Source of the DNA: a virus | Strand: one strand, 5' to 3' | Virus record (IMG/VR): IMGVR_UViG_3300017698_000036 | Coordinates: 74,657-138,656 of that record | Length of the DNA stretch: 64,000 bases | Shown: one piece after another, positions 1 to 64,000 of the stretch | How the letters are laid out: each line of letters begins with the position of its first letter | Numbering within the stretch: the first letter of the stretch is position 1 | Made by a program: the position numbers and the translations under genes | The notes under the pieces: model-generated | Seen by the model: the letters and a program-made list of their open reading frames with translations, nothing else | The model's database searches: none | Told to the model about the DNA's origin: nothing

Positions 1-1
1 T

Positions 2-2041
2 CAAATTGATATAACTAAACAGACTAAACTGATGGTAACTGCCAGTACTGGACTTAGATCTCAGTACGGTGGTTTGGTAGAGGCCGCAAGACTGATAGGA
101 AAGACTAGGGGCGGTTTTAGAGCTATGGGTGCTGGTATAGCCAGTGTATTAAACCCTATGAGTCTTTTATTGAACCTATTCCAAATGCATGTTGATAGAA
201 TAAAGGAGTTGGACGTAGCCAGAACTTCATTCAACCTACAGACCGGTGCGGTTAATAGATATAAAGAGCAGCTGGAGGATGCGTATCGTTCCAACATAAG
301 GTACAATGTGAGTCTTCAAGAGATGAGCGGTTCATTTGCCTCTCTACATAAGGAGATGACAACGTTCTCTGGTATGTCTCAAAAAGCTCAAATGGATATT
401 GCCGGATTCACTGCCAAACTTAGAAAGAACTTAGGGGTGGATGCTGTTGGAGGGTTGGAGACTTTAAGTAGGGTCATGGGTCAGACGGGAGACCAGGCAA
501 AAGACACATTTACATCTATGATCGAGGAGGCAGACCAATTCAATCTTAATATTCAGGAGGTTGGAAACGGTTTAATATCCAATGCCAACAATATAGCACT
601 ATACGGTAAACGTGGTGTTAAGGTGTATATGGAATTGGCTAAGAGATCTAAGACATTGGGTATCGAGATGGGTAAACTTCATGCGATGTCAGAACAGTTC
701 TTAGACTTTGGTGCCGCTGCTCGAATGTCTGCAACCCTTGCTCAATATGCGGGTAAACAGGTACTATCTGCCAGTAAGTTGATTACAGCCGATGCCGAAG
801 AGCGTGTAGATATGATAACTGGAGCGGTTAGAAAGTTGGGTAATTTCGAGAAGATGACTGCCCAAGAGCGAATGGATATTGCCCGCTCCATGGGTGTATC
901 TACTGCAGATCTGGCCAAGATGATGAGGGGTGAAAAGACGGAGGCCCAAGAAAGACAGGAGACACAGAGAAATCTAAATACCATACTGAAACAGAGTATT
1001 ACCGTCGCGGATAATATGACAAACGCGTGGAAGAATATGGTTCAAGCGTTAGGTCCTTTGTTGGATATTATGAGATGGGTTGTGGGAGTGTTTGCCGACT
1101 TTATGGCACTAGGAGGAGGTCTTATGGGTAAGATTATTCTTATTGGTGGTGCACTTATATGGTTAGCCTCTAAGATACTGGCCCTTGTTCCACCCATTAA
1201 GATATTAGGGGCCACTGTATCATTATCGACGTTACCGTTCACTCTATTCCTGGCTGCGATACTAGCCATTGCAGTAGCGGCGATATACTTTAGAGAAGAG
1301 ATATTGGGGGCTTTCACGTATGTATTCGAAAGTCTAGGAGATATGTTCTCAGATGCATATGAGTGGATGAAAGATGCAGGTTACAATATGGTTAAGTTCT
1401 TAGCGGACGGTATATGGTCTGCAGTAACATTACCAGTAAGAGCGATAAAGAGTGTCGTGGGTAAGATAAGGGGTTTCCTACCCTTCTCTCCTGCTAAAGA
1501 AGGGCCCCTGAAGGATATTATGGATGTCGGTCCTAATATCGTACGATTTATAGGTAATGGGATTGATGCAAACCAGGATATGGTAACTGAACCAATGAAT
1601 AGATTGGCGGGTGATATAATGCATTCATCAATAACAAGTCCAACATCCATGGATGTCGGTCCTAATATCGTACGATTTATAGGTAATGGGATTGATGCAA
1701 ACCAGGATATGGTAACTGGACCAATGAATAGATTGGCTGGTGATATAATGCATTCATCAATAACAAGTCCAACATCCATTACTAAGGCCATGGAGTCGAC
1801 CACTTCTGATATTAAAAATAGGGAGGTTAATGACTTTAGAAAGGCTATTACCACATCTTCTAACGTGGACAATTCCAGTAGTTCATCCACCGCAGGAGAT
1901 ACCAACGTGGTTAATGGGGGAGCCCCCGGTCAACCTGTTATTATTCAACTTAAGATTGATAGCAAGGTAATTAAAGAGATCGCCTTGGACGAAATAATGA
2001 AACAGACTAAATTAAGTAACGTATTTAGTACGTATAACTAA
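2..2041 (+). CDS. Tail tape measure protein, C-terminal part (5' truncated by window edge)
   Basis: Frame is open from base 2 to the ATG at 32. Ala/Gly/Met-rich helical sequence with a hydrophobic stretch and a typical TMP tail (PFSPAKEGPL, QPVIIQLKIDSKVI). Directly precedes baseplate-like genes. Confidence 0.85.
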   Translation, partial: QIDITKQTKLMVTASTGLRSQYGGLVEAARLIGKTRGGFRAMGAGIASVLNPMSLLLNLFQMHVDRIKELDVARTSFNLQTGAVNRYKEQLEDAYRSNIRYNVSLQEMSGSFASLHKEMTTFSGMSQKAQMDIAGFTAKLRKNLGVDAVGGLETLSRVMGQTGDQAKDTFTSMIEEADQFNLNIQEVGNGLISNANNIALYGKRGVKVYMELAKRSKTLGIEMGKLHAMSEQFLDFGAAARMSATLAQYAGKQVLSASKLITADAEERVDMITGAVRKLGNFEKMTAQERMDIARSMGVSTADLAKMMRGEKTEAQERQETQRNLNTILKQSITVADNMTNAWKNMVQALGPLLDIMRWVVGVFADFMALGGGLMGKIILIGGALIWLASKILALVPPIKILGATVSLSTLPFTLFLAAILAIAVAAIYFREEILGAFTYVFESLGDMFSDAYEWMKDAGYNMVKFLADGIWSAVTLPVRAIKSVVGKIRGFLPFSPAKEGPLKDIMDVGPNIVRFIGNGIDANQDMVTEPMNRLAGDIMHSSITSPTSMDVGPNIVRFIGNGIDANQDMVTGPMNRLAGDIMHSSITSPTSITKAMESTTSDIKNREVNDFRKAITTSSNVDNSSSSSTAGDTNVVNGGAPGQPVIIQLKIDSKVIKEIALDEIMKQTKLSNVFSTYN
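1520..1777 (+). repeat. In-frame tandem duplication of 129 bp (43 aa) inside the tape measure gene
   Basis: Copies at 1520-1648 and 1649-1777 (MDVGPNIVRFIGNGIDANQDMVT[E/G]PMNRLAGDIMHSSITSPTS) differ at 2 nt (gaa/gga, gcg/gct). Confidence 0.95.
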
Positions 2042-2057
2042 TAGATAGGAGAAGGTC

Positions 2058-2675
2058 ATGCCCAATGATACAGTTATATTAGGAAAACGACAGGAAGTGT
2101 GGATCAGGTCCATACCTTCAAAGGCCGAAGTCACACTTCTATCTTTCTTAGACTCCTTCAATGACACCTATCAGGCTCATTGGGACAGAGAAGCGGTATA
2201 CGGTCGACAGGATCCTATTTCGACATTTAAAAATACTGATAGGATTATAACGTTTTCTTTAACCATTCCATCCAGTTCGGTTGATGAGGCCGTAGAGAAC
2301 GCTCAAAAGATATGGCTTTTACAAAGAATGCTGTATCCTAGATACAAAACATTAGACACTACAGGAGACAGAGTTATATCCACACCTCCTCTTATAGGGG
2401 TGTTTTTCTATCCACTTATAACCGAATACAGTCAGGAAAAAGGAGCTCATGACTATCTGTATGGTACTGTTGATACTGTATCTATGGATCCTAACTTAGC
2501 CGAGGGTTGGCTATTTACGGACAAGCGTACGCCGTTTCCTAAGTCATACAGTTTTAGTATGACATTAAATGTTATACATCAAAATCCCGTTGGTTGGAGT
2601 GAAAACGGTGGAAGAGACTTAGTAACAAAGAAATTAGGTAATAAATACAGTATTCAGAAACACTTTAAAGGGTAA
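2058..2675 (+). CDS. Putative tail tube initiator / baseplate protein
   Basis: Immediately after TMP; W-x4-VYGRQDPI-x-FKNT-x-R-x-I-x-FSL pattern resembles contractile-tail tube-initiator proteins; RBS GGAGAAGG upstream. Confidence 0.45.
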   Translation: MPNDTVILGKRQEVWIRSIPSKAEVTLLSFLDSFNDTYQAHWDREAVYGRQDPISTFKNTDRIITFSLTIPSSSVDEAVENAQKIWLLQRMLYPRYKTLDTTGDRVISTPPLIGVFFYPLITEYSQEKGAHDYLYGTVDTVSMDPNLAEGWLFTDKRTPFPKSYSFSMTLNVIHQNPVGWSENGGRDLVTKKLGNKYSIQKHFKG

Positions 2676-2680
2676 TTGAT

Positions 2681-3016
2681 ATGGGTAGATTTGGTAACAC
2701 GGAAACGTTCAATAATAGTAATGATTTGTATAGAGATAAGTTTAAAGACAAACAACTTAAGTACATAGAACAATATAAAACTACCACCTTTAATCAAATC
2801 ACCGAAGAGATGTTAGAGGACGTACGTTTTTTTAACTATGCCTGGTCTGTGGGGGATACATGGCAGTATGTCGCTGATCAGTTTTATGACTCTCCAAAAG
2901 AGTGGAAAGTACTAGCATTGTTCAATAAGTTACCAACTGAACTTCACATTTCTGTTGGTGATATTATCAGACTTCCATACTCACTTGACGAACTTAAAAG
3001 CGCTATACTAGGATAA
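2681..3016 (+). CDS. LysM-like baseplate wedge protein (gp53/gpX-like)
   Basis: WSVGDTWQYVADQFYDSPKEWKVLALFN...ISVGDIIRLP is a LysM-type pattern; position between TMP and hub. Confidence 0.6.
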   Translation: MGRFGNTETFNNSNDLYRDKFKDKQLKYIEQYKTTTFNQITEEMLEDVRFFNYAWSVGDTWQYVADQFYDSPKEWKVLALFNKLPTELHISVGDIIRLPYSLDELKSAILG

Positions 3017-3021
3017 CCATT

Positions 3022-5508
3022 ATGGTAGATAAAAATAAACAAAAACCAGCTAAACCTGTCAGTTGGATGTCTGATGATGATGTAAAGGAACGACTAAGTC
3101 AACAGTGCGTTCTTATGTTGTATTCTGACATACTTAAGGGTTATAGTGATCCTAAGGGTTTTTATGAACGTCGAGGTCCATATGTGGTGAATGATAAGTT
3201 CCCCGTATACAACTTTAAGAATAAAAATGTTGAATATAGTAAGATAGAGGGATTCTCTACCTTAAAAAGAAATGTTGCTAAGTTACCCAACAACCACTCC
3301 ATCAATCTGGACTATGTATATGATCAGTCTTCCGATGTAGACCCTAAACTCATCATACAGAAGTATTACAGTTCAGAAAATAAGTCATATGATAGTGAAA
3401 TAGTCGAGTTTCTAGAATCACTATCTACTATTCAGTTATCTACCCTCATGGCCAACATTAGAGTGGATAAATTTGTGAAGGGATCAAATAGTGCAGAGAT
3501 ACCAGATGGCGTATATACGTTAGACCTTCATGGGGACAACAAGAGTACTCTTAAGGACTTTTTTGATGGTAAGAGGGAGAGTATAGGTGGGTATGGTATA
3601 AAAAGTCTAGGTATTAAGCAGGAGACATCTAGGAAGACCAACTATTCAAGTGCTAGATATCATTTGGAATTAAAGATGGTGTTTAATTCTATGAAGGACC
3701 TACTCTATGAATACACACACAAGAATGGTTCGACCTATACCGCCACTGATGTACTTATAGGATTCTCTAATTCGGTATTAAATGAACAACAGGGCCCTCT
3801 AACGTATACCACTAGATTTCATGTTGGATACGATTCGAGCTCTTTGGATCCTGAGATATTCCCTAGAACTGTTAATGGTAAAGACGTCGATTGGAAAAGA
3901 ATATTGCAAGAGATAAGCTTAGAGCTCTTTGCTACAGCCTATCAGTGGGATATCAACATTACAGAAGAGGGTAAGATAGAGGTAGTCATCAACTATGTTG
4001 GCTATACATCTATGCAGGAGACCTCTAGAGCCACGAATATACTATTTCTGGATGATGAACTCCTGGCTTTGAATCATATCAATGAGTCGAAGAAGACAGC
4101 CAAAGAGGATAAGAAGATATCCCAGTCGGAGAGTAAGAAGCGTCAAGAATGGGCAAACGAAGACTATAAGAATTTCCTGAAGTCTGGATATACTAGATTT
4201 GTAAAGGACCTGTTTGACAGTGGTAAGATAAACTTTGCCTATGTTGATTCTACAGATGTTGAAAACATAGAACGTGGTATTGATTATATAGAACAGAATG
4301 GAGATATAACATCTAGTGAATTCGCCAACATTAGAGTACCCGACACGGTTAGGGATAGTCTTAGACGTAACAAAATAATAGTGTCGGAATATGACGGTAG
4401 ATATAATATTACATCTGACCAATCTATCAATGCCTCCAATCAACTGTCTGGAAAGGGTCACGAAGGTAATAAGGTGTCACAGAGTAAGAGAAAACTGAGT
4501 TTAAGTGATCTGACTGTGGTAAATGGTACCGGTAAACGTGGAAAGGTGTTATTGGATAGAGATGATTTCCTGCAGATTAACGAATCGGGCAGTGGGGAGA
4601 TTGTGTCGATACCCTATTTTTATTTCAAAGATCTGGTTGCAACCGCTATGGTTATATACTATGAAAATATGAAAACCCACTTTCAGAAAGTTGCTAAAGT
4701 CAATTTAACTATGGACTTTGGTGAGATAGACATCTATGATCCAGTGTTCCCCGATAAAACGTTTAGGATGAGTATAGGTGATATACCGATATCGTACGAT
4801 CTATTTACTGTATGGTTTAATCACTATGTAGTTAAACCCAAAAAGATACAGTACTCCCTGAAAGAGTTTATCCGTGATTGTATAAGATATCTTATATTAC
4901 CATCCATAAAGGCAGATCAGTGTTTCTATAAGGGTAACAATCCATGGAAAAAGGGTGGTAATGCCGATACCGATATCGATCTATATATGAATTCAGATGT
5001 TAGTAAGGATTTCAAAAATGTATGGAATCAGTTTTATATATTCTCGTATGCCAAAAAAGATAGAAAGTTCAAGAGTAAAGAACAGGATGGTAGGGATGGT
5101 ATAATCTGGTTGGCCCCCGGTAGAGATAAGGGGATCGTGAAGAGTATTAATTTCGGTAAGAATACATCCAGTATGCTTAAATCTCATCTCATGGTCAGAG
5201 CTTTAGAGAAAACTACGGATGCAGACAAAAAGTCTAAGGTGACACAGTTACGAGAGGTTTATGATGTAACTGTACGTACTATAGGAAACTCATTCATCCA
5301 GACTGGTTCAACCGTGTGCGTTCAGCCGTCACTCCTAGATTTGGGTAATATATTAGACGGCGAGAATGAATCGTGGAAGATATTGGGTATGGGTGGATAC
5401 TATTCTATCGTATCGGCCGAACTGAATTTCGAAGACGGCAAGTATGATGGTGTATATAAAGGCGTTTGGCAAGGAACCCCCTTGTCTAGAAAGAAGAACG
5501 ATAAATAG
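3022..5508 (+). CDS. Large virion protein, probable baseplate hub-like
   Basis: 828 aa; C-terminal YDVTVRTIGNSFIQTGSTVCV...GGYYSIVSAEL resembles hub (gp27/gp44/VgrG-like) ends; synteny with TMP and LysM gene. Confidence 0.45.
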   Translation: MVDKNKQKPAKPVSWMSDDDVKERLSQQCVLMLYSDILKGYSDPKGFYERRGPYVVNDKFPVYNFKNKNVEYSKIEGFSTLKRNVAKLPNNHSINLDYVYDQSSDVDPKLIIQKYYSSENKSYDSEIVEFLESLSTIQLSTLMANIRVDKFVKGSNSAEIPDGVYTLDLHGDNKSTLKDFFDGKRESIGGYGIKSLGIKQETSRKTNYSSARYHLELKMVFNSMKDLLYEYTHKNGSTYTATDVLIGFSNSVLNEQQGPLTYTTRFHVGYDSSSLDPEIFPRTVNGKDVDWKRILQEISLELFATAYQWDINITEEGKIEVVINYVGYTSMQETSRATNILFLDDELLALNHINESKKTAKEDKKISQSESKKRQEWANEDYKNFLKSGYTRFVKDLFDSGKINFAYVDSTDVENIERGIDYIEQNGDITSSEFANIRVPDTVRDSLRRNKIIVSEYDGRYNITSDQSINASNQLSGKGHEGNKVSQSKRKLSLSDLTVVNGTGKRGKVLLDRDDFLQINESGSGEIVSIPYFYFKDLVATAMVIYYENMKTHFQKVAKVNLTMDFGEIDIYDPVFPDKTFRMSIGDIPISYDLFTVWFNHYVVKPKKIQYSLKEFIRDCIRYLILPSIKADQCFYKGNNPWKKGGNADTDIDLYMNSDVSKDFKNVWNQFYIFSYAKKDRKFKSKEQDGRDGIIWLAPGRDKGIVKSINFGKNTSSMLKSHLMVRALEKTTDADKKSKVTQLREVYDVTVRTIGNSFIQTGSTVCVQPSLLDLGNILDGENESWKILGMGGYYSIVSAELNFEDGKYDGVYKGVWQGTPLSRKKNDK

Positions 5509-5519
5509 GGGGATATAAT

Positions 5520-6815
5520 ATGGATTTTGTTAAGCTTAATAATCTACATCCTAGAAAAATGTTTGAGTATAGAAAAAATTATGATACATACATAAAGCAG
5601 TATATAGAGTGGATTACATTTAATAGACCAGATCTGGATCACAACTTTATTGATGTTTGGTATAACAAGTATCTGTACGGTAAAGTAGATAACAATTTCA
5701 TACCTGTATATCCAAAAGAGAGGTATATAAGGGTTGTAGAGTCAGAAAACAAAGAGGATATGTACCTTTTACAGTTTGTATATGATGCATATAGTGACTT
5801 TAAAGACTACTTCTTTACATCGTGCAATAAACAGGGCATAGTGGTTGGTGACTTTATAGATGGTGAAATTCACCGCGGTTATGAGAGTGCCTTTGAGTCG
5901 TATACTGAGCATGTACAGGGTATCGTAAATTCTTATTGGGATGTTTTTTATTTTAACAAGAAAGAGAACAACGTCGCCAATTTTACTGAGTTTGCAAAAG
6001 AGTTTATAGACTATTTAACCAACCAGACGGTCGACGTCTTTACATTCAGTGGTTACGTAGAGTCGGGATACAATTCCATATACAGTACCGCCCTAGCCTT
6101 GGATATGGTGGATGGTGAGTATTTCAATGACGAGGACAAAATAACAACCTATTTCGACTCAGACATATATACTGTCTTCGTCGAAGCCGCACGTCGTTTT
6201 GGTTTTTTGGTAGATCGTAATATTCCATGGAGGATAGTGGCTGACCTGAATAGTAAGGCTATGCAGTATTACATTCATCGTATGTTAGACTTGGATTTTA
6301 TTGAGAATGTTAGAGATGAGACTGGTGATTTTGAAAACTTTACAGAATATATGGTTGACTTTATCGACGAATACACTACATTAGATGAGTACATGTTGGA
6401 CAAGAATCGTATCCCTTTAACCGCCATCTTCGACATCTTCTTCGAGAAGACATATAATGTATCGTTAGAGGGTGAGGATGACATGTTGAGATCCTTGGTC
6501 ATATCCATGTATAACGACTTGGTTGAGGTAGAAAAGAGAAGAATGACCGCCACAATCGACCAGTACACCGGCATGATCCGAGTTAGTACCATATGTAGGA
6601 CGGTTAAGGATATCCTGTCTCACTATAATGAACCAAATTGGCTGAAGGAATACACCAAGATAAGATTGGTTGAGTCTGGTTTTTCTAAAAATGATAGTAA
6701 TTTCAAGATACTGTTAAGAAAAACTAGTATGATGAAAAAAATACTTGACAATGAGAAGAATTTAAACTATATTTCTAATAGACTTGCTTTTTACAGATAC
6801 AAGTTGAAAAATTAA
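5520..6815 (+). CDS. Hypothetical protein (431 aa), possibly virion-associated
   Basis: Long ORF with GGGGG-type RBS, tightly following the hub-like gene; no motif assignable. Confidence 0.6.
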   Translation: MDFVKLNNLHPRKMFEYRKNYDTYIKQYIEWITFNRPDLDHNFIDVWYNKYLYGKVDNNFIPVYPKERYIRVVESENKEDMYLLQFVYDAYSDFKDYFFTSCNKQGIVVGDFIDGEIHRGYESAFESYTEHVQGIVNSYWDVFYFNKKENNVANFTEFAKEFIDYLTNQTVDVFTFSGYVESGYNSIYSTALALDMVDGEYFNDEDKITTYFDSDIYTVFVEAARRFGFLVDRNIPWRIVADLNSKAMQYYIHRMLDLDFIENVRDETGDFENFTEYMVDFIDEYTTLDEYMLDKNRIPLTAIFDIFFEKTYNVSLEGEDDMLRSLVISMYNDLVEVEKRRMTATIDQYTGMIRVSTICRTVKDILSHYNEPNWLKEYTKIRLVESGFSKNDSNFKILLRKTSMMKKILDNEKNLNYISNRLAFYRYKLKN

Positions 6816-6858
6816 TCAAAACTAATAAAACTCTAAACAATTTCAAAACGGTGTTGAG

Positions 6859-8157
6859 TTGACTAACAAAAGTGAATATTTCCAGTTAATAAAATTGAGT
6901 GATTTTGGTGACAATGATTACCGCTCTATAGGTGTATTTGATCCAGATACATTCACCATAAACTATGATATGAGCTTAGATAACTGTAAGTCTAAAACCT
7001 ACGATTACGATGAACTCCTGTCAGCTAAAACAATAGACTATGGTGGGTTATACTGTGGTGGTAAGACGATTCTTGATATGTTTAAGGAAAATCCAGAGTT
7101 AAATAACTTATTTTATGATCAATATATAAGCACATTGGATGAAATTAAAAAATATCTTAAGATATACAGTAAGGTGCGTGATAAGAGGGAGTTGGTGGTA
7201 AACAATATTATACCCAACAAACTACTAGTATTGTATTATAATATAAAAAATAGTATAACCAGATATATATTTGAAAACTACAATAAACCTCAGAATTATG
7301 ATCTACTACAACAGTCCAACATCTTATTAGGTGATATTAGAAATAGGGAATTGAAGTTAGATCAGGTTCGAACTGTGAGACATAAAATTAAAGGTCAGAA
7401 TTTACATAAGTTGAACAGTATTGGTGAATATGGGGATAGTACCAACTTACACTATAACCTATTTGGTACTGTAACCGGTAGATTGAAGACGGCTCCGAAG
7501 ACCTTTCCTATAATGGGTTTAAATAAGGAGTATCGCGATATAGTTGTTCCGTCAAATGATATGTTCGTAGAGTTGGACTACAAGGGAGCCGATGTACAGA
7601 CGTTTCTTTACCTGTTCGATTCAGAGCATAGTGACGTGTATGAAAAGTATGAAGATATATACGATTTTTTCAGAGATAAGTTCTTTGGAGATGCAAAAAA
7701 TCGCGATGAGGTAAAACAGAAAACCTTTGAGTTATTATATGATAAGAGAGACAACTATTTTCTAACACACCTGCCCATAAATAAAATACTGCGGGGCATG
7801 AGTGTGTTAGAAAATGATACCGAAGTGATTTTGAGAAATCCCTACGGTCATGAAATGGAGTTGTCTAAAGAGGGGGATTTTGTTAAGCACAAGAAGATTA
7901 GCTATATGATTCAGTCTACAACAAACTGTAATATGCTACAGTCGGCAATTAACATAAATGACTATCTAAAGTCTAACTGTGTGAAGTCGAAAGTGGCTTT
8001 TATGATTCACGACAGTGTTATTGTGGATTGGGACGAGGGAGAGTTCGTTAATCATTTTGATGTAGTGCAGAGTATATTTGAAAGTACTAAATTGGGTAAG
8101 TATAATTTTAATGTTTCCATGGGTAAGAATTTTAAAGACATGGAGAAGGTGGAATAG
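6859..8157 (+). CDS. Family A DNA polymerase-like protein, polymerase domain only, divergent
   Basis: GTVTGRL; motif A ELDYKGAD; motif B R-x2-VKQKTFELLY; IQST; motif C MIHDSVIVD. No recognisable exonuclease domains; TTG start. Confidence 0.7.
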   Translation: MTNKSEYFQLIKLSDFGDNDYRSIGVFDPDTFTINYDMSLDNCKSKTYDYDELLSAKTIDYGGLYCGGKTILDMFKENPELNNLFYDQYISTLDEIKKYLKIYSKVRDKRELVVNNIIPNKLLVLYYNIKNSITRYIFENYNKPQNYDLLQQSNILLGDIRNRELKLDQVRTVRHKIKGQNLHKLNSIGEYGDSTNLHYNLFGTVTGRLKTAPKTFPIMGLNKEYRDIVVPSNDMFVELDYKGADVQTFLYLFDSEHSDVYEKYEDIYDFFRDKFFGDAKNRDEVKQKTFELLYDKRDNYFLTHLPINKILRGMSVLENDTEVILRNPYGHEMELSKEGDFVKHKKISYMIQSTTNCNMLQSAININDYLKSNCVKSKVAFMIHDSVIVDWDEGEFVNHFDVVQSIFESTKLGKYNFNVSMGKNFKDMEKVE

Positions 8158-8158
8158 T

Positions 8159-8458
8159 ATGTTGTATGTTATTTTATTTGTTTTAGGTTTTATCATGGGG
8201 TACGGTGTTCGTTCTTTCTATGGAAAACAGACAGAGAAGGGCCCGTCTCACAAATGGGAATGTAAGGGCGCAATTAATATGTGTATACGGACATATAGTG
8301 GTGACACCCCCTTAGGAGAGTTTCGTTACCCCCTATATAGGGTCTGTAAGGTTTGTGGTCAGGTAGATAAAAACTGGAGAAATAGTGAGAATGACAAACA
8401 TGAGACTTGGATATGCTCCGAGGTCGGTGATGGTAAGTGTGACAAGGATAAGGTGTAG
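8159..8458 (+). CDS. Small membrane-anchored Cys-containing protein
   Basis: ATG 8159 gives MLYVILFVLGFIMGYGV hydrophobic N-terminus; CKVC later. Confidence 0.5.
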   Translation: MLYVILFVLGFIMGYGVRSFYGKQTEKGPSHKWECKGAINMCIRTYSGDTPLGEFRYPLYRVCKVCGQVDKNWRNSENDKHETWICSEVGDGKCDKDKV

Positions 8459-8460
8459 AT

Positions 8461-9045
8461 ATGCAGGTACACTCTGTTCAAAGTTCAGTTGTAGAGGACT
8501 TGGAGATCAACGTACGACTGTATATACTCTACCTGATAACTCACTCGAATCGATTCATAATAGATCACCAGAAAGGTCATGTGGCTCCTTTTTTTAACCT
8601 TGTATATGATAATGTCAATAAGAGAAGTGTTAGAGAGAGTGTGTCAAAAAATATGATATTAAAGCTTGACGAAGCCCATGACTTTAATACTGGATATAAT
8701 GATATTGTTAATGATATTATGAAAAACTATCGTGAATATGAAAATGACTCTTATACCAGTCTTGATTATGAGTCCAAAATGGCCGGTATTTTTCATAAGT
8801 GTGGCACGTGTAAACATTGCCGACCTCATGATATCGTGCCAATGGCGGTGGAGTGTATGTTAAGACGTCAGTTTGATGGATCCATCGGCCAGCCACCACC
8901 AGATGTGTTTTTGTACGAGGCCTTTGGTGCACGGGGAACTTTAAGACCCCCCTACTGTGACTACGAGTTTTCAGACGATAGTGTTTTCAATAATATGTAT
9001 AAGATGTACAATGAAGACATAAAACCCAAGTTTCAATTGTTTTAA
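8461..9045 (+). CDS. Hypothetical protein ending in FQLF-stop
   Basis: 194 aa with CGTCKHC cluster; last codons caa ttg ttt taa. Confidence 0.65.
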   Translation: MQVHSVQSSVVEDLEINVRLYILYLITHSNRFIIDHQKGHVAPFFNLVYDNVNKRSVRESVSKNMILKLDEAHDFNTGYNDIVNDIMKNYREYENDSYTSLDYESKMAGIFHKCGTCKHCRPHDIVPMAVECMLRRQFDGSIGQPPPDVFLYEAFGARGTLRPPYCDYEFSDDSVFNNMYKMYNEDIKPKFQLF

Positions 9046-9059
9046 GGATGAGGTGTGAT

Positions 9060-9932
9060 ATGAATACCGTTATTAGTGTAGGTGAGACCAAACCATTTAC
9101 AGACTATCTCAATAGTAGCCACAATGGTTTGTACGATTTAATTCATATAGGGACCGAGGACTGTTTGTCGTATGGTTTTATAGATGTAGGTGGTATTGAG
9201 AAAAGTCATGAACGTTATGAGTCAGATTTTTTATCTACAGCAGGTGATTATTTGGATAAACTGTCTGGAGATAAGCTCACGTGTGTTGTAACATCTGAAA
9301 AACTGGCCGGTCTAGTTATGGTACTGTTGGACACTTTGAGGTCTAAGTTCAAAAATGTAACTGTGTATTTGGTCTTAAAGGAATCTCGTACGACAGATTA
9401 CGAGGAGATATTGATAGAAAGACTCAATAAGGGAGTCTTATCTAATGTCACAAAGGGAAAAAGACAGTTGGTCGATGAGTTGATGGTTATGTCCCTTGAT
9501 AGAATGATAGGTGGATCATACTCATTCAGTAAACAGATAGAACATTGTGCCAAAGACTTTCACACTATTAATGTATTCAGTCATCATAAACCAGAATACG
9601 TTAAGTCCAATATGATGAATTTAGATATGAAGTTGATTAAAAGGGCCAATGAATTGTCTAAGGTCTCGACAATATATGAGAATTCGTGTATAGGAGAAAA
9701 AAAGTTAGAAAATGCATTTTTTTCTCTTGACATGCCAACCAAGATTTGCTATTATAGTAGTATAGGGTGTGAATCGGAATTAATCGATGAGGTTAATGAG
9801 ATTGATAAACTGATGGACACTCTAGACAGTGATACATATTATGTTTTTGAGATATATAATCTTGGAAATAATACAAATATCTCTGTTATTTCTACTGATC
9901 AAGTTCTAGGAGATGATCCTAAGAAAGGTTAA
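9060..9932 (+). CDS. Hypothetical protein, possibly a highly degenerate tubulin/FtsZ-like protein
   Basis: GAGGTG RBS before ATG 9060. Size, N-terminal TVISVG strand and position next to PolA recall divergent phage tubulin-like proteins, but the GGGTG(S/T)G signature is absent. Confidence 0.3.
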   Translation: MNTVISVGETKPFTDYLNSSHNGLYDLIHIGTEDCLSYGFIDVGGIEKSHERYESDFLSTAGDYLDKLSGDKLTCVVTSEKLAGLVMVLLDTLRSKFKNVTVYLVLKESRTTDYEEILIERLNKGVLSNVTKGKRQLVDELMVMSLDRMIGGSYSFSKQIEHCAKDFHTINVFSHHKPEYVKSNMMNLDMKLIKRANELSKVSTIYENSCIGEKKLENAFFSLDMPTKICYYSSIGCESELIDEVNEIDKLMDTLDSDTYYVFEIYNLGNNTNISVISTDQVLGDDPKKG

Positions 9933-9937
9933 CTACA

Positions 9938-10177
9938 ATGTCTAAATTCAATCATAAATCCGTAACCGATAGAGACTTCGAACCCAGAAAAGGTGAAGAG
10001 TTTGACCCTATGAATGCGATCGATCTTGCGATGGAATCTTATGACGACCAGAGAGAGAGTGAAAACGCCTGTAGTGCCAAGAATCTCAACAGACATGCGA
10101 AAAAACTTCGTAACGTATTCACTGATGAGTATGGTATGATTTGTGATCCAACAGACGGAAAGTGGGTAGAATGTTAG
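9938..10177 (+). CDS. Small hypothetical protein
   Basis: 79 aa ORF; AAGG upstream; overlaps start of next gene. Confidence 0.55.
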   Translation: MSKFNHKSVTDRDFEPRKGEEFDPMNAIDLAMESYDDQRESENACSAKNLNRHAKKLRNVFTDEYGMICDPTDGKWVEC

Positions 10178-10584
10178 TAACAGCCAAACATATATTCGAT
10201 GAACCCAAGATCTATCCATGGGATGTATTGGATTGGGCCGAGGAAGGACAGGTCGAATATGAAGTTGACTTGTATCTCAGAAATACCGATATAACCCACC
10301 TACCTGATAACATGACGGTCAATGGTTATTTAAATCTCTACAGTACCAATATAACTCAACTACCTAAAGATCTACATGTTGGTGGCAACTTGTATCTCAA
10401 TGATACCAACATAACTCAACTACCTAAAGATCTACATGTTGGATATCATTTAGTTCTCTACGGTACCAATATGGCTCAATTACCTGAAGGTCTGTATGTT
10501 GGTGGTAATTTACATCTTGGGCACGATGACAATATTAAGATTCCTGATTCTGTGGTCATAAAAGGTACAATTTGGCGTACTTGA
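10171..10584 (+). CDS. LRR-like repeat protein, family copy 1
   Basis: MLVTAKHIFDEPKIYPWDVLDW N-terminus plus 20-aa repeats L-x-L-x2-TNIT-x-LP-x2-L-x-VGG; 60 bp near-perfect internal DNA repeat at about 10344-10443. Confidence 0.85.
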   Translation: MLVTAKHIFDEPKIYPWDVLDWAEEGQVEYEVDLYLRNTDITHLPDNMTVNGYLNLYSTNITQLPKDLHVGGNLYLNDTNITQLPKDLHVGYHLVLYGTNMAQLPEGLYVGGNLHLGHDDNIKIPDSVVIKGTIWRT

Positions 10585-10606
10585 AAAAATTAATTTAAAA
10601 TAATCC

Positions 10607-10635
10607 TTGACAATAAGAAAAATATATGGTATAAC
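10607..10635 (+). promoter_or_regulatory. sigma70-type early promoter
   Basis: TTGACA-17-TATAAC, preceded by aatcc. Confidence 0.85.
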
Positions 10636-10695
10636 TATAATAGAGGTAAAAACAGATTGTCTAACAATAAAGATAAAAAGGGAGAGCAAGAGGGG

Positions 10696-10827
10696 TTGAG
10701 TAATGTAAAATTCATTATTATAACGATTGTTTTCGTTATATTAGTGTTTTTATTGAATTATATTAATAAATTTAGTAACGAGGAATATGTGGTTAAACAT
10801 GTTATTCCAGAAAGTGTAGGTAGATAA
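10696..10827 (+). CDS. Small single-pass membrane ORF (43 aa, not in ORF track)
   Basis: GAGGGG then TTG; LSNVKFIIITIVFVILVFLLNYINKF...VGR-stop. Confidence 0.35.
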   Translation: MSNVKFIIITIVFVILVFLLNYINKFSNEEYVVKHVIPESVGR

Positions 10828-10846
10828 ACACATAAGGAGAAAAAAT

Positions 10847-11593
10847 ATGAAGATTGATATGGCTAAAATGAAGGCAGCTTTCAACAGACTTAATGGTAAA
10901 GGCGGATCTGGTGTTTGGTATAAGGCAACCGATGGAGATCAAATTAGAATCTTACCAACCGATGATGGAGTACCCCTCAAAGAGTATTTCTTTCACTACA
11001 ATGTTGGTGATAAGGGGTTTCTGTGTCCCAAGAGAAATTATCATCAGGACTGTCCTGTGTGCGATTTCGTAAGTGAGTTATTCAATTCCGGTGAAGAGGA
11101 CGAGAAGGAATTTGCAAAAAATATCATGGCCAAGCCCAGATATCACAGTATCGTCGCCGTTAGAGGTAAGGAGGGTGACGGTCCCAAGATCTGGGCCTAC
11201 TCTCCAACAGTATTCAAGTCCATCTTTGGTCTTATGTTGGATGAAGAGGATTTCGGGGATATAACAGCCGTAGAGTCCGGTAACGATCTTAAGGTTTCTG
11301 TTGGTAAACAAAAAGGTCAGAAATATGCAATGGCCACAGTAAGTCCTAAGCCTACTAAAACCCCATTATCTAAATCAACCAGTGGAAGCCTGAAGGATGA
11401 CGTAATTGATGTCCTTCTACGGGAGCAACCAGTCGTTCTAGACTATTTAGATAAACTTACTTCTGAAGAGGTAGGACTTAGACTCAAACAGTTGGTAGGT
11501 AAGGAAAAAGAGACTCAGGTTGAGGTTAATACCGCCAAATCTGGATCCATTGATGAGAAGAAGAAAGAGATCGACGAGTTTCTAAATCAATAG
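10847..11593 (+). CDS. T4 gp32-like single-stranded DNA-binding protein
   Basis: QIRILP, FHY-x-VG, CP-x7-CPVC, RY-x-S-x-V-x-VRG, PKIW, DFGDIT-x4-GNDL; AAGGAG RBS. Confidence 0.8.
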   Translation: MKIDMAKMKAAFNRLNGKGGSGVWYKATDGDQIRILPTDDGVPLKEYFFHYNVGDKGFLCPKRNYHQDCPVCDFVSELFNSGEEDEKEFAKNIMAKPRYHSIVAVRGKEGDGPKIWAYSPTVFKSIFGLMLDEEDFGDITAVESGNDLKVSVGKQKGQKYAMATVSPKPTKTPLSKSTSGSLKDDVIDVLLREQPVVLDYLDKLTSEEVGLRLKQLVGKEKETQVEVNTAKSGSIDEKKKEIDEFLNQ

Positions 11594-11671
11594 TAGGATA
11601 ATCGTTTCTTATATATTAACTTAGCTTAACATTTTTTTATTTCAATATACAATTAGGAGAAAAGAGGGACG

Positions 11672-12841
11672 ATGGCTAGAAAGACTAAAACTAGTAGTAA
11701 GAATACGTCCGGTATGAGTTTTAGAGAGAAGTACGCAAAGAAACATGGTGCCCTCTCTACGTCTGAAAACAGTGCGGTTGATATGTGGATTCCAACTGGT
11801 TCAAGATGGTTGGATTCCATTATTAACGCAGGATCAATGGCCGGCATTCCCACAGGTAAGATTACCGAGCTGGCAGGGGAGGAGTCAACCGGTAAGTCGT
11901 ATTTGGGTATGCAGATTGCAAAAAACGCTTTAGATATGGGCCTGATGGTAGTATATCTGGACTCTGAGTCTACATATGATGACACTTTCATGGAAAAGGT
12001 TGGGATAGACCCAGAGAATGAAAGGTTTATTCACGCACCAGCCGGAACAGTAGAGAACGTGTTTGAGGTTATAGACGATATGACTAAGGAGGCTATCGAG
12101 GCCGAGACCAGGGTTGTTGTTATATGGGACTCAGTGGCCAATACACCTTCAAAGGTAGAGATGGCAGGAGACTTCAACCCCAACTCATCCGTGGCCGTAA
12201 CCCCTAGAATTATTTCATTGGGGTTCAAAAAACTAACTCAGACGATGGGACAGACTAAGACCACGTTGATTTGTTTGAATCAACTTAAAACTAAAATTCA
12301 TACCGGACCCAATGCACATATTGCGGCAATGTTGGATCCATGGAGTGCCCCAGGGGGGAAAGGTATACCTTATAACGCTTCGATGAGAATATGGCTAACC
12401 AAGAGAAAGTCCAAATCTTCATTTGTTTATGACGACAATGGATACAGGATTGGATCCGAGGTTAAATGTACTATCAAGAAGTCACGGTTTGGTAGTGAGG
12501 GACGTGTTTGTACGTTTAAGATCCTTTGGGGAGGGGATGAGGTCCGTGTTGCCGATGAAGAGAGTTGGTTTGAGGCTCTTAAGACATCTGATAGTCTTTC
12601 GGTTGGTGCATGGTGTAATCTTCTCGACACTGACGGTAATGTCATTGGAGGTCAGTTTAGATCGAAAGATTGGTTAAAGAAGCTTGAGGATCCTGCGTTT
12701 AGAGCACGCGTGGAAGAGTTGATGGACGAGGAGGTTATATACAAATTCCACTCTAGGAAAGGTAAGGCTAGTGATTATTATACATTGGAAGATGATCGGG
12801 AGGGGGAACATCCTATTGAACCGACCATAGAAGAGGATTAA
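11672..12841 (+). CDS. recA: RecA/UvsX-like recombinase
   Basis: IPTGS-x2-LD, GIPTGKITELAGEESTGKS (Walker A), VVIWDSVA (Walker B), LICLNQL, PGGKGIPYNASMRI. Confidence 0.92.
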   Translation: MARKTKTSSKNTSGMSFREKYAKKHGALSTSENSAVDMWIPTGSRWLDSIINAGSMAGIPTGKITELAGEESTGKSYLGMQIAKNALDMGLMVVYLDSESTYDDTFMEKVGIDPENERFIHAPAGTVENVFEVIDDMTKEAIEAETRVVVIWDSVANTPSKVEMAGDFNPNSSVAVTPRIISLGFKKLTQTMGQTKTTLICLNQLKTKIHTGPNAHIAAMLDPWSAPGGKGIPYNASMRIWLTKRKSKSSFVYDDNGYRIGSEVKCTIKKSRFGSEGRVCTFKILWGGDEVRVADEESWFEALKTSDSLSVGAWCNLLDTDGNVIGGQFRSKDWLKKLEDPAFRARVEELMDEEVIYKFHSRKGKASDYYTLEDDREGEHPIEPTIEED

Positions 12842-12852
12842 TTTTTTAAACT

Positions 12853-12878
12853 AAGGGTCCGTAAGGGCCCTTCTTTAT
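12853..12878 (+). terminator. Hairpin (GNRA loop) with T-rich tail after recA
   Basis: AAGGGTCC-GTAA-GGGCCCTT followed by CTTTAT. Confidence 0.65.
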
Positions 12879-13865
12879 ATGGAGAGTAGATATAGGATGA
12901 GAAAGTTATATATAGATGGAAATAACACTTTTATTCGTCATTACACAGTCAATCCTGGTTTGAATGTTGATGGGTACCCTGTAGGCGGTATATTCGGTTT
13001 TCTTAGAGACGTGGGGAACCTTATGCACCTTAGTAGTCCGGATGAGGTGGTGATAGTCTGGGATGGTGAGGGTGGATCGGTAAAGAAACGTAAGATAATG
13101 AAGGAGTATAAGGAGGGACGTAAAGCTGTTTCTGGACCTAAACTAAATCGGGAGTATGAACTAGATCCGGGTGATGAAAAGTTAAACAGGTTCTTTCAAA
13201 TGGATAAGTTGAAAGAGTATTTGGATTACACACCTATTAAACAGGTGGAGTTGGATGGTATAGAGGCTGATGATATCTTGGCTTATTTAGTTCAAAGGGA
13301 CGCACGTAAGGGTCATAAGTGTGTGATCGTAAGTATGGATAAGGACTTCTTACAGTTGGTTGACAGTAATGTTGTCATTTATAGACCTGTGAAAAAGGAT
13401 GTATATACCGTTGATAAATTAGTAGAAGACTACGGTATCAGACCCAGAAACTTCGCTCTATATCGTTCTATGTTGGGTAAGGGAGATAAGAGCGACAATA
13501 TAAAAGGAATTCAGGGAGTGGGAGAAAAGACATTTCTTAAGTTCTTTCCTATGTTCTCGGAAGATCGTGATGTGAATATAAATGAGGTGGTTGATTTCTG
13601 TCGTACTAATAGAAAGAAGTCTGTAAAATACGAAAGATGTGTACAGGGATCGAATATTATAACACGTAATTATAGATTATCACAACTTTATTCCCCAATG
13701 ATAGGGTCTGATAAGGTTTTAGAGTTAGAGTCTCAACTAGATGACAATGATGGTAATTTTCAACATCACAATCTTATAATGTTGTTTAGAAAGGACGGGT
13801 TTCCCTTTATTGATGGTTTAGATAAGGCTTTTAGATACTTGAAGGGAATCGCGAAGAATTATTGA
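12879..13865 (+). CDS. 5'-3' exonuclease / flap endonuclease (T4 RNase H-like)
   Basis: LYIDGNN, VIVWDGEGGS-x2-RK-x4-YKEGR, EADD, SMDKDFLQLV, DKSDNIKGIQGVGEKT. Alternative start ATG 12897. Confidence 0.9.
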   Translation: MESRYRMRKLYIDGNNTFIRHYTVNPGLNVDGYPVGGIFGFLRDVGNLMHLSSPDEVVIVWDGEGGSVKKRKIMKEYKEGRKAVSGPKLNREYELDPGDEKLNRFFQMDKLKEYLDYTPIKQVELDGIEADDILAYLVQRDARKGHKCVIVSMDKDFLQLVDSNVVIYRPVKKDVYTVDKLVEDYGIRPRNFALYRSMLGKGDKSDNIKGIQGVGEKTFLKFFPMFSEDRDVNINEVVDFCRTNRKKSVKYERCVQGSNIITRNYRLSQLYSPMIGSDKVLELESQLDDNDGNFQHHNLIMLFRKDGFPFIDGLDKAFRYLKGIAKNY

Positions 13866-13877
13866 TGGAGTAGTATT

Positions 13878-14102
13878 ATGGAGTCTAGATGTCCCTACTG
13901 TAGAGAGATATATTGGAAGATATTTGTACAACGACCCTTTAAGGTTATTATAGATGGAGTACTTGAGACTGTGAATTTTGACAATGTACCTTATTGTCGA
14001 TTTTGTAAGAGAGATGTACTGGAGATTAAACATATCATAATGGTAGAGAACTATCTGGATAAGAAATATAACGGTAAGGCTATATGGAGGAGAGATGAGT
14101 AA
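13878..14102 (+). CDS. YgiT/MqsA-type zinc-ribbon protein without HTH
   Basis: CPYC...VNFDNVPYCRFC pattern. Confidence 0.45.
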   Translation: MESRCPYCREIYWKIFVQRPFKVIIDGVLETVNFDNVPYCRFCKRDVLEIKHIIMVENYLDKKYNGKAIWRRDE

Positions 14103-15936
14103 CGCAAACGGTGGTATGGTAAACTTTGCCAATTTCGGTACTAAGTTTCAAAGAAAATTAGGACAGGTTATGTTTGAGGAACATCTCTTCGCAGATCAGA
14201 TGTTTGAGGTACTGGAGAATGAGTTCTTTACCGTTGGTTACGTTAGAGAGTTTATTAGATCCATAAAGGACTACAAGGAGAAATATGGAGTATTTCCCTC
14301 GTATGATATAATGGATACCGTTATAACAACTCAGATGGATGATATGTCTGACATTGTTAAAAAACAGGTAATGGAATATTTCACCGATATGAAGAGTTCT
14401 GTTGTACAGGATAAGGAGTTCATAAAGGGAAATAGTTTAGACTTCTGTAAAAGACAAGCCTTAAAAAGGGCCCTCCTAGAGGTGGTGGGTTCGGTTGAGT
14501 CTGGTTCGTATGAAGATGCAGCCCGTACAATTGAATCCGCCCTGGCCTTGGGATCGAACAGAGATATGGGTCATACCATTATTGATGACTTCGAGGCCAG
14601 ATATATGTTACAGCCAAGAGTACCAATACCCACAGGACAGAAGGCCTTGGATGATCTTATCGGTGGTGGATTGGCTAAGAAGGAGTTCGGTATTTTCGTT
14701 GGTGGAACAGGATGCCACGCTAGGGGGGCGGAGATCATGTTGTATAGTGGTGATACACTATTGGTGGAGGATGTTAGGGTCGGTGAACTCCTCATGGGCC
14801 CTGATGGAAGAAGTAGGGTGGTTACGAGATTGTATAGAGGTACCTCTGACATGTATAGAATTACACCTGATGTAGGTAAATCTTTTGTGGTCAACGGAGA
14901 ACATATACTGTCCTTAAAACACTATAAGACTGGTAAGGTGGTGAATTTAAGTGTCAATGCTTACCGTGATAGGAACGATGAGTTTAAGTCTATTTATAAA
15001 TTGTACAAGGTTATAATTGATAGGGATTTGGGAGACGAATTTATTGATCGTCAACCAAGTAAGGATTCTCTATTATCAGATTTCAGACTAAGCTCAGAGG
15101 GGAGGGATGACTTTTTTGGGTTTAATCTTTCTGGTGATCATCTATATTTGATGTCTGATTTCACAGTCACACACAACTCAGGCAAGAGTATTCAAATGGT
15201 TAATTTCGCTACTGATGCTATTTTGAACGGATATAATGTAATTTATTATACCTTAGAACTTCAAGACAGTGTGGTGGGTAAAAGGTTTGATAGTTGTATA
15301 ACTGGATTCCCTATGAGTGAGTTAGACAGCAACAAGGAGTTTGTATATCAGGGTTTATCGGACAAGGTAACCGGTAAATTGATAATCAAAGAGTATCCGC
15401 CTGGTTACTGTACTGTGGCTATGATGAAGAATCATATTGAGAAAACGTCTAGAACCCTGTTCAAGCCGGATTTAATCATTGTGGATTATGCTGATATTAT
15501 GAAGGTGGTGGTCAGTAAGGGAGATTCGCGATATGATGCATTGGGATCCCTATATACTGAATTGAGGGGAATCGCCTCTCATTACAATGTGGCTTTATGG
15601 ACAGTATCTCAGGTTAACAGAACCGGGTACTCTTCTGAGTTAGTATCGGTTGATAATTTAAGCGACGCGTTCAATAAGGCCTTCATTGCCGATTTAATTG
15701 TGACTCTACAGAGAAGCCCTGCACAAAAACAAAAGAATGAGGCGACATTCTTCTTGGCTAAAAATCGTAATGGTCCTGACGGTATAATACTTAAGGGACG
15801 GGTTAATCCTGGATGTATGCAGGTTAATATTGATGGTGAGAAGTCGTTTGAGGAACATAGTACTGACCAGAAGGACCTACAGAAGGACCTTAAGGATAGG
15901 ATATTCAATAAATTCTCCAATCTCAAGAATTCTTAA
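14095..15936 (+). CDS. DnaB/T4 gp41-like replicative helicase with intein
   Basis: Walker A GGTG^SGKS split by intein; YYTLE, IIKEYP, LIIVDYAD, WTVSQVNR, KNRNGPDG. Confidence 0.9.
   Translation: MSNANGGMVNFANFGTKFQRKLGQVMFEEHLFADQMFEVLENEFFTVGYVREFIRSIKDYKEKYGVFPSYDIMDTVITTQMDDMSDIVKKQVMEYFTDMKSSVVQDKEFIKGNSLDFCKRQALKRALLEVVGSVESGSYEDAARTIESALALGSNRDMGHTIIDDFEARYMLQPRVPIPTGQKALDDLIGGGLAKKEFGIFVGGTGCHARGAEIMLYSGDTLLVEDVRVGELLMGPDGRSRVVTRLYRGTSDMYRITPDVGKSFVVNGEHILSLKHYKTGKVVNLSVNAYRDRNDEFKSIYKLYKVIIDRDLGDEFIDRQPSKDSLLSDFRLSSEGRDDFFGFNLSGDHLYLMSDFTVTHNSGKSIQMVNFATDAILNGYNVIYYTLELQDSVVGKRFDSCITGFPMSELDSNKEFVYQGLSDKVTGKLIIKEYPPGYCTVAMMKNHIEKTSRTLFKPDLIIVDYADIMKVVVSKGDSRYDALGSLYTELRGIASHYNVALWTVSQVNRTGYSSELVSVDNLSDAFNKAFIADLIVTLQRSPAQKQKNEATFFLAKNRNGPDGIILKGRVNPGCMQVNIDGEKSFEEHSTDQKDLQKDLKDRIFNKFSNLKNS
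14713..15177 (+). mobile_element. Mini-intein (155 aa) in helicase P-loop
   Basis: Starts CHARGAEI..VEDVRVGELLMGPDG, has VVNGEHILSL (block B), ends DFTVTHN before Ser; too short for a homing endonuclease. Confidence 0.92.
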
Positions 15937-16180
15937 GTCGATCTCCGTAGAGGTACCAAATTTACATTCTGACGTACTTTTACCATCATTGATGTAAAGA
16001 CACTAGTCATAGAAATAAACGTCAAAATGACCACTAAAAATTAGTTTAAAGGGTGTATTGATATTAATTCGGATAAATGGTTTGGTTTCGGAAATTTACC
16101 AACATATGTCATAATTAATTGTTACGCGGAGGCCGAATTGTTAACAGACTATAATAAGTTTTTATAAAATAGGAGATATA

Positions 16181-18592
16181 ATGGGAATGATCTATACGGA
16201 AGAACGGGTACGTGAGGCTACATTAAGTTACTTTGACGGAGATGAGTTGGCAACTAACGTCTTTATGTCAAAGTATTGTTTGAGAGATAGAGTGGGTAAT
16301 TTTTTAGAGTTAACCCCTGATGATATGCATCGGAGAATGGCGAAGGAGTTTTACAAGGCGGAGAGTGTCTACGGATCCTACATGACCGAGGAAGAGATCT
16401 ATAACCTATTTAAGGACTTTAGATATATAGTGCCGGGAGGTTCTATCATGTCTGGGTTGGGTGATGACGGTAGGTTGGTTAGTTTGAGTAACTGTACGGT
16501 TATTAAACCCCCCGAAGACAGTATAACCAGTATTATGGACACTGGTAGAGACATGGCCAATCTATTTAAGGCAAGGTGTGGAGTTGGAACTGACTTATCT
16601 CAATTAAGACCACATGGATATAGGGTTAATAATAGTGCGAAGTCATCTACGGGTGCTTGGTCTTTTGCAAACTACTATTCTGAGGTCACCAAGTCTATCG
16701 GACAATCTGGTCGCCGTGGAGCTCTTATGGTGTCCATGGATGTGTCTCATCCGGATATATTCAAGTTTGTTACATGTAAGAAGGATCTGTCTAAAGTAAC
16801 TGGTGCCAATATAAGTGTTAAGATTGATGACGAGTTTATGATGGCTGTCATGAATGATGATAAATATATGTTGAGGTGGAAAGAGTGCGAGGTCGAGATA
16901 GACGCTCTGGAACTTTGGAACACGATCGTCTCTACGGCTACCACGACGGCCGAACCCGGTATTCTGTTTTGGGATCATCATCTAGATTATAACCCAACTA
17001 GTGTATACGATGAGTTAAGGCCTTGCGGAACCAACCCCTGCGGCGAACTTCCTCTGTCCGATGGTGATGCCTGTAGGTTAATGGCCTGTAATCTGGTTCA
17101 TTTTGTCGAAAACCCATTTACCGACAAAGCCAGATTTAATTATGAAGAACTTAGAGACAGATTCACGAAGTTGACACGTCTAGGTGATGACTTGGTCGAT
17201 CTTGAGTTGGATAAAATAAAATTGATCATGGATAAGGCTCGAGCCGAAGGTGACGTCGGAGTATTGTCTTTGTGGGACAAGTTCTTAAAGAAAGGTGAGC
17301 AGGGAAGACGACTGGGACTGGGTGTATTGGGTTTGGCCGACACCCTAGCCAGTCTGAAATTGAGATACGATTCAAATCTGGCCATAACGGAGGTCGATAA
17401 GATATTTAAGACAATCTTAGAGACCACCTATGAGACATCTATCCAGTTGGCCAAGGAAAGAGGTCCGTTCCCCCTGTTCGATTGGGAAAAAGAAAAGGAT
17501 AATGAGTTTATAAAGTCGTTACCTCAAAAGATAAGACACGATATGGCTCAATACGGTAGAAGGAACAGTACTTTGTTAACATGTGCACCCACCGGTTCTG
17601 GAAGTCTACTGGCCAAAGTATCATCGGGAATCGAACCAGTATTTCAAAATGATTATAAGAGAAGAAGAAAACTGGACAGTTCGGTAACCGGAGAGGGTAT
17701 CATTACAATGGCCGATGGACAGAAGTTCGAGGAGTACGTGGTATATCATCACAACGTTCAGGACTTTATCAATAATCATAACAACGGTGATAAGGAACTC
17801 CCAGACTACTTTGTAACATCTGCGGATATAGATTGGCGTCAAAGAGTTAAGATTCAAGCTACAATTCAAAGATATATTGACAGTTCCATCAGTTCTACTA
17901 TAAATCTCCCTAGAGGTACTTCGTCCAGTGTTGTGGGTGATATTTACCTAGAGGCCTGGAAGCAAAAACTGAAAGGTGTCACTGTGTATGTGGAAGGATC
18001 CAGAGAGGGAGTCCTAGTTGCTACTGATACAGAGGAAGAACGAAAATACCACGATCCCATCAGACGACCAGATGAGTTGGAGTGTGAGATACATCATACG
18101 TCTGTTAAGGGTGAGAAGTGGGTAGTGTTCGTGGGAATGTTGAATGACAAACCCTATGAGGTATTTGGTGGTTTAAGTGAGTATATTGATTTGAGTAAGA
18201 AGTACACAAGCGGCCATATCGTGAAGAGAACCTACAAGACTAAACACAACAGGTACGACTTGATAATCAATAAGGATCGAGAGGACGAAATTACTATTAA
18301 GAATATTGTTAAAATGTTTGAAAACCCCAACCATGGTGTTCTGGGAAGATTAATCAGTCTGTCTCTGAGACATGGTGCTCGTTCTGCATACGTAACCGAT
18401 CAACTATTCAAGGATACTGAATTTGACTTTACAACCTATAGTAAAGTGATGGGTCGAATTCTGAAGAAGTATATCGGTGACGGAGAGGAGCCGGAGACGG
18501 AAGAGCACTGTAAAGATTGTGGTGGTAAGATGATATTCCAGGGAGGCTGTAAAGAGTGCGAGGGTTGTGGAAATTCGTACTGTTCCGGTTAA
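16181..18592 (+). CDS. nrdJ: Class II (B12-dependent) ribonucleotide reductase
   Basis: SLSNCTV, GANISV, TNPCGELPL, ACRL, TCAPTGS, SSISSTINLP, C-terminal CKDC/CEGC; no beta subunit gene adjacent. Confidence 0.88.
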   Translation: MGMIYTEERVREATLSYFDGDELATNVFMSKYCLRDRVGNFLELTPDDMHRRMAKEFYKAESVYGSYMTEEEIYNLFKDFRYIVPGGSIMSGLGDDGRLVSLSNCTVIKPPEDSITSIMDTGRDMANLFKARCGVGTDLSQLRPHGYRVNNSAKSSTGAWSFANYYSEVTKSIGQSGRRGALMVSMDVSHPDIFKFVTCKKDLSKVTGANISVKIDDEFMMAVMNDDKYMLRWKECEVEIDALELWNTIVSTATTTAEPGILFWDHHLDYNPTSVYDELRPCGTNPCGELPLSDGDACRLMACNLVHFVENPFTDKARFNYEELRDRFTKLTRLGDDLVDLELDKIKLIMDKARAEGDVGVLSLWDKFLKKGEQGRRLGLGVLGLADTLASLKLRYDSNLAITEVDKIFKTILETTYETSIQLAKERGPFPLFDWEKEKDNEFIKSLPQKIRHDMAQYGRRNSTLLTCAPTGSGSLLAKVSSGIEPVFQNDYKRRRKLDSSVTGEGIITMADGQKFEEYVVYHHNVQDFINNHNNGDKELPDYFVTSADIDWRQRVKIQATIQRYIDSSISSTINLPRGTSSSVVGDIYLEAWKQKLKGVTVYVEGSREGVLVATDTEEERKYHDPIRRPDELECEIHHTSVKGEKWVVFVGMLNDKPYEVFGGLSEYIDLSKKYTSGHIVKRTYKTKHNRYDLIINKDREDEITIKNIVKMFENPNHGVLGRLISLSLRHGARSAYVTDQLFKDTEFDFTTYSKVMGRILKKYIGDGEEPETEEHCKDCGGKMIFQGGCKECEGCGNSYCSG

Positions 18593-18635
18593 TATCCCCA
18601 CTTTCTTTCCTTTCTAATAATTCTTAAAATAATAC

Positions 18636-18663
18636 TTGACAATTGAATAAAATGGGGTATAAC
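18636..18663 (+). promoter_or_regulatory. sigma70-type early promoter
   Basis: TTGACA-16-TATAAC, with GGGG before the -10; closely similar to the 21606 and 51805 promoters. Confidence 0.85.
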
Positions 18664-18717
18664 TAAGGTATTGGTGGACTAACAATTTTCACCGTTAACA
18701 TAGGAAGGATTTAAAAT

Positions 18718-19305
18718 ATGACATGTATTATTGGTTTAGTAGATAAAGACGGAAAGACTTACTTGGCTGGTGACAGTATGGGATATGCCAATGTTTCATG
18801 GGGAACCCCGGTATCCAATCCCAAGGTTTTCAAGGTAAAAGATAAACCCATTGTGTTGGGATACACTACAAGTTTTAGGATGGGCCAATTGTTGGAATTT
18901 CATCCTGAGATATTTCCAGATCTACATAGAGACAAAACTGAATACACACGTGAATATATTATCAGGGAGGTAATTCCTAGATTACAGGGACTCTATAGAG
19001 AGTCTGGATGGGGTAAGAAAGATGGTGATGGGGCCGCAGATGGAGGAACTTTCCTAATTGGTGTCCCCGGAGCCGTTTATACCGTACAGGACAATTTTGC
19101 AGTACTGGAACATATCCATGGTTATGAGGCCTGTGGGTGTGGTTGTTACGCCGCCTGTGCCTCGGTAGCTACATCTTGTAAAAATGGTGTAGAGGATCCA
19201 AAAACGATCCTCAAGGCCGCCATGGAAGTTACCGTACAGTACTCTCCTGGGGTTCAACCTCCATTTCACTATGTAACAACAGATGGTGAGGCTGGAGAGT
19301 TGTAA
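18718..19305 (+). CDS. HslV/proteasome beta-like Ntn peptidase
   Basis: M-T-CIIG N-terminal Thr, LAGDS, NPKVF, GGTFL, YEACGCG (usually GSG). Confidence 0.65.
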   Translation: MTCIIGLVDKDGKTYLAGDSMGYANVSWGTPVSNPKVFKVKDKPIVLGYTTSFRMGQLLEFHPEIFPDLHRDKTEYTREYIIREVIPRLQGLYRESGWGKKDGDGAADGGTFLIGVPGAVYTVQDNFAVLEHIHGYEACGCGCYAACASVATSCKNGVEDPKTILKAAMEVTVQYSPGVQPPFHYVTTDGEAGEL

Positions 19306-19493
19306 TGGGGTTTATCAAATATTTACTAAAATCCATTTGGCGATGGTTTAAGCAGTTGGGTTTCATTATTATAATATTTCCGTTCTTTCCAATATTGTGG
19401 GTTTATCTAATGCTGGCCGACAAGAAGGAGGAGTATGACAACCATATTGCAAACGAGAAATTACACAAAAAAGATAAGTCTGGAGATTTGTGA
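19305..19493 (+). CDS. Small membrane protein
   Basis: LGFIIIIFPFFPILWVYLML hydrophobic segment; TAATG overlap with upstream gene. Confidence 0.5.
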   Translation: MGFIKYLLKSIWRWFKQLGFIIIIFPFFPILWVYLMLADKKEEYDNHIANEKLHKKDKSGDL

Positions 19494-19849
19494 TGATTAT
19501 CAGGTTGCGTGAGTATGACAAGAAGGGCTTTAGAATGTTTACCATTTTTGATACGGAGGGTATGGACTTGTATGTCTTCTTGGTTCAATTAAAGGCTCAC
19601 TTAACGTCCAATTTGGTTACTTGGAGCGATTCAGAAGATAAGTGTCGTGTGTCAAAGATAGATTTTGATTATTTTGATCAAATAGCCGAAGAGTATGGTA
19701 TGCGTGTTGATGAGCTAATTTGTGAGATAGAGGATATGGACTTTTGTGTATCTATCGACAACGTCGCACAGTTTGTTGTGATAGGTTGTTCAAGACCAAC
19801 GTACAATGATGGTAAGCGCTCGCTATTTTCAGAGGTGTATCATGAATAG
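19490..19849 (+). CDS. DG-SLFS family protein 1
   Basis: Ends NDGKRSLFSEVYHE; FDYFDQIAEEYGMRVDELICEI resembles a segment of the 20191 protein. Confidence 0.7.
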   Translation: MMIIRLREYDKKGFRMFTIFDTEGMDLYVFLVQLKAHLTSNLVTWSDSEDKCRVSKIDFDYFDQIAEEYGMRVDELICEIEDMDFCVSIDNVAQFVVIGCSRPTYNDGKRSLFSEVYHE

Positions 19850-20189
19850 TTGGAGAGATAGATGTTTTATGTTGTATTACGAAGAAGAGCTCGGCCGAAT
19901 GAACGCAGTAGTAAACATGACCAATTACAATGACTGGCCATTAACTGAGGATAAGTTAATTAGGGATTGTCGATGGGCTTGGGATATGTTACAGTATTAT
20001 AACGGGCCCGGTGTAAGATACCGTTCAGAGGCTCTAGATTATTTTAATTTAGAATTCAACTTCAACCTTTCAATTGAAGACCTGTTGGGTGATTCGTATT
20101 TTATAAAAGAACAAGATTCAGAGTTTTTGATTTATAAGATTGAACCCAGTAATGACGGTAAACACTCACTATTTTCAGAGGTGTATTGA
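19842..20189 (+). CDS. DG-SLFS family protein 2
   Basis: Start follows GAGGTG inside the previous gene's tail; ends NDGKHSLFSEVY. Confidence 0.7.
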   Translation: MNSWRDRCFMLYYEEELGRMNAVVNMTNYNDWPLTEDKLIRDCRWAWDMLQYYNGPGVRYRSEALDYFNLEFNFNLSIEDLLGDSYFIKEQDSEFLIYKIEPSNDGKHSLFSEVY

Positions 20190-20190
20190 G

Positions 20191-20562
20191 ATGAACTTAG
20201 ATAGGTATGGTATAGTGTTTAAAAGATACCAAGAGGAAACGCTCGAATGGACCTACTTCATATGTTCTAAGAGGGGTAGAGGTAGACGAAGATACTCTAA
20301 GCAAGGAGAGTGTTTGTGTGTTCTGAGAGAGATGATAAGAAATATTTGTAAACGAAATGTATTGGAGGAGTTATACATTCCCTTTGACTGTTTTGATGCA
20401 ATATGGGAAGAGTTTAATGAATATGAATTAAACGTTTCTGAGTTAATATGTGATGATATAGACATCAAACGTGACTGTTATGACGGTACTGGAATAACGT
20501 TTACGTATGGTGGATTCTTTATCCCCGATGATGGTAAACATTCACTATTCTCTAAGTTTTAA
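20191..20562 (+). CDS. DG-SLFS family protein 3
   Basis: Start follows GAGGTG inside the previous gene's tail; ends DDGKHSLFSKF. Confidence 0.7.
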   Translation: MNLDRYGIVFKRYQEETLEWTYFICSKRGRGRRRYSKQGECLCVLREMIRNICKRNVLEELYIPFDCFDAIWEEFNEYELNVSELICDDIDIKRDCYDGTGITFTYGGFFIPDDGKHSLFSKF

Positions 20563-20639
20563 ACAATTTATTGATAATAAGTGATAATTAAAACCATATT
20601 GAATGAGATAACTTATTTTATTAAGGAGAAGATATAAAG

Positions 20640-21590
20640 ATGGATCTTAAAATTTCTAGAAATGGCTCAAAACTTATTACGGAAAGTGAAAATAAAAGTA
20701 TTAAGTTAGATCGTGGTTTTGCAAAAAAGATTATGAAGTACTCGAAAGAGTTTAATGATGTATACCAAAGAATCGCAGATGATATCGACGACGGTGTACC
20801 TGTGGACAAGGGAGAGATGAGGGAACTTATTTACGCTCTCAGACATACGGAAGGTGATCATGCCAAATCTGCAAAGTCTTTGGGAAATAAGCTCTATAAG
20901 ATGCGCATGAGTGACGGTCAACCCGAACCTGCTTCCACACCCAACGTTCAAACTCAATTTGACACCCTTACACCTCAATCCGCCACTCCTCCTGTACAGG
21001 ATAATGGTGGTGTACCTCCAACCCCTCCAGAGACTCCAGTAGCTGCAGTAGCTCTAGAAGAGGATAGACTAAAAGAGATTTACAGTACTGCCCTTAATGA
21101 GTTCGACCCCAGTGGTATGTTTCATGATTATACCGACAAGGATCCTAAGTTAGCTCAAAAGATCAAGGCTCGTGATACCGCCGCGAAGAGTGCCAAGTTG
21201 AGACAGAAGAAAAAGTCTAAGAATGACTGGAAGGCCGGCACTGAGCTTAAAGGTGGACTTCCTGGTGGACAAGGTGGAATCGATTGGGGTAAATTTGCAG
21301 AAGCCATGAAGATGATTCGTGAACATGAAACCTCTACTGGTAAATTCTTAAATGAACAAGAAGCTGAGTCACTCTTTAGAGGCCTTTTTGAGAGATTCGA
21401 AAAGATGGGTAAGGTTCGTCGTGTTAAGGGCAAGGAAGAGGTTGACGAAGGTTGTGGTTACAAGAAAGAAAAGATGGAAGAGGAAAATCCTGTTGATGAG
21501 GCCGCTGACACAACCCGTCGTGAGAAGAAGATCGAGAAAAGTGGTGTACCTCAAAGAAGAACTTCTGACTTCAACGAATCTAAAAAATAA
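20640..21590 (+). CDS. Low-complexity protein, possible internal head/late protein
   Basis: Pro-rich and charged tracts; repeated hydrophobic-x-E motifs (LITE, FLNE, VDE, FNE); strong AAGGAG RBS, no sigma70 promoter directly upstream. Confidence 0.5.
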   Translation: MDLKISRNGSKLITESENKSIKLDRGFAKKIMKYSKEFNDVYQRIADDIDDGVPVDKGEMRELIYALRHTEGDHAKSAKSLGNKLYKMRMSDGQPEPASTPNVQTQFDTLTPQSATPPVQDNGGVPPTPPETPVAAVALEEDRLKEIYSTALNEFDPSGMFHDYTDKDPKLAQKIKARDTAAKSAKLRQKKKSKNDWKAGTELKGGLPGGQGGIDWGKFAEAMKMIREHETSTGKFLNEQEAESLFRGLFERFEKMGKVRRVKGKEEVDEGCGYKKEKMEEENPVDEAADTTRREKKIEKSGVPQRRTSDFNESKK

Positions 21591-21605
21591 TTCTTAAATT
21601 AATCC

Positions 21606-21634
21606 TTGACAACTGAATAAAAATGGGGTATAAC
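21606..21634 (+). promoter_or_regulatory. sigma70-type early promoter (identical to 51805 copy)
   Basis: TTGACA-17-TATAAC in ttaatccttgacaactgaataaaaatggggtataactaagtaag. Confidence 0.9.
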
Positions 21635-21658
21635 TAAGTAAGGAAGGATAGATTTATC

Positions 21659-22015
21659 ATGATTGTAACAACCGAACATATATTCGATGAAGTTAAGATT
21701 TACCCGTGGGATATATTGGATTGGGTTGAGGAGGGTCAAACTGAGTACGGTAATGATTTAAATCTCAGATATACCGATATAACACACTTACCCGACAATA
21801 TGAAAGTTGATGGTTATTTAGATCTCAGAGGTACCAACATAGCTCAATTACCCGACAATCTGCGAGTCGAGTATGGATTAAACCTTGGAGATACAAATAT
21901 AACTGACTTACCCGATGACCTGTATGTTGGTGGTAGTTTAACTCTCAGTAATACCAATATGGCTGACTTACCGGTACAGGATAGTGTGTTTGTTGGAATG
22001 GAGATATTCAGATGA
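21659..22015 (+). CDS. LRR-like repeat protein, family copy 2
   Basis: MIVTTEHIFDEVKIYPWDILDWVEEGQ plus TNI-x2-LPD-x-L-x-V repeats; ends with ATGA overlap. Confidence 0.85.
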   Translation: MIVTTEHIFDEVKIYPWDILDWVEEGQTEYGNDLNLRYTDITHLPDNMKVDGYLDLRGTNIAQLPDNLRVEYGLNLGDTNITDLPDDLYVGGSLTLSNTNMADLPVQDSVFVGMEIFR

Positions 22016-22377
22016 TTGTAACAACCGAACATATATTTGACGAGTGTGTACCTAGAGTTTACCCGTGGGATGTATTTGAAAACATTTATGAAGGTCAGAC
22101 TAGGTATTGTAACGATATAGATTTTTATGATACCGGTATAACCCATTTACCAGATAATATGATCTATGAGGGTCATTTAGATTTAGAAGATAATACTGAC
22201 ATAATTGAACTGCCTGATAACATGACGGTCGATGGCTATTTGGACATTAGAAGAACCAAAATATCTAAACTGCCTAATCACTTAAAGGTTCGTTGTTGGT
22301 TAAATACTGAAGATACCGGTATATGTAGTATTCCGGATACTGTAGAGGTGGGAGGGGTGACATATCTTGATAATTAA
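22012..22377 (+). CDS. LRR-like repeat protein, family copy 3
   Basis: MIVTTEHIFDECVPRVYPWDVF plus repeats. Confidence 0.85.
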   Translation: MIVTTEHIFDECVPRVYPWDVFENIYEGQTRYCNDIDFYDTGITHLPDNMIYEGHLDLEDNTDIIELPDNMTVDGYLDIRRTKISKLPNHLKVRCWLNTEDTGICSIPDTVEVGGVTYLDN

Positions 22378-22678
22378 AACAGCATTGACCAACAAGGATA
22401 TTAGAAAAGAAAAGGTTCGTAAATGTTCCATACAATTGCTAAAAGACGCATACAGTATAGAGCCACCTAGGTATGACTGGACCTATGAACTGTGTAATAT
22501 TGAATATATGGTGAGGGAGTTTAAACGGGAACATCACCGATACCCAAAGGACTTTTATGAGTTTTGGGATAAATCCGCGGATGTAGTACATTCCGACTCT
22601 CTATTTTGGCAATTTGAACTGGCTGATGACCCTCATTCGTTTTTATCAACCTATGTATGGATTAACAGTTTATTGTAG
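22367..22678 (+). CDS. Hypothetical protein
   Basis: 103 aa; TTG start after GGAGG; fills the operon. Confidence 0.5.
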   Translation: MIIKTALTNKDIRKEKVRKCSIQLLKDAYSIEPPRYDWTYELCNIEYMVREFKREHHRYPKDFYEFWDKSADVVHSDSLFWQFELADDPHSFLSTYVWINSLL

Positions 22679-22686
22679 GAGTTGTT

Positions 22687-23061
22687 ATGGGTCGTAAGAG
22701 AAAAAACTTTAAATACAAACTCCTATTAACTCACGATATAGAGTCGGAGTGTTCGTACATAAAGACAGTTACGTCTAAATATTTTACTAAGTATGAAGTG
22801 GGCGGAGTTGAGTATCTTGTCAGTAAGAGATTTTATGGTTTAAAGGGGGAATATGACGACGAGAAGACCGTCGGATATAGTACTCTGACTGGAGACTCCG
22901 TTTATGTGTTTGTCGATGAATGGTACATGTACCTGGAGACCTATAACGACGATATGCATAAGATACTATCTGGACCTTGCAAAACATTCAACGATAAGGT
23001 AAAGAGGTTTATTCCGGTGGCCTTAAATAGAGCTGCGTTACTAAGGAAGTTTATAAAATGA
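22687..23061 (+). CDS. Hypothetical protein
   Basis: 124 aa; AGGAG RBS; ATGA overlap with next gene. Confidence 0.6.
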   Translation: MGRKRKNFKYKLLLTHDIESECSYIKTVTSKYFTKYEVGGVEYLVSKRFYGLKGEYDDEKTVGYSTLTGDSVYVFVDEWYMYLETYNDDMHKILSGPCKTFNDKVKRFIPVALNRAALLRKFIK

Positions 23062-23444
23062 AAACTGAAGCTCGTAAAACTACGGCCAATTACCTGGGTA
23101 AGTACGACATTAGAATATCCGGATATGCGATGGATATGTTTGATATACCTTATTCAGATTCGTCCAATTTTTACAAACTAAACCCATCAGATAGATTAGA
23201 GGTACTGTGTAAGGCGATCACCTATATATTGAGAGCCGGTAGCGAATATCGAGGTACACCAAGTTACTTAAAGGTAACATACTACGATTGTTATGACTGG
23301 CTTAATATGACTATAGCCAAGGTGTTAGCCAATATAGGTCCTAGTACTGATCTGTTGTGTGAGGACAATTACAATTTGGGTTATTTAAGATTCAGGCTTA
23401 AACCCGCAGATGATGGAAGGTTTTCTTTATTTTCTAAAAACTGA
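23058..23444 (+). CDS. DG-SLFS family protein 4
   Basis: Ends PADDGRFSLFSKN; YDCYDWL...DLLCED resembles family core. Confidence 0.7.
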   Translation: MKTEARKTTANYLGKYDIRISGYAMDMFDIPYSDSSNFYKLNPSDRLEVLCKAITYILRAGSEYRGTPSYLKVTYYDCYDWLNMTIAKVLANIGPSTDLLCEDNYNLGYLRFRLKPADDGRFSLFSKN

Positions 23445-23461
23445 TTTTAGAGGAGGATATA

Positions 23462-23935
23462 TTGAGATTTATAAATTATGTTAAAAATAATAGTAAGTTG
23501 GAGTGGTTGGTCGATGACGTAGACAATCCAACTAGGATCATGTTTTGTTATCTAGGATCATATTCTAATCGATCCGGTACAGAAAAATGTCAGAAGTTCG
23601 TGGATAAGTATGGAGATAATAGGATCAAAAAGAAATTTCCCGTGTTTGAGGTAGATTTCGTATTTGATCACACTTGGTTATGGGAGTCATCTGCAGGTTG
23701 GGTATGTAAGGATGTTGACACCGATGAAGAGTTTAGGGTGTCTATTGTAGACCAGGACGGTTTAATGGATAGGGTAGAACTCGTAAGAACAATAGAGGGA
23801 AACGGTGATGTCGACGACAAGAAAGTGTATCGTATGAAGGGTTTTTATCGTAAGAAGTCAAGTTATGTATACTTTATTCCGTTCGTTGGAAGTATAAATG
23901 AAGTATACAAACCAAAGGCACATCAATTATTTTAA
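23462..23935 (+). CDS. Hypothetical protein ending in HQLF-stop
   Basis: GGAGG RBS, TTG start; last codons caa tta ttt taa. Confidence 0.65.
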   Translation: MRFINYVKNNSKLEWLVDDVDNPTRIMFCYLGSYSNRSGTEKCQKFVDKYGDNRIKKKFPVFEVDFVFDHTWLWESSAGWVCKDVDTDEEFRVSIVDQDGLMDRVELVRTIEGNGDVDDKKVYRMKGFYRKKSSYVYFIPFVGSINEVYKPKAHQLF

Positions 23936-23953
23936 ATATAAGAGGTAGTATAT

Positions 23954-24658
23954 ATGGCATTTGATATTAGAGAACATTTTAAGAAAGAAGAGGTGTTGGA
24001 CAAAGGGTATATTGAATTAACCGACGGCATGGTGAGTGATCCATTGTTGAAGATAGTAAACTCCGCCAGGGTATCCTTTCAGAAGGAATCAACTGTATTA
24101 ACTAAAAAGGATAAACAGTTGATTAACTATTTGTATGAACATAAACACTTCAGCACATTCAGACATAGCTATTTTACGTTTAGAGTTGGTGCACCCCTGT
24201 TTTGTTTTAAGCAGTGGTGGAAGCATCAAATTGGAAGTGACTTTCTAGAACGCGATATCGGAGAAGTTCAAATGCCAGAGACGAACTGGAATGAGGTTAG
24301 TGGTAGATACGTGGAGTGGAAACCTGAATTCTATATACCTGCCGTGTGGAGAGGACAGAGTGATGATAACAAGCAGGGATCCTCTGATGTGGTAATTCAT
24401 GTTGATGACTTTGAGGATAAGTGTAATCGTGACTATGATTACTATAAAAGTCTATTGGATCGAGGGGTGGCTAAAGAGATGGCCCGTATGGTTCTCCCTC
24501 CCAATCTATACTCCGAGTGTATTTGGACTGTGTCGTTACAGGGACTGCTATATTGGTTAGATCTAAGAAGCGACAGTCATGCTCAGTGGGAAATACGCCA
24601 ATACGCCAATGCCATTGTCAGTCTCATGAGTGGAATGTTGGGGGACATGGTGGAGTAA
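23954..24658 (+). CDS. thyX: Flavin-dependent thymidylate synthase
   Basis: IVNSARVSF, HFSTFRH, NEVSGRY, KEMARMVLP, LRSDSHAQWEIRQYA. Confidence 0.92.
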   Translation: MAFDIREHFKKEEVLDKGYIELTDGMVSDPLLKIVNSARVSFQKESTVLTKKDKQLINYLYEHKHFSTFRHSYFTFRVGAPLFCFKQWWKHQIGSDFLERDIGEVQMPETNWNEVSGRYVEWKPEFYIPAVWRGQSDDNKQGSSDVVIHVDDFEDKCNRDYDYYKSLLDRGVAKEMARMVLPPNLYSECIWTVSLQGLLYWLDLRSDSHAQWEIRQYANAIVSLMSGMLGDMVE

Positions 24659-25065
24659 TGTCCAAAGATGATAATGAATTTGAGATCTATGCGGAGGGTC
24701 GTTACGGGGCCGTTCATTTCAATCTACAGGTTAATCTAAGGTGTGGGTTGGGAATGTATCACGGCCTCATGGAAACATTAACAAGATACGATGAGTATAT
24801 ACATTATCTTATCTGGAGTCGTAAGTTACAACGAGAAGAGTGGGATACCATTAAGGATATGTATAACCTGAATGGTATGGACGTCGATAGAGTCCTAGAG
24901 TCTCAGGATGTATGTGGAGATAAGTTAGATATGGTAGCCCTTTTGGTTGGAGAAGATCATTTCGAGGTTGAGTTTGTGGTAGATAATATAGCCAAGTCAT
25001 ATAAATACTATACACCAAAGGATGATGGTCGACATTCTTTATTTTCGGTTACATACGATGCATAG
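24658..25065 (+). CDS. DG-SLFS family protein 5
   Basis: TAATG overlap with thyX; ends PKDDGRHSLFSVTYDA. Confidence 0.7.
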   Translation: MSKDDNEFEIYAEGRYGAVHFNLQVNLRCGLGMYHGLMETLTRYDEYIHYLIWSRKLQREEWDTIKDMYNLNGMDVDRVLESQDVCGDKLDMVALLVGEDHFEVEFVVDNIAKSYKYYTPKDDGRHSLFSVTYDA

Positions 25066-25957
25066 AAATAGTGTCAAATCCATTGTATTGGGGGCCACGT
25101 CTGAATCTATCAAGTATGCCATGAGTAATAATTCTCATGTGATATATAGAAATGTAGACTATCCAGTTCAGTTTAATATTGATGATATAGACATTATGGA
25201 GACCAGTATGATGTTACTGTCTTTAGTGGGAAATCTTCACGAGGTAGAGAGACCAACCGTAACTTTGGATATGGTTAACTCTCGAATCAAATATGAAAAC
25301 ATTGGCCAGGAGATAGAGTTTGAGTATGAAGAGTTGAAAATATATGATGACTCAATGATTCGAGAGTTGGCAGGAAAGACATACTCCGACGAAAGCTTTG
25401 AGTATCGTATTACGTATGAGTTTCTTGTTAACATAGGTCGTTTTCACTTGGCCGGTAAAGATTTTGACTTTGACGATTTTGGGTTTGACAGTATGGATAT
25501 TGGTAAAAGCGTTAAGGGACGATCGTCAAATACGCTTAGTCGAAACTGTGTAGTGGAGACAGAACGTTGTAGTATCGAGGATTTGTGTGTTACTCACGGT
25601 TTCAGGATAAATTGTATTGACTCACCACCTTTAACTGTGTATAATGATGGTTGGGAAGATTTGATAGAGTGGGAAGAGACGCGATTTGATAGTTTGGGAG
25701 ATGACTGGGAATCTATCAGAGCTCTTCAGAGATACTCAGACACATTTACCAATATATTCACAGTTATACAGGCTGATGAGTACGATGAGTCTTGGATAGA
25801 AAAGTTCGAGGTGTTACTGTGTGAGTGTATAGTGGCTAAGACTTTAACCAAGGAGGTTGAGTTGACTGAATTGAGGGTGGAAAAGATTAGACTCAACAAG
25901 GTCTACGATAGTTTAAGAGAAGAGGTTGAGAGTTATGATAATGTGGAGGTTTTATGA
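25058..25957 (+). CDS. Hypothetical protein (about 299 aa)
   Basis: N-terminal SIVLGAT resembles a degenerate Rossmann start; ATGA-coupled to next gene; start uncertain. Confidence 0.55.
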   Translation: MHRNSVKSIVLGATSESIKYAMSNNSHVIYRNVDYPVQFNIDDIDIMETSMMLLSLVGNLHEVERPTVTLDMVNSRIKYENIGQEIEFEYEELKIYDDSMIRELAGKTYSDESFEYRITYEFLVNIGRFHLAGKDFDFDDFGFDSMDIGKSVKGRSSNTLSRNCVVETERCSIEDLCVTHGFRINCIDSPPLTVYNDGWEDLIEWEETRFDSLGDDWESIRALQRYSDTFTNIFTVIQADEYDESWIEKFEVLLCECIVAKTLTKEVELTELRVEKIRLNKVYDSLREEVESYDNVEVL

Positions 25958-27072
25958 AGAAACCCATAAGTGTGTTTGATCACAAGTCTATAAGGTATAA
26001 AAATAACGTAGTTGGTATAATTCCAGTTAACGAAAACCATCTGGGTTTAAATTACCCATGGCCTGATTATATGATGCCGATTGACAAAGATTATACCTTG
26101 GTAGAGAACGCTGTGGTGACTCAATCTGTCTTGGGAGTAGATAGTATATGGATTGTAGCCTCTCCTAGTACTACAGGTTTATTAAAGGCTAGAGTTGGGG
26201 AGAACATACTTGACCCAACATCTTTAGACAGACTACAGGATGAGTTTCTTAGATCCACATTACTTGATAAGAGATCAGAGTGTATGAGAGAAACCAACTG
26301 GTGGACGTCGGAGATAAAGATAATACCTATATATTATATTAGTTTACCGAATTCAGATAGGTTGGCTGGTTTGGAGGGGTCTGATCTATGGAAGGTCATG
26401 TATGGGGCTTATACTCTTAACAATGTGTTACGTAAATTTACATCATTTATGGAACCCAAGAAATATGTGGTTACCAATCCTTATGGTATCACTCCGATGT
26501 TGAAGTACTTTACTGATCGTAATAATCATGAAGTTTTAAAGCAGCTGCGAATGAGAATGGCCAACGGACGTCATCGTGGATATATCGGAAAGGGAGAAGG
26601 TAGGAGTCGGTCTGATCGGTCGGATAAGGATCAAATGTTGTTATTTGTTGATGAAAGTGACAAAAGTGCAGTAGACGGTAATAGGCTAACGTTCTCTTTT
26701 GATAAAAAAATATGGGAAGAGATGAGAAAATATGTTTACAAAGAGTCTAAAACGTGCTATAACATTAATGATGACGGTAGTACCTCACTCATGACGTTTA
26801 AAGACTTTTTACCAACTGTCTCTAAACACTATAAGAGGGCCCACCGATACACTATGTCTCCATATCACGAGATAAACTCGTATGAGGATTACTCTAGGTA
26901 TATGGGATTTAGAGCCAGTTTGATGGAGAATGATGATAAATGTGATAAGATGGATTTTAAACCTAATTATTACATGGAAGACTATCGTTTAGGTAGGTCA
27001 GGATGGGGAGAGAGGGACAACGATGTTGATGTTATTTTGTTTAAAAATCTATTTACTGGTGATTTTGTATAA
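25954..27072 (+). CDS. Nucleotidyltransferase/GT-A-like protein, divergent
   Basis: VVGIIPV...MMPIDKDYTLVENAV...GVDSIWIVA mirrors the N-terminus of sugar-nucleotidyltransferases. Confidence 0.4.
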   Translation: MKKPISVFDHKSIRYKNNVVGIIPVNENHLGLNYPWPDYMMPIDKDYTLVENAVVTQSVLGVDSIWIVASPSTTGLLKARVGENILDPTSLDRLQDEFLRSTLLDKRSECMRETNWWTSEIKIIPIYYISLPNSDRLAGLEGSDLWKVMYGAYTLNNVLRKFTSFMEPKKYVVTNPYGITPMLKYFTDRNNHEVLKQLRMRMANGRHRGYIGKGEGRSRSDRSDKDQMLLFVDESDKSAVDGNRLTFSFDKKIWEEMRKYVYKESKTCYNINDDGSTSLMTFKDFLPTVSKHYKRAHRYTMSPYHEINSYEDYSRYMGFRASLMENDDKCDKMDFKPNYYMEDYRLGRSGWGERDNDVDVILFKNLFTGDFV

Positions 27073-27083
27073 GGAGAGTATAA

Positions 27084-27323
27084 GTGATGACCAATAAGAA
27101 AAATATAGGCTGGTATAAGAAACAAGTTAAGGAAGAGTTGACCGAGTGTCCCATCTGTAGGGGTTCGCTAAAGTTAAAACATGAACCAAAGACTGAATTC
27201 AATTGGCAGGGAAAGGTGGTTATCATTAAAGATCTGGAATTGTTGCAATGTATGGGTACTTGTGGTGAATCCTTTTACACTTTAGAGTCCGAAGCCAAAA
27301 TGGAAATGATATTAAGGAAGTGA
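27084..27323 (+). CDS. YgiT/MqsA-type zinc-ribbon protein without HTH
   Basis: CPICRG...WQGKVVIIKDLELLQCMGTCGESFY. Confidence 0.65.
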   Translation: MMTNKKNIGWYKKQVKEELTECPICRGSLKLKHEPKTEFNWQGKVVIIKDLELLQCMGTCGESFYTLESEAKMEMILRK

Positions 27324-27326
27324 TAT

Positions 27327-27422
27327 ATGTCGTATCGATGTTGTAGTGAGTTTACAGATTGTGAGCTCAAAGTACATAATAAGTTAAAATTAGTTCCATT
27401 TCAAAGATTTCAACTATTTTAA
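27327..27422 (+). CDS. 31-aa micro-ORF ending in FQLF-stop (not in ORF track)
   Basis: AAGGAAG RBS; MSYRCCSEFTDCELKVHNKLKLVPFQRFQLF-stop. Confidence 0.55.
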   Translation: MSYRCCSEFTDCELKVHNKLKLVPFQRFQLF

Positions 27423-27430
27423 AATAATCC

Positions 27431-27459
27431 TTGACAAGTCAATAAAAATCTGGTACAAT
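27431..27459 (+). promoter_or_regulatory. sigma70-type early promoter
   Basis: TTGACA-17-TACAAT. Confidence 0.8.
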
Positions 27460-27505
27460 TATATAAGAAGGTAAGTTTTGTTCGTTATCTAAGAAAGGAG
27501 ACAGC

Positions 27506-28006
27506 ATGTTGGGATTTTTAGGTGGTGTATTTGGTTACTTAATATTACTGTATATTGTGATCCATATAAGAGTAGCATATACGTCAGAAGTGGATGAGAT
27601 AAATGAGCTTTTTAATCAAAGACGTGAAATTATTGAATATGCATATTTACTCAATCAAGAACCCGTTGTCGAAATGAAAGATCATGAAAGATTTCGTAAG
27701 TTTAGATTTCATAAAAATATAGACCTTCAATCTAGAGACAAAAGGTTTAAATTGGATATTGTCCATGAGGCCACAATGTTGAGTGGTAAATATCGTGACT
27801 ATAAGAGTGAACGAATTCGTGAAACCACAAAGGCCTTATTTAAACTGTATACAACCGCATATTTTAATCATAGAGAGGTTGTGAAAATATATGATGAGTT
27901 TTTAAAACAAAGAGTCAATAATGGTCATCAAACGCTAAAAGACTATATGGTATTCCACAATTCAGATTATCCAGTTAGGGATTTCGATAAATTTCAACTG
28001 TTTTAA
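27506..28006 (+). CDS. N-terminally membrane-anchored protein ending in FQLF-stop
   Basis: MLGFLGGVFGYLILLYIVIHI hydrophobic start; last codons caa ctg ttt taa. Confidence 0.7.
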   Translation: MLGFLGGVFGYLILLYIVIHIRVAYTSEVDEINELFNQRREIIEYAYLLNQEPVVEMKDHERFRKFRFHKNIDLQSRDKRFKLDIVHEATMLSGKYRDYKSERIRETTKALFKLYTTAYFNHREVVKIYDEFLKQRVNNGHQTLKDYMVFHNSDYPVRDFDKFQLF

Positions 28007-28016
28007 GGTATTAATC

Positions 28017-28322
28017 ATGATTGTTAAAAAGAAGACCGAGTATGTTAAATCCCAAAAGGGTAGGTATTTCGAACCACCAAAGCGCCACCGCCAAATCACG
28101 TATGATAGGTTTACGGATCTTGGTTTAAGTTGTTATGATTGTGCGTATTTTAATGGAGTAGGCGAAGAGTGCACATGTTGGATTCGTCAGTGTAAACCAG
28201 GAGGCCTCCCCCAAGGTATGATTGCATCCATATTAGCTTGTTGTAATCTACCCAAAGCACTTTGTATACAGTTTAGATTAATGGCAACTGTTAAAATATA
28301 TAAAGATTTTCAACTATTTTAA
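28017..28322 (+). CDS. Cys-rich protein ending in FQLF-stop
   Basis: CYDC...CTC...C...CC...C; last codons caa cta ttt taa. Confidence 0.65.
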   Translation: MIVKKKTEYVKSQKGRYFEPPKRHRQITYDRFTDLGLSCYDCAYFNGVGEECTCWIRQCKPGGLPQGMIASILACCNLPKALCIQFRLMATVKIYKDFQLF

Positions 28323-28334
28323 AAGGAAGGATAT

Positions 28335-31300
28335 ATGAGTAAAAGACAATACGTTCCACTTCACACACACACTGGTCTTGGATCCCCCTATGATGGCCTC
28401 GGATACCCAGATGAATTCGTAAAATTCGTATCTGAAAAGGGTATGAACACAATGGCCATTACCGAACATGGTAACATGAACTCTTTGGGAGAGTTTGTAT
28501 CTGCATTAAAGTCACACAGTAAAGACGATGGAGGAATGAAGGGTATATATGGGGTGGAGGCTTACTACATACCCTCTATAGACGAATGGCAAAAGAACTA
28601 TGATTTGTTCGAACAGTTGAAGAAGGACAAAAAGATTAAACGTGGTACAAAGAAGATTAATATGGATACGGACGATATCACTGAAGGGTCTTATGTCGAC
28701 ATAGCTTGTTGGGTTTCTAAGGATGACTCTGTTGATATTGATGATATTGTAATGAAGATAAAGGAGAGATATCACATCCTCCTCTTGGCCATGGATGAGG
28801 AGGGGTTAAAGAATTTATATACCCTCGTTTCCAAATCTCACATGGTTGAAGATAAAAGATATTTTTATAAGTTTCCACGTATTGACAAGGATCTACTTAT
28901 GAGGCATAATAAGGGTATCATAGGTTCTTCTGCGTGTATGGGAGGAGTACTTGGTGGTGTATACTGGAACTATAAGGATGTTGTACCCGATATACAGAAT
29001 AAGATAGATGACACCAACAGGGAGTTTCAATCCATCTTTGGTGATAGATGGTACAATGAAATTCAGTTTAATAAAATTAAAGGTCAAAAAGAGATAAATG
29101 ATCACGTAATCAAATCGGCTCATAAACTCAACATACCAATTATAGCCACTGTGGATAGTCATTTTACAGATAAGAATCTATGGCAGGCTAGGTGGTTATA
29201 TAATAAAATGAGGTTCATGAGAGGATCAAGTGTTCAGGAGATAGAAATACCTCAGGATATTGATGAGTTAACATGTCAACTTTATATGAAGGACGGTGAC
29301 GAGGTGTTCGAGTCATATAAGGAGTATTCTTCTGAGATACCTGAAGAGTTGGTTGAGAGGGCAATTCAAGAAACGGTTAAGCTGTCGGACAGAATAGACA
29401 CGTTCTACCCAGACAACTCCGTAAGACTCCCTAATTTTATTCTACCCGAAGGTGTTGATCCTGATGATGAGTTACGTAGACTTGGTCTTGAGGGTTTAAG
29501 ACAGAAGGGTTTCATAAATGATCCGGATTATAATGAACGATTGGAACATGAGTTAGATGTTATCATTTATAGGGGATTTTCACGTTACTTCCTGGCCATG
29601 AAGGTGATCGTAGGTAAGGCCAAAGAGACTATGCTAAATGGAGTCTCTCGTGGTTCTGCGGGAGGTTCACTATTGTCCTACTGTTTGGGTATAACCGACA
29701 TTGATCCCATACCCATGAACTTGGATTTTTCAAGGTTTATGACTAAGGGAAGTGGTGGTTATCCGGATATTGATTTCGACGTAAGTGCACCTGCAGACTT
29801 TAAGGAACTGTTGAAGTCCGAATGGGGGGAAACCTCCTTGGCCTATGTTAGTAATTGGAACAAGTTAAGTTTCAAAAGCTTGATCAAGGATATAGCTAAG
29901 TTTCACGGTATACCATTCCAGGAAGTTAATAATGCGACCACCCAAATGATTGAACAGATTGTTGATACAGTCCGGACAATGGATGAGTACAAGAATGAGA
30001 TCATATCCGCCAGTAGTTTTAAGGTTGAGTTAAAACATCTCAACTACTCTAAGGCTTATAGGGAGTTTGTTACAAGATATCCTGAAATAAAGGAACCGTT
30101 GGAGACTCTCTTGGGACAGGTTCGTGATGTCGCTACCCACGCTGGTGGTGTCATTATCGGTGACAATCTTGAGAGTGATATGCCACTGATACGTAAGAAT
30201 GACAAACTCCAAACTCCATGGCCAGAGAGTGGAAAACATCGTGTGTTGGAGGAGATGGGTTTCGTCAAGTTCGACATATTGGGTATCTCTACTTTGAAGA
30301 TGATTGAGAATACTATAGAGTTGATATTGAAGAAACGTGGTAACTCGTCTCCATCTTTTGAGGATGTTAGAAACTACTATGAACAAATTATGCTCCCTAG
30401 TGTTCTAAATATGGAAGATCCCGACGTATGGAAGAATATATTTCATGACGGTAATATGATAGGAGTTTTTCAATTTACGAGTCCCGGTATGCAAAGTTTC
30501 TGTATGCAGGTAAAACCAAGCTCCATCGTAGAATTGGCAGCTGTTACCGCCATCTACAGACCAGGACCGATGGGTGCCAATGTACATAACGACTATGCAC
30601 AAACTGCAAGTGGGAAAAGAAAGTCTGTTTATCTTGGAGACGAACATCGTAATGTGACAGAAAAGACGTTTGGTTATTTAGTATTCCAGGAACAACTAGC
30701 TGAATTGGTTCATAAGCTGGGTGACGGTATTACGATAGATGAGGGTCATAAGATTCGTAAATTGTTAACCAGTAAAGGTGAGAAGCAAAAGCTACAGGCC
30801 GAAGAGTACAAGGATAAGTTCATTGTTGGGTGTAAGGCTCATGGTATCACCAAAACAAAAGCCCTCAAGCTGTGGGCAGACATTGTAAAGTTCTCAGGTT
30901 ATGGTTTCAACAAGATTCATGCCGTAGGTTATTCTGTGGTATCATATCAGTGCGCCTGGCTCTGTCACTATTTCCCTGTGGAGTGGGCTAGTGCCTATCT
31001 GAATAAGGAATCTACCAGTAAGTTGGAGAAATCTATTGCCACAGTTCAAAAGTCTGGATTTAAGATTATGGAAGTGGATATTAACAGTTCGGGGTCGGAG
31101 TGGATTCCAATTGGTCAAAACGAGGTTGTACAGCCGTTAACTTCAATTAAAGGGTTGGGTATTAAGACCGTTGAGGCCGTAGAGAGGAATCGACCAATCG
31201 CAAGTCTGGAAGAGTTGATGTTTGGTGGTAAGTTTAAGAAATCTGAGTTGAATAAAAAGGCCATGAATCTGTTGATCAGATCTGGAGCCATGGATGACTT

Positions 31301-31850
31301 ATTACGAGTCGTTCCAGAGGTTAAAAATAAGAAACAGATAGTTACAGTCCTGGAAGAGGAAAAGAAAGGATTCAAAACATATGAAGATTTCACTCAGGCT
31401 TTGACTAAATGTGATGTTCCAAATTACACGTTTGAGGAAAAGATAGAAAATATATTTAACCTCACCGGGGTGTTCCCGTCTCATCTGATATTTGATGATC
31501 AATTGAGGGACGATATGAACAAGCGTGGAATATTGAGTCTGACTCAGTTTGAGGATCTGTACAATGAGATAAAAAATGACGAAAGTATAAATGACTATAG
31601 TTGGGATAATTTGAGTGTCTGGTTTATACTTCGTGGATATGAGGTTAAAAGTACGCGTAGGAATCGTAAGTATGTACGTACCTGTATGGTAGATGATGAA
31701 GGCTTGGTGAGATATATGAATATGTGGAACTCTAACGATGAAACAGAGAGTAAGTTACAGCGTTACGGTCTATATCTTGCCAAAGTGAAATACTCGGAAC
31801 AGTGGGGATTTTCCATTAGTTCAAATAAGAATTTTATGAAAGTTAAGTAG
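28335..31850 (+). CDS. dnaE: DNA polymerase III alpha subunit
   Basis: PHP domain (LHTH, AITEHG), SRGSAGGSL, YPDIDFD, THAGGV, KFDILG, RPGP, VFQEQ, GYGFNKIHA. Confidence 0.95.
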   Translation: MSKRQYVPLHTHTGLGSPYDGLGYPDEFVKFVSEKGMNTMAITEHGNMNSLGEFVSALKSHSKDDGGMKGIYGVEAYYIPSIDEWQKNYDLFEQLKKDKKIKRGTKKINMDTDDITEGSYVDIACWVSKDDSVDIDDIVMKIKERYHILLLAMDEEGLKNLYTLVSKSHMVEDKRYFYKFPRIDKDLLMRHNKGIIGSSACMGGVLGGVYWNYKDVVPDIQNKIDDTNREFQSIFGDRWYNEIQFNKIKGQKEINDHVIKSAHKLNIPIIATVDSHFTDKNLWQARWLYNKMRFMRGSSVQEIEIPQDIDELTCQLYMKDGDEVFESYKEYSSEIPEELVERAIQETVKLSDRIDTFYPDNSVRLPNFILPEGVDPDDELRRLGLEGLRQKGFINDPDYNERLEHELDVIIYRGFSRYFLAMKVIVGKAKETMLNGVSRGSAGGSLLSYCLGITDIDPIPMNLDFSRFMTKGSGGYPDIDFDVSAPADFKELLKSEWGETSLAYVSNWNKLSFKSLIKDIAKFHGIPFQEVNNATTQMIEQIVDTVRTMDEYKNEIISASSFKVELKHLNYSKAYREFVTRYPEIKEPLETLLGQVRDVATHAGGVIIGDNLESDMPLIRKNDKLQTPWPESGKHRVLEEMGFVKFDILGISTLKMIENTIELILKKRGNSSPSFEDVRNYYEQIMLPSVLNMEDPDVWKNIFHDGNMIGVFQFTSPGMQSFCMQVKPSSIVELAAVTAIYRPGPMGANVHNDYAQTASGKRKSVYLGDEHRNVTEKTFGYLVFQEQLAELVHKLGDGITIDEGHKIRKLLTSKGEKQKLQAEEYKDKFIVGCKAHGITKTKALKLWADIVKFSGYGFNKIHAVGYSVVSYQCAWLCHYFPVEWASAYLNKESTSKLEKSIATVQKSGFKIMEVDINSSGSEWIPIGQNEVVQPLTSIKGLGIKTVEAVERNRPIASLEELMFGGKFKKSELNKKAMNLLIRSGAMDDLLRVVPEVKNKKQIVTVLEEEKKGFKTYEDFTQALTKCDVPNYTFEEKIENIFNLTGVFPSHLIFDDQLRDDMNKRGILSLTQFEDLYNEIKNDESINDYSWDNLSVWFILRGYEVKSTRRNRKYVRTCMVDDEGLVRYMNMWNSNDETESKLQRYGLYLAKVKYSEQWGFSISSNKNFMKVK

Positions 31851-31858
31851 GTGTAAAT

Positions 31859-32203
31859 ATGATTGTTATATTTGGAGTTGCCATCGGCCTAGCGCTACTG
31901 CTCTGGTTTATAAATAGTACGATAAATCATGTAGTTGAGAAGAAGATTACAGCCGCTGTGGTCAAAGGCCTAGAGAAGACGGTTGTAAAGTATATAGAAG
32001 ATTACGATAAACATGTAGACAGTAAAATACACACATTGTACGGACTTATGATATTAGTTAGAGGTATGTCGGATGAGGAGTTCAAAAACACCTTCTCCCT
32101 CAACTTTAATGATACAGAGTATACGTACGATGTTAGGGACAAGAAGGCAGTAATAACTTATATAAAGAAGGCAAAAGAACTCATGGAGGAAAAAGATGAC
32201 TAA
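31859..32203 (+). CDS. Small membrane-anchored protein
   Basis: MIVIFGVAIGLALLLWFI N-terminal TM segment. Confidence 0.55.
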   Translation: MIVIFGVAIGLALLLWFINSTINHVVEKKITAAVVKGLEKTVVKYIEDYDKHVDSKIHTLYGLMILVRGMSDEEFKNTFSLNFNDTEYTYDVRDKKAVITYIKKAKELMEEKDD

Positions 32204-32474
32204 GAAAGATTTAATTAACAAATTGGCCAATGAACGTGGGTGTAGTAAGGTTGAGGCCACAGAGATTGTAGAGACATTGTTGGATATTATGGTTGAGGAA
32301 CTTACCGACGGTGGAGAGATTAAGGTTAGTGGTTTTGGTGTACTGTCTTCAAAAGAGTACAAGGCCAAAACCATCCATTCGGGTATTACAGGTGATATCA
32401 TTAATGTACCAAAAAAGTATGTTGTTAAGTTTAAATCCAGTAAGGTGTTAGAGAAAAAGGTCAATAGAGACTAG
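32196..32474 (+). CDS. HU/IHF-like DNA-binding protein
   Basis: MTKKDLINKLA, GGEIKVSGFGVL, ITGDIINVPKKYVVKFKSSK. Confidence 0.9.
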   Translation: MTKKDLINKLANERGCSKVEATEIVETLLDIMVEELTDGGEIKVSGFGVLSSKEYKAKTIHSGITGDIINVPKKYVVKFKSSKVLEKKVNRD

Positions 32475-32482
32475 GAGAGTTT

Positions 32483-32932
32483 ATGTATCTAAAGTATTCT
32501 AAATTAAAAGACGATGTTATGGATCCAACCCGTGCAAACCCCTCAGATGCAGGATTGGATGTATACCACTATAGTGATGTAGATATTACCGTTAGTCCAG
32601 GTGAAAGTGTGATACTTAAGACCGGGTTGAAATTTGAGGTACCTCACGGTTATATGCTTCAAGTGTGTAATAGGGGTGGTATGGGGGCGAAGAAGAGTTT
32701 GGTTTTCGGAGCTCATATTATCGACTCAGGGTATGACGGTCCAGTATTTATCAATCTTCATAATATTGGCACTACCAAACAGGTGATATGTGGAGGTGAT
32801 AAGATCGCACAGTTGATTCTAACACCGGTAGTATCGTTTATTCCAATTTTGTGTGATGAAAAAGAACTTTACGACGAAGATGTATCTATGTCTAATAGAG
32901 GGGATGGAAGTCTGGGTAGTACTGGTCAATAG
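32483..32932 (+). CDS. dut: dUTPase (trimeric)
   Basis: AGLDV, NRGG, IIDSGYDG, GDKIAQL, RGDGSLGSTG. Confidence 0.95.
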   Translation: MYLKYSKLKDDVMDPTRANPSDAGLDVYHYSDVDITVSPGESVILKTGLKFEVPHGYMLQVCNRGGMGAKKSLVFGAHIIDSGYDGPVFINLHNIGTTKQVICGGDKIAQLILTPVVSFIPILCDEKELYDEDVSMSNRGDGSLGSTGQ

Positions 32933-32944
32933 GGGGTATGTTAA

Positions 32945-33022
32945 GGGATGTCACATATCTAAATAAGACACTGTTGATCTCACGGAAATAGTACAGGTCT
33001 AGGTGGGATAGTGTGACATCCC
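32945..33022. other. Extended intergenic stem-loop (possible structured RNA or terminator-like element)
   Basis: GGGATGTCACA (32945-55) / TGTGACATCCC (33012-22) perfect 11 bp, continued by TATCT/GGATA, and an inner AGAC-A-CTGT/ACAG-GTCT stem. Confidence 0.55.
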
Positions 33023-33092
33023 CAAACTATCATTTTTATAGTTAATTAAGTGGTTAATCTGATATTTAAATACAGATTAGGAGATTACGATA

Positions 33093-33545
33093 ATGGCAAA
33101 TAAATTAGGAAATAACTATAGAAATCACACAGTAGCAGGACCCTCAATTAATCGTACGGACGTAATTAAGGGCATTATAGGGTTTTCTGAGACTCTAAAG
33201 AATGAAAACCCTGACTTTTATAAATATGGTCTGAAATTGAAAGAAGTTGATTGGAGTAACGAGAAGAACGTTGATTTCATGATGGACAAACTACTTGGCA
33301 TAATGGACAATATCGCTCCCGAAGGTTCAGACTTTAAACAGGGTGAGGACGGTTCATGGTCGTTTGTGTCTGATGTAACCATCGAACCAGAACCTCAGGA
33401 TCCTATTGATGGTAGTGAGGATAGAGCGTTTCAGTCTGAGGGAGGTAACGAGTTTACATATATACCCGCTCCAGTACCAGTATCTGAAAGTCATATTAAG
33501 TATATATATTCAGAGACCATAAAGAACGTATTAAAAGAAGACTAA
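33093..33545 (+). CDS. Hypothetical protein, possible late/virion protein
   Basis: AGGAG RBS; ends VSESHIKYIYSETIKNVLKED; GATATTTA upstream. Confidence 0.55.
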   Translation: MANKLGNNYRNHTVAGPSINRTDVIKGIIGFSETLKNENPDFYKYGLKLKEVDWSNEKNVDFMMDKLLGIMDNIAPEGSDFKQGEDGSWSFVSDVTIEPEPQDPIDGSEDRAFQSEGGNEFTYIPAPVPVSESHIKYIYSETIKNVLKED

Positions 33546-33561
33546 TAGTAAAGAGGTTAAA

Positions 33562-34620
33562 ATGGAAAAAAAGAGGGCTTATGGATATGACGATATAGTG
33601 TTGTGTCCCACATATTCGGCCATAGAGAGTAGGTCTGAGGTAGATGTGGGAATCACTCTGGCCAATGGGATAGAACTGTCTCTACCCGTCATTGCGGCCC
33701 CCATGGACACTGTATGTGATTCTAGTATGGCGATAGCTATAGGGCTTAGTGGTGGATTGGGAATAATACACCGTTATATGTCTATAGAAGAACAGGTTGT
33801 ACATATTAAAAAGACATTGAGTAAGATACCTTATGTAGGGTTTGCATGTGGTCTTCATGGTAAGGATGGTATGGATCGTGTTGTGGCGGGTGTGGACGCA
33901 GGAGCCCAGTTGGTTTGTGTTGATGTTGCCTTCGGAGCCACCACAATGTCCAACAACATGGTACACGAGATCAGAAAAAGATACGGAGACTCGGTACACG
34001 TCATGGTTGGAAACATAGCCACAGAGAGTCAGGTAACGTTTATTGACAATAACACCAAGTCTATATCCCATGTTGACAGTTTCAGAGTTGGTATTGGAGG
34101 AGGTTCAGTGTGTACAACATCACGTGATACGGGATTTGGTATACCCACAGTAACATCCATAGAGTCGGTACGAAGTGGTATGGGCTATACTGTCAATCGA
34201 GCTTTAATAGCCGATGGTGGTATCAAGTATACTGGTGACATCGTAAAGGCCATCGCTGTTGGAGCGGATGTGGTCATGTTAGGTTCCATGTTGGCCGGAT
34301 ATAAGGAGAGCGCTGGTAAGAGTGTGGACGGTGAATATAAAGAGTTCAGAGGAATGGCCAGTAGGGAAGCTAGGGAAGAGTATACAAAGACCGAAACTAA
34401 GCACGTAGAGGGTATCTCAACAAAACTTCTGATTAAAGATGGGTCGGTTACCGACCTGTTTGATTCGATTGAGGCCAACATTAAATCAGGCCTGTCTTAT
34501 GTAGGGGCTAGAAACCTTAAGGAGTTTAGAGGTAGGGTACGTTATTATGTTACCACACCTGCAGGATTCCAGGAGAGATTACCACGGTATGCAGAAAAAA
34601 CACCCAATGGGGCTGAATAA
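33562..34620 (+). CDS. IMP dehydrogenase / GMP reductase family enzyme without CBS domains
   Basis: PVIAAPMDTV, GLGIIHRY, GIGGGSVCTT, IADGGI, VMLGSMLAG, FRGMAS, EGIS, SGLSYVGA. Confidence 0.9.
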   Translation: MEKKRAYGYDDIVLCPTYSAIESRSEVDVGITLANGIELSLPVIAAPMDTVCDSSMAIAIGLSGGLGIIHRYMSIEEQVVHIKKTLSKIPYVGFACGLHGKDGMDRVVAGVDAGAQLVCVDVAFGATTMSNNMVHEIRKRYGDSVHVMVGNIATESQVTFIDNNTKSISHVDSFRVGIGGGSVCTTSRDTGFGIPTVTSIESVRSGMGYTVNRALIADGGIKYTGDIVKAIAVGADVVMLGSMLAGYKESAGKSVDGEYKEFRGMASREAREEYTKTETKHVEGISTKLLIKDGSVTDLFDSIEANIKSGLSYVGARNLKEFRGRVRYYVTTPAGFQERLPRYAEKTPNGAE

Positions 34621-35050
34621 GAATAGAACTTTCAAGTCGTACAAGTCAACACGGAAGGGGTGGGGTAAGAGGTATTCCTCCAAAGCCAACAAAGAACAGG
34701 CCTTGGAAGAAATAGAACTTGATAAAAGGTTGATGGACCTACTTGACCTAAAGGACGAGTATGAGATTCCAAGAATATATACGAGGCTAATAAGGGAGAA
34801 GTGGACATTATACGATATCTTACGTATACTGTTAGAGGGTTTTATTGTCGACAATTCTAATATAATGAAATATTTGAGTCTAACAAAAAGTGAAGAGAAT
34901 GAACCTTCATACCCTAATAAATATAGAGAGTTAGATGAAAAAGATATTGAAGTTAGAGAAGAGTTGAGAAAGATGTTCGATTATGAATATTTAAGTAAAG
35001 AAGAAAAAGAGTCACTATTTGATTTAATAGAGCAAGAAATGGATAATTAA
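34607..35050 (+). CDS. Hypothetical protein
   Basis: Basic N-terminus, acidic C-terminus; overlaps end of IMPDH-like gene. Confidence 0.55.
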   Translation: MGLNKNRTFKSYKSTRKGWGKRYSSKANKEQALEEIELDKRLMDLLDLKDEYEIPRIYTRLIREKWTLYDILRILLEGFIVDNSNIMKYLSLTKSEENEPSYPNKYRELDEKDIEVREELRKMFDYEYLSKEEKESLFDLIEQEMDN

Positions 35051-35087
35051 CAGCACGTTAACGTATTTTAAAGGAGATATATCGATT

Positions 35088-35837
35088 ATGAGTAACAAGA
35101 TTAACCTTTCTGAAAAACAAACCAGAAGATTTATGAAGTTGGCCGGGAATGGTAACTATGCAGACTCTTTTCTTAAAGAGCAAGAGATCACTAAAAAGAC
35201 ACCAGAACAACCAGAGCCCCAACCTTACAATGGCGATACCAGCGGAGTTGGTACCCCCTACAGTGAGGCCAATGACAAGAAGACGGAAGTACCCCCTGAG
35301 AAGGAAACTAAGGATCCTCTCGATGTTCCTATTAATGAGGACGTAAACGAACTCGAAGACAAACTCTACAACAAGCTTATGGAACAGTTTGACATCGAAG
35401 ATGAAGAGGACGAAGTAGATGTAGAGATGGGTGGTGACGATTCTGATCCTTTTGATTTGGGTGGTGAAGAAGACTTCAATTCTGATGAAGAAGACATGGG
35501 TGGTGAGCCTGCAGAACTAGATATGGGTACAGGTGAACTCAGTGTATCTCCAGAAGACGCCAAAGAAGTTGCAACAGTACTCATGGGAGCTCTTAGTGAT
35601 ATCCTACCTGGTGTAGATATTGCCGTAGAGGAAGTTGGTGTAGAAGTAGAGCCTGAGATTGAACTACCTGCAGAAGACGCTCTTCCTGAACCTGAAATTG
35701 AAACTCCCGAAGAGGAAGTAGAAGATGCAGAAGAGGAAGAGATGGACGATCTTTTCGAGTCTAAAATTAAAGACTATGCCAAGCGCCTTGTAATGGAAAC
35801 AATGAAATCCATTAAAACCAAAAAGAAAAGTAAATAA
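35088..35837 (+). CDS. Highly acidic protein, possible head scaffold/internal protein
   Basis: LSEKQTRRFMKLAG start, Glu/Asp-rich core, LSE/LKE/INE/LME/LFE motifs; AAGGAG RBS. Confidence 0.55.
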   Translation: MSNKINLSEKQTRRFMKLAGNGNYADSFLKEQEITKKTPEQPEPQPYNGDTSGVGTPYSEANDKKTEVPPEKETKDPLDVPINEDVNELEDKLYNKLMEQFDIEDEEDEVDVEMGGDDSDPFDLGGEEDFNSDEEDMGGEPAELDMGTGELSVSPEDAKEVATVLMGALSDILPGVDIAVEEVGVEVEPEIELPAEDALPEPEIETPEEEVEDAEEEEMDDLFESKIKDYAKRLVMETMKSIKTKKKSK

Positions 35838-35898
35838 ACTATCTTATAAAAAATAAAGTTTAAAAAAAGAAGTAATCTAAAACGGGGAAACCTAAACA

Positions 35899-36690
35899 GT
35901 GGAGAAATTTATGTTCAAATCTATGTTCAAAGACTATATCAGAAAAACCATTATCGAATTCTTAAACGGTGGCCCCCTAGAAGAAGAGCAAACGATGACC
36001 AAGGAGGAACTGGTAAAACACATTCAGGAGCAGGTAGAGGGAAAGGAGGAAGAGGAAGGAGAGTCTAAAAGTTTAATCAGTCAACTACAGATCGAAGAGG
36101 CTTTGAAGATTTTAGAACTTCAAGTACCTATTTATATTAACAGAGTGATCGATGAAAAGCTTTTCGACTCAGTTATTACAAGACTTCATGATATTCTATT
36201 TTTACGTAAACGTATTAAAGAGTTAAAGGAGAAGTATCCAGACGAAAAGATGCTCTCCCACGTTGATTTAAATGCACCAGTAAAGATTGTCATTGCGACT
36301 CCAGGTGGTAATGTACGTGAAGGAATGGCCATCTATGACGCTATGCAACTTCTCAAGAAGGATGGTTGTATTGTTGAGACGATAGGATCAGGACAGGTAT
36401 TTTCTATGGGAACTCTTCTGTTGGCGGGAGGTTCTAAAGGTCATCGTTATATGACCAAAAACTCAATGTTAATGATACACAATATTAGTGGAGGTACCAT
36501 TGGAACTCTACCAGATATGGAAACCAGACTGAAAGAGATGAAACGTCTTAAGGAACAGTTTTTCAGTGTATTCAAGACGGATACAGATTTTTCAGAGGAC
36601 CATCTTAGGGATTTGTTAAATGAGAAGACGGATCAGTATTTGACCCCTTCTGAGTGTCTTAGATACGGCGTTGTTGACAAGGTTATCTAA
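35899..36690 (+). CDS. ClpP-like serine protease with N-terminal extension
   Basis: IATPGGNV-x2-GMAIYD, VFSMG (Ser), LMIHN (His), KTDQYL (Asp), YGVVDKVI; about 100 aa extra N-terminus; start may be 35911 or 35923. Confidence 0.88.
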   Translation: MEKFMFKSMFKDYIRKTIIEFLNGGPLEEEQTMTKEELVKHIQEQVEGKEEEEGESKSLISQLQIEEALKILELQVPIYINRVIDEKLFDSVITRLHDILFLRKRIKELKEKYPDEKMLSHVDLNAPVKIVIATPGGNVREGMAIYDAMQLLKKDGCIVETIGSGQVFSMGTLLLAGGSKGHRYMTKNSMLMIHNISGGTIGTLPDMETRLKEMKRLKEQFFSVFKTDTDFSEDHLRDLLNEKTDQYLTPSECLRYGVVDKVI

Positions 36691-36693
36691 TAT

Positions 36694-36763
36694 TTATACT
36701 ATGTGGGTCAATATATAATAAATGTCAAAAAAACATATAAAGTACTTGACTCACATAGTATAA
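36694..36763. repeat. 18 bp inverted repeat (1 mismatch), 34 nt spacer, overlapping a promoter -35
   Basis: TTATACTATGTGGGTCAA (36694-711) and TTGACTCACATAGTATAA (36746-763). Confidence 0.85.
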
Positions 36764-36774
36764 TGTGCTATAAT
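36746..36774 (+). promoter_or_regulatory. sigma70-type promoter
   Basis: TTGACT-17-TATAAT. Confidence 0.75.
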
Positions 36775-36988
36775 ATATATAGGTAGTAAAAAAATCAATT
36801 TTAAAAATAGAAGTCATAAGAGGGAAAGGTTCTAAAGGGCCCTGATATCGTTAACATATCTTAAAAACAAATCTGGGAGTATAATGCCGATTTGTTTTCT
36901 TTAGCACAGAAATTTATAACATAAAATTTAATTTAACAAGGGGAGTATCGTTTATAGATATACAGTATTTCCCTAGTGGAGGTAAGTA

Positions 36989-38362
36989 ATGAATAGTAGT
37001 AATGATTATAGAAATATGAATGGTAGTGAGTTTAATAAATTGTTTAGTTCGGAGCGAAAGGAGAAGGCGCGAGGGTATTTTATTGATGAGTATGTTGATA
37101 AAAACAATCCTCTTCCGGTAAGTTCAAAATGGTGTTCTAACAACTCTGAATACACCGAAGTCAAGCTAAGGGCCCCCTCCACAGTGAGGAGTTTGATAAA
37201 CGGTGCAAAGGTGAAAAGAGGGATTTTTAAGTCTGGTATTGAGTGTACAGCTACCACTAAGGATGGTAAACAAGTACCAGTCGAACTCAAACCCTCTGAT
37301 TTGGTAAAGATACCAGAGTTGGGAGGACAACCAAAGAATAAGTCGGTTCATCATGAGATTGAGTTTGTGGATAAGTTGAACAACGATCTTAAGTCAATTA
37401 TGAGTTCACCTGACACTGGTATTGATCTTGTTATGGAGGACACCGATTCTGGTATTAAGACGGTGATTCGTGGTGTGTTTTTGGTTGAGAGACTCGGAAA
37501 GGCCTGCCTGGCGGATGTAGTACTGCTTGACGTTAATGGTAATCCTGTTGGGCATTTATCTCACAAAGCCGGTGTAAGTAATAGACAACAAGACTCTTCA
37601 TGTAAACAGAAGCCATTGTTAAGAATGGCCACCAAGGAGTATCATAGGGTTATACGTCTTATTACGGTACCATTTCAAACGGCTGATGATGTGTTAACAT
37701 CCAAGGGTAAGGGAGGTTGTGTGGGTTATCACGGTAACCCCCTTCTGAAGTATGGTAAGGGTAAGGGACGTCTATCTGGTTGTTTATACAGTGTTGTCAA
37801 CGATCCCAGAGTTATAATGGCTAGTAAGTTTGGTGTAAATTACTCTCACAATACTCCCAATGTCGAGAACTGTGAGGCTGTAATATACGGTACAGTTAAA
37901 TTATTACATACCAACCCAGGTGAATGTACTATGATAGCTGACGGTAAGGACAGCGCTATACTGACCAAGGAACATTATAGTAGTTTAATTAGAGAGGGCC
38001 AACCGTTACCCCCTCTGTATTACCAGGCTAGATGTACTGAAGATTCTGGTCGTAAGATCGGTGATATTGGTCGACTACGTGAGTTTATTGTAGATCGTAA
38101 TTTGATATTTGATACCAAGGGAGGTGTCAAAAGAACATGTAACGCTCTACCCTTAACCAATATTCAGGTAATGAGATATTTGATTGAAACGAGTAAAACG
38201 ATTCCTTGGACTTGGAAGAAGGGTGAGATGACTCTCAAAGACTCTATGTTGATGTACTTTGAGGATGTTGTAGGAAACGGAATACCAGTTCCAGTCACAA
38301 TTATCAATGAGTTGGATGACTGTCTGAAGGATCCAACGTACGGTATAGTAGATAGAACTTAG
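36989..38362 (+). CDS. Hypothetical protein with a possible PD-(D/E)xK-type nuclease core
   Basis: HEIEF...LADVVLL...HLSHKAG resembles E..AD..SHK restriction-like active sites; has its own promoter and terminator. Confidence 0.35.
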   Translation: MNSSNDYRNMNGSEFNKLFSSERKEKARGYFIDEYVDKNNPLPVSSKWCSNNSEYTEVKLRAPSTVRSLINGAKVKRGIFKSGIECTATTKDGKQVPVELKPSDLVKIPELGGQPKNKSVHHEIEFVDKLNNDLKSIMSSPDTGIDLVMEDTDSGIKTVIRGVFLVERLGKACLADVVLLDVNGNPVGHLSHKAGVSNRQQDSSCKQKPLLRMATKEYHRVIRLITVPFQTADDVLTSKGKGGCVGYHGNPLLKYGKGKGRLSGCLYSVVNDPRVIMASKFGVNYSHNTPNVENCEAVIYGTVKLLHTNPGECTMIADGKDSAILTKEHYSSLIREGQPLPPLYYQARCTEDSGRKIGDIGRLREFIVDRNLIFDTKGGVKRTCNALPLTNIQVMRYLIETSKTIPWTWKKGEMTLKDSMLMYFEDVVGNGIPVPVTIINELDDCLKDPTYGIVDRT

Positions 38363-38372
38363 TAGAGATTTG

Positions 38373-38397
38373 GGTGGCCTTCGGGCCACCATTTTAT
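38373..38397 (+). terminator. Intrinsic terminator with cUUCGg loop
   Basis: GGTGGCC-TTCG-GGCCACC followed by ATTTTAT. Confidence 0.85.
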
Positions 38398-38419
38398 ATA
38401 ATATATAGGAGTTAGAAGT

Positions 38420-40006
38420 ATGTTATTAAAAAGTTATGATGATAGAAAGAAAGTACTTGACATTTTCAAAGGACTGTATGATCATGTGAGCTCTAGTTTA
38501 GGGCCTTTAGGGCATACTAGTTTTATTAGAAAAGAGAACGGTAATCATATAATCACTAAAGATGGTGTGACAATCTGTAAACACTATAAGGGAGATGATG
38601 ATTTCTCCAACTTATTGATCGATATCATAAAAGAAGTTTCCCAACGAACCGACTATGGTGTGGGTGATGGAACAACCAGTACCATCGTATTCGCCTATCA
38701 CCTATTCGAGGAACTTCTTAGACTGTCTAACAGTGGTTATAGGTATGTTGACCTGATTGAGGGTGTTGATGAGGCGGTGACCAGAGTGTTGACTGAATTG
38801 TCTAAGTACAGGAAAGATGTTACCACTACAGAAGAGTTGGGTAATATCGCTTTTGTATCTTCCAACAATGATAGAGAAGTGGCCGATATTATTCAAAAAG
38901 CCATTGAGGAGGTTGGTAACGACGGCACCATTATCACTACGAGAAACAGAAGATATAACAAAACCGTGTTAGATATCAGAGAAGGTTTCACGTTCGATGG
39001 AGGTTATATTAGTGAGATGTTTGTTACTAATCCGGATTCCAAGTCTACTGAATATCATGAGCCTCATGTAATTGTAACAGATTACGCCATACATACCGTC
39101 AAACAGATATGGCCACTATTACAGTTGTTAAGTGCAGATAGAAGACCTGCAGTACTCATCGCAGATACCATTGAAGAAGAGGCTTTGGGTTCTTTGATTA
39201 AAAATGCCACAGAGGGGGCTATTAGGGTGTGTGGTATCAATGCTCCATACTATGGAGATGAAAGAAAGGCCTTCTATGAGGATGTGTGTGATATTACTGG
39301 TGCAACATTCATATCCAAGCACAGTGGTAAAATGTTGGAAGATATCTCCCTTTCGGATTTTGGAAAGTGTGGTAAGCTTGACTCACGAAAAAAGATAACC
39401 ACTCTAATCAACGGCGCGGGTGATATGGCCAAGATTAGGTCTAAAGTACAGAGTTTAAAAGATGAAATGTTGAATATCGATATTACGGAAGAAGAGATGG
39501 AAGATCTTACCGATCGCGTTAATCGATTAGCGTCAGGTGTGGCAGAGATTCAAATAGGTGGTTATACCGAAGCTGAGATTAAAGAGAAGAAGTATCGGTT
39601 TGACGATGCTCTATCTGCGGTTCAAGCCAGTTACAAGTCCGGTACTGTAGTTGGTGGTGGTATTACATACATAAATATCTCGAAGGATTTAGAGGGACGT
39701 ATTGATCCCAACTACAGAGAGGGAGTTAAAATGGGTTATAAGGCCGTAATCAAGGCCCTCTACTCTCCATTTGATAGATTATTGGAGAGTTCTAATAGAC
39801 AGGGAGAAAGACCTCTTATCTTAGGAAAAATAGAGAGACATCATACAGAATTTGGTAATGAGTATGGATACAATATTCGTACCGATGAATACTGTAATCT
39901 AAGAGACAGCGGTATTATTGAACCCTCCTTAATTCTGAAAAATGTAGTACGAAATTCTTCCAGTATTGTGAAATTACTGTTAAATAGTACATCCATTATT
40001 TTATAA
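38420..40006 (+). CDS. groEL: GroEL-like chaperonin
   Basis: SSSLGPLG, ITKDGVTI, GDGTTS, EGFTFDGGYIS, RLASGVA-x-I-x-IGG, GTVVGGG; no GGM tail, no GroES in the window. Confidence 0.92.
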   Translation: MLLKSYDDRKKVLDIFKGLYDHVSSSLGPLGHTSFIRKENGNHIITKDGVTICKHYKGDDDFSNLLIDIIKEVSQRTDYGVGDGTTSTIVFAYHLFEELLRLSNSGYRYVDLIEGVDEAVTRVLTELSKYRKDVTTTEELGNIAFVSSNNDREVADIIQKAIEEVGNDGTIITTRNRRYNKTVLDIREGFTFDGGYISEMFVTNPDSKSTEYHEPHVIVTDYAIHTVKQIWPLLQLLSADRRPAVLIADTIEEEALGSLIKNATEGAIRVCGINAPYYGDERKAFYEDVCDITGATFISKHSGKMLEDISLSDFGKCGKLDSRKKITTLINGAGDMAKIRSKVQSLKDEMLNIDITEEEMEDLTDRVNRLASGVAEIQIGGYTEAEIKEKKYRFDDALSAVQASYKSGTVVGGGITYINISKDLEGRIDPNYREGVKMGYKAVIKALYSPFDRLLESSNRQGERPLILGKIERHHTEFGNEYGYNIRTDEYCNLRDSGIIEPSLILKNVVRNSSSIVKLLLNSTSIIL

Positions 40007-40062
40007 AATTAATAATTAAAGATTGTAATACTTACTTATATTAATATAAGGAACCACAATCT

Positions 40063-40605
40063 ATGCGAAAACCTAGAACAGTACACGTACAGAAGACGTT
40101 AGACAAGATAAAGAGAGACAATATAAGTGCACATGCTGACATAGAGTATGGCCTTTTACTAGAACAGTTATCAATCTTGATAGATATTTCAGACAGACAT
40201 GAGGACGAGGTCAGTAGTTTAAACGAGATTATTGGTGAGTTGGAGACCTCCAGACGTTTACTGGAAGAGAAATTCGGTCAACATCTGGAAACTTCCACCT
40301 CTACCAATTCTAAGATTGATGAAATACACGATAGGTTAATGAATCCGGACAATGGTCTGGTGGTAGAACATCGTGATGTAAAACGAAGATTGGGTGAGCT
40401 TGAGGAACATAATCAGGACGTCAATCAAAATGAAAAAGAAAAAATACAAGAAACCAAACTGGAGGTTCAAGAAGAGGCTAAGATCAAGAGAGAGAAAAGG
40501 TGGAATATTATATATATAGTCACCATGTCTTTGATGGTACTAGGAGTGTTCGGTAAACAGGTTGCCATTCCTATCATAAAGGCTCTTATTGCCGTCCTTC
40601 TATAA
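40063..40605 (+). CDS. Coiled-coil protein with C-terminal transmembrane segment
   Basis: Heptad-rich body; WNIIYIVTMSLMVLGVFG...IIKALIAVLL tail. Confidence 0.6.
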   Translation: MRKPRTVHVQKTLDKIKRDNISAHADIEYGLLLEQLSILIDISDRHEDEVSSLNEIIGELETSRRLLEEKFGQHLETSTSTNSKIDEIHDRLMNPDNGLVVEHRDVKRRLGELEEHNQDVNQNEKEKIQETKLEVQEEAKIKREKRWNIIYIVTMSLMVLGVFGKQVAIPIIKALIAVLL

Positions 40606-40617
40606 AATAGGTGTTAA

Positions 40618-40977
40618 ATGAAAGAAAAAACGTTATATAAAGTGGGGTATATGCTAGAGGAGGATGAGGTAGAGGAACATTTCTCTAACCTAATACTGTC
40701 TCAGTTAGGAAGAGTATTAAACATGGTTGATGAGTCTATGATGGGGTCGTTAAATCTCGCAGCGACAAAGCTGGACACTCCGGAAGGTATCAGACATTTT
40801 AACCAAGAGGTAACCAATTGTCTAAATCAAGTTTCTGTGTATATAGCTCAGTTGGAGGACAATGTGGAAGGTTTAAATGAGTATGCACACTATCTGGAAT
40901 CCAAGGATCAGTTCGGTGTATCTCCCCAACCCGGTCTTATCACAGAGACCCTGGAAAATGACGACGATCCTCAATAA
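40618..40977 (+). CDS. Hypothetical protein
   Basis: 119 aa; AGGTG RBS. Confidence 0.55.
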   Translation: MKEKTLYKVGYMLEEDEVEEHFSNLILSQLGRVLNMVDESMMGSLNLAATKLDTPEGIRHFNQEVTNCLNQVSVYIAQLEDNVEGLNEYAHYLESKDQFGVSPQPGLITETLENDDDPQ

Positions 40978-40998
40978 CAAAAAAATATATTTCATCTC

Positions 40999-41026
40999 TT
41001 GACATTCTTAAAATAGTACCTATAAT
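40999..41026 (+). promoter_or_regulatory. sigma70-type promoter
   Basis: TTGACA-16-TATAAT. Confidence 0.75.
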
Positions 41027-41068
41027 AATAAGTGTGATAATTTAATATTGACTTTTTAATTCGATACA

Positions 41069-41716
41069 ATGAAGGAGTTTATTATGAAGGATATAAAATT
41101 TGATGGAAAATTGGAAGATACTTTATTTTATTTTAACGTAAGAGCTAGTGCAGGTTCCAGCCTTACGTGGGTACCTTTGACTGAAATAATGAAAAACAGA
41201 CTTGACGTCAATAGTGCAACTGTTGTCCGCGGATACTTGAGCTATCGCAACATCGAGGGCTTGGATGCATATTTGAAGCTTCATGGATGGAAACGTAGAC
41301 CAGAACCTCAACAGACCAATAAGGGTGTTAGTACAGACTGTGGTGAATGTCTTGCAATGACCGATGAGGATTGTGTGTGTCCTCCATCACCAGGACCCGT
41401 AGAAGACAAACAGAAGGAGGGTGTTTTACGGTTCGATACTGTGATTGTTGGAGGTCACAAGGAAGACATCCATGTTGCAATTAAGGGCAATACACTGTCT
41501 ATTACTTACGACGGACCCAGAGAGTCTTTTTATCGTGATTTAAGTTTAATAAAACGACAAAGTATAACCCCGATGGGAGTCTCCTTTCTGAAAATTAATA
41601 CCCAAGAAGTAGAACTCGACGTCGAGAATATTGTATGTAAGTACGATGTTGGTATTTTGACAGTTAGTATTCCTTGGACAGAGAAAGACAACACCATCAA
41701 TATACCCGTGACGTAA
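41069..41716 (+). CDS. Small heat-shock (alpha-crystallin/Hsp20-like) domain protein with N-terminal extension
   Basis: VGGHKEDIHVAIKGNTLSITY...NIVCKYDVGILTVSIP. Confidence 0.7.
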   Translation: MKEFIMKDIKFDGKLEDTLFYFNVRASAGSSLTWVPLTEIMKNRLDVNSATVVRGYLSYRNIEGLDAYLKLHGWKRRPEPQQTNKGVSTDCGECLAMTDEDCVCPPSPGPVEDKQKEGVLRFDTVIVGGHKEDIHVAIKGNTLSITYDGPRESFYRDLSLIKRQSITPMGVSFLKINTQEVELDVENIVCKYDVGILTVSIPWTEKDNTINIPVT

Positions 41717-41731
41717 TAAATCTAATTCAAA

Positions 41732-41775
41732 TAACTACCTCCTATACGGATAATTAATACCATAGGAGGTAGTTA
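41732..41775 (+). promoter_or_regulatory. Shine-Dalgarno-sequestering hairpin
   Basis: Perfect 14 bp stem TAACTACCTCCTAT / ATAGGAGGTAGTTA, 16 nt loop; AGGAGGT lies in the 3' arm, ATG at 41778. Confidence 0.85.
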
Positions 41776-41777
41776 GA

Positions 41778-42428
41778 ATGAACGTCTATAACACCGATTT
41801 AAAATTAAGTAGAACAAAAATAGTAACATGGTATAGGAAGATGGGGGACAGGTTTTCTGTAAAGTATATACAGAAGAAACGTTCATTCCTCATGATCATA
41901 ATTTCATTCTTCTTAGGGATAGGACATCTATTTAGTAAGGGGATATGTAGTCGTAAAGAGTTTATGGATGACTTTACGACTACATTGTATGGTAGGATTT
42001 ATATTGATTACGAGATAGGCAATTCCAAACAGATGTCCTATCGTAGCAATATACCACATATTATGCACGAGATTCAACATACCCGACAATTCAGGAAAAA
42101 CCCCATCATGATGCCGTTGAGGTACCTATTTTCTAAAAGTTGGAGAGCGAGGTACGAGGCTGAATGTTGGATGACCCATTTGGAGTATTCATATAAGTAT
42201 GAGTTGAATGGAACAAAAGACTCTAAAATCGTTCATTTATCTAGATATATCAGAGATTGTAGTGATAAACTTATAGACTATTATGGAGTTGATAGGTTGA
42301 ATGCTTTAAAGGTGTATGATGTAATGATGAATAAACTGTCATATATATCCAAAGATCCAGACAGTCACAAGAATGAGATCGTAGAGTATTCATATTCTGT
42401 TCTGAAAGAGTTAGAGGCTATCTCCTAA
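41778..42428 (+). CDS. Zincin-like (HExxH) protein
   Basis: IMHEIQHTRQF...RYEAEC. Confidence 0.6.
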   Translation: MNVYNTDLKLSRTKIVTWYRKMGDRFSVKYIQKKRSFLMIIISFFLGIGHLFSKGICSRKEFMDDFTTTLYGRIYIDYEIGNSKQMSYRSNIPHIMHEIQHTRQFRKNPIMMPLRYLFSKSWRARYEAECWMTHLEYSYKYELNGTKDSKIVHLSRYIRDCSDKLIDYYGVDRLNALKVYDVMMNKLSYISKDPDSHKNEIVEYSYSVLKELEAIS

Positions 42429-42452
42429 CAAGTAGTCTCAAGGTAGAATTAA

Positions 42453-43562
42453 ATGTCAAAAAGGAAGTCTTCATATGGGGTCAAACAGTGTGCTTATTGT
42501 GGTAGTCGTAAGCATTATACCCAACATTGTCCACTGATTAAACAGGATAAGAAACAAATTCTAGAACAAAATAGGATATATCGTAGGACACTCATAGAGA
42601 CGATAGAGAAGGTCTGTCTGTTTCCGGCGTCGACGATAAGGACCTCCTCGAAACCCTTCCCTCACATTGGCTTTGAGAGTAATTTTCACTACGACACTCT
42701 GTGGATGGTTAAGGATTTAAAACTTCACAATGAGTATATTCAGTATATCGATATCGAGGACTATAAACTAGCTAAGACTCGACACTACAAGCGTTTAAAA
42801 AAGAAGAGAGGGCGTAACTTTGAGTTCATGTACGTTGGATCCTCCAGTAATGTTAACTCCTGCGGTACAGTCAAGTTATTCACTCCCCACTCTTCAGTTG
42901 AAACAGTACCGTTTTCACTGACTCCGTCCCTGGTTAGTGATCACCAAATTGATGGTTATAACTTTATATCCTATGCACAAGACGGAAAGAATATTGATAC
43001 CATAGACGGGCTGGACTTAAACGACTTCTTGTATACCCTACCAATAAGTTCGACGGTAAGAGGGGACAGTATAAGTCTACATGATAGTGTCCAAACGATA
43101 GAACGTACTCTGTCCAGATTAAAAAAGGCCAGTGTGAGTCCGGATCGAGAAACTTTTCAGATACAATTCATGTTACTAGACTCTTTTAGAGACATGTATA
43201 AGAAGATATACGGTCCGTCGGTATATCAGTATATGGTTTATAGTGTATTTACTATGATGTTTATAATGATGAATGATTATAAACCCTATTCCAATGCGAT
43301 CCGTACGGTAGAAAGAGAGTTTCATCACGACTACCTTAAGCATGTTTCTAAGAGTAAAACTCATATCGATTCTGTCCTACCATTTAGTGTTAAAATTAAC
43401 TCTTACGAGAATGATCAAGGGAGAACTATAGATTCGATCAATTATCCAAATTTGGGTACCGTATCGATCGATGAGTGGGTTAATCTTACCAAATACGATG
43501 AAGATATGATATGGAAAAACTTTCTATCTGGTTTTAATACTCATGTTAAAAACTCAAAATAA
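42453..43562 (+). CDS. Hypothetical protein with N-terminal CCHC zinc knuckle
   Basis: CAYCGSRKHYTQHCP. Confidence 0.6.
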   Translation: MSKRKSSYGVKQCAYCGSRKHYTQHCPLIKQDKKQILEQNRIYRRTLIETIEKVCLFPASTIRTSSKPFPHIGFESNFHYDTLWMVKDLKLHNEYIQYIDIEDYKLAKTRHYKRLKKKRGRNFEFMYVGSSSNVNSCGTVKLFTPHSSVETVPFSLTPSLVSDHQIDGYNFISYAQDGKNIDTIDGLDLNDFLYTLPISSTVRGDSISLHDSVQTIERTLSRLKKASVSPDRETFQIQFMLLDSFRDMYKKIYGPSVYQYMVYSVFTMMFIMMNDYKPYSNAIRTVEREFHHDYLKHVSKSKTHIDSVLPFSVKINSYENDQGRTIDSINYPNLGTVSIDEWVNLTKYDEDMIWKNFLSGFNTHVKNSK

Positions 43563-43606
43563 CACATCTTTAAACTAAAAAATAATAAAAAAAGTTAATA
43601 AGGGGG

Positions 43607-43634
43607 TTGACATATCGATATGATGGGGTATAAT
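43607..43634 (+). promoter_or_regulatory. sigma70-type early promoter
   Basis: TTGACA-16-TATAAT, A-rich UP-like tract upstream. Confidence 0.85.
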
Positions 43635-43683
43635 TGTGGTAGAGGGTAAGGTTTATTATTCTCATAAAACTTAATGAAAGGAT

Positions 43684-44223
43684 ATGAAGATGAACAAGCT
43701 TGACGGTTTAAGGGTATCACTCATGGATGTATGTGAAAATCTTTATGGTACCATGGTTTTTGATCACGGCATTATTATATACGAAGGTTCCCTGTCCTTA
43801 CGCAATTCCGACATAACACATCTTCCAGACAACTTTTATGTAAACGGAGGCCTGAACATAGGTGGGTCTAAGATGACACAGTTACCAGGAAATTTAACTG
43901 TCCACGATCATTTCAATTTGTCCCACACCAATATTACAGAACTCCCAGATGATTTAAAGGTTGGTAAGTGGTTGAATGTTCGTGGTTCTAAGGTGACTAA
44001 AATTCCGGACAATATGACTGTAAATGGTACCTTTATTGCGGCCGCCACACCGTTAGAGCTCTTACCAGGTGGTCTACATGTACGTGAGGGTTTGGATTTG
44101 TCAAACACCAATATTACAAAATTACCCGATGATCTAATTGTGGATGGTTGGTTAGATATTAGAAACACCAATATAACCAACATTCCTGAAACCGTGAAGA
44201 TTGGTGGAGAGATATTTAGATGA
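43684..44223 (+). CDS. LRR-like repeat protein, family copy 4 (different N-terminus)
   Basis: Seven or so L-x-L-x2-TNIT-x-LP repeats; ends VKIGGEIFR with ATGA overlap. Confidence 0.8.
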   Translation: MKMNKLDGLRVSLMDVCENLYGTMVFDHGIIIYEGSLSLRNSDITHLPDNFYVNGGLNIGGSKMTQLPGNLTVHDHFNLSHTNITELPDDLKVGKWLNVRGSKVTKIPDNMTVNGTFIAAATPLELLPGGLHVREGLDLSNTNITKLPDDLIVDGWLDIRNTNITNIPETVKIGGEIFR

Positions 44224-44630
44224 TCACAACAACCAGGCATATATTCGACGAACCCAAAGTCTATCCGTGGGACATACTTGAATGGGTTAAGGAGGGACAG
44301 AGATGCTATGATGGACCAGTTGATCTGTCTCTTGAACATGTAACCCACCTTCCGTATGGTATGGAGGTAAATGGTGCGTTGGATTTAGAGAACTCACATT
44401 TAACCGTTCTCCCTAGCGGTTTACGTGTTGAAGATTGGTTAGATCTCAGTGGTACCAACATAACTCATTTACCTGATGATCTATATGTTGGTGGTAGTTT
44501 GTATCTCGGTGGTACAAATATAACTCATTTACCCGACAATCTAGAGGTTGGAGGTAGTTTAGATATAAGAAACACCAACATTGTTGACATTCCAGATACT
44601 GTAAAGGTGCTCAGGAGGATAATAAGATGA
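44220..44630 (+). CDS. LRR-like repeat protein, family copy 5
   Basis: MITTTRHIFDEPKVYPWDILEWVKEGQ plus repeats. Confidence 0.85.
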   Translation: MITTTRHIFDEPKVYPWDILEWVKEGQRCYDGPVDLSLEHVTHLPYGMEVNGALDLENSHLTVLPSGLRVEDWLDLSGTNITHLPDDLYVGGSLYLGGTNITHLPDNLEVGGSLDIRNTNIVDIPDTVKVLRRIIR

Positions 44631-44663
44631 TTACAATTACCATAAAAATAATGGAGGTACTAG

Positions 44664-44894
44664 ATGAGTAAAAAATCAACATACACGTGTGATATATGTA
44701 AAAAGGAAGTGGATAATAATGATTACGATAAGGATAAATGGTGCTCGGCCTATGTGGTTGGAAACCTTAACAGTGCCAGAAACAAGTTCTCGACTGTGGA
44801 TAGGCCGCTGGAGGATGTATGCGTCGACTGTATCGTTAGGATTCGCATGGCCATTGATAAGGAAATTGAATTATTAGAAAAGGGAGACGAATAA
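44664..44894 (+). CDS. Small zinc-binding protein
   Basis: CDIC...CVDC; GGAGG RBS. Confidence 0.55.
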   Translation: MSKKSTYTCDICKKEVDNNDYDKDKWCSAYVVGNLNSARNKFSTVDRPLEDVCVDCIVRIRMAIDKEIELLEKGDE

Positions 44895-45274
44895 TGAGAC
44901 CTCCAAAACCTACACGTGTGAGAGAATTGAGGGATTGGATATCGGAATATGCAACTAAAAAGGCCTTCCTTCATGACAAATTCCATGCATACTTCAGAGT
45001 GTTGATTGGATTTTGGGTGGTATGGTTTGAGTGGATTGTGAGAGTGTTTAAAGAGGGGGTTCCTCTTTATGGATTATTAATATGGATCCTAAGTCCCATA
45101 GCATACGTACTCTATATCCCTATTCATCCATTTTACATTCCTTTCAAGATGATATTTTTTAGACTTAAGGTTAGAAAGACTCTAAAGGTCCTGGACGAAT
45201 TAATACTTGAGGGTCACGGAAAAGATGACGTACCGAAGTTTCTCGACGACAATATGAATAGGATAAAAGAATAA
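44894..45274 (+). CDS. Membrane protein
   Basis: Two hydrophobic segments. Confidence 0.55.
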   Translation: MRPPKPTRVRELRDWISEYATKKAFLHDKFHAYFRVLIGFWVVWFEWIVRVFKEGVPLYGLLIWILSPIAYVLYIPIHPFYIPFKMIFFRLKVRKTLKVLDELILEGHGKDDVPKFLDDNMNRIKE

Positions 45275-45275
45275 C

Positions 45276-45304
45276 TTGACAAACGGGTCAATATCGGGTA
45301 TAAT
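45276..45304 (+). promoter_or_regulatory. sigma70-type early promoter
   Basis: TTGACA-17-TATAAT; the ORF-track start at 45276 is this promoter, not a real start. Confidence 0.85.
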
Positions 45305-45326
45305 TTTAATAGAGAGGATTTATATT

Positions 45327-45683
45327 ATGTTAGTAACAACCGAACATATATTTGACGAGTGTATACCTAGAATTTATCCATGGGATGTATTGGATTGGGT
45401 CGAGGAGCGCCAAACTAGGTACCATCGTAGTTTATTTCTCAGAGATACTAACATAACTCATTTACCTGACAATATGACAGTTAATGGTTGTTTAAATCTC
45501 AGAGATACTAACATAACTCATTTACCTAATAATCTAAAAGTTATTGGTGATTTATATCTAGACAGAACCAACATAACTAAATTACCCAACGATCTATATG
45601 TTGGTGGTAATTTAGATTTATATGGTATCAATATAACCAACATGCCTGAGAGTGTACGTGTTGGTGGAGAGATAATAAGATGA
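45327..45683 (+). CDS. LRR-like repeat protein, family copy 6
   Basis: MLVTTEHIFDECIPRIYPWDVLDWVEE; ends VRVGGEIIR with ATGA. Confidence 0.85.
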   Translation: MLVTTEHIFDECIPRIYPWDVLDWVEERQTRYHRSLFLRDTNITHLPDNMTVNGCLNLRDTNITHLPNNLKVIGDLYLDRTNITKLPNDLYVGGNLDLYGINITNMPESVRVGGEIIR

Positions 45684-46186
45684 ATTTATATGAGGCATTA
45701 GAAAAAGACTATCCTGGAAGATTTTACGAAGATCAAAAAGAGTTTGGTTGTAGTTTATATCCTCATAATAAAACAAACTTATTACCTGTTTCCATGACGG
45801 TGTTGGGTGACCTTAATTTAGAAAACACAAGGGTGGATAAACTGCCAGAGTTTCTGATTGTGAGTGGTACTTTGGATATTAGAGGTACCAAGATAAGAAC
45901 CTTGTCCAATGTGATAAAGGTTGGTAGAGGTCTACAGGCTTCTCACTCTAAATTGACGTCTTTACCAGACAACCTCCACGTTGCTTACTTAGACATTAGT
46001 AGCACCGACGTAGAGGAGTTACCTGTGGGGTTAGTAGTAGATGGTTATGTTGACGTAACAAATACACGTATCACAAGTATTCCGAATGATAGTTTGATCG
46101 GAGGTAGAATTTATTCAAAAAAACCTCTTGACAAACCAAAAAAAATAGACTATAACTATAGTATGATTGGTTACAAAGTAATTTAA
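45680..46186 (+). CDS. LRR-like repeat protein, family copy 7 (divergent, different N-terminus)
   Basis: LP-x2-L-x-V-x-G-x-L-x-L/I-x2-T repeats. Confidence 0.75.
   Translation: MNLYEALEKDYPGRFYEDQKEFGCSLYPHNKTNLLPVSMTVLGDLNLENTRVDKLPEFLIVSGTLDIRGTKIRTLSNVIKVGRGLQASHSKLTSLPDNLHVAYLDISSTDVEELPVGLVVDGYVDVTNTRITSIPNDSLIGGRIYSKKPLDKPKKIDYNYSMIGYKVI
46128..46156 (+). promoter_or_regulatory. sigma70-type promoter embedded in the 3' end of the upstream CDS
   Basis: TTGACA-17-TATAAC. Confidence 0.8.
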
Positions 46187-46213
46187 TTTTAACAATTTCA
46201 CAGAATGGAGTTA
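46179..46213 (+). repeat. 35 nt leader/RBS repeat, copy 1
   Basis: TAATTTAATTTTAACAATTTCACAGAATGGAGTTA, identical at 47095-47129; a related copy at 54115-54141. Confidence 0.9.
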
Positions 46214-46216
46214 GGT

Positions 46217-47062
46217 ATGAAAACGTTTGAGGAGTTTAAACAAGATGTTTTAAATCCATATCTCAAGGATAAGGGTATTGAGGTTGGTAATACTATTAGC
46301 ACTACACTGTCTGTTAAGTTCGACAATGAGGCCGACTTTCGTCGTTTGGCCCTGAGTGATGAAGAGAAAAATATCCTTAGTCATTGTATAAAAATTAACT
46401 ATTTTGTCAGAGATGTCGAAATAGATTCTGCCGAAAAGAAATACAATAACGGTTTTGACGAAACTGTCGAGCTTGTTGAGTTAACCGGGTCGGTTCTTTA
46501 TTGTCAAGAGGAAATGACCATTGGTCTAAGTTCAATCATTGTCGATGAGCGTCTTTTTGATATATATGACAGACTGAATACTGATACCAATACTGCCTCA
46601 ACCGATGCGGTGACTCTGTTGAATGGAGTTTTGAATACATTGGTGGAGTTATATAATTATAATATGGCTATCCCTTATCGTGATTCAAAAAGCTGTCTAG
46701 ACCTAAGTTTTTCATCGATCGATAAAGTTTATAAGATTTCTCATATCGATGAAGAATACATTACAGACCTTATAGACAAGGATTCGGATTACAACACATT
46801 TAGATATAATTTAGACTATCTGGATATTCAACAATGGGCCCTCAAGCGTGGCATGGATGTGTTTAAATACCGTATCATTGACGAATCACCAAACACGTTC
46901 AAGTCAAGAATGTCCAAACGTAATAATGATATATTCGAACATATTCAGATCGAGCACTATAAACCGTTGGTTCCTGGTCAAACCTACCCAAATGTGTATA
47001 GTGGTGAAGTTCGTCATGGTAAAAGGACACTGGGAATGAGTGTTGACTTGATCGTACAGTAG
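46217..47062 (+). CDS. Hypothetical protein, paralog A
   Basis: Shares FRYN-x-D-x2-DIQQWA-x3-G-x-DV-x-KY-x2-ID...RNND-x-F...EH-x-KPL with the 47133 protein. Confidence 0.75.
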   Translation: MKTFEEFKQDVLNPYLKDKGIEVGNTISTTLSVKFDNEADFRRLALSDEEKNILSHCIKINYFVRDVEIDSAEKKYNNGFDETVELVELTGSVLYCQEEMTIGLSSIIVDERLFDIYDRLNTDTNTASTDAVTLLNGVLNTLVELYNYNMAIPYRDSKSCLDLSFSSIDKVYKISHIDEEYITDLIDKDSDYNTFRYNLDYLDIQQWALKRGMDVFKYRIIDESPNTFKSRMSKRNNDIFEHIQIEHYKPLVPGQTYPNVYSGEVRHGKRTLGMSVDLIVQ

Positions 47063-47094
47063 AGCTTGTAATACAACTTATGTTGTGGTGTATA

Positions 47095-47129
47095 TAATTT
47101 AATTTTAACAATTTCACAGAATGGAGTTA
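47095..47129 (+). repeat. 35 nt leader/RBS repeat, copy 2
   Basis: Identical to 46179-46213. Confidence 0.9.
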
Positions 47130-47132
47130 AGT

Positions 47133-48008
47133 ATGAGTAAAAAGAGTTTTAAAAGTTTCCTTAAAGATATCGTTGAACCTTACATGAAAGATAGAGGTCT
47201 TGCAAAAGGAAAGGTGGTTAAACTTGATTATGCGTTTGACGTCTTCAATGAGAAAGATCCGGATAAGTATGAGAATGTTCAGGGAGTCGTTGACAAACTG
47301 GCCAACCATGGTAACGTTATGAATTACATGTTCATCACGGATATTGATTTAGAGCCACTAGAGAAGAAGTACGATGGCGGTTTGGAGAAAGAGTACTCAA
47401 GACTTGTTGATGAGACGACACTCCACGCCCAGGAGGAGTTCAATCTCAGTATCTTCAAGACTGTGGTAATGGGTAAATTCTTTAAATATGTTAAAGAGTT
47501 GTCTGAGGACGACGAAGAGATGGGTAGGGTCTTCAACGATAACATTATCGACAAACCCATCGACCTGTATCACTATAATGTCATTCTTCCTGAGAAAGAC
47601 AAAGTGACATGTAACCCCAAATATACCAACATGTTTGACATTGTCAAACATGGTACCAGGGAATATGCGTCCATCGCCAAGACTATGCTTCTCAAAGAGG
47701 CTGGCAACTCATTTAGGTACAATTTTGATCTGGTCGATATTCAACAATGGGCCAGAGACAATGGTATCGATGTGTCCAAATATAAACTTATCGATGGTAC
47801 CAAAGAGGACCTCATAAGTCGTATTGAACACAGAAACAATGATACCTTCAAGGGTGTTGAGTTGGAACACTTAAAACCACTGGCTCACAATGCGAAGTAT
47901 CAACGTAATGGTCTTATCGATCAGAAAACCGTTAAAGGCGTGAATGAAGACGCTAAAGACGGTGGTGCGAGGGTTCGTGTTAACGTTAAGGTTGATATCG
48001 TAGGGTAG
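47133..48008 (+). CDS. Hypothetical protein, paralog B
   Basis: Colinear similarity to the 46217 protein. Confidence 0.75.
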   Translation: MSKKSFKSFLKDIVEPYMKDRGLAKGKVVKLDYAFDVFNEKDPDKYENVQGVVDKLANHGNVMNYMFITDIDLEPLEKKYDGGLEKEYSRLVDETTLHAQEEFNLSIFKTVVMGKFFKYVKELSEDDEEMGRVFNDNIIDKPIDLYHYNVILPEKDKVTCNPKYTNMFDIVKHGTREYASIAKTMLLKEAGNSFRYNFDLVDIQQWARDNGIDVSKYKLIDGTKEDLISRIEHRNNDTFKGVELEHLKPLAHNAKYQRNGLIDQKTVKGVNEDAKDGGARVRVNVKVDIVG

Positions 48009-48013
48009 AGCGA

Positions 48014-48040
48014 ATGGGGGGTTTGTCCCCCCATAATTCT
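48014..48040 (+). terminator. G6/C6 hairpin after paralog pair
   Basis: ATGGGGGG-TTTGT-CCCCCCAT; only a weak T tail. Confidence 0.55.
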
Positions 48041-48057
48041 ATCAAAGGAGTGATGTT

Positions 48058-48246
48058 ATGATTATATTTATAACATTGTTGGTTTTGTCTTTAGTGGCGA
48101 TTGGTATGCAGTATCTTAAACGATATATAAATAATGTAAGATACTATATGATTGCCGATTTGGTTGACGATGTAGTGTCCTGTTATATCGTAATCATCGT
48201 CTTCTTCTCTCTGTATGAACTAGTCCCACTATTCATTTTAAATTAA
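48058..48246 (+). CDS. Small two-TM membrane protein
   Basis: Two hydrophobic stretches; AAGGAG RBS. Confidence 0.5.
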   Translation: MIIFITLLVLSLVAIGMQYLKRYINNVRYYMIADLVDDVVSCYIVIIVFFSLYELVPLFILN

Positions 48247-48248
48247 AC

Positions 48249-48665
48249 GTGTTACAAGTTAATATAGAGGTGAATTACGATTCGGCCGACTTAGAGTATT
48301 ATGCTGATCGAGAATTGTGTCAGACGATCATATCAGAGGTGGTCAATGATTTCAAACTAGATCGAACCGTTACATTTTATGAGTTAAATCCCAATGAAGA
48401 ACATGGAATATCATTACGTAAGAATGAACAGTTGTTAGGCTTGTATATATCATATTGTTGGATTGATAGGATTAAAGTCTTAAAAGAGTCCGAAGGTTAT
48501 AACATAAACACTTTACTTCACGAATTGGCTCACATGTTACAGTATCAACATTACTGTGATGAGAGTGTGGGAACAAGTGCACACGGTTACTATTTCACAT
48601 TGGCCAAGAGAAGAATTCAAACTTGGTATAAACGAAACTATGGTGAATCTATAAGGGTTAGGTAG
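48249..48665 (+). CDS. SprT-like/zincin metalloprotease domain protein
   Basis: TLLHELAHMLQY...AHGYYF. Confidence 0.65.
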   Translation: MLQVNIEVNYDSADLEYYADRELCQTIISEVVNDFKLDRTVTFYELNPNEEHGISLRKNEQLLGLYISYCWIDRIKVLKESEGYNINTLLHELAHMLQYQHYCDESVGTSAHGYYFTLAKRRIQTWYKRNYGESIRVR

Positions 48666-48666
48666 T

Positions 48667-49092
48667 ATGGATATAAAGAGTAGAAAATTAAATAACAAAA
48701 ATAGGAATTATTTTAAGGTATATTTCATAGTAAATAAAAGATACAACCTGGTATGGCATGTTCGTCATGTAGAACGTTATGTGTCTGGATTTCGCAAGGG
48801 TCAAATTAAACTGAGAAAAGACATGATAAGTCTCACTAGAAACCAAGCTCAGGGGAAATTAAACCGTCTCTATTGGCGTAGTGATGATGAGCAGACATAT
48901 GAAGTAGGAATCAATCAAAAAGAGTTAGAGACTTACTACGGAGGTAAAACAGATTGTGATATAAAACTCAACCCTGATTCAATAAACAGTTACAAGGTCA
49001 CAGTATACCTTTCAGATTTAGAGATAGTAGAGCACTCTGTCGACGTTACACAGTTGATTGAAAAAGATTCTGAAATGTTTTCCTTATTTTAA
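48667..49092 (+). CDS. Hypothetical protein ending in FSLF-stop
   Basis: Last codons tcc tta ttt taa. Confidence 0.6.
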   Translation: MDIKSRKLNNKNRNYFKVYFIVNKRYNLVWHVRHVERYVSGFRKGQIKLRKDMISLTRNQAQGKLNRLYWRSDDEQTYEVGINQKELETYYGGKTDCDIKLNPDSINSYKVTVYLSDLEIVEHSVDVTQLIEKDSEMFSLF

Positions 49093-49097
49093 AACTC

Positions 49098-49126
49098 TTG
49101 ACAAGAGATTCAGTTTGAGGTATAAC
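49098..49126 (+). promoter_or_regulatory. sigma70-type early promoter
   Basis: TTGACA-17-TATAAC. Confidence 0.85.
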
Positions 49127-49150
49127 TAAATAAGAAAGGATAATTTCATT

Positions 49151-49441
49151 ATGTTAGTACCAACCAAGCATATATTCGATGAGTGTAGAGTTTATCCATG
49201 GGATGTATTGGAATGGATTGAAGAAGGTCAAACTGACTATATCGGTAGTTTAACTCTCAGAAATACCAATATAACCCATTTACCCAATAACATGACGGTC
49301 GATGGTTGGTTAGATCTCAGGGGTACCAACATGGTTCAACTGCCCGATTATCTATATGTTGGTGGCGGTTTGTTTCTCGGTGGTACAAATATAATTAACA
49401 TACCAGAAAGTGTATTTGTTGGTGGAGAGATATTCAGATGA
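49151..49441 (+). CDS. LRR-like repeat protein, family copy 8
   Basis: MLVPTKHIFDECRVYPWDVLEWIEEGQ; ends VFVGGEIFR with ATGA. Confidence 0.85.
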   Translation: MLVPTKHIFDECRVYPWDVLEWIEEGQTDYIGSLTLRNTNITHLPNNMTVDGWLDLRGTNMVQLPDYLYVGGGLFLGGTNIINIPESVFVGGEIFR

Positions 49442-49707
49442 CTTATAGCAGGGTAAAAACCTACATACTCATACTATTCGGTAAACCTACATTTGAAAAT
49501 CCGGATGAAGAAGGTGTAGAGTGTTACGAGTATATAATAGATAGACATATTAGGTTGTTCTTCTTCTTCGATCCAGATGACGTTAAATATTTATTACTTT
49601 CATCTTCTAGTGGATTCACGGAAGGTGTTGTGCGTGGTGAAGAGGACGTTAGGAGGGTGTTTGAATTACTCAAGGAGACACGTAAGGAGTATGAGACGTA
49701 TGAGTAG
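49438..49707 (+). CDS. Hypothetical protein
   Basis: Translationally coupled to LRR copy 8. Confidence 0.55.
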   Translation: MTYSRVKTYILILFGKPTFENPDEEGVECYEYIIDRHIRLFFFFDPDDVKYLLLSSSSGFTEGVVRGEEDVRRVFELLKETRKEYETYE

Positions 49708-49996
49708 ACTGTTGGTTGTGTTATTAATTGTTTTTATGGGATGTGACGACGGTAGTGTGAATGATGGTAAACAGACCAACAACACTACGATGGAGTCCGT
49801 CTGTGGAAATGGTATATTCGAGGGTCGTGAGGGTTATGAGATGGACGATGATGGTAACATAATATCGTACTATGGTAGTCCTGTAACCTGTGAAGATTTT
49901 GCATTTGATGGTGGGACATTAATATTGAGTGATGACTGTAGGGTTGACTTTACGGATTGTATATGTTTACCCGACAATCCTTACTGTAATGAATAA
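49700..49996 (+). CDS. Lipoprotein with myxobacterial-type cysteine-rich repeat
   Basis: MSRLLVVLLIVFMG-C lipobox; CGNGIFEGRE...TCEDFAFDGGTL-x4-DC-x2-DFTDC. Confidence 0.65.
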   Translation: MSRLLVVLLIVFMGCDDGSVNDGKQTNNTTMESVCGNGIFEGREGYEMDDDGNIISYYGSPVTCEDFAFDGGTLILSDDCRVDFTDCICLPDNPYCNE

Positions 49997-50013
49997 CGAA
50001 GGGAGATGGATAT

Positions 50014-50253
50014 ATGGTTGTAACTAAAGTACTTAAGGGCTCTACGGTGGAACTCCTCGAAACGGCCCTCAATGATTGGTTATTAAAGTATGAAGGTATA
50101 TATCACGATAATAATGTAGAGATAGTTATTACGGGTGATAGTGACACTAATGGTTGGACTGCACTGATCAAACTACAAAAGATAGACAAAACGGTAGTGG
50201 TGAAGAATGCATACGATGCAGGTACCAGGACCGACGGATTCAGGTTCAGTTAG
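50014..50253 (+). CDS. Hypothetical protein
   Basis: 79 aa; GGGAG RBS. Confidence 0.5.
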   Translation: MVVTKVLKGSTVELLETALNDWLLKYEGIYHDNNVEIVITGDSDTNGWTALIKLQKIDKTVVVKNAYDAGTRTDGFRFS

Positions 50254-50262
50254 GAGTTTATT

Positions 50263-50463
50263 ATGGAAGGAACATATGATGGAAAAGTAACCTATCGTGA
50301 CAAGGATGATATTTCTCTCTTTCTTCGGCATTGGGAGGGAGTTGATACGGTAAGTTGGACGGCCGACGGCAAGGTTAGAATTGTGGTAGATTCATCAATG
50401 ACTTCTACCGATAAGGCCCTGTGGCAAAAACGTCAATATTTTGCAAATAATCAGTTGTTTTAG
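50263..50463 (+). CDS. Small protein ending in NQLF-stop
   Basis: AGGAG RBS; last codons cag ttg ttt tag. Confidence 0.6.
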   Translation: MEGTYDGKVTYRDKDDISLFLRHWEGVDTVSWTADGKVRIVVDSSMTSTDKALWQKRQYFANNQLF

Positions 50464-50493
50464 TTGTGATTAAATAAAAAGATAAAAAAACAC

Positions 50494-50522
50494 TTGACTG
50501 ATGTAAAGTTTATCACTATATT
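50494..50522 (+). promoter_or_regulatory. sigma70-type promoter
   Basis: TTGACT-17-TATATT. Confidence 0.65.
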
Positions 50523-50572
50523 AAAGGTATGGGAATAAACCCATACTAACTTAGAATGGAAAGAGAGTTAAA

Positions 50573-50734
50573 ATGTCCAAGACTTACAGAAAACAAATTG
50601 GTAACAAGAAAATCAAAAGACAAGATAATAAAAAAGGTAGAAGACATAATGTGAAACAGAAACTTCACGATCTTGTCAACAGTGGAGAATGTACCAACTG
50701 TGATTTTGAAATTCCAGAAACTTGGGAAGGGTAA
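50573..50734 (+). CDS. 53-aa basic protein (not in ORF track)
   Basis: MSKTYRKQIGNKKIKRQDNKKGRRHNVKQKL...WEG-stop. Confidence 0.5.
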   Translation: MSKTYRKQIGNKKIKRQDNKKGRRHNVKQKLHDLVNSGECTNCDFEIPETWEG

Positions 50735-50739
50735 CTAAA

Positions 50740-51003
50740 ATGACCAAAGTTAAAACAGGACCTAATATTTTCTCTCAAATGGAATATGGTTTGGACTCTC
50801 CATCTGCTTTAAAAAGAAAGATTGACACATTGGCAGGTACCTTGGTCGAGAAAATGAACGAGGAGTTGGATACTGATAAGTTCAAAGATATGAACTCCGA
50901 CATGTTGCGACTTGTTAAAGAGGAGTTGGAGAAGGATATCAAAAAGGCTATTGATAGTGCTTTTAGTGAGTACATGAAAACTAAAAGTCATTCATTGTTT
51001 TAA
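50740..51003 (+). CDS. Small protein ending in HSLF-stop
   Basis: Last codons tca ttg ttt taa. Confidence 0.6.
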   Translation: MTKVKTGPNIFSQMEYGLDSPSALKRKIDTLAGTLVEKMNEELDTDKFKDMNSDMLRLVKEELEKDIKKAIDSAFSEYMKTKSHSLF

Positions 51004-51050
51004 GATATAAACTGACAACGGGATAATTATTATAACAGGAGACAGAAAAT

Positions 51051-51209
51051 ATGTCAGATTTTTTATATGAAATGGAAATTATAGATAAGAATGGTAATAA
51101 GATCTTACTTAAAACCAATGATAGAACAGAGTATCAACAGTGGTTAAAAGAGTACAAATCTTCACCATCACCTCAAAAAGAATCTAGAAAGGTTCTTCTC
51201 AAAGGTTAA
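51051..51209 (+). CDS. 52-aa protein (not in ORF track), possibly late
   Basis: AGGAG RBS, GATAATTA upstream; MSDFLYEME...KVLLKG-stop. Confidence 0.5.
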   Translation: MSDFLYEMEIIDKNGNKILLKTNDRTEYQQWLKEYKSSPSPQKESRKVLLKG

Positions 51210-51218
51210 TAAGTTCAA

Positions 51219-51482
51219 TTGTTGGTCCCGCCTGTCTTTATTACAAATCTTAAAAATATCAAAAATGTGGATGTTTGGAAACGTGAACTCGTAGAACAGT
51301 TCAAGTATTTGTTAATGACTGAAGATGGTACCATACTCGTTACTGAATTGTTGAAAGAGTTGAGTTTAACGGGTGTGGATGTGGAAGAGATAGTTGAAAT
51401 GATGTACAGTAAGGTTAACGATGGTAGGTACTCTCTGTTCTCCGAAGAGTATGTTGTAGAACTAGGAGAGGAAAGGTTTTAG
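51219..51482 (+). CDS. DG-SLFS motif protein 6
   Basis: NDGRYSLFSEEY followed by 9 more residues; TTG start uncertain. Confidence 0.5.
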   Translation: MLVPPVFITNLKNIKNVDVWKRELVEQFKYLLMTEDGTILVTELLKELSLTGVDVEEIVEMMYSKVNDGRYSLFSEEYVVELGEERF

Positions 51483-51487
51483 TTCAT

Positions 51488-51796
51488 ATGTATTTCAGTG
51501 TAGCAAAACAGTTTTCAATTTTTCCAGGAGCTAGATATAGAAAGACTTCCAATTGGAGCGCGCAAGAGTTATATGAAGATCATCTTGAAGTAATGTTAAA
51601 ACAGTCTGTTAAGTATAGTATCAAACTGCACTTTGACCTAGATGGTACCTGTGGATATGGTGTTAGTTTTTTACACCAACTGGCATTCCTGATAAAAACA
51701 AATATACCGGAATCAATTCCATTTATAAGGTTTATATCAAAAGAAGAACCATATTTGGTGGAAGAATTCATGGGATATATCGACTCAATTTATTAA
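51488..51796 (+). CDS. STAS-like (DUF4325-type) protein
   Basis: FSIFPGARY...LYEDHL...FDLDGTCGYGVSFL. Confidence 0.6.
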   Translation: MYFSVAKQFSIFPGARYRKTSNWSAQELYEDHLEVMLKQSVKYSIKLHFDLDGTCGYGVSFLHQLAFLIKTNIPESIPFIRFISKEEPYLVEEFMGYIDSIY

Positions 51797-51804
51797 ATTA
51801 ATCC

Positions 51805-51833
51805 TTGACAACTGAATAAAAATGGGGTATAAC
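51805..51833 (+). promoter_or_regulatory. sigma70-type early promoter (identical to 21606 copy)
   Basis: TTGACA-17-TATAAC. Confidence 0.9.
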
Positions 51834-51857
51834 TAAGTAAGAAAGGACAGATTTATA

Positions 51858-52154
51858 ATGTTAGTAACGACCAAACATATATTCGATGATTGTATACCTA
51901 GAGTCTATCCGTGGGACGTATTTGATTGGATTGAAGAGGGTCAAACTGAGTTCTATGGTAACTTAAGTTTTCACGAAAGTAGTATAACCCACCTACCCAA
52001 CAATATGAAGGTTGAAGGTTGGTTAGATCTCACTAATACCAATATAACTAAATTACCCGACAATCTGTACGTTGGCGGTAATTTATATATCGAAAGAACC
52101 AACATAACTAATTTACCCAACGATCTAAGACTTGTTGGGGGGGTAATAAGATGA
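51858..52154 (+). CDS. LRR-like repeat protein, family copy 9
   Basis: MLVTTKHIFDDCIPRVYPWDVFDWIEEGQ; ATGA overlap. Confidence 0.85.
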   Translation: MLVTTKHIFDDCIPRVYPWDVFDWIEEGQTEFYGNLSFHESSITHLPNNMKVEGWLDLTNTNITKLPDNLYVGGNLYIERTNITNLPNDLRLVGGVIR

Positions 52155-52492
52155 AAAAGATTGAAATCAAGGTAGGTCCATATCGTTACGGGCCCTTTGA
52201 GGTTTATTATAATAACATATCTAAATCATGCCGAGTCATTCCGATCGTTGCTAATAGTGCTCCGGCTGCAGACAGTGTCAGTTGTTTTTGTGATATGTTA
52301 CATAATGAATATTCTAAAACAAATCCTCTGGTGGCCACCCAGTCATGGGCCGCGGCATGGTGTGAGTTGGAAATGATAGAAATTCGCGATGATATACATG
52401 TAGGTTACCATCCAGAGCGGGAAGAGTATACATTTTACCCATTAGACCCAAAGAATGATGGAAGATTTTCTCTATTTTCAGAGTTTTATTAA
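52151..52492 (+). CDS. DG-SLFS family protein 7
   Basis: Ends PKNDGRFSLFSEFY. Confidence 0.65.
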   Translation: MKKIEIKVGPYRYGPFEVYYNNISKSCRVIPIVANSAPAADSVSCFCDMLHNEYSKTNPLVATQSWAAAWCELEMIEIRDDIHVGYHPEREEYTFYPLDPKNDGRFSLFSEFY

Positions 52493-52499
52493 AAAACAC

Positions 52500-52528
52500 T
52501 TGACATGTGATAAAATGTGTGGTATATT
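52500..52528 (+). promoter_or_regulatory. sigma70-type promoter
   Basis: TTGACA-17-TATATT with TGG before the -10. Confidence 0.8.
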
Positions 52529-52587
52529 AATATTAAGTAAGTTGATAAAAGATACAATATCCATTAACGAAAGAATTGGAGCTTATA

Positions 52588-54015
52588 ATGACAGAAAAGA
52601 ACGAAGAAACAAAAGATCTTACTGAACAAGAAGCCAAGGATATGATAGAAGATGCTATCAAGGAACAGATCAAGGCTATGAAGGAAAAGGAGAAAAAATA
52701 TCCTCCCGTAGATTGGGATACTGTCTTTTCTACTACCTTCACAGATGATGAGCACCTCTTTGATTATATTCTAGGACAGTTTAGAGTTGTTAAGTCGACC
52801 CAAGTACCCATTGCCGGTGTTACATACAGTCCTAGTTTGGAGAAGTTTGTATTACTTTATAACGATGTTAACATGAGAGAGATTCTCAAAGAAACTGGTA
52901 AGAGTAAGATTCGTGGCATTATTAAACATGAGATCTATCATGTCATGTTGGGTCATCTGTCTGATCGTAGACCAAAGAATACTAAGTTTGCCAAGATTTG
53001 GAACTACGCCACTGACTTGGCCATTAATACCAATATCCCATCAGATCAACTACCTGAGTTTTGTCTATTACCGGGAAAGGAACCATTTCAGGAATTCAAA
53101 TCCAACCAAACGGCCGAATACTATTTTCGTAAGATTATTGATGTCTACGGTGATATGTCCGAGGAAGAGTTGGAACAGATGCAATGTGGTGAAGGAGACG
53201 GGTTAATGCCTGGTAATCTCAAAGAGGCCACAATGGGCCATGATCAGTGGGAAAAGATGAACGGTGAGGGTAGTAATTTAACAGATGAAGAAAAGGCCTT
53301 CATGAGACAGCAGGCCGCACAGGCAGGTAAGGAACTGGTTGAGGCGGGACTTATTGAAGAGATGGATTCAGAGAAACGTCACAGTAGTAGATATGGTGGT
53401 AAGGTGCCTGGCAACATTCCCTATAATACATATAAGGAAATCTTGGAAGGTAACGATATCACTAAGTTCGGTATCAAAGAGTTGATCAATAAACTCTCTA
53501 CCAGTGCCATCGTCTCCAGGAAAAGAAAGTGTTCACGTAAGATTTACAATAAAAGAATGCCTTGTTTTTCCGGTGTGAGAAGAAGAGATAGAGTACCTCA
53601 TATCGTTATTGCCGTTGACCAGTCTGGTAGTGTAGATGATGACATGGTACATATGTTCTTCGAGGTATCAGCCAGGCTCAATAAGTACTTCAAAATTACC
53701 ATTCTACCTTTTGACACGAGGGTTAATGAGAACCATATTGTGACATTTGAAAAAGGTAAATTTAAAGGTAAACACGAAAGGACATGTTCCGGTGGTACTG
53801 AGTTTGATGCAGTGATTGAGTATACGAATAAGAAATATCCTAGAGGTAATGTTGATTTGATTATCGTAACAGACCTCGGTGATAGTTATCCTGATACTAG
53901 GTCTAAAAATCCAATTCACTGGGTTGCAAGTGATAGAGATATTGAAAATTCATATGATGAAAAGTTTTTAGATCATAGACTTGCAGACCTGTATGAAGTG
54001 TCTGGTACCGATTAG
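52588..54015 (+). CDS. Metallopeptidase-like (HExxH) plus VWA-like domain protein (MoxR partner)
   Basis: IIKHEIYHVMLGH, WNYATDLAIN, IAVDQSGSV (MIDAS), GGTEF, IIVTD. Confidence 0.85.
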   Translation: MTEKNEETKDLTEQEAKDMIEDAIKEQIKAMKEKEKKYPPVDWDTVFSTTFTDDEHLFDYILGQFRVVKSTQVPIAGVTYSPSLEKFVLLYNDVNMREILKETGKSKIRGIIKHEIYHVMLGHLSDRRPKNTKFAKIWNYATDLAINTNIPSDQLPEFCLLPGKEPFQEFKSNQTAEYYFRKIIDVYGDMSEEELEQMQCGEGDGLMPGNLKEATMGHDQWEKMNGEGSNLTDEEKAFMRQQAAQAGKELVEAGLIEEMDSEKRHSSRYGGKVPGNIPYNTYKEILEGNDITKFGIKELINKLSTSAIVSRKRKCSRKIYNKRMPCFSGVRRRDRVPHIVIAVDQSGSVDDDMVHMFFEVSARLNKYFKITILPFDTRVNENHIVTFEKGKFKGKHERTCSGGTEFDAVIEYTNKKYPRGNVDLIIVTDLGDSYPDTRSKNPIHWVASDRDIENSYDEKFLDHRLADLYEVSGTD

Positions 54016-54037
54016 TAAAAATAATTTAACTTTTCTC

Positions 54038-54066
54038 TTGACAAATGAATACTTTTTGAGTATAAC
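54038..54066 (+). promoter_or_regulatory. sigma70-type early promoter
   Basis: TTGACA-17-TATAAC. Confidence 0.85.
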
Positions 54067-54148
54067 TAAATAGTAAGACACAAAGACAATTTTTAATTAA
54101 CAACAATTTGAAACTTTTAACAATTTCAAAAGAATGGAGTTCAAAATA

Positions 54149-55255
54149 ATGAAAGTAACTTGTAACATTAAACAATTTTTAGAATTAGTACCCTACATCC
54201 TTAAGAATAAAACTTACGGTGGTAGACCTATTCCAGTTATGATTATTGGTAAACATGGTATTGGTAAGTCTGAAATCATTGCTCAGTTAGGTAAAGAGTT
54301 GGACATGCCAGTTGAGAATGTTAGAGCTGGTGAGTTAACAGAAGGTGACTTCTCCGGTATTCCCCAAGCTATCGAGGGAGAGTATGGCGGTCTTGTTACT
54401 ACATTTGCAGCCCCTGACATGATTCATCAGGCGTGTAATGTACCAACCATCTTCTTTTTAGATGAAATTAACCGTGGTACTCCTGAGGTTCAACAGGGTA
54501 TGTTCAAGTTGGCAGACTCTGGTAAGGTCGTAAATCATGAGTTCCACAAGGATACCATGTTGATCTCCGCCATGAACCCTTCCGGAGGAGACTATCAGGT
54601 ACATGAGATGGATCCTGCGGCCCTCGACAGATGGTATGTTATTAACCTTGTACCCACAGAAGAAGAGTGGTTGTCCTGGGCCCAGAAGAATAACATCAAT
54701 CCCATCGTTGTGAGTTACATCGAGGATCATCCTAAGTCACTTGACCCTCCCGACTCATTTGAAGTAGGTAAGACCTACCCTTCCAGACGTTCATGGACTA
54801 GAATGGGTAAGACCTTAACTGCCATGGAGGCCGGGATTGGAGCGGATGGTATCTCTCAATCAACACTACAACTTATCGCCTCTGGTTATGTGGGAGAGGC
54901 CCATGTGGTACCATTTGCCAAGTACTACAAGTCTCATGCCAAGGATAACGCATTCAAACGTTATCTCGAAAAGGGTAAGTTTGATGGTGACATCAAACTG
55001 GAAGATGCGATTGACGCACTTGAGATTCTTTCACAACGTAAGATCTTCAATAAGACCTTGGACAACAAAATGGCCAAGAATGTAATCAAATTCGCAACAC
55101 TCATCCCCAGAGAGTCACTTCAAACTCTCGCATGGGAACACATTCAGAGGGGTACTGTTCCCACAACTGAAAAATTGTTGGCCATGCCCGTTAATGATGG
55201 GTCTGGTATGACATTCGGTCAATTCATCCACAAAAATACTATCGATAACGACTAG
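54149..55255 (+). CDS. MoxR-like AAA+ ATPase
   Basis: GKHGIGKS (Walker A), FFLDEINRG (Walker B), SAMNP, MDPAALDRW, PSRRSW. Confidence 0.88.
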   Translation: MKVTCNIKQFLELVPYILKNKTYGGRPIPVMIIGKHGIGKSEIIAQLGKELDMPVENVRAGELTEGDFSGIPQAIEGEYGGLVTTFAAPDMIHQACNVPTIFFLDEINRGTPEVQQGMFKLADSGKVVNHEFHKDTMLISAMNPSGGDYQVHEMDPAALDRWYVINLVPTEEEWLSWAQKNNINPIVVSYIEDHPKSLDPPDSFEVGKTYPSRRSWTRMGKTLTAMEAGIGADGISQSTLQLIASGYVGEAHVVPFAKYYKSHAKDNAFKRYLEKGKFDGDIKLEDAIDALEILSQRKIFNKTLDNKMAKNVIKFATLIPRESLQTLAWEHIQRGTVPTTEKLLAMPVNDGSGMTFGQFIHKNTIDND

Positions 55256-55269
55256 GGGTTAGTTGGGAA

Positions 55270-55299
55270 GGTGGGAGCTTGTCTCCCACCATTTTTTTT
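55270..55299 (+). terminator. Intrinsic terminator
   Basis: GGTGGGAG-CTTGT-CTCCCACC followed by A and a T run. Confidence 0.88.
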
Positions 55300-55323
55300 G
55301 TCTATAAGAAGGATGATTTCGTC

Positions 55324-55674
55324 ATGTTAGTAACAACCAAACATATATTCGACGAACCCAAAATCTATCCATGGGACGTACTGTATTGGGTTGAAGAGGG
55401 TCAAACTGAGTACGATGAAGACCTGGATCTCGGTGACACCAACATAACTCACTTACCTGATAATATGACGGTCTATGGTTATTTAAATCTCTACAGTACC
55501 AATATAACTAAATTACCCGACAATCTACGAGTTGAGTATAGTTTGTTTCTTGGACATACCAATATAACTCAATTGTCCGACGATCTATATGTTGGTAGTA
55601 GTTTATTTCTCAGAGATACTAATATAGGCCAGGTTCCTGATACTGTAACCGTAAAAGGTACAGTCCATTGGTGA
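55324..55674 (+). CDS. LRR-like repeat protein, family copy 10
   Basis: MLVTTKHIFDEPKIYPWDVLYWVEEGQ; ends VTVKGTVHW, like copy 1 (VVIKGTIW). Confidence 0.85.
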   Translation: MLVTTKHIFDEPKIYPWDVLYWVEEGQTEYDEDLDLGDTNITHLPDNMTVYGYLNLYSTNITKLPDNLRVEYSLFLGHTNITQLSDDLYVGSSLFLRDTNIGQVPDTVTVKGTVHW

Positions 55675-55697
55675 TCGTGCCTAAAGGAGAGGAGAGC

Positions 55698-55913
55698 ATG
55701 GAAAGAGTAAAAGTAGAAAGTACAAATCTTAACAGTGTTGGTTATAATAAGGATGAAAAAATCCTAGAGATTCAGTTCAACTATCGTTCTGCAGTCTACC
55801 AGTATTACAGAGTTCCAGAGTATATCCACACTGGCCTTATGAGAGCTACTAGTAAGGGAGACTACTTCCATAGACGCATCAAGGGTAAATACAAGTTTAA
55901 AAAGGTTGAATAA
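55698..55913 (+). CDS. KTSC domain protein
   Basis: VESTNLNSVGY...LEIQF...YQYYRVP...GLMRATSKGDYFHRRIKGKY. Confidence 0.85.
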   Translation: MERVKVESTNLNSVGYNKDEKILEIQFNYRSAVYQYYRVPEYIHTGLMRATSKGDYFHRRIKGKYKFKKVE

Positions 55914-56224
55914 TGAATAAAAGTTACAGAGTATACAGACTGAAACACAAAAAGACAGGTCAGTACTTGGACTACTATGACGATATGGCCTATTGGGTAG
56001 ATAATGGTGGTAAAACATATCCACATCCCGACTCATTAAAGCTTATTCATATTGATATCAATAAGATTCTGAACTACTATTTGGAGTACTTGGAAGAGGT
56101 TAAAACTAGAACCGTGATACAGGAAGACCTTATTGGCGATTTAAGTGAAGTTATTGAGAGTTGTCTGGATCTGTTAGATAATGGTATCATGGTACAAATT
56201 GAGATAACAGAAAGAGAGTTGTAA
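55913..56224 (+). CDS. Hypothetical protein
   Basis: TAATG-coupled. Confidence 0.55.
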   Translation: MNKSYRVYRLKHKKTGQYLDYYDDMAYWVDNGGKTYPHPDSLKLIHIDINKILNYYLEYLEEVKTRTVIQEDLIGDLSEVIESCLDLLDNGIMVQIEITEREL

Positions 56225-56484
56225 TGAGAAAATATAATCCTTTGGTAATGTTTAGTAGAATGATCGATGTGATAAAAGAGGATATCTTTGAGGAAGACAG
56301 TTTTAAGTATGTGTTGCTAACTATATTTTTTATATGTCTGTTTATGACTGGTATAACCATGTCCGCGGTAGGTGTTATTGGATTTATGATTAAGGGAAAC
56401 TGGTCGTACACTTTTCTATCGTTATTCAACCTGGTTCTGTCCTATTTCTCATTTGGATATATACTTGACGATTGTGAAAAGTGA
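56224..56484 (+). CDS. Two-TM membrane protein
   Basis: Two hydrophobic segments; TAATG-coupled. Confidence 0.55.
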   Translation: MRKYNPLVMFSRMIDVIKEDIFEEDSFKYVLLTIFFICLFMTGITMSAVGVIGFMIKGNWSYTFLSLFNLVLSYFSFGYILDDCEK

Positions 56485-56575
56485 CGTTATATTGAAAAAA
56501 AAGCAATGTACGGCGATGGATATGTAATTAAGGCTGTTACCAAAAAAACAATCCTACAAGGAGAATACAGTTATA

Positions 56576-56719
56576 ATGCCATTCGTTGATATAGAAGAAG
56601 TACAAGAACTTTATACGGAGCAATCCATGAAAATTCAATCCTTAATGTCTCAGCTAAAAGAACGTGATGATGAAATAGCAGAACTCAAGGAGAGGTTGTC
56701 TGAATTAGAGTCAGAATAA
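56576..56719 (+). CDS. 47-aa coiled-coil protein (not in ORF track)
   Basis: AAGGAG upstream; MPFVDIEEVQELY...LSELESE-stop. Confidence 0.45.
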   Translation: MPFVDIEEVQELYTEQSMKIQSLMSQLKERDDEIAELKERLSELESE

Positions 56720-56838
56720 GACGTGATTTATACACTTTAGTTCGAACCATATACCTCAACACCAATTCTCATTTCAAACTCACAGAACGTTAAATTTGAC
56801 ATCACCGTAACAATTTTAAGACGCAGTATAGGTGAAAA

Positions 56839-57000
56839 ATGCAAGTACCATACAAACAACTATTTGGTAAAACAAAACCGGCAACGGACCTTAGGAAGCT
56901 CCGCGAATTACATAAAGTAAAGTTGACCCCTTTGGAGAAGTTGTTACAGATTCCTGGTGTTAAAAGAATGACTGTGCGCGACTATCGAGGTTTCATTTAG
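56839..57000 (+). CDS. 53-aa protein (not in ORF track)
   Basis: AGGTG RBS; MQVPYKQLFGK...RGFI-stop. Confidence 0.45.
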   Translation: MQVPYKQLFGKTKPATDLRKLRELHKVKLTPLEKLLQIPGVKRMTVRDYRGFI

Positions 57001-57018
57001 ACTAGAGTACGTAATGGA

Positions 57019-57258
57019 TTGAGTAAAGGCGACTACTTTCACAGTTCACAAACTCTGGAAGCTAAACTTGAATATCCATTTGATTATTGGATAACGATAA
57101 CTAAAGAGGTTGTACTTCCTGAATTACAAGATAGAATACATGTAGTTCTTAGAAAGGACGGTAAGGTGTTGAACGAGGGAGACTTAGATATTAGAATATT
57201 TGATCAACGAACCGGTAAGTCGATCCATGGATCTCCATGGATGTTTAGTGATATATAG
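57019..57258 (+). CDS. Hypothetical protein
   Basis: YWITITKEVVLPELQDRIHVVL resembles the C-terminal part of the 57267 protein; start uncertain. Confidence 0.45.
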   Translation: MSKGDYFHSSQTLEAKLEYPFDYWITITKEVVLPELQDRIHVVLRKDGKVLNEGDLDIRIFDQRTGKSIHGSPWMFSDI

Positions 57259-57266
57259 GTGTTAAT

Positions 57267-57680
57267 GTGGAAGTGTTTAAAGACCAACTATTTTCAAATG
57301 AGTATACGAGAGAGTTAATTTTTAAAGACCTAAGGGAACGACATAGGACTCTTGGGGAGAGTATAAGTAAAGAGAAGCTCTCATTCATAAACAATCCAAA
57401 TGTTAGAAAAGGTACGAAAGAAGACTGGGCCCTATACATAGAGTCGTATGTATCCGAGGGATATACGGGTTTTATTCACAAATATTATAACTTCGAAGAT
57501 CACGGAGAGTGGTATACCATAGTTCAGGGAGAGGTTGAACTTCCTAAACTAAAGTCCGAGGAGTATGTACATATCATAGTACTACCAGGTACAGAAAAAA
57601 AACCCACTTATTATGTTGGTAGCTATATATACAGGGTAGAGCGACCGTCAGGCCCTGTACCGTTTTTCGATGATATGTAA
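57267..57680 (+). CDS. Hypothetical protein
   Basis: WYTIVQGEVELPKLKSEEYVHIIVL; AGGTG RBS. Confidence 0.55.
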   Translation: MEVFKDQLFSNEYTRELIFKDLRERHRTLGESISKEKLSFINNPNVRKGTKEDWALYIESYVSEGYTGFIHKYYNFEDHGEWYTIVQGEVELPKLKSEEYVHIIVLPGTEKKPTYYVGSYIYRVERPSGPVPFFDDM

Positions 57681-57754
57681 GAAGAGAATATGGAAGTACA
57701 ACGAATGGAACGGTTGTTATAGTCAGTTACAATGCTGGTTAATTGGAGGAATGT

Positions 57755-59389
57755 ATGGATAAAGGTATTAATGTATTGAGTTTATTTGACGGGATATCTG
57801 GTGCACAAGTGGCGCTACAGAAGTTAGGTATTAAGGTTAACAATTATTACGCATCAGAGATTGATAAACACACGATTTCTGTTACAATGAAGAATTTTCC
57901 TGACACCATTCAGTTGGGTGATGTAACTAAGTGGAGAGAGTGGAATCTACCAAAGATTGATTTATTAATCGGGGGTTCTCCATGTTTCGTCGCAGGTACT
58001 AAGGTTTTAACGGAGGGTGGTTTAAAGAACATCGAAGACGTGAAGGTTGGAGATATGGTGTTAACCCACGAGAATAGATATCGTAAGGTACTTAGGGTTG
58101 GTGGTAAAATGTCTGAGACTGTTAAACTGGTTTCTAGTGGTACTTTGATAACTGAAACCACGAAGGAGCATCCCTATTATGTAAGAGAGCTGTGTGGAAA
58201 CGGTTATGGGGGTGAGGGAGGTTTAAGTAGACCGTCGTGGGTAAAGGTGTGTGATTTAATACCAGATGTACACTATGTTGGTGTTCCTATCAACATGGAG
58301 GCGTGTGAAAACGGCCACACCTCAGAGAGTATATACACACTGGCCTCGAATATTCGAGGTCATCAAACAAATATTCCTTATGAGTTTGTTGATTTAAATA
58401 ATGAACTATTACAGTCATTTTTAGATGGTTACAATTCAAATGATGGTGTAATAGATAACGACTTTATGTCGGTACATGCCAAGGATGAGTCAGACGCCCT
58501 TACGTTAGGACTTATAGTCAATAAACTTTACAATGTCCCAGTTAGTTATAATAGTCATCAATGTATAGGTGGAAAGAAGAGCTATAGTGTGATGTATAGA
58601 AGACAGAATTATAAAGATTTTGTAAGTGATGATATAGTGTGGCAACCGATGAGGGAGGTTTACGAGACTGGAGACGAGAAGTGGGTCTACAATTTAGAGG
58701 TTGAAGAGGATAATAGTTACACGGCCAACAACGCAATTGTGCACAACTGTCAAGGTTTCAGTATGGCCGGTAAGAAGTTGAATTTTCAGGACCCTAGAAG
58801 TAAGTTGTTCTTTGAGTATGTTGATATTCTCAAACACTTTAAACCAGAGCATTTCTTCTTGGAAAATGTGAAGATGAAACAGTCTTTCCAGGCCGTCATT
58901 ACTAGCTTCTTGGGGGTTGAACCTGTAGAGATTAATAGTGGACTTTTATCAGCTCAAAGTAGGCCAAGGCTGTATTGGTGTGATTGGGATGTGATGGTAC
59001 CGAAACAGAGGGGTGTTGTGTTGGATGATATACTGGATCCTAATGCGAATCATAACCGTAAGACATTCAACCCTATTCAACCTACCCCTAAGCCGTCACG
59101 TAATGGGTTGATATGTAGACGTACGGATTTGCCTACCAATTATGATTATGGTAAGAGGGTCTACTTATCTAAGGGTAAGAGTCCCACGTTATGTGCAGCC
59201 TCTGCGGGGTCTGTTAAGATATCTGACGATGATTATCAAACCTATAGAAATCTGTCTGAACTTGAAGGAGAGAGATTACAAACTTATCCGGACAATTACA
59301 CAGATACGATTACTAGATCTCAAAGGTTTAAGGCTTTAGGAAACTCATTCACTGTTGACGTAATCGCACATATTCTCTCACAAATGTAA
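57755..59389 (+). CDS. C5 cytosine DNA methyltransferase with intein
   Basis: Motif I LSLFDGISG, motif IV GGSP^CQGFS (intein-split), VI FFLENV, VIII AQSRPRLYW, X LGNSF. Confidence 0.92.
   Translation: MDKGINVLSLFDGISGAQVALQKLGIKVNNYYASEIDKHTISVTMKNFPDTIQLGDVTKWREWNLPKIDLLIGGSPCFVAGTKVLTEGGLKNIEDVKVGDMVLTHENRYRKVLRVGGKMSETVKLVSSGTLITETTKEHPYYVRELCGNGYGGEGGLSRPSWVKVCDLIPDVHYVGVPINMEACENGHTSESIYTLASNIRGHQTNIPYEFVDLNNELLQSFLDGYNSNDGVIDNDFMSVHAKDESDALTLGLIVNKLYNVPVSYNSHQCIGGKKSYSVMYRRQNYKDFVSDDIVWQPMREVYETGDEKWVYNLEVEEDNSYTANNAIVHNCQGFSMAGKKLNFQDPRSKLFFEYVDILKHFKPEHFFLENVKMKQSFQAVITSFLGVEPVEINSGLLSAQSRPRLYWCDWDVMVPKQRGVVLDDILDPNANHNRKTFNPIQPTPKPSRNGLICRRTDLPTNYDYGKRVYLSKGKSPTLCAASAGSVKISDDDYQTYRNLSELEGERLQTYPDNYTDTITRSQRFKALGNSFTVDVIAHILSQM
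57983..58747 (+). mobile_element. Intein (255 aa) at the catalytic Pro-Cys of the MTase, with endonuclease remnant
   Basis: Starts CFVAGTKVLTEGGLKNIEDVKVGDMV, TTKEHPYY (block B), FLDGYNSNDG (LAGLIDADG-like block E), ends VYNLEVEEDNSYTANNAIVHN before Cys. Confidence 0.92.
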
Positions 59390-59397
59390 ATTAATCC

Positions 59398-59426
59398 TTG
59401 ACAATTAAACAAAAATGGGGTATATT
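59398..59426 (+). promoter_or_regulatory. sigma70-type early promoter
   Basis: TTGACA-17-TATATT; same aatcc...aaaaatgggg frame as 21606 and 51805. Confidence 0.85.
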
Positions 59427-59481
59427 AATATTATAAGGTCGAAATGACTTTAAGGTTTAAATATTTTAAGAGAGGATAAAT

Positions 59482-60240
59482 ATGAGCTGGTTCTATAGTG
59501 GTGGAAGACGTTACAATAGTGATGACAACAATCTATCACCGACTCTAATAGAGTTACGTGATAAGATAAGAGATAGGTTTAAGCATTTAAAAGATGCGTT
59601 AAACGATAAAAAGTATGTATATTGGAAGTCGGGTGATCCTAAACTGCCCTTACATCCAGTGTCAGATATATATATAAGTGATAGGATAGAGAGTGGCAGG
59701 TCTTACTATGCTATATTGGTGAAATTCAAAAACAATAAAGTATACACAAATACAGTATATGGTAGATACAACAAGTACAGTGATACCATCGTGGATGTCG
59801 ATTTCGTTAATGATTTTGAAATAAGGGATAAACAAGTACGTAAAAAGGCCATTCGAAAACCTAAACTGGATATGTCTATGAGTGAGTATCACATAAATCA
59901 ACTGAAAATGTACGATGAAAGCCCTCACCATGTTATATGTTATTTTGATATTAACTGGTTTGAGGATGATGGTAATGGTGGTTTGAAGATGACTAGTGCG
60001 CTACAAAATAGTCTGGATCAAATGAGTCTGGACCGAATATTCTACAGATATAGTGTAAGTGGTTTAAAATTTAGGGAGAACAGTAAGGGTGATGTGGTAG
60101 GGATATCTGGGTTAGGTCCTATGGGTGGAACTAGAAGTGTCTCTAAGTTGAGATTCGATTTAAACTTCAAAATCTATGTCGTCAAGAATGTTAACTTGTC
60201 TATGGAAGAAAATCCAAAGGATAAGTTTCAGTTGTTTTAA
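59482..60240 (+). CDS. Hypothetical protein ending in FQLF-stop
   Basis: GAGG RBS; last codons cag ttg ttt taa. Confidence 0.7.
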   Translation: MSWFYSGGRRYNSDDNNLSPTLIELRDKIRDRFKHLKDALNDKKYVYWKSGDPKLPLHPVSDIYISDRIESGRSYYAILVKFKNNKVYTNTVYGRYNKYSDTIVDVDFVNDFEIRDKQVRKKAIRKPKLDMSMSEYHINQLKMYDESPHHVICYFDINWFEDDGNGGLKMTSALQNSLDQMSLDRIFYRYSVSGLKFRENSKGDVVGISGLGPMGGTRSVSKLRFDLNFKIYVVKNVNLSMEENPKDKFQLF

Positions 60241-60249
60241 GATTTAGTA

Positions 60250-60903
60250 ATGGAAGGTGTGAAGATGGAAGTTAAATACGGAAATGGTAGTACTGAATAT
60301 GGTCCTGGAATAGAAATAAACCTTACTGGTGACGAACTGGCGAAGGCCTTAACAGCATATCTAGTCGCTCATGATGTACATATTGACGGACCTCGTACAG
60401 TACGTATTAATGGTGACTTATGTGATGACGTTCGGATATATGTAGACCCATCAGGTAATGTATATACTGGTGGTGAGAAGTATTCCGGTCGAGGTCCTAC
60501 TGGTAACTGGGAGGAGTTCTTCACACACAAAGAGTTGAACGATATCGGCGGTGTGGTTAGGTTATTACGAAAAGAAAAAAACTGGACCCATGAAGATTTA
60601 GGTCATGAAGTCGACTTATCCAGTTATATGGTACAATGTTTAGAAGAAAATGACTTCAAACCTAATACAGAGTTAAGACAAAAACTCGGTAAAGTGTTCA
60701 ATCTGTCACCAGAGGTATTTAAGGTACCAACTAAAAATGAAGTTAAGTCATGTCGTCTTTGTGGTGAGGACGAATATGCGATTGAGGGTTACGTTGAACA
60801 TAAATGTGAAAAGGTTAATATAGAAGACTCTGAGTATATGCGTATGACTACTGAGGATTGGAATTCTTGGAATGATGGTGAAGCGGGGGAACTATTAAAA
60901 TGA
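60250..60903 (+). CDS. Multi-domain protein with XRE-type HTH
   Basis: IGGVVRLLRKEKNWTHEDLGHEVDLSSYMVQCLEEND-x-KP; CRLC tail. Confidence 0.65.
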   Translation: MEGVKMEVKYGNGSTEYGPGIEINLTGDELAKALTAYLVAHDVHIDGPRTVRINGDLCDDVRIYVDPSGNVYTGGEKYSGRGPTGNWEEFFTHKELNDIGGVVRLLRKEKNWTHEDLGHEVDLSSYMVQCLEENDFKPNTELRQKLGKVFNLSPEVFKVPTKNEVKSCRLCGEDEYAIEGYVEHKCEKVNIEDSEYMRMTTEDWNSWNDGEAGELLK

Positions 60904-61070
60904 GTAAATGTAAAAAATGTAGAGATGAGGAGCCGATAGAGGCGAGTGAGAAAGAAGTTAAAATTGTAATCTATGATGATGAAATTGACGTCGAGATTCC
61001 TCTGTATTGGGGCTCTGCATCTACAACTTTTCAAATCAACTATTGTCCATTCTGTGGGAGGGAATTATAA
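60900..61070 (+). CDS. Zinc-ribbon protein, tandem paralog 1 (not in ORF track)
   Basis: MSKCKKCRDE...INYCPFCGREL-stop. Confidence 0.7.
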   Translation: MSKCKKCRDEEPIEASEKEVKIVIYDDEIDVEIPLYWGSASTTFQINYCPFCGREL

Positions 61071-61258
61071 TGAGCGAATGCAAAAAATGTAGAGATGAGG
61101 ATAATTTCCTAGAGGCGATAATAGGCAATTATGACTATGCAACTGTCAGCATTTATGAAGATGAGCTAGAAGTTAGGGTTGATAAATATGGTGCTAGCGT
61201 TACTGATAAAATCAAAATCAACTACTGCCCATTTTGCGGAAGGGAGTTAGGAAAATGA
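61070..61258 (+). CDS. Zinc-ribbon protein, tandem paralog 2
   Basis: MSECKKCRDE...INYCPFCGRELGK. Confidence 0.7.
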   Translation: MSECKKCRDEDNFLEAIIGNYDYATVSIYEDELEVRVDKYGASVTDKIKINYCPFCGRELGK

Positions 61259-61437
61259 ATAGCCATTACATCATTTTGCAAGAAGAGTGTATTACAGACC
61301 TTGAGAATGAGGTTAATAAAAGCATGGAGGAGGGGTATGTCCCAATTGGAGGGCCGTTCCATTGGGTTGAGCTAAGGACTGAATATCTATGTCAAGCAAT
61401 GCTGCTAAAAGAGACCATTAAGGATAATGAACTATGA
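61255..61437 (+). CDS. DUF1737-like small protein
   Basis: YIILQE...LENEVNKSMEEGYVPIGGP...LCQAM. Confidence 0.6.
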   Translation: MNSHYIILQEECITDLENEVNKSMEEGYVPIGGPFHWVELRTEYLCQAMLLKETIKDNEL

Positions 61438-61889
61438 GTGAACAAGAATTAAAGCCGTGTCATTGCGGGTGTAATGAATTACAGATATTGCACGATGACC
61501 CTAATCCATGCTGGTCTATGATGTGTAATAACAACGATTGCGGCTGGGAATTTGGCTGGTATGATACCAAGGAGGAATTGATAGAAGCATGGAATATCCG
61601 CCCCATTGAAGATGAATTGAGGAACCAAATCAAATCGTTGAAATCTGAAATGGAAGTCCATAAATCATTTCATGACTTAGTTGTTCTAGAGCGAAATCAA
61701 GCGAGGTATCAACGTAATGATCTACGGGCCCAAGTAGAGCAGCTCGAAAAAGAGAAAGACGAACTGTTGAGTGATATTAGTGGATTACTACAATCTTTAA
61801 TGGAACATGGAGCCAGTACTGTACCCATAACCAGTGAAGAGTTGGAGCAGATGGGTAGGTTGATAGAGGGAGTAGAGATCGACGACTAA
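61434..61889 (+). CDS. Lar-like (restriction alleviation family) zinc-finger plus coiled coil
   Basis: ELKPCHCG...MCNNNDCG...TKEELIEAWNIRP. Confidence 0.6.
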   Translation: MSEQELKPCHCGCNELQILHDDPNPCWSMMCNNNDCGWEFGWYDTKEELIEAWNIRPIEDELRNQIKSLKSEMEVHKSFHDLVVLERNQARYQRNDLRAQVEQLEKEKDELLSDISGLLQSLMEHGASTVPITSEELEQMGRLIEGVEIDD

Positions 61890-61916
61890 TTGTACAAATT
61901 ATCCCCAAAAAAGGCC

Positions 61917-61945
61917 TTGACAGGAGTGTAAAGGTGTGGTATAAT
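61917..61945 (+). promoter_or_regulatory. sigma70-type early promoter
   Basis: TTGACA-17-TATAAT with TGG before the -10. Confidence 0.88.
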
Positions 61946-61976
61946 ATAAGTATAGTTTGTTAATTTGGAGGATAAT

Positions 61977-62855
61977 ATGAATTTAAGAACTGAGGTAAGA
62001 GTGACTATTGAGAATTACGTTAAGAGGTTCGTTGTTATTAACGATGAGGGAAACTCTAACGGCTCAACTGAGAATAAGGTATATATCTCATTTTGTGGAA
62101 AATCATTCTATCCTACCAGTGAAAAACAAGAGTCGGAATGTGTCGAGATTTTAAAGTTTATCAAGGATGTGTATGATAGTAACGCTTTCGGTAAATTCTC
62201 TCAGCGTGTTAGTGACCTCTATGATAGTGTAATTATATTGACTCCAGGTACGTCATCTATATTAAATTCCAGATATACAGAAGGTAAACGTGTAGATAGT
62301 CTGGGTATGTTGGTTGCGGGTATACGTACAGTACTTAGAAGAAGGATTACAGAACCAACCGGATATAAGAAGGGTGACATGATCGAGGGTGAGATGGTTC
62401 TAAAGGGTATCAAGGAGTACGTTGATAGTAGCCGTTGGAATAATCGTTGGGATATGGACATGCCAGTACTCGACGTTGTTCCCAAGATGGTTTTAAATGG
62501 TACGATAGGTGGTATACCATTCAAGACCATCATGCTTAGAAATGTCGACTCGTGGGTATATCGGGTAAAGTGGTTTCTTAGAGATTTTATAGAGGAGGCC
62601 TGTGATGGTCATTATGTCTGTGATTCTTTCGTAGAAGAGTCAGATCAGTTGAATCTCTTTATGGATGTACTCAAACAACGTAATAATAAACTCTCCTATA
62701 GCTTCATACCTAAAAACACGGAGGTGATAGTGTTGGGTGAGACATACAATGATATCTATGGTTATTCATTAGATTTAGATATAAAGTATGTAGAGAAACA
62801 GTCAGAGATGGACATGAAACGTGTGTATCATAACAACCATTCAAACTTCTTTTAG
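61977..62855 (+). CDS. Hypothetical protein (ends HSNFF-stop)
   Basis: GGAGG RBS; first gene after promoter. Confidence 0.65.
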   Translation: MNLRTEVRVTIENYVKRFVVINDEGNSNGSTENKVYISFCGKSFYPTSEKQESECVEILKFIKDVYDSNAFGKFSQRVSDLYDSVIILTPGTSSILNSRYTEGKRVDSLGMLVAGIRTVLRRRITEPTGYKKGDMIEGEMVLKGIKEYVDSSRWNNRWDMDMPVLDVVPKMVLNGTIGGIPFKTIMLRNVDSWVYRVKWFLRDFIEEACDGHYVCDSFVEESDQLNLFMDVLKQRNNKLSYSFIPKNTEVIVLGETYNDIYGYSLDLDIKYVEKQSEMDMKRVYHNNHSNFF

Positions 62856-62864
62856 GATATTATA

Positions 62865-63302
62865 ATGAGTAACTATATCGATATATTGAAATCAAGAGTT
62901 GCAGAGATATCACAAGATGCTAGTACTCATATGTATAATGCATTCAACAACCTATTTATAGAACAGCTTGAAAGTGCTGTAATAGATGTAATGTTGAAGT
63001 CGGGTATTGAGGGTGGACTGCATAAGGTAAAAGAGGTTGTCGAAGAGTTGATGGTGGAGGTTATACAAGATGTTGAAGACTTACAGGATGTTATCAACAA
63101 TAGTGATGAACAACTAAGAGAGATAGACGAAAATATAAAACGTCTAAGACATGAAAAGTATAAACTTCTAAACAGCACCCAAGGTATTCAGGATAGATTT
63201 ACTAGAGTTAAGGTGTTGGCGGAGTTTGTACGAAGGGTTTATAGGGATATGGTAGAAAACAATAGTCCTACATTAAATAAACTGAATAAACAGCTGTTCT
63301 GA
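62865..63302 (+). CDS. Coiled-coil protein ending in KQLF-stop
   Basis: Last codons cag ctg ttc tga. Confidence 0.7.
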   Translation: MSNYIDILKSRVAEISQDASTHMYNAFNNLFIEQLESAVIDVMLKSGIEGGLHKVKEVVEELMVEVIQDVEDLQDVINNSDEQLREIDENIKRLRHEKYKLLNSTQGIQDRFTRVKVLAEFVRRVYRDMVENNSPTLNKLNKQLF

Positions 63303-63310
63303 GGTGATTT

Positions 63311-63643
63311 ATGGAGTATGACTTTTTAAAAGACTTTAATGATGTTGTAGATATTTTAAACGACATCTATGTAAACTCGACGTATGTGGCCTACATAACC
63401 GTTAATGGTATGAGACACGAGTTAACAGGGATAAATACTCCTAGATTTCATGAGTGGAATTCCAAGTACACTCTAGAGTATGGTAAAAACTCACATATGG
63501 ATGTACCAAAAGAGTCCAACGTGTTTGAGTACGTTACATTCTTTGAGTTAAAAGACGTCAATGAAGAGTTGGAAGATAGAATAGGACTGATACGTAGTAC
63601 AAGATTGAAACAGAAAATATCAGAAGACCTTCAACTATTTTAG
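63311..63643 (+). CDS. Hypothetical protein ending in LQLF-stop
   Basis: Last codons caa cta ttt tag. Confidence 0.7.
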   Translation: MEYDFLKDFNDVVDILNDIYVNSTYVAYITVNGMRHELTGINTPRFHEWNSKYTLEYGKNSHMDVPKESNVFEYVTFFELKDVNEELEDRIGLIRSTRLKQKISEDLQLF

Positions 63644-63652
63644 GATATTAGT

Positions 63653-63970
63653 ATGGATATGTGTGAAAAGCTCTCTAAATGCCTTGATCTACCACTGTAT
63701 GACGATGGTGCGGTAGATATTATGCTCATTATAAATGACTGTCTTTACTATATAGTAGATTTTATCAATGAGAGAACCATGGTTAGGGTTGAGTACGTTA
63801 AATCCCCATGGCGTATGGACAGGGGGAGGACAGAAACTATCATATTGGATAATGATTCTGACTTGTTTAAACATTTTACCTTTATAAGGTTGGTTAGTAT
63901 TGACAAAGAGGTAGAGACAGAGTATAATAAAATAAAGAAGAGTGAGTTTTTTAAACAACAGTTATTTTAA
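63653..63970 (+). CDS. Hypothetical protein ending in QQLF-stop
   Basis: Last codons cag tta ttt taa. Confidence 0.7.
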   Translation: MDMCEKLSKCLDLPLYDDGAVDIMLIINDCLYYIVDFINERTMVRVEYVKSPWRMDRGRTETIILDNDSDLFKHFTFIRLVSIDKEVETEYNKIKKSEFFKQQLF

Positions 63971-64000
63971 CCCTAACATATGGAGATTTTTATATGAGTA

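Follow-up and report, generated by a model that had tools for sequence, protein, structure and literature searches.

The question that this locus raises is why proteins with nothing else visibly in common should end in the same residues. Within the 64,000-nt stretch analysed here (the window), taken from an uncultured 139-kb phage, ten ORFs end in QLF-stop (stops at 9045, 23935, 27422, 28006, 28322, 50463, 60240, 63302, 63643 and 63970) and two in SLF-stop (49092 and 51003); all 12 stops, and the size range of 31–252 aa, are as the first-pass annotation had reported. Each tag closes an ORF that is the only long one in its region; all are on the + strand, as are 143 of the 151 called genes. The tagged ORFs, described from the sequence unless a search is named, are as follows.

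8461..9045, + strand: 194 aa, Cys-rich C-terminal half, end KPKFQLF; no Pfam or PHROG match and no homologue in relatives
23462..23935, + strand: 157 aa, end KPKAHQLF, last gene before thyX; no Pfam or PHROG match or homologue in relatives
27327..27422, + strand: mini-ORF, 31 aa, end FQRFQLF; AAGGA ribosome-binding site 13 nt upstream, consensus promoter beginning 9 nt past the stop
27506..28006, + strand: 166 aa, hydrophobic N-terminal segment (a probable membrane anchor), end FDKFQLF
28017..28322, + strand: 101 aa, Cys-rich, end YKDFQLF, dnaE directly downstream
48667..49092, + strand: 141 aa, end SEMFSLF; TTGACA hexamer 8 nt past the stop
50263..50463, + strand: 66 aa, end FANNQLF; lies within 49532-50563, for which a sand metagenome run holds an identical contig
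50722..51003, + strand: at most 93 aa (start uncertain), end KTKSHSLF
59482..60240, + strand: 252 aa, end PKDKFQLF
62865..63302, + strand: 145 aa, coiled-coil-like, end NKLNKQLF (CAG CTG TTC TGA); lies within 62788-63548, which is covered by an identical contig
63311..63643, + strand: 110 aa, end SEDLQLF
63653..63970, + strand: 105 aa, end FFKQQLF; a consensus promoter (63900-63928) sits within its 3' end

A 13th tagged protein (209 aa, C-terminus FSLF) is encoded upstream of the window at contig positions 42176-42805, and the carriers (10 QLF and 3 SLF, in 143 genes) make up about one in eleven (~9%) of the phage proteome. Tagged genes twice stand three in a row, at 27327-28322 (just before dnaE, 28335) and at 62865-63970, where such runs had earlier been noticed. 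Chance is excluded as the source of the shared tail. For 143 genes, 0.013 QLF C-termini would be expected from amino-acid composition, against the 10 observed, and in 2000 random draws no C-terminal tripeptide recurred more than 4 times. The tripeptide is C-terminal in 10 of its 14 occurrences in the proteome, and QLF-stop is nearly absent from other frames, with just 2 such words in + strand frames outside called genes and 2 on the - strand.

Numbering the last residue as 0, the extended motif reads [KRD]-[FH]-[QS]-L-F-COOH, most commonly Lys/Asp-Phe-Gln-Leu-Phe; position -2 is invariantly polar (Gln or Ser), -3 is Phe in 7 and His in 2 of the 13 tails, -4 is mostly Lys, Asp or Asn, and the preceding stretch is rich in Pro, Lys and Asp, resembling a flexible linker. 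The ten QLF tails use both Gln codons (CAA six times, CAG four), four Leu codons (TTG three, TTA two, CTA three, CTG two), both Phe codons (TTT nine, TTC one) and all three stops (TAA seven, TAG two, TGA one), in agreement with the first-pass claim, and the DNA 3' of the tags differs from case to case, being a ribosome-binding site and the next gene in some and a promoter in others. This variation in synonymous codons, together with the lack of conservation downstream, places selection on the peptide, as had been proposed, rather than on a DNA motif: the tail is a short C-terminal linear motif maintained at the peptide level.

The carriers themselves do not form one paralog family, and in this too the earlier reading is upheld: with the tails removed, BLASTP at a threshold as lax as E<5 detected no similarity between any of the proteins ending in [QS]LF. 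None of the 12 window carriers has a Pfam or PHROG family, and BLASTP found no orthologs of the carriers in related phages; overall, 60 of the 151 genes match something there. They are small proteins, and the 252-aa product of 59482..60240 found only itself among 5.8 billion proteins. Two carriers match only full-length TerL or MCP, which they mimic, and one, a copy of the terminase's front part, is the single exception to the failure to detect relatives and is clearly of different origin. The replication half, where exact TTGACA-N17-TATAAT consensus sigma-70-type promoters occur six times against 0.26 expected, holds 12 of the 13 tagged genes, which are accessory genes and do not lie among the structural genes. 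Many unrelated, fast-evolving accessory proteins have acquired the tail independently of one another.

These observations bear on whether the tail has a common function at all. A hidden common ancestor, a recombining 3' gene cassette or a gene-end signal at the level of DNA or translation could in principle generate shared termini, and two features would suit such an origin: part of the SLFS extension described below encodes the ribosome-binding site of the next gene, and all 13 tail Leu codons end in a purine, compared with 77% of Leu codons genome-wide (p about 0.03). We nevertheless regard this as highly improbable, given the dissimilarity of the carriers outside the tail, the TerL fragment among them, the varied Gln, Leu and stop codons with unrelated downstream contexts, and the concentration of the QLF word at protein ends.

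Only a single genome is known to carry the tag. In four records of related phages and five shorter related loci, 511 genes in all, QLF and SLF ends are absent and LF closes one gene; two unrelated phages lack the tag as well. Among the relatives and controls compared, none matches this genome in tag frequency; a literature search found no paper describing the phenomenon, consistent with the earlier remark that no phage system of this kind had been described. Because the peptide is selected, the carriers are unrelated and the frequency is peculiar to this genome, the natural interpretation is an address label with a single receptor. To this extent the first-pass proposal of a genome-wide address is partly supported. 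We infer that a single partner reads the label, possibly a protein-degrading machine.

Our best guess, offered tentatively, is that the tail is a C-terminal degradation signal. The partner would then most likely be an AAA+ protease system, in which a host unfoldase of the ClpX, ClpA or ClpC type might recognise the C-terminus, hydrophobic, exposed and ending in a free carboxylate, and pass the tagged protein to ClpP, of which the phage would supply its own copy; host-takeover and decoy-like proteins could thereby be cleared on a common schedule. Such a signal could sit on carriers of every type, the membrane-anchored protein and the fragments mimicking TerL and MCP among them. The candidate proteolytic partner is the following.

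35899..36690, + strand: ClpP, 263 aa (Pfam PF00574, E 1.7e-34), with Ser-His-Asp motifs present by eye and an acidic N-terminal extension of ~75 residues

Pfam scans found no Clp unfoldase among the window's larger proteins. The complete relative G001 has ClpP and lacks the tag, and therefore phage ClpP alone cannot explain it. Against a degradation signal, moreover, the invariant Gln/Ser at -2 and the preference for Phe/His at -3 suggest a specific pocket. The ssrA-type 'LAA' is a C-terminal degron for ClpXP. In favour of such a signal there is a published example in Streptococcus mutans, where the C-terminal tripeptides LPF, ELQ, AAL, ETV, VTL and VTK alone serve as ClpX/ClpC/ClpE-ClpP degradation signals and favour hydrophobic residues (PMC10782952). 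Published tripeptide degrons are much looser than the QLF tail.

A further difficulty for degradation is that seven additional proteins carry an SLFS motif away from the free end, as [ND]DG[KR]xSLFS placed 2–12 residues ahead of the C-terminus. SLFS may be a related variant, weaker or differently read. ORFs with this motif, again read from the sequence, are listed here.

19490..20562, + strand: tandem array of three ORFs, each with [ND]DGK[HR]SLFS and 2-5 terminal residues; GAGGTG, which encodes the E-V that follows SLFS, doubles as ribosome-binding site for the next gene (likely starts 19842 and 20191)
23058..23444, + strand: 128 aa, end DDGRFSLFSKN
51219..51482, + strand: 87 aa, NDGRYSLFSEEY 12 residues ahead of the end
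52151..52492, + strand: 113 aa, end NDGRFSLFSEFY; ATGA overlap with the preceding LRR-like gene (51858-52154), and a near-consensus promoter (TTGACA ... TATATT, 11/12) starting 8 nt past the stop

The SLFS array is headed by the gene for another candidate reader, a peptidase of the phage itself.

18718..19305, + strand: proteasome/BPH/HslV-like N-terminal-Thr peptidase, 195 aa (ESM Atlas, homologues, AF2 with Foldseek)

The tail might dock on this peptidase and so hand over to it the carrier itself or a host protein bound to the carrier, or else open or activate it, a reading to which we give only a small chance. The enzyme is real and, judged from its sequence and predicted fold, looks active: in the ESM Atlas it matches viral proteasome-like clusters (score 0.97, TM 0.90), 3641 homologues keep D19 and K36 without exception and T2 almost always, and Foldseek places BPH 5ovs first (E 2e-11) and HslV next for the AF2 model (pLDDT 95). 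The tagless relative G001 gave no BLASTP homologue of the enzyme. Docking has precedents in the tail of HslU on HslV, where the free octapeptide EDLSRFIL activates the peptidase and the aromatic residue of the tail is decisive (PMC4106860), and in the HbYX/GQYL tails that dock on 20S proteasomes (PDB 5lzp; ProEnd database, PMC11475706); in PDB 5lzp such a GQYL tail, that of Bpa, is reportedly bound to a 20S proteasome. However, the aromatic residue of HslU stands at -2 and those of the phage tail at -3 and 0, known bearers of docking tails are ring-shaped activators and not small monomeric proteins, no tags occur on the contig that encodes the nearest homologue of this enzyme (67% identity), and cultured phages encoding the family (Aeromonas 2L372X and Vibrio VPMCC14) have no shared C-terminal tripeptide.

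A sliding clamp is an equally improbable reader in our estimation. The tail would here be a minimal clamp-binding motif, tethering phage proteins to the host beta clamp or competing for it. Its terminal L-F matches positions 4-5 of the consensus Q-L-x-L-F, and Ser, which occurs in the tail, is the commonest residue at position 3 of that consensus. The phage encodes a DnaE-type polymerase, yet searches of the contig and of a complete relative turned up no clamp gene, so that a host clamp is probably in play. The motif is often C-terminal in unrelated proteins, such as transposases, by convergence (PMC4549789), and T4 offers a precedent in the hydrophobic-acidic C-terminal clamp-binding tails common to three unrelated proteins, gp43, gp55 and gp33 (PMC2988020). 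Yet Gln never occupies position 1 of the clamp motif (-4 of the tail), where Lys, Asp, Asn, Arg, Thr, Ala, Met or Ser stands instead, Leu at position 2 gives way to Phe or His, and the residues ahead of the tail are basic where those of T4 are acidic. DnaE, the PolA-like protein, the flap exonuclease, DnaB, the gp32-like and the RecA/UvsX-like protein all lack the tag, no Q-x-x-L-F was seen in the expected beta-binding stretch of DnaE, and among the carriers are a membrane-anchored protein and proteins that mimic parts of TerL and MCP. With the defining Gln missing, no clamp gene found and six replication proteins untagged, the suggestion that clamp-binding peptides are the closest precedent is not supported.

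We think it unlikely, if slightly less so, that another phage-encoded hub, for example the ten-member family of leucine-rich-repeat (LRR)-like proteins, reads the tail, or that the tail is a localisation or packaging signal (for the membrane, the capsid interior or the replication compartment). LRR-like and tagged genes alternate within the same promoter-bounded units, one pair being the overlapping genes noted above, BLASTP found no homologues of either in relatives, and the LRR-like proteins combine a conserved N-terminal module with variable repeats; encapsulin C-terminal cargo peptides are a precedent for packaging tags. On the other hand, contact between LRR-like protein and tail is a proposal only, contigs with outside LRR-like homologues have no such tags, the tagged genes lie in replication-half units with sigma-70-type promoters and away from the structural genes, and an invariant Gln/Ser would be unexpected in a simple membrane-binding tail.

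Considering the known systems, clamp-binding tails (the beta-clamp motif and those of T4) resemble the phage tag in being short, C-terminal, terminated by L-F and borne by several unrelated proteins of the same genome, with a single hub protein as reader (a proposed one for the phage tag); the phage tag differs in the absent position-1 Gln, the Phe/His at position 2, the basic preceding residues, carriers outside replication and transcription, and the lack of a detected clamp gene. The activator tails (HslU, HbYX/GQYL) share with it a free C-terminus in which a basic or polar residue precedes hydrophobic and aromatic ones, and the tag genes adjoin that of a proteasome/HslV-like peptidase; here the aromatic register differs, the carriers are small and diverse rather than hexameric ATPases or ring activators, and binding is proposed only. 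Unlike the AAA+ degrons (ssrA-type and those of S. mutans), which are diverse within one organism, the phage tag is a single repeated word of fixed sequence with an invariant polar -2, present on ~9% of the proteome, and its part in degradation is as yet a proposal. Like them, it comprises 3-5 partly hydrophobic residues at the extreme C-terminus of unrelated proteins and is transferable in principle, in a phage that carries a ClpP gene.

The analyses reported here establish that a five-residue C-terminal word is maintained by selection on many unrelated proteins of this phage, most of them accessory and encoded in the replication half of the genome. All 12 stops listed in the first-pass annotation are preceded as stated there, ten by QLF and two by SLF, and each ends the sole long ORF of its region; a thirteenth tagged protein, 209 aa long and ending FSLF, is encoded upstream of the window at contig 42176-42805. 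From composition, 0.013 of the 143 proteins would be expected to end in QLF, against the ten observed; the tripeptide QLF occurs 14 times in the entire proteome, 10 of them at a C-terminus, and in 2000 random draws of C-terminal tripeptides none of them recurred more often than 4 times. Elsewhere the DNA word for QLF-stop occurs twice more in plus-strand frames and twice on the minus strand. The tail is spelled with both Gln, four Leu and both Phe codons and with all three stops, as had been claimed, and the tagged stops are followed by a ribosome-binding site and the next gene in some cases and by a promoter in others; this synonymous variety, together with the unrelated downstream sequence, supports the earlier proposal that selection acts on the peptide. 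The Leu codons of the tails are purine-ending in 13 of 13 (p about 0.03), which is a weak hint of a bias at the DNA level, because 77% of all Leu codons in the genome end likewise. A frameshift or termination signal in TTT-TAA was dropped, there being no slippery heptamer and the downstream contexts being different. We consider it very improbable that a tail with these properties is without function, and we infer that a single partner reads it.

When the 13 tails are aligned (residues numbered back from the terminal Phe, position 0), Phe at 0 and Leu at -1 occur in all 13, position -2 holds Gln in ten and Ser in three, position -3 is Phe in seven and His in two, and position -4 varies (K in four, D and N in two each, T, A, R, M and S once each, and Gln in none); the residues before the tail are commonly Pro, Lys and Asp, as in a flexible linker. 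The stop directly follows Phe in these 13 proteins, so that a free carboxylate is predicted at the tail, which is not so for seven more proteins (the SLFS proteins) that carry [ND]DG[KR]xSLFS two to twelve residues from the end. Since the core K-H-S-L-F of the SLFS motif is that found in the terminal KSHSLF of 50722-51003, a relationship between the two classes is probable. The tandem array at 19490-20562 encodes the residues following SLFS by TCAGAGGTGTAT, in which the ribosome-binding site of the overlapping gene that comes next is located, and part of the extension beyond SLFS is thus a constraint at the DNA level. A different end, DGEAGEL(LK), is common to the HslV-like peptidase (19285-19305) and an unrelated 217-aa helix-turn-helix-like protein (60877-60903), with synonymous differences; in both genes its codons include a ribosome-binding site (of GGAG or GGGGGA type) that serves the abutting gene which follows, and so this common tail may be a DNA-level constraint and not a tag.

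As far as sequence can tell, the carriers are not related to one another. No [QS]LF protein matched another in all-against-all BLASTP (E<0.01), and with the tails removed and E<5 weak similarity appeared solely among three tandem SLFS genes, which bears out the earlier statement that the proteins share no other similarity and speaks, at the level of sequence, against one paralog family with an inherited tail. Pfam gave no credible match in the 12 window carriers and the six SLFS proteins scanned, nor did PHROG match any of the ten QLF proteins; for the 252-aa carrier, a search of 5.8 billion proteins yielded no homologue and the Atlas no usable neighbour. Some carriers are rich in Cys, one has a hydrophobic N-terminal anchor and another is coiled-coil-like. 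The upstream SLF carrier (209 aa) is similar to residues 48-205 of the phage's own large terminase (TerL), and one SLFS carrier is similar to residues 29-89 of its major capsid protein (MCP). At contig 42176-44329 (positions 2176-4329 of L005, the upstream stretch of the same contig) three short ORFs lie beside a 271-aa gene: one is the 209-aa copy of the N-terminal part of TerL, ending FSLF, and the other two are copies, of about 105-110 aa, of capsid residues ~20-90, one of which ends DDGKHSLFSKTYKE. The 271-aa protein, located between these short ORFs, ends DMDLFGLFD.

The contig is a 138,656-bp IMG/VR phage, estimated to be about 70% complete, of which the window is the final 64 kb; GC is 38%, and the plus strand holds 143 of the 151 called genes. 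The MCP is of the T4 gp23 type and has distant relatives among cultured phages, the nearest being Microcystis phage Mel-JY01 at 35% identity, followed by Rhodothermus RM378 and Flavobacterium phages; no MCP in the cultured-phage collection is closer than 35% identity. Structural genes lie in the part of the contig upstream of the window and the remainder in the window itself, where Pfam identified the following genes.

Genes identified by Pfam (window positions)
6859-8157, PolA-like protein
10847, gp32-like single-stranded DNA-binding protein (SSB)
11672, RecA/UvsX-like protein
12879, 5'-3' exonuclease
14095, DnaB with intein
16181, ribonucleotide reductase large subunit
23954, ThyX
28335-31850, DnaE
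33562, GMP reductase-like protein
35899, ClpP (PF00574)
38420, GroEL
52576, VWA/DUF2201 protein
54134, MoxR-type ATPase
57743, C5 methyltransferase with intein

Hint/intein domains split the DnaB-like helicase (14095-15936) and the C5 cytosine methyltransferase (57743-59389). The phage has both a DnaE-type polymerase (28335-31850) and a PolA-like protein (in the region 5520-8157), and its DnaE is 40-44% identical to the DnaEs of a large clade of marine phages of ~180 kb. Immediately upstream of ClpP lies a 249-aa, extremely acidic low-complexity protein with Glu/Asp runs and Gly (35088-35837), which matches no family, and no phage homologue was found for the 457-aa protein encoded between ClpP and GroEL. 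A search for tRNA and tmRNA genes, which might have pointed to the host or to a system that adds tags, found none. Exact promoters of the form TTGACA-N15-19-TAYAAT number six on the plus strand, against 0.26 expected.

Perfect TTGACA/TAYAAT promoters
27431-27459, plus strand
40999-41026, plus strand
43607-43634, plus strand
45276-45304, plus strand
61917-61945, plus strand
63900-63928, plus strand

Tagged ORF 63653-63970 contains the last of these within its 3' end. Considering this promoter consensus and the strong Shine-Dalgarno sites, the window region is probably transcribed by a host sigma-70-type polymerase. Three DNA runs, all from one sand-metagenome study, contain identical fragments at low depth, and the differences that they show fall in LRR-like paralogs and none in tails; the best-matching run may be the sample from which the contig came, and no RNA run with matching sequence was among the sequencing runs listed.

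C-terminal tripeptide counts in the genome and its relatives, the check that the first-pass annotation had proposed, confined the QLF excess to this phage among those compared. The comparison set of 511 genes comprised a complete 184-kb related phage (G001; 42% identity in DnaE), three partial relatives and five shorter related loci, those matched by MCP being 49-51% identical in MCP and those matched by TerL ~42% in TerL; no QLF or SLF end occurs among the 511 genes, one of which ends in LF. Searches of viral contigs with DnaE, MCP and TerL returned nearest relatives of 42-51% identity at best, without the tagged genes and without the tag; two DnaE homologues (P0002 and P0005, loci L001-L004) belong to distant phages of 51-54% GC that have no tags, and two unrelated cultured phages have no shared C-terminal tripeptide. 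The commonest C-terminal tripeptide of the relatives occurs four times, on small proteins of 63-74 aa that apparently form one family. These end KVS and are encoded at 54626-55253 and 62044-62235 of the complete relative (G001:C1), three of them adjacent, and their similar sizes suggest one small paralog family, not a tag on unrelated proteins. Since the tagged proteins have no ortholog in the relatives, where 60 of the 151 phage genes overall do find a match, the tag is part of the variable accessory gene set of a single sampled lineage.

With regard to the reader of the tail, a sliding clamp had earlier been named as the closest precedent. The tail has L-F, and often also Ser, in common with the clamp-binding consensus Q-L-x-L-F, a motif that arises convergently at the C-termini of unrelated proteins (PMC4549789), and T4 carries one tail on three proteins (PMC2988020); Leu-Phe occupies motif positions 4-5 in 13 of 13 tails. 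However, the Gln that defines the motif is absent from position 1 (tail -4) in all 13, Phe or His is found at position 2, and DnaE, the PolA-like protein, the flap exonuclease, DnaB and the gp32-like and RecA/UvsX-like proteins, all six, are without the tail, and the proteins that carry it have no family; nor was such a motif seen in the expected beta-binding stretch of DnaE. The clamp families PF00712, PF02768 and PF02916 had no match in the contig or in the complete relative, and Pfam scans of the window's larger proteins gave no clamp loader. With position-1 Gln missing, these six replication proteins untagged and no clamp family detected, the precedent carries over poorly, and a clamp-binding function of the tail, in which a host clamp might take part, is improbable. 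Mimicry of the SSB tail was dropped, the residues preceding the tail being basic and not acidic.

Another candidate reader is the product of ORF 18718-19305, which starts Met-Thr-Cys-Ile-Ile-Gly with a predicted N-terminal catalytic Thr. D19 and K36 do not vary across 3641 homologues and T2 hardly does, and the AF2 model (pLDDT 95) has as its best matches Thiobacillus BPH (5ovs) and HslV, so that a proteasome-family peptidase of BPH/HslV fold with catalytic Thr, Asp and Lys is predicted to be encoded; no partner ATPase is evident. The homologues include 'peptidase HslV family' genes of T5-like Aeromonas phages and of Vibrio phages, and proteasome homologues whose function is unknown have been recorded in phages (PMC8665760). 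Since the C-terminal octapeptide of HslU, EDLSRFIL, activates HslV as a free peptide (PMC4106860), docking of the tail on the phage peptidase is conceivable, and the peptidase gene stands at the head of the SLFS array and has no BLASTP homologue in the untagged relative. The aromatic register nevertheless differs: Phe441 of HslU (RFIL) lies at -2 (PMC4106860) and the Tyr of HbYX is penultimate, whereas the tails place their aromatics at -3 and 0, with Gln or Ser at -2 and Leu at -1, and so have no aromatic residue in either of those places. Moreover, the carriers (31-252 aa) are not ring activators or unfoldases, since the 12 in the window, being without Pfam or PHROG family, have no ATPase domain and the 13th is a TerL-like fragment. 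The nearest peptidase homologues (loci L043-L045) lie among untagged genes, and two cultured phages that encode this peptidase family, Aeromonas 2L372X and Vibrio VPMCC14, have no tag. We regard this docking as having a low probability.

The tail might instead be read by another hub or serve as a localization signal. A family of ten LRR-like proteins (96-179 aa) with a conserved head, MLVTTKHIFDE..YPWDV, and 20-residue repeats, TNITxLPDNLxVxGxLxL, is encoded in the window.

LRR-like family
10171-10584, LRR-like
21659-22377, LRR-like
43684-44630, LRR-like
45327-46186, LRR-like
49151-49441, LRR-like
51858-52154, LRR-like
55279-55674, LRR-like

The ten genes alternate with tagged genes in promoter-bounded units and, like the tagged genes, have no BLASTP match in the related phages, but the contigs that hold outside LRR-like homologues (L046 and L047) have no such tags, and we find a reading by such a hub, or a localization role, doubtful. 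The model of the family is confident (pLDDT 90), with weak Foldseek matches mostly to LRR domains (IpaH, SspH1, Leptospira). Contig L047 encodes seven LRR-like paralogs, all with KLLWEI-like ends. A predicted complex of three copies of the HslV-like peptidase with one LRR-like protein and the 31-aa QLF protein scored 0.07 versus a mark of 0.32, a score that leaves binding neither supported nor opposed. Pfam and PHROG scans of the unknown neighbours for a peptide-binding or unfoldase domain gave nothing useful. A PDZ/DegS ligand of the Y-x-F type was dropped, as there is no Tyr at -2 and the carriers are apparently cytoplasmic.

We tentatively favour the possibility that the tail is a C-terminal degradation signal for an AAA+ protease. 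The phage encodes ClpP (PF00574), and no unfoldase was found among the window proteins scanned with Pfam. In Streptococcus mutans bare C-terminal tripeptides, including Leu-Pro-Phe, suffice as ClpX-ClpP signals, with hydrophobic residues favoured (PMC10782952). A degradation signal fits best considering this precedent and the strictly terminal position of the tail, the diversity of the carriers (a membrane protein and terminase- and capsid-mimicking fragments among them), and their place in the replication half with sigma-70-type promoters.

Extending the degradation signal further, we suggest a label-and-reader system of the phage's own, as a whole quite unlikely, in which the five-residue tail would plug ~20 unrelated proteins into one phage-controlled proteolytic machine, with decoys and bait. 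The machine could be the BPH/HslV-like peptidase, or else ClpP served by a hijacked unfoldase; the truncated terminase and capsid copies among the carriers could be decoys for host immune sensors, and some carriers might act as bait, binding host proteins and taking them along to be destroyed, like a natural targeted degrader. If the tail is a degron, large phages would time the lifespan of their takeover proteins through one common signal, and the five residues would make a portable tag with which degradation could be controlled; should the tail be a docking label instead, the partner that reads it would be a hub of infection.

Finally, in the literature searched on shared C-terminal motifs or degrons of phage proteins we found no genome-wide tag of this kind described, in agreement with the first-pass annotation, nor a virus in which one fixed word at the C-terminus marks about a tenth of the proteome. 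In bacteria, short terminal tags that route many proteins to one reader are known, such as the ssrA tag, sorting signals and encapsulin cargo peptides. The tail described here is of the C-terminal linear motif or degron type, and its statistical signal is unusually clean, with 13 exact tails, 0.013 expected and no paralogy discernible between the carrier sequences.

Follow-up and report, generated by a model that had tools for sequence, protein, structure and literature searches.

Both eukaryotic immunity and bacterial virulence make use of LRR solenoids, which rank among the most adaptable scaffolds for protein binding there, and in the type III effectors IpaH, SspH, SlrP and YopM the LRR is the target-recognition part. 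The closest solved relative of the phage proteins described here is FlrP (BCB49735.1; PDB 8Z5U chain 0) from the polar flagellar motor of Vibrio alginolyticus, which is built from the same 20-residue repeat class (LxLxxTxIxxLPxxLxVxGx), is of similar size and matches the family profile with an E value of 2e-38. FlrP is a stand-alone LRR protein that acts purely by protein binding, and the N-terminal head that precedes its repeats inserts in the cleft of its partner (bioRxiv 10.64898/2025.12.04.692373). It carries a Sec signal peptide, is periplasmic and positively charged, comes from a chromosomal gene present in one copy, and binds to the flagellar rod and to loops of FliF (bioRxiv 10.64898/2025.12.04.692373).

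We analyzed a 64-kb stretch of DNA (the window) from an uncultured large phage and found ten intact paralogous LRR ORFs of 96–179 aa, all on the + strand. The initial annotation had listed a ten-member family, and every one of the ten ORFs was found where it had been placed. When the whole 138.6-kb virus record was searched with the copy that starts at 44220, the other nine copies were retrieved with E values of 1e-5 to 3e-37 and no further LRR copies were found outside the window. The phage has no close relative by DNA in the INPHARED phage collection, and the best identity of its DnaE-like polymerase and TerL to relatives is only 28–40%; no tRNAs were detected in the window. The LRR copies, each named by its start position, and the control elements near them are as follows, where N-module denotes the N-terminal module with the motifs HIFDE and YPWD.

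10171..10584, + strand: LRR copy, 137 aa, N-module and 4–5 repeats; last gene of its unit
21606..21634, + strand: σ70 promoter, TTGACA-N17-TATAAC; ends 25 nt before the 21659 ATG
21659..22015, + strand: LRR copy, 118 aa, N-module and 3–4 repeats; first gene after the promoter
22012..22377, + strand: LRR copy, 121 aa, N-module and 3–4 repeats; ATGA overlap with the 21659 copy
43607..43634, + strand: σ70 promoter, TTGACA-N16-TATAAT; ends 50 nt before the 43684 copy
43684..44223, + strand: LRR copy, 179 aa, seven repeats; different N-terminus, without HIFDE/YPWD
44220..44630, + strand: LRR copy, 136 aa, N-module and five repeats; ATGA overlap; the copy used for folding
45276..45304, + strand: σ70 promoter, TTGACA-N17-TATAAT; ends 23 nt before the 45327 copy
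45327..45683, + strand: LRR copy, 118 aa, N-module and four repeats
45680..46186, + strand: LRR copy, 168 aa; different N-terminus MNLYEALEKDYP; basic C-terminal extension
46128..46156: promoter, inside the 3' end of the 45680 copy
49098..49126, + strand: σ70 promoter, consensus; ends 25 nt before the 49151 copy
49151..49441, + strand: LRR copy, 96 aa, the smallest form, N-module and three repeats
51805..51833, + strand: σ70 promoter, the same 29 bases as the 21606 promoter; ends 25 nt before the 51858 copy
51858..52154, + strand: LRR copy, 98 aa, N-module and three repeats
55270..55290, + strand: terminator-like hairpin and T-run, directly upstream of the 55324 copy
55324..55674, + strand: LRR copy, 116 aa, N-module and four repeats

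The ATG starts of the copies are served by AGGA-type ribosome-binding sites or lie in an ATGA stop/start overlap with the preceding gene, and the start of the 10171 copy overlaps the stop of an ORF at 9938–10177. All ten copies fall in the replication/early half of the genome, with none in the 74-kb structural block. Exact TTGACA-N16-18-TATAAY sites occur 12 times in the window, where 0.18 would be expected, and all 12 are on the + strand; the 74-kb structural half holds only two such promoters. Five of the 12 lie 23–50 nt upstream of a copy (hypergeometric p 0.003), and three further copies are tied to a promoter-proximal copy by an ATGA overlap. We found no consensus promoter between the hairpin at 55270–55290 and the 55324 copy. 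The placement of copies just behind consensus σ70 promoters suggests that they are probably early genes, transcribed by the host RNA polymerase from strong promoters.

A regular expression applied to the ten copies identified 37 canonical 20-residue repeats, in which positions 1, 3, 6, 8, 11, 12, 17 and 19 are conserved. Residues L1, L3, T6 and I8 of the repeat correspond to L4, L6, N9 and L11 of the LRR consensus LxxLxLxx(N/T/S/C)xL, so that the unit qualifies as an LRR. Several features reported in the initial annotation held up on closer analysis: the non-structural positions do vary (positions 20, 16, 4, 5, 10, 18 and 2), the sequence M(L/I)(V/T)(T/P)(T/A)xHIFD(E/D)..YPWD does open eight of the ten copies, and none of the proteins has a signal peptide (highest Kyte-Doolittle mean 1.07 over 12 residues and 1.05 over 19 residues). 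Its range of two to seven repeats was right at the upper end and too low at the other, where we found at least three per copy. The N-module is absent from the 43684 and 45680 copies, and in the remaining eight M1, H7, I8, F9, D10, Y15, P16, W17, D18, E25 and Q27 are invariant. The N-termini are acidic or polar, and a Kyte-Doolittle scan of the ten copies revealed no transmembrane hydrophobic stretch in any of them, supporting the view that this LRR family of a prokaryotic virus is cytoplasmic. In Pfam, the 43684 and 44220 copies matched LRR_1 with 22.4 and 21.9 bits (cut-off 20.6), and the other copies were below threshold or gave no match; no F-box or other adaptor domain was detected in a Pfam scan with E values up to 1. 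PHROGs and NCBIfam offered no informative family, yielding weak matches to phrog_21719/31364 (of unknown function) and to SlrP/XopAC.

The AlphaFold (AF2) model of the 44220 copy is a confident LRR solenoid (pLDDT 92.5, pTM 0.84), and the top 50 VIA-align structural matches are all LRR proteins (Z 8.6–15.2), among them FlrP (Z 15.2, rmsd 2.5 Å over 118 residues, 28% identity). The LRR-like solenoid proposed at the outset is thus borne out by structure prediction: the predicted protein is a solenoid with a parallel beta-sheet and one turn per repeat. In the model every repeat has an additional short strand (LxV), as previously predicted for IRREKO-type LRRs (PMC2946307).

The copies are old and under purifying selection. 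They differ by a dS of about 1.1–1.3, with a dN of 0.20 in the N-module and 0.41 in the repeats, and dN/dS among copies is 0.15–0.3 overall. At a dS of about 1.0, dN is 0.15 at core repeat positions and 0.80 at exposed positions. The low overall dN/dS, and the contrast between 0.15 at the core and about 0.8 at exposed sites, speak against neutral duplication, the case that had been named against a functional family; the copies are not neutral duplicates. Diversifying selection is not supported: at the exposed sites dN/dS stays below 1, at about 0.8, and dS approaches saturation.

Relatives of this LRR class are present at no fewer than 97 loci in IMG/VR, with ParB, Sak4, resolvase, methyltransferase, helicase and anti-repressor genes as neighbors and no structural genes among the 25 commonest neighbor families. 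A homologue in Edwardsiella phage Edno5 (Edno5_0047) lies between cI and exo/recT; it and UniProt entries A0A6J7X9U5 and A0A6J5LZF9 are examples of uncharacterized small LRR proteins of uncultured phages and prophages, a group that shares the repeat class, with 35–57% identity in the repeats, and has non-structural genes as neighbors. In the ESM Atlas, the clusters closest to the family consist for the most part of hypothetical proteins of viruses. Many phage relatives have a further domain besides the repeats, either Thg1, MutS domain I or an unnamed one at the C-terminus. A profile of the N-module found the HIFDE/YPWD N-terminus elsewhere only in three proteins (P0014, P0018 and P0019) among 1.84 billion representatives, and scans of IMG/VR and species genomes did not find it. 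In 30–40-kb viral contigs, relatives are often located at a contig end. A genome-end location was set aside: the same contigs have the gene at both ends (L052/L080, L066/L083 and L049/L086), so that assembly probably broke off within the 60-nt DNA repeats.

We hypothesize that the ten copies are an early set of stand-alone binders used in host takeover or counter-defence, a reading to which we give somewhat better than even chances. The proteins would be small, soluble, mostly acidic cytoplasmic LRR solenoids made at the start of infection by the host RNA polymerase. Each may be organized in three layers: a fixed hydrophobic core (L1, L3, T6, I8, L11, P12, V17 and G19 of each turn), a fixed N-terminal cap (the YPWD helix and EGQTEY strand), and exposed positions 20, 2, 4, 5, 16, 18 and 10 around the LxL/LxV strands, where divergence among the copies is almost free and W, Y, H, D and N are frequent. 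We infer that protein binding is the activity, with separate targets for separate copies. The mode of action would most likely be stoichiometric, each copy blocking, sequestering or redirecting a different host or phage protein, and with a different target per copy the family would constitute an early host-takeover or counter-defence repertoire. We know of no phage member of this LRR class with a known target, partner, phenotype or function. The copies matched none of the known defence-system models in PADLOC and no named family beyond the weak LRR matches, and counter-defence is therefore only one of several possible roles.

The initial annotation had instead proposed that the HIFDE/YPWD module docks all copies on a common partner, naming a mere folding cap as the case against it. 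For most of the module, the cap is what the model predicts. Residues ~12–32 form a confident short helix (PWD[IV]) and first strand capping the solenoid; the same helix and strand cap is predicted in a 301-aa relative in which the element is internal, EGQTEY of the N-module aligns with GHTDNY of FlrP, and other lineages of this LRR class start with a helix and a DGxxxYxGxLxL sequence of their own. Together these observations indicate that the YPWD helix and EGQTEY strand are an N-cap. What is left for docking is the first ten residues (MLVTTKHIFD), which are conserved, are the only low-confidence part of the AF2 model and represent a candidate shared docking peptide. They could hold every copy on one protease, AAA+ machine or ligase-like enzyme while the LRR surface brings the substrates. 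Residues 1–10 are almost invariant in the eight copies (dN 0.13), the head of FlrP provides a precedent for insertion into a partner (bioRxiv 10.64898/2025.12.04.692373), and an IMG/VR contig of 153 kb from a large phage encodes at least seven paralogs that share a different constant N-terminus. Two copies flank a gene pair encoding a MoxR AAA_5 protein and a DUF2201 VWA-metallopeptidase, an adjacency that is the sole link to such machinery. Against a docking role, no F-box-like domain was detected, two of the ten copies dispense with the module, and the N-termini of relatives in other phages are unrelated to it. Constraint at the nucleotide level, or local gene conversion, may also account for part of the constancy of the tail, whose dS is 0.58, vs. 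1.0–1.7 elsewhere. Synonymous differences are ~3-fold rarer in codons 2–9, although short troughs of this kind are found in other places too. RNA structure at the 5' end was rejected as a candidate (consensus energy −3.95 kcal/mol, covariation absent). On balance, we consider docking on a shared partner rather unlikely. Its generalization, that large phages repeatedly evolve libraries of mini-LRR binders in which a lineage-specific N-terminal peptide (here MLVTTKHIFDE) docks the members on one machine and the repeats choose host targets, strikes us as quite unlikely.

The charge of the proteins raises another possibility, that the solenoids act as nucleic-acid mimics whose Asp ladders at positions 2, 13 and 14 block host nucleases in the manner of the anti-restriction proteins Ocr and ArdA and of pentapeptide-repeat proteins. 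Nine of the ten copies have a pI of 4.0–5.4 and a net charge of −5 to −16, in as few as 96–137 residues, and Asp is the commonest residue at repeat positions 2 and 13. Anti-restriction genes of other phages are often first behind early promoters, as several of these genes are. However, many small phage proteins are acidic, the 45680 copy is near neutral, and the predicted fold is that of an LRR: the period is 20 residues, not five, and pentapeptide-repeat structures score far below the LRR matches (Foldseek probability only 0.33–0.41). We judge mimicry to have little chance of being correct.

The copies could also be passengers with little function of their own, by-products of promoter-cassette duplication of the PeSL (promoter-early stem-loop) type. 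The PeSL cassettes of T4-type phages likewise have strong, nearly repeated σ70-like promoters among small, non-essential-looking early genes, and strong σ70 promoters mark hyperplastic early regions in these phages (PMC2839356). Here, similarity is higher in the promoter and leader regions than in the coding parts, and those at 21606 and 51805 are identical over 29 nt and ~95% identical over 60 nt. We rejected PeSL-type cassettes because the defining GC-rich hairpin and T-run are absent next to the promoters; the 60 nt upstream of each of the 12 promoters folds at only −0.3 to −9.8 kcal/mol and has an A/T-rich stretch in place of the stem-loop, and the sole terminator-like hairpin beside a copy (55270–55290) has no consensus promoter next to it. 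With ten of ten ORFs intact despite saturated synonymous divergence and a core dN/dS of 0.15, a passenger origin is highly improbable. Equally hard to credit is a role in the virion, with the constant N-terminus anchoring interchangeable LRR tips on the tail: although a constant anchor and a variable binding domain are the usual design of receptor-binding proteins, and the DUF7941 tail proteins of phage Goslar have conserved N-terminal anchors and in some cases LRR domains (PMC13742148), the copies, only 96–179 aa long, all lie away from the structural block, where σ70 promoters are rare, and their relatives adjoin replication and recombination genes.

Returning to the reading of the copies as an early set of stand-alone binders, this locus illustrates the pattern clearly: its ten cytoplasmic mini-LRRs have diverged under selection, are placed early, and pair a fixed core with a free surface. 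The same repeat class extends to about a hundred other viral contigs, among them contigs of large phages that have a constant N-terminus of their own, and it also occurs fused to Thg1 or MutS domain I. Should the copies prove to bind host proteins, small inhibitors of host takeover or of defence pathways would naturally be sought among them, and the 96-residue form might serve as a compact binder scaffold.

In outline, the family resembles the F-box/LRR and poxvirus ankyrin/PRANC receptors, which also combine a short constant terminal element with a variable solenoid and, in the viral case, an expansion of paralogs. The phage copies differ in that no such domain is detectable and most of the constant element is a cap, and we know of no SKP1-like partner in bacteria; if members do dock as a library, they would be the prokaryotic-virus counterpart of these families. 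The 20–22-residue "bacterial" LRRs of the IpaH / SspH / SlrP / YopM effectors also have short units with an LP motif and form a similar solenoid (structural Z of 10.0 for YopM, 9.3 for SspH1 and 9.2 for SlrP). Unlike those effectors, the phage copies have Thr rather than Asn at the ladder position and no secretion signal, and they end at the last repeat, with no NEL E3 ligase domain (15–21 bits to the NCBIfam SlrP model, against a cut-off of 1113). FlrP remains the nearest in fold. In contrast to it, the phage copies lack a signal peptide, are acidic, form a ten-member family and stand behind early promoters, and their HIFDE/YPWD start has no FlrP counterpart. As the only characterized relative, FlrP nonetheless provides a solved template for the design of tests on the phage proteins.

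A repertoire of early, cytoplasmic, stand-alone leucine-rich-repeat (LRR) binders, acting on different host or phage proteins, is the best-supported reading of this gene family, and we hold it with moderate confidence. Such a repertoire would present a single scaffold with surfaces that have diverged across the ten binders, each copy acting by binding a different host or phage protein. All ten open reading frames (ORFs; named here by their start coordinates) proposed in the initial annotation are present and intact, and a search of the whole virus record with the 44220 copy recovered exactly these ten. The constant start described for eight of them was confirmed as M(L/I)(V/T)(T/P)(T/A)xHIFD(E/D)-x2-4-YPWD(V/I)(L/F)xW(V/I/A)xEGQ; the 43684 and 45680 copies have different N-termini without the shared module. 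The 20-residue repeats were also found, at three to seven per protein rather than the two to seven originally given. Across the 37 canonical repeats of the family, positions L1, L3, T6, I8, L11, P12, V17, and G19 are conserved, and entropy is highest at position 20 (W/Y/H/N/S/G), followed by positions 16, 4, 5, 10, 18, and 2. As had been claimed, signal peptides are absent from all ten copies, and no membrane segment was found in any of them.

An AlphaFold2 model of the 44220 copy (13-sequence alignment; pLDDT 92.5, pTM 0.84) contains a single short helix (PWDI, residues 16-19), and every repeat contributes two short strands; low confidence is limited to residues 1-10. In a structural scan of 48,161 PDB representatives, the top 50 matches were LRR proteins without exception (Z 8.6-15.2), and Foldseek agreed on the fold with weaker statistics, bearing out the LRR solenoid that had been proposed. 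The best match, clear of the others, was PDB 8Z5U chain 0, the Vibrio alginolyticus flagellar LRR protein FlrP (Z 15.2, rmsd 2.5 Å over 118 residues, 28% identity), and the family profile matched the same chain by sequence with E 2e-38. Pfam LRR models barely detected the class.

The initial annotation had envisaged substrate receptors that dock on a common partner through the N-terminal module. We consider this adaptor role unlikely, and it survives for the ten-residue tail (residues 1-10, MLVTTKHIFD) only. Residues ~12-32 of the 44220 copy were modeled at pLDDT > 90 as a helix and first strand packed on repeat 1, and the EGQTEY of the phage copies aligns with GHTDNY of FlrP. A 32-residue profile of the module, searched against 1.84 billion representative proteins, matched only the window’s own copies and two other proteins, P0018 (144 aa) and P0019 (301 aa, from a metagenome); a word-indexed search found one further relative, P0014 (113 aa). 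Matches being so few, the module is taken to be confined to this phage lineage. In P0019, a zinc-ribbon-like domain of 160 residues precedes the same cap element, and confidence again becomes high exactly at YPWD. At the start of the protein, other lineages of the class have a helix of their own and then a DGxxxYxGxLxL element. In the models, residues ~12-32 look like an LRR N-cap plus a degenerate “repeat 0,” which counts against an adaptor. The opposing view, that the module is merely an N-cap, thus agrees with the model, P0019, and the FlrP alignment for residues ~12-32 and does not extend to residues 1-10. The tail is nearly invariant (dN 0.13) yet placed without confidence in the model; its dS is lowered to 0.58, and same-residue pairs have differing codons in 13.6% of cases vs. 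45-47% elsewhere. Short troughs of synonymous divergence like this one are also present elsewhere, and no conserved RNA structure was found at the tail-coding 5′ end. The constancy of the tail may stem from a docking peptide common to the copies, from constraint on the start of translation, or from local gene conversion. The 160-residue domain of P0019 has CxxC…CxxC spacing before its internal YPWD…EGQTEY cap, and the extreme N-terminus of this protein (…IVINNHIV…) faintly echoes MIVTTKHIF.

Nine of the ten copies are acidic (pI 4.0-5.4); a role as DNA mimics is nevertheless improbable and less likely than the binding of diverse proteins. A place in the virion is more doubtful still and again less likely than a binder role. 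The window is the final 64 kb of a virus record of 138.6 kb (~70% complete by CheckV); GC is ~38%, and every gene is on the + strand. The first 74 kb of the record carry genes for TerL, the portal, the prohead protease, the major head protein, and large tail proteins, and the whole-record search with the 44220 copy found no family member there. The window is the replication/accessory half, encoding a DnaE-like polymerase, a DnaB-like helicase, a UvsX-like recombinase, ribonucleotide reductase, GroEL, and a MoxR AAA_5 ATPase and DUF2201 VWA/metallopeptidase pair, together with many small ORFs.

Selection on the copies bears on whether they are mere passengers. Among the eight module-bearing copies, dS is 1.1-1.3, near saturation, and the duplications are therefore old; dN is 0.20 in the module vs. 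0.41 in the first two repeats. When repeat positions were split, dN was 0.15 for core and 0.80 for exposed positions (dS ~1.0), so the scaffold is under strong purifying selection and the surface almost free to evolve. The ratio at exposed positions did not exceed 1, and paralogs this diverged cannot reveal positive selection. The copies are real, selected genes. Neutral duplication, which the initial annotation had kept in view, does not fit intact copies with strong purifying selection on the scaffold, and a passenger role is very improbable beside a binder role.

The exact pattern TTGACA-N16-18-TATAAY has 12 occurrences in the window (0.18 expected), every one on the + strand:

10607, 18636, 21606, 40999, 43607, 45276, 46128, 49098, 51805, 54038, 61917, 63900; + strand; σ70 consensus promoters, exact pattern

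With the pattern slightly relaxed, the + strand of the entire genome has 16 sites, of which only two lie in the structural half. Many of the promoters have an A/T-rich upstream stretch, and the –10 region is of the TGGGGTATAAC type. Promoters 21606 and 51805 match at all 29 nt; promoter 18636 is nearly identical to both but precedes an unrelated gene. The ATG of a family member (21659, 43684, 45327, 49151, and 51858) follows the end of five of the 12 promoters at a distance of 23-50 nt, an association with hypergeometric p 0.003 (10 family genes among 93 ORFs). Since the 22012, 44220, and 45680 copies each start in an ATGA overlap with the stop codon of a promoter-proximal copy, eight of the ten copies come first or second in a predicted host-polymerase transcription unit. 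Judged from sequence, this placement points to early expression of the copies, and the 12 sites probably mark the early transcription units of the phage. The σ70 consensus also argues against a Bacteroidota host. No close relative of this phage was found in the INPHARED collection; its TerL shares ~40% identity with the TerL proteins of Microcystis phage Mel-JY01 and Flavobacterium phage immuto.

Several other features of the genome were recorded. The DnaE-like Pol III alpha (≤29% identity to any phage in the collection) and the GroEL-type chaperonin are encoded at window 28335-31850 and 38420-40006, respectively. The paired genes for a DUF2201 VWA-like/putative metallopeptidase and a MoxR-type AAA_5 ATPase (52576-55255) have LRR copies 51858 and 55324 on either side. 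Outside the window, an HNH/homing-endonuclease gene (568 aa, G000:C1:62081-63787 of the virus record) immediately follows the major head protein gene. Many otherwise dissimilar small window proteins have the C-terminus ...QLF-stop, ...SLF-stop, or ...DG(K/R)xSLFS(xx)-stop:

8461-9045, 19490-20562, 23058-23935, 48667-49092, 50263-50463, 50722-51003, 51219-51482, 52151-52492; + strand; ORFs with QLF/SLF-type endings

The last of these is linked to LRR copy 51858 via an ATGA overlap. The bacterial sliding-clamp-binding pentapeptide is QL(S/D)LF, which we take the C-terminal motif to resemble; a candidate clamp-binding motif would be in keeping with the DnaE-like polymerase of this phage.

Neither the LRR fold nor the repeat class is new, and phages encode many relatives that lack annotation. 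Uncultured phages commonly carry the repeat: a single pattern scan of IMG/VR confirmed at least 97 loci, and scanning species genomes yielded 41 loci from many phyla, mostly on MAG contigs. The nearest ESM Atlas clusters are mostly viral hypothetical proteins of 120-160 aa, and BFVD contains unnamed phage proteins, 35-40% identical, that are described as “leucine-rich repeat.” The 153-kb contig IMGVR_UViG_3300037067_022020, from a second large phage, carries at least seven LRR paralogs with another constant N-terminus (EEKILIPRRTPEERRKNFIKA.QQKIQQYIKNGS.GDLDL; …ILIPRRTPEERRKNFIKA.QQKIQQYIKNGS.GDLDL), shared by metagenome proteins P0005, P0006, and P0011. On contigs of 222 and 312 kb, several copies combine a third N-terminus with an unnamed C-terminal domain. 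A C-terminal domain of ~140 residues, unnamed and without a Pfam match, recurs after the repeats in many phage proteins, with motifs including …ITGAC.QGT.NF… and …KYTI.EII.LT..EYG.E.F..FF. Elsewhere, single proteins combine the repeats with a Thg1 (tRNA-His guanylyltransferase-like) domain (E 2e-16) or with MutS domain I (E 1.6e-5), which suggests that some class members have cytoplasmic roles connected with nucleic acids.

L059, L065, L069, L071, L085; LRR loci of the 153-kb contig
P0008, P0010, P0013, L062:7431-8996, L064:7629-9098, L073:7869-9068; proteins with the unnamed C-terminal domain
L078:5813-7876 and L004:3424-5208; Thg1/MutS domain I fusions in other uncultured phages

On ~60 other contigs, neighbors include genes for ParB, Sak4, a resolvase, a DNA methyltransferase, a helicase, a polymerase-exonuclease, an anti-repressor, and RtcB, with no structural genes in the 25 commonest neighbor families; in the temperate Edwardsiella phage Edno5, a homologue lies between cI and exo/recT. 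Three pairs of relatives (L052/L080, L066/L083, and L049/L086) occupy both ends of one 30-40 kb IMG/VR contig each. Presence at both ends disfavors a true terminal position, and the likeliest cause is that the assembly of circular or permuted genomes broke inside the 60-nt DNA repeats.

New here is a ten-member cytoplasmic family that is selected, promoter-proximal, and equipped with a lineage-specific start. Its promoters differ from the promoter-early stem-loop (PeSL) cassettes of T4-type phages (PMC2839356), whose defining stem-loops were not found at these sites. The phage repeat is nearest to Matsushima’s 20-residue “bacterial” LP class but has Thr at the Asn position; the two strands per repeat in our model match the second strand predicted for each repeat of IRREKO LRRs (PMC2946307). 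FlrP is a newly described 21.5-kDa periplasmic LRR protein that attaches to the rod and to loops of FliF in the polar flagellar motor of V. alginolyticus, its N-terminal head (Y20-Y34) going into a cleft of FlgC (bioRxiv 10.64898/2025.12.04.692373). The repeat class is common to FlrP and the phage copies, whereas FlrP’s signal peptide, charge, and copy number are not found in the latter. The phage copies are relatives of FlrP, not orthologues, and this newly links a phage mini-LRR family to the solved FlrP structure.
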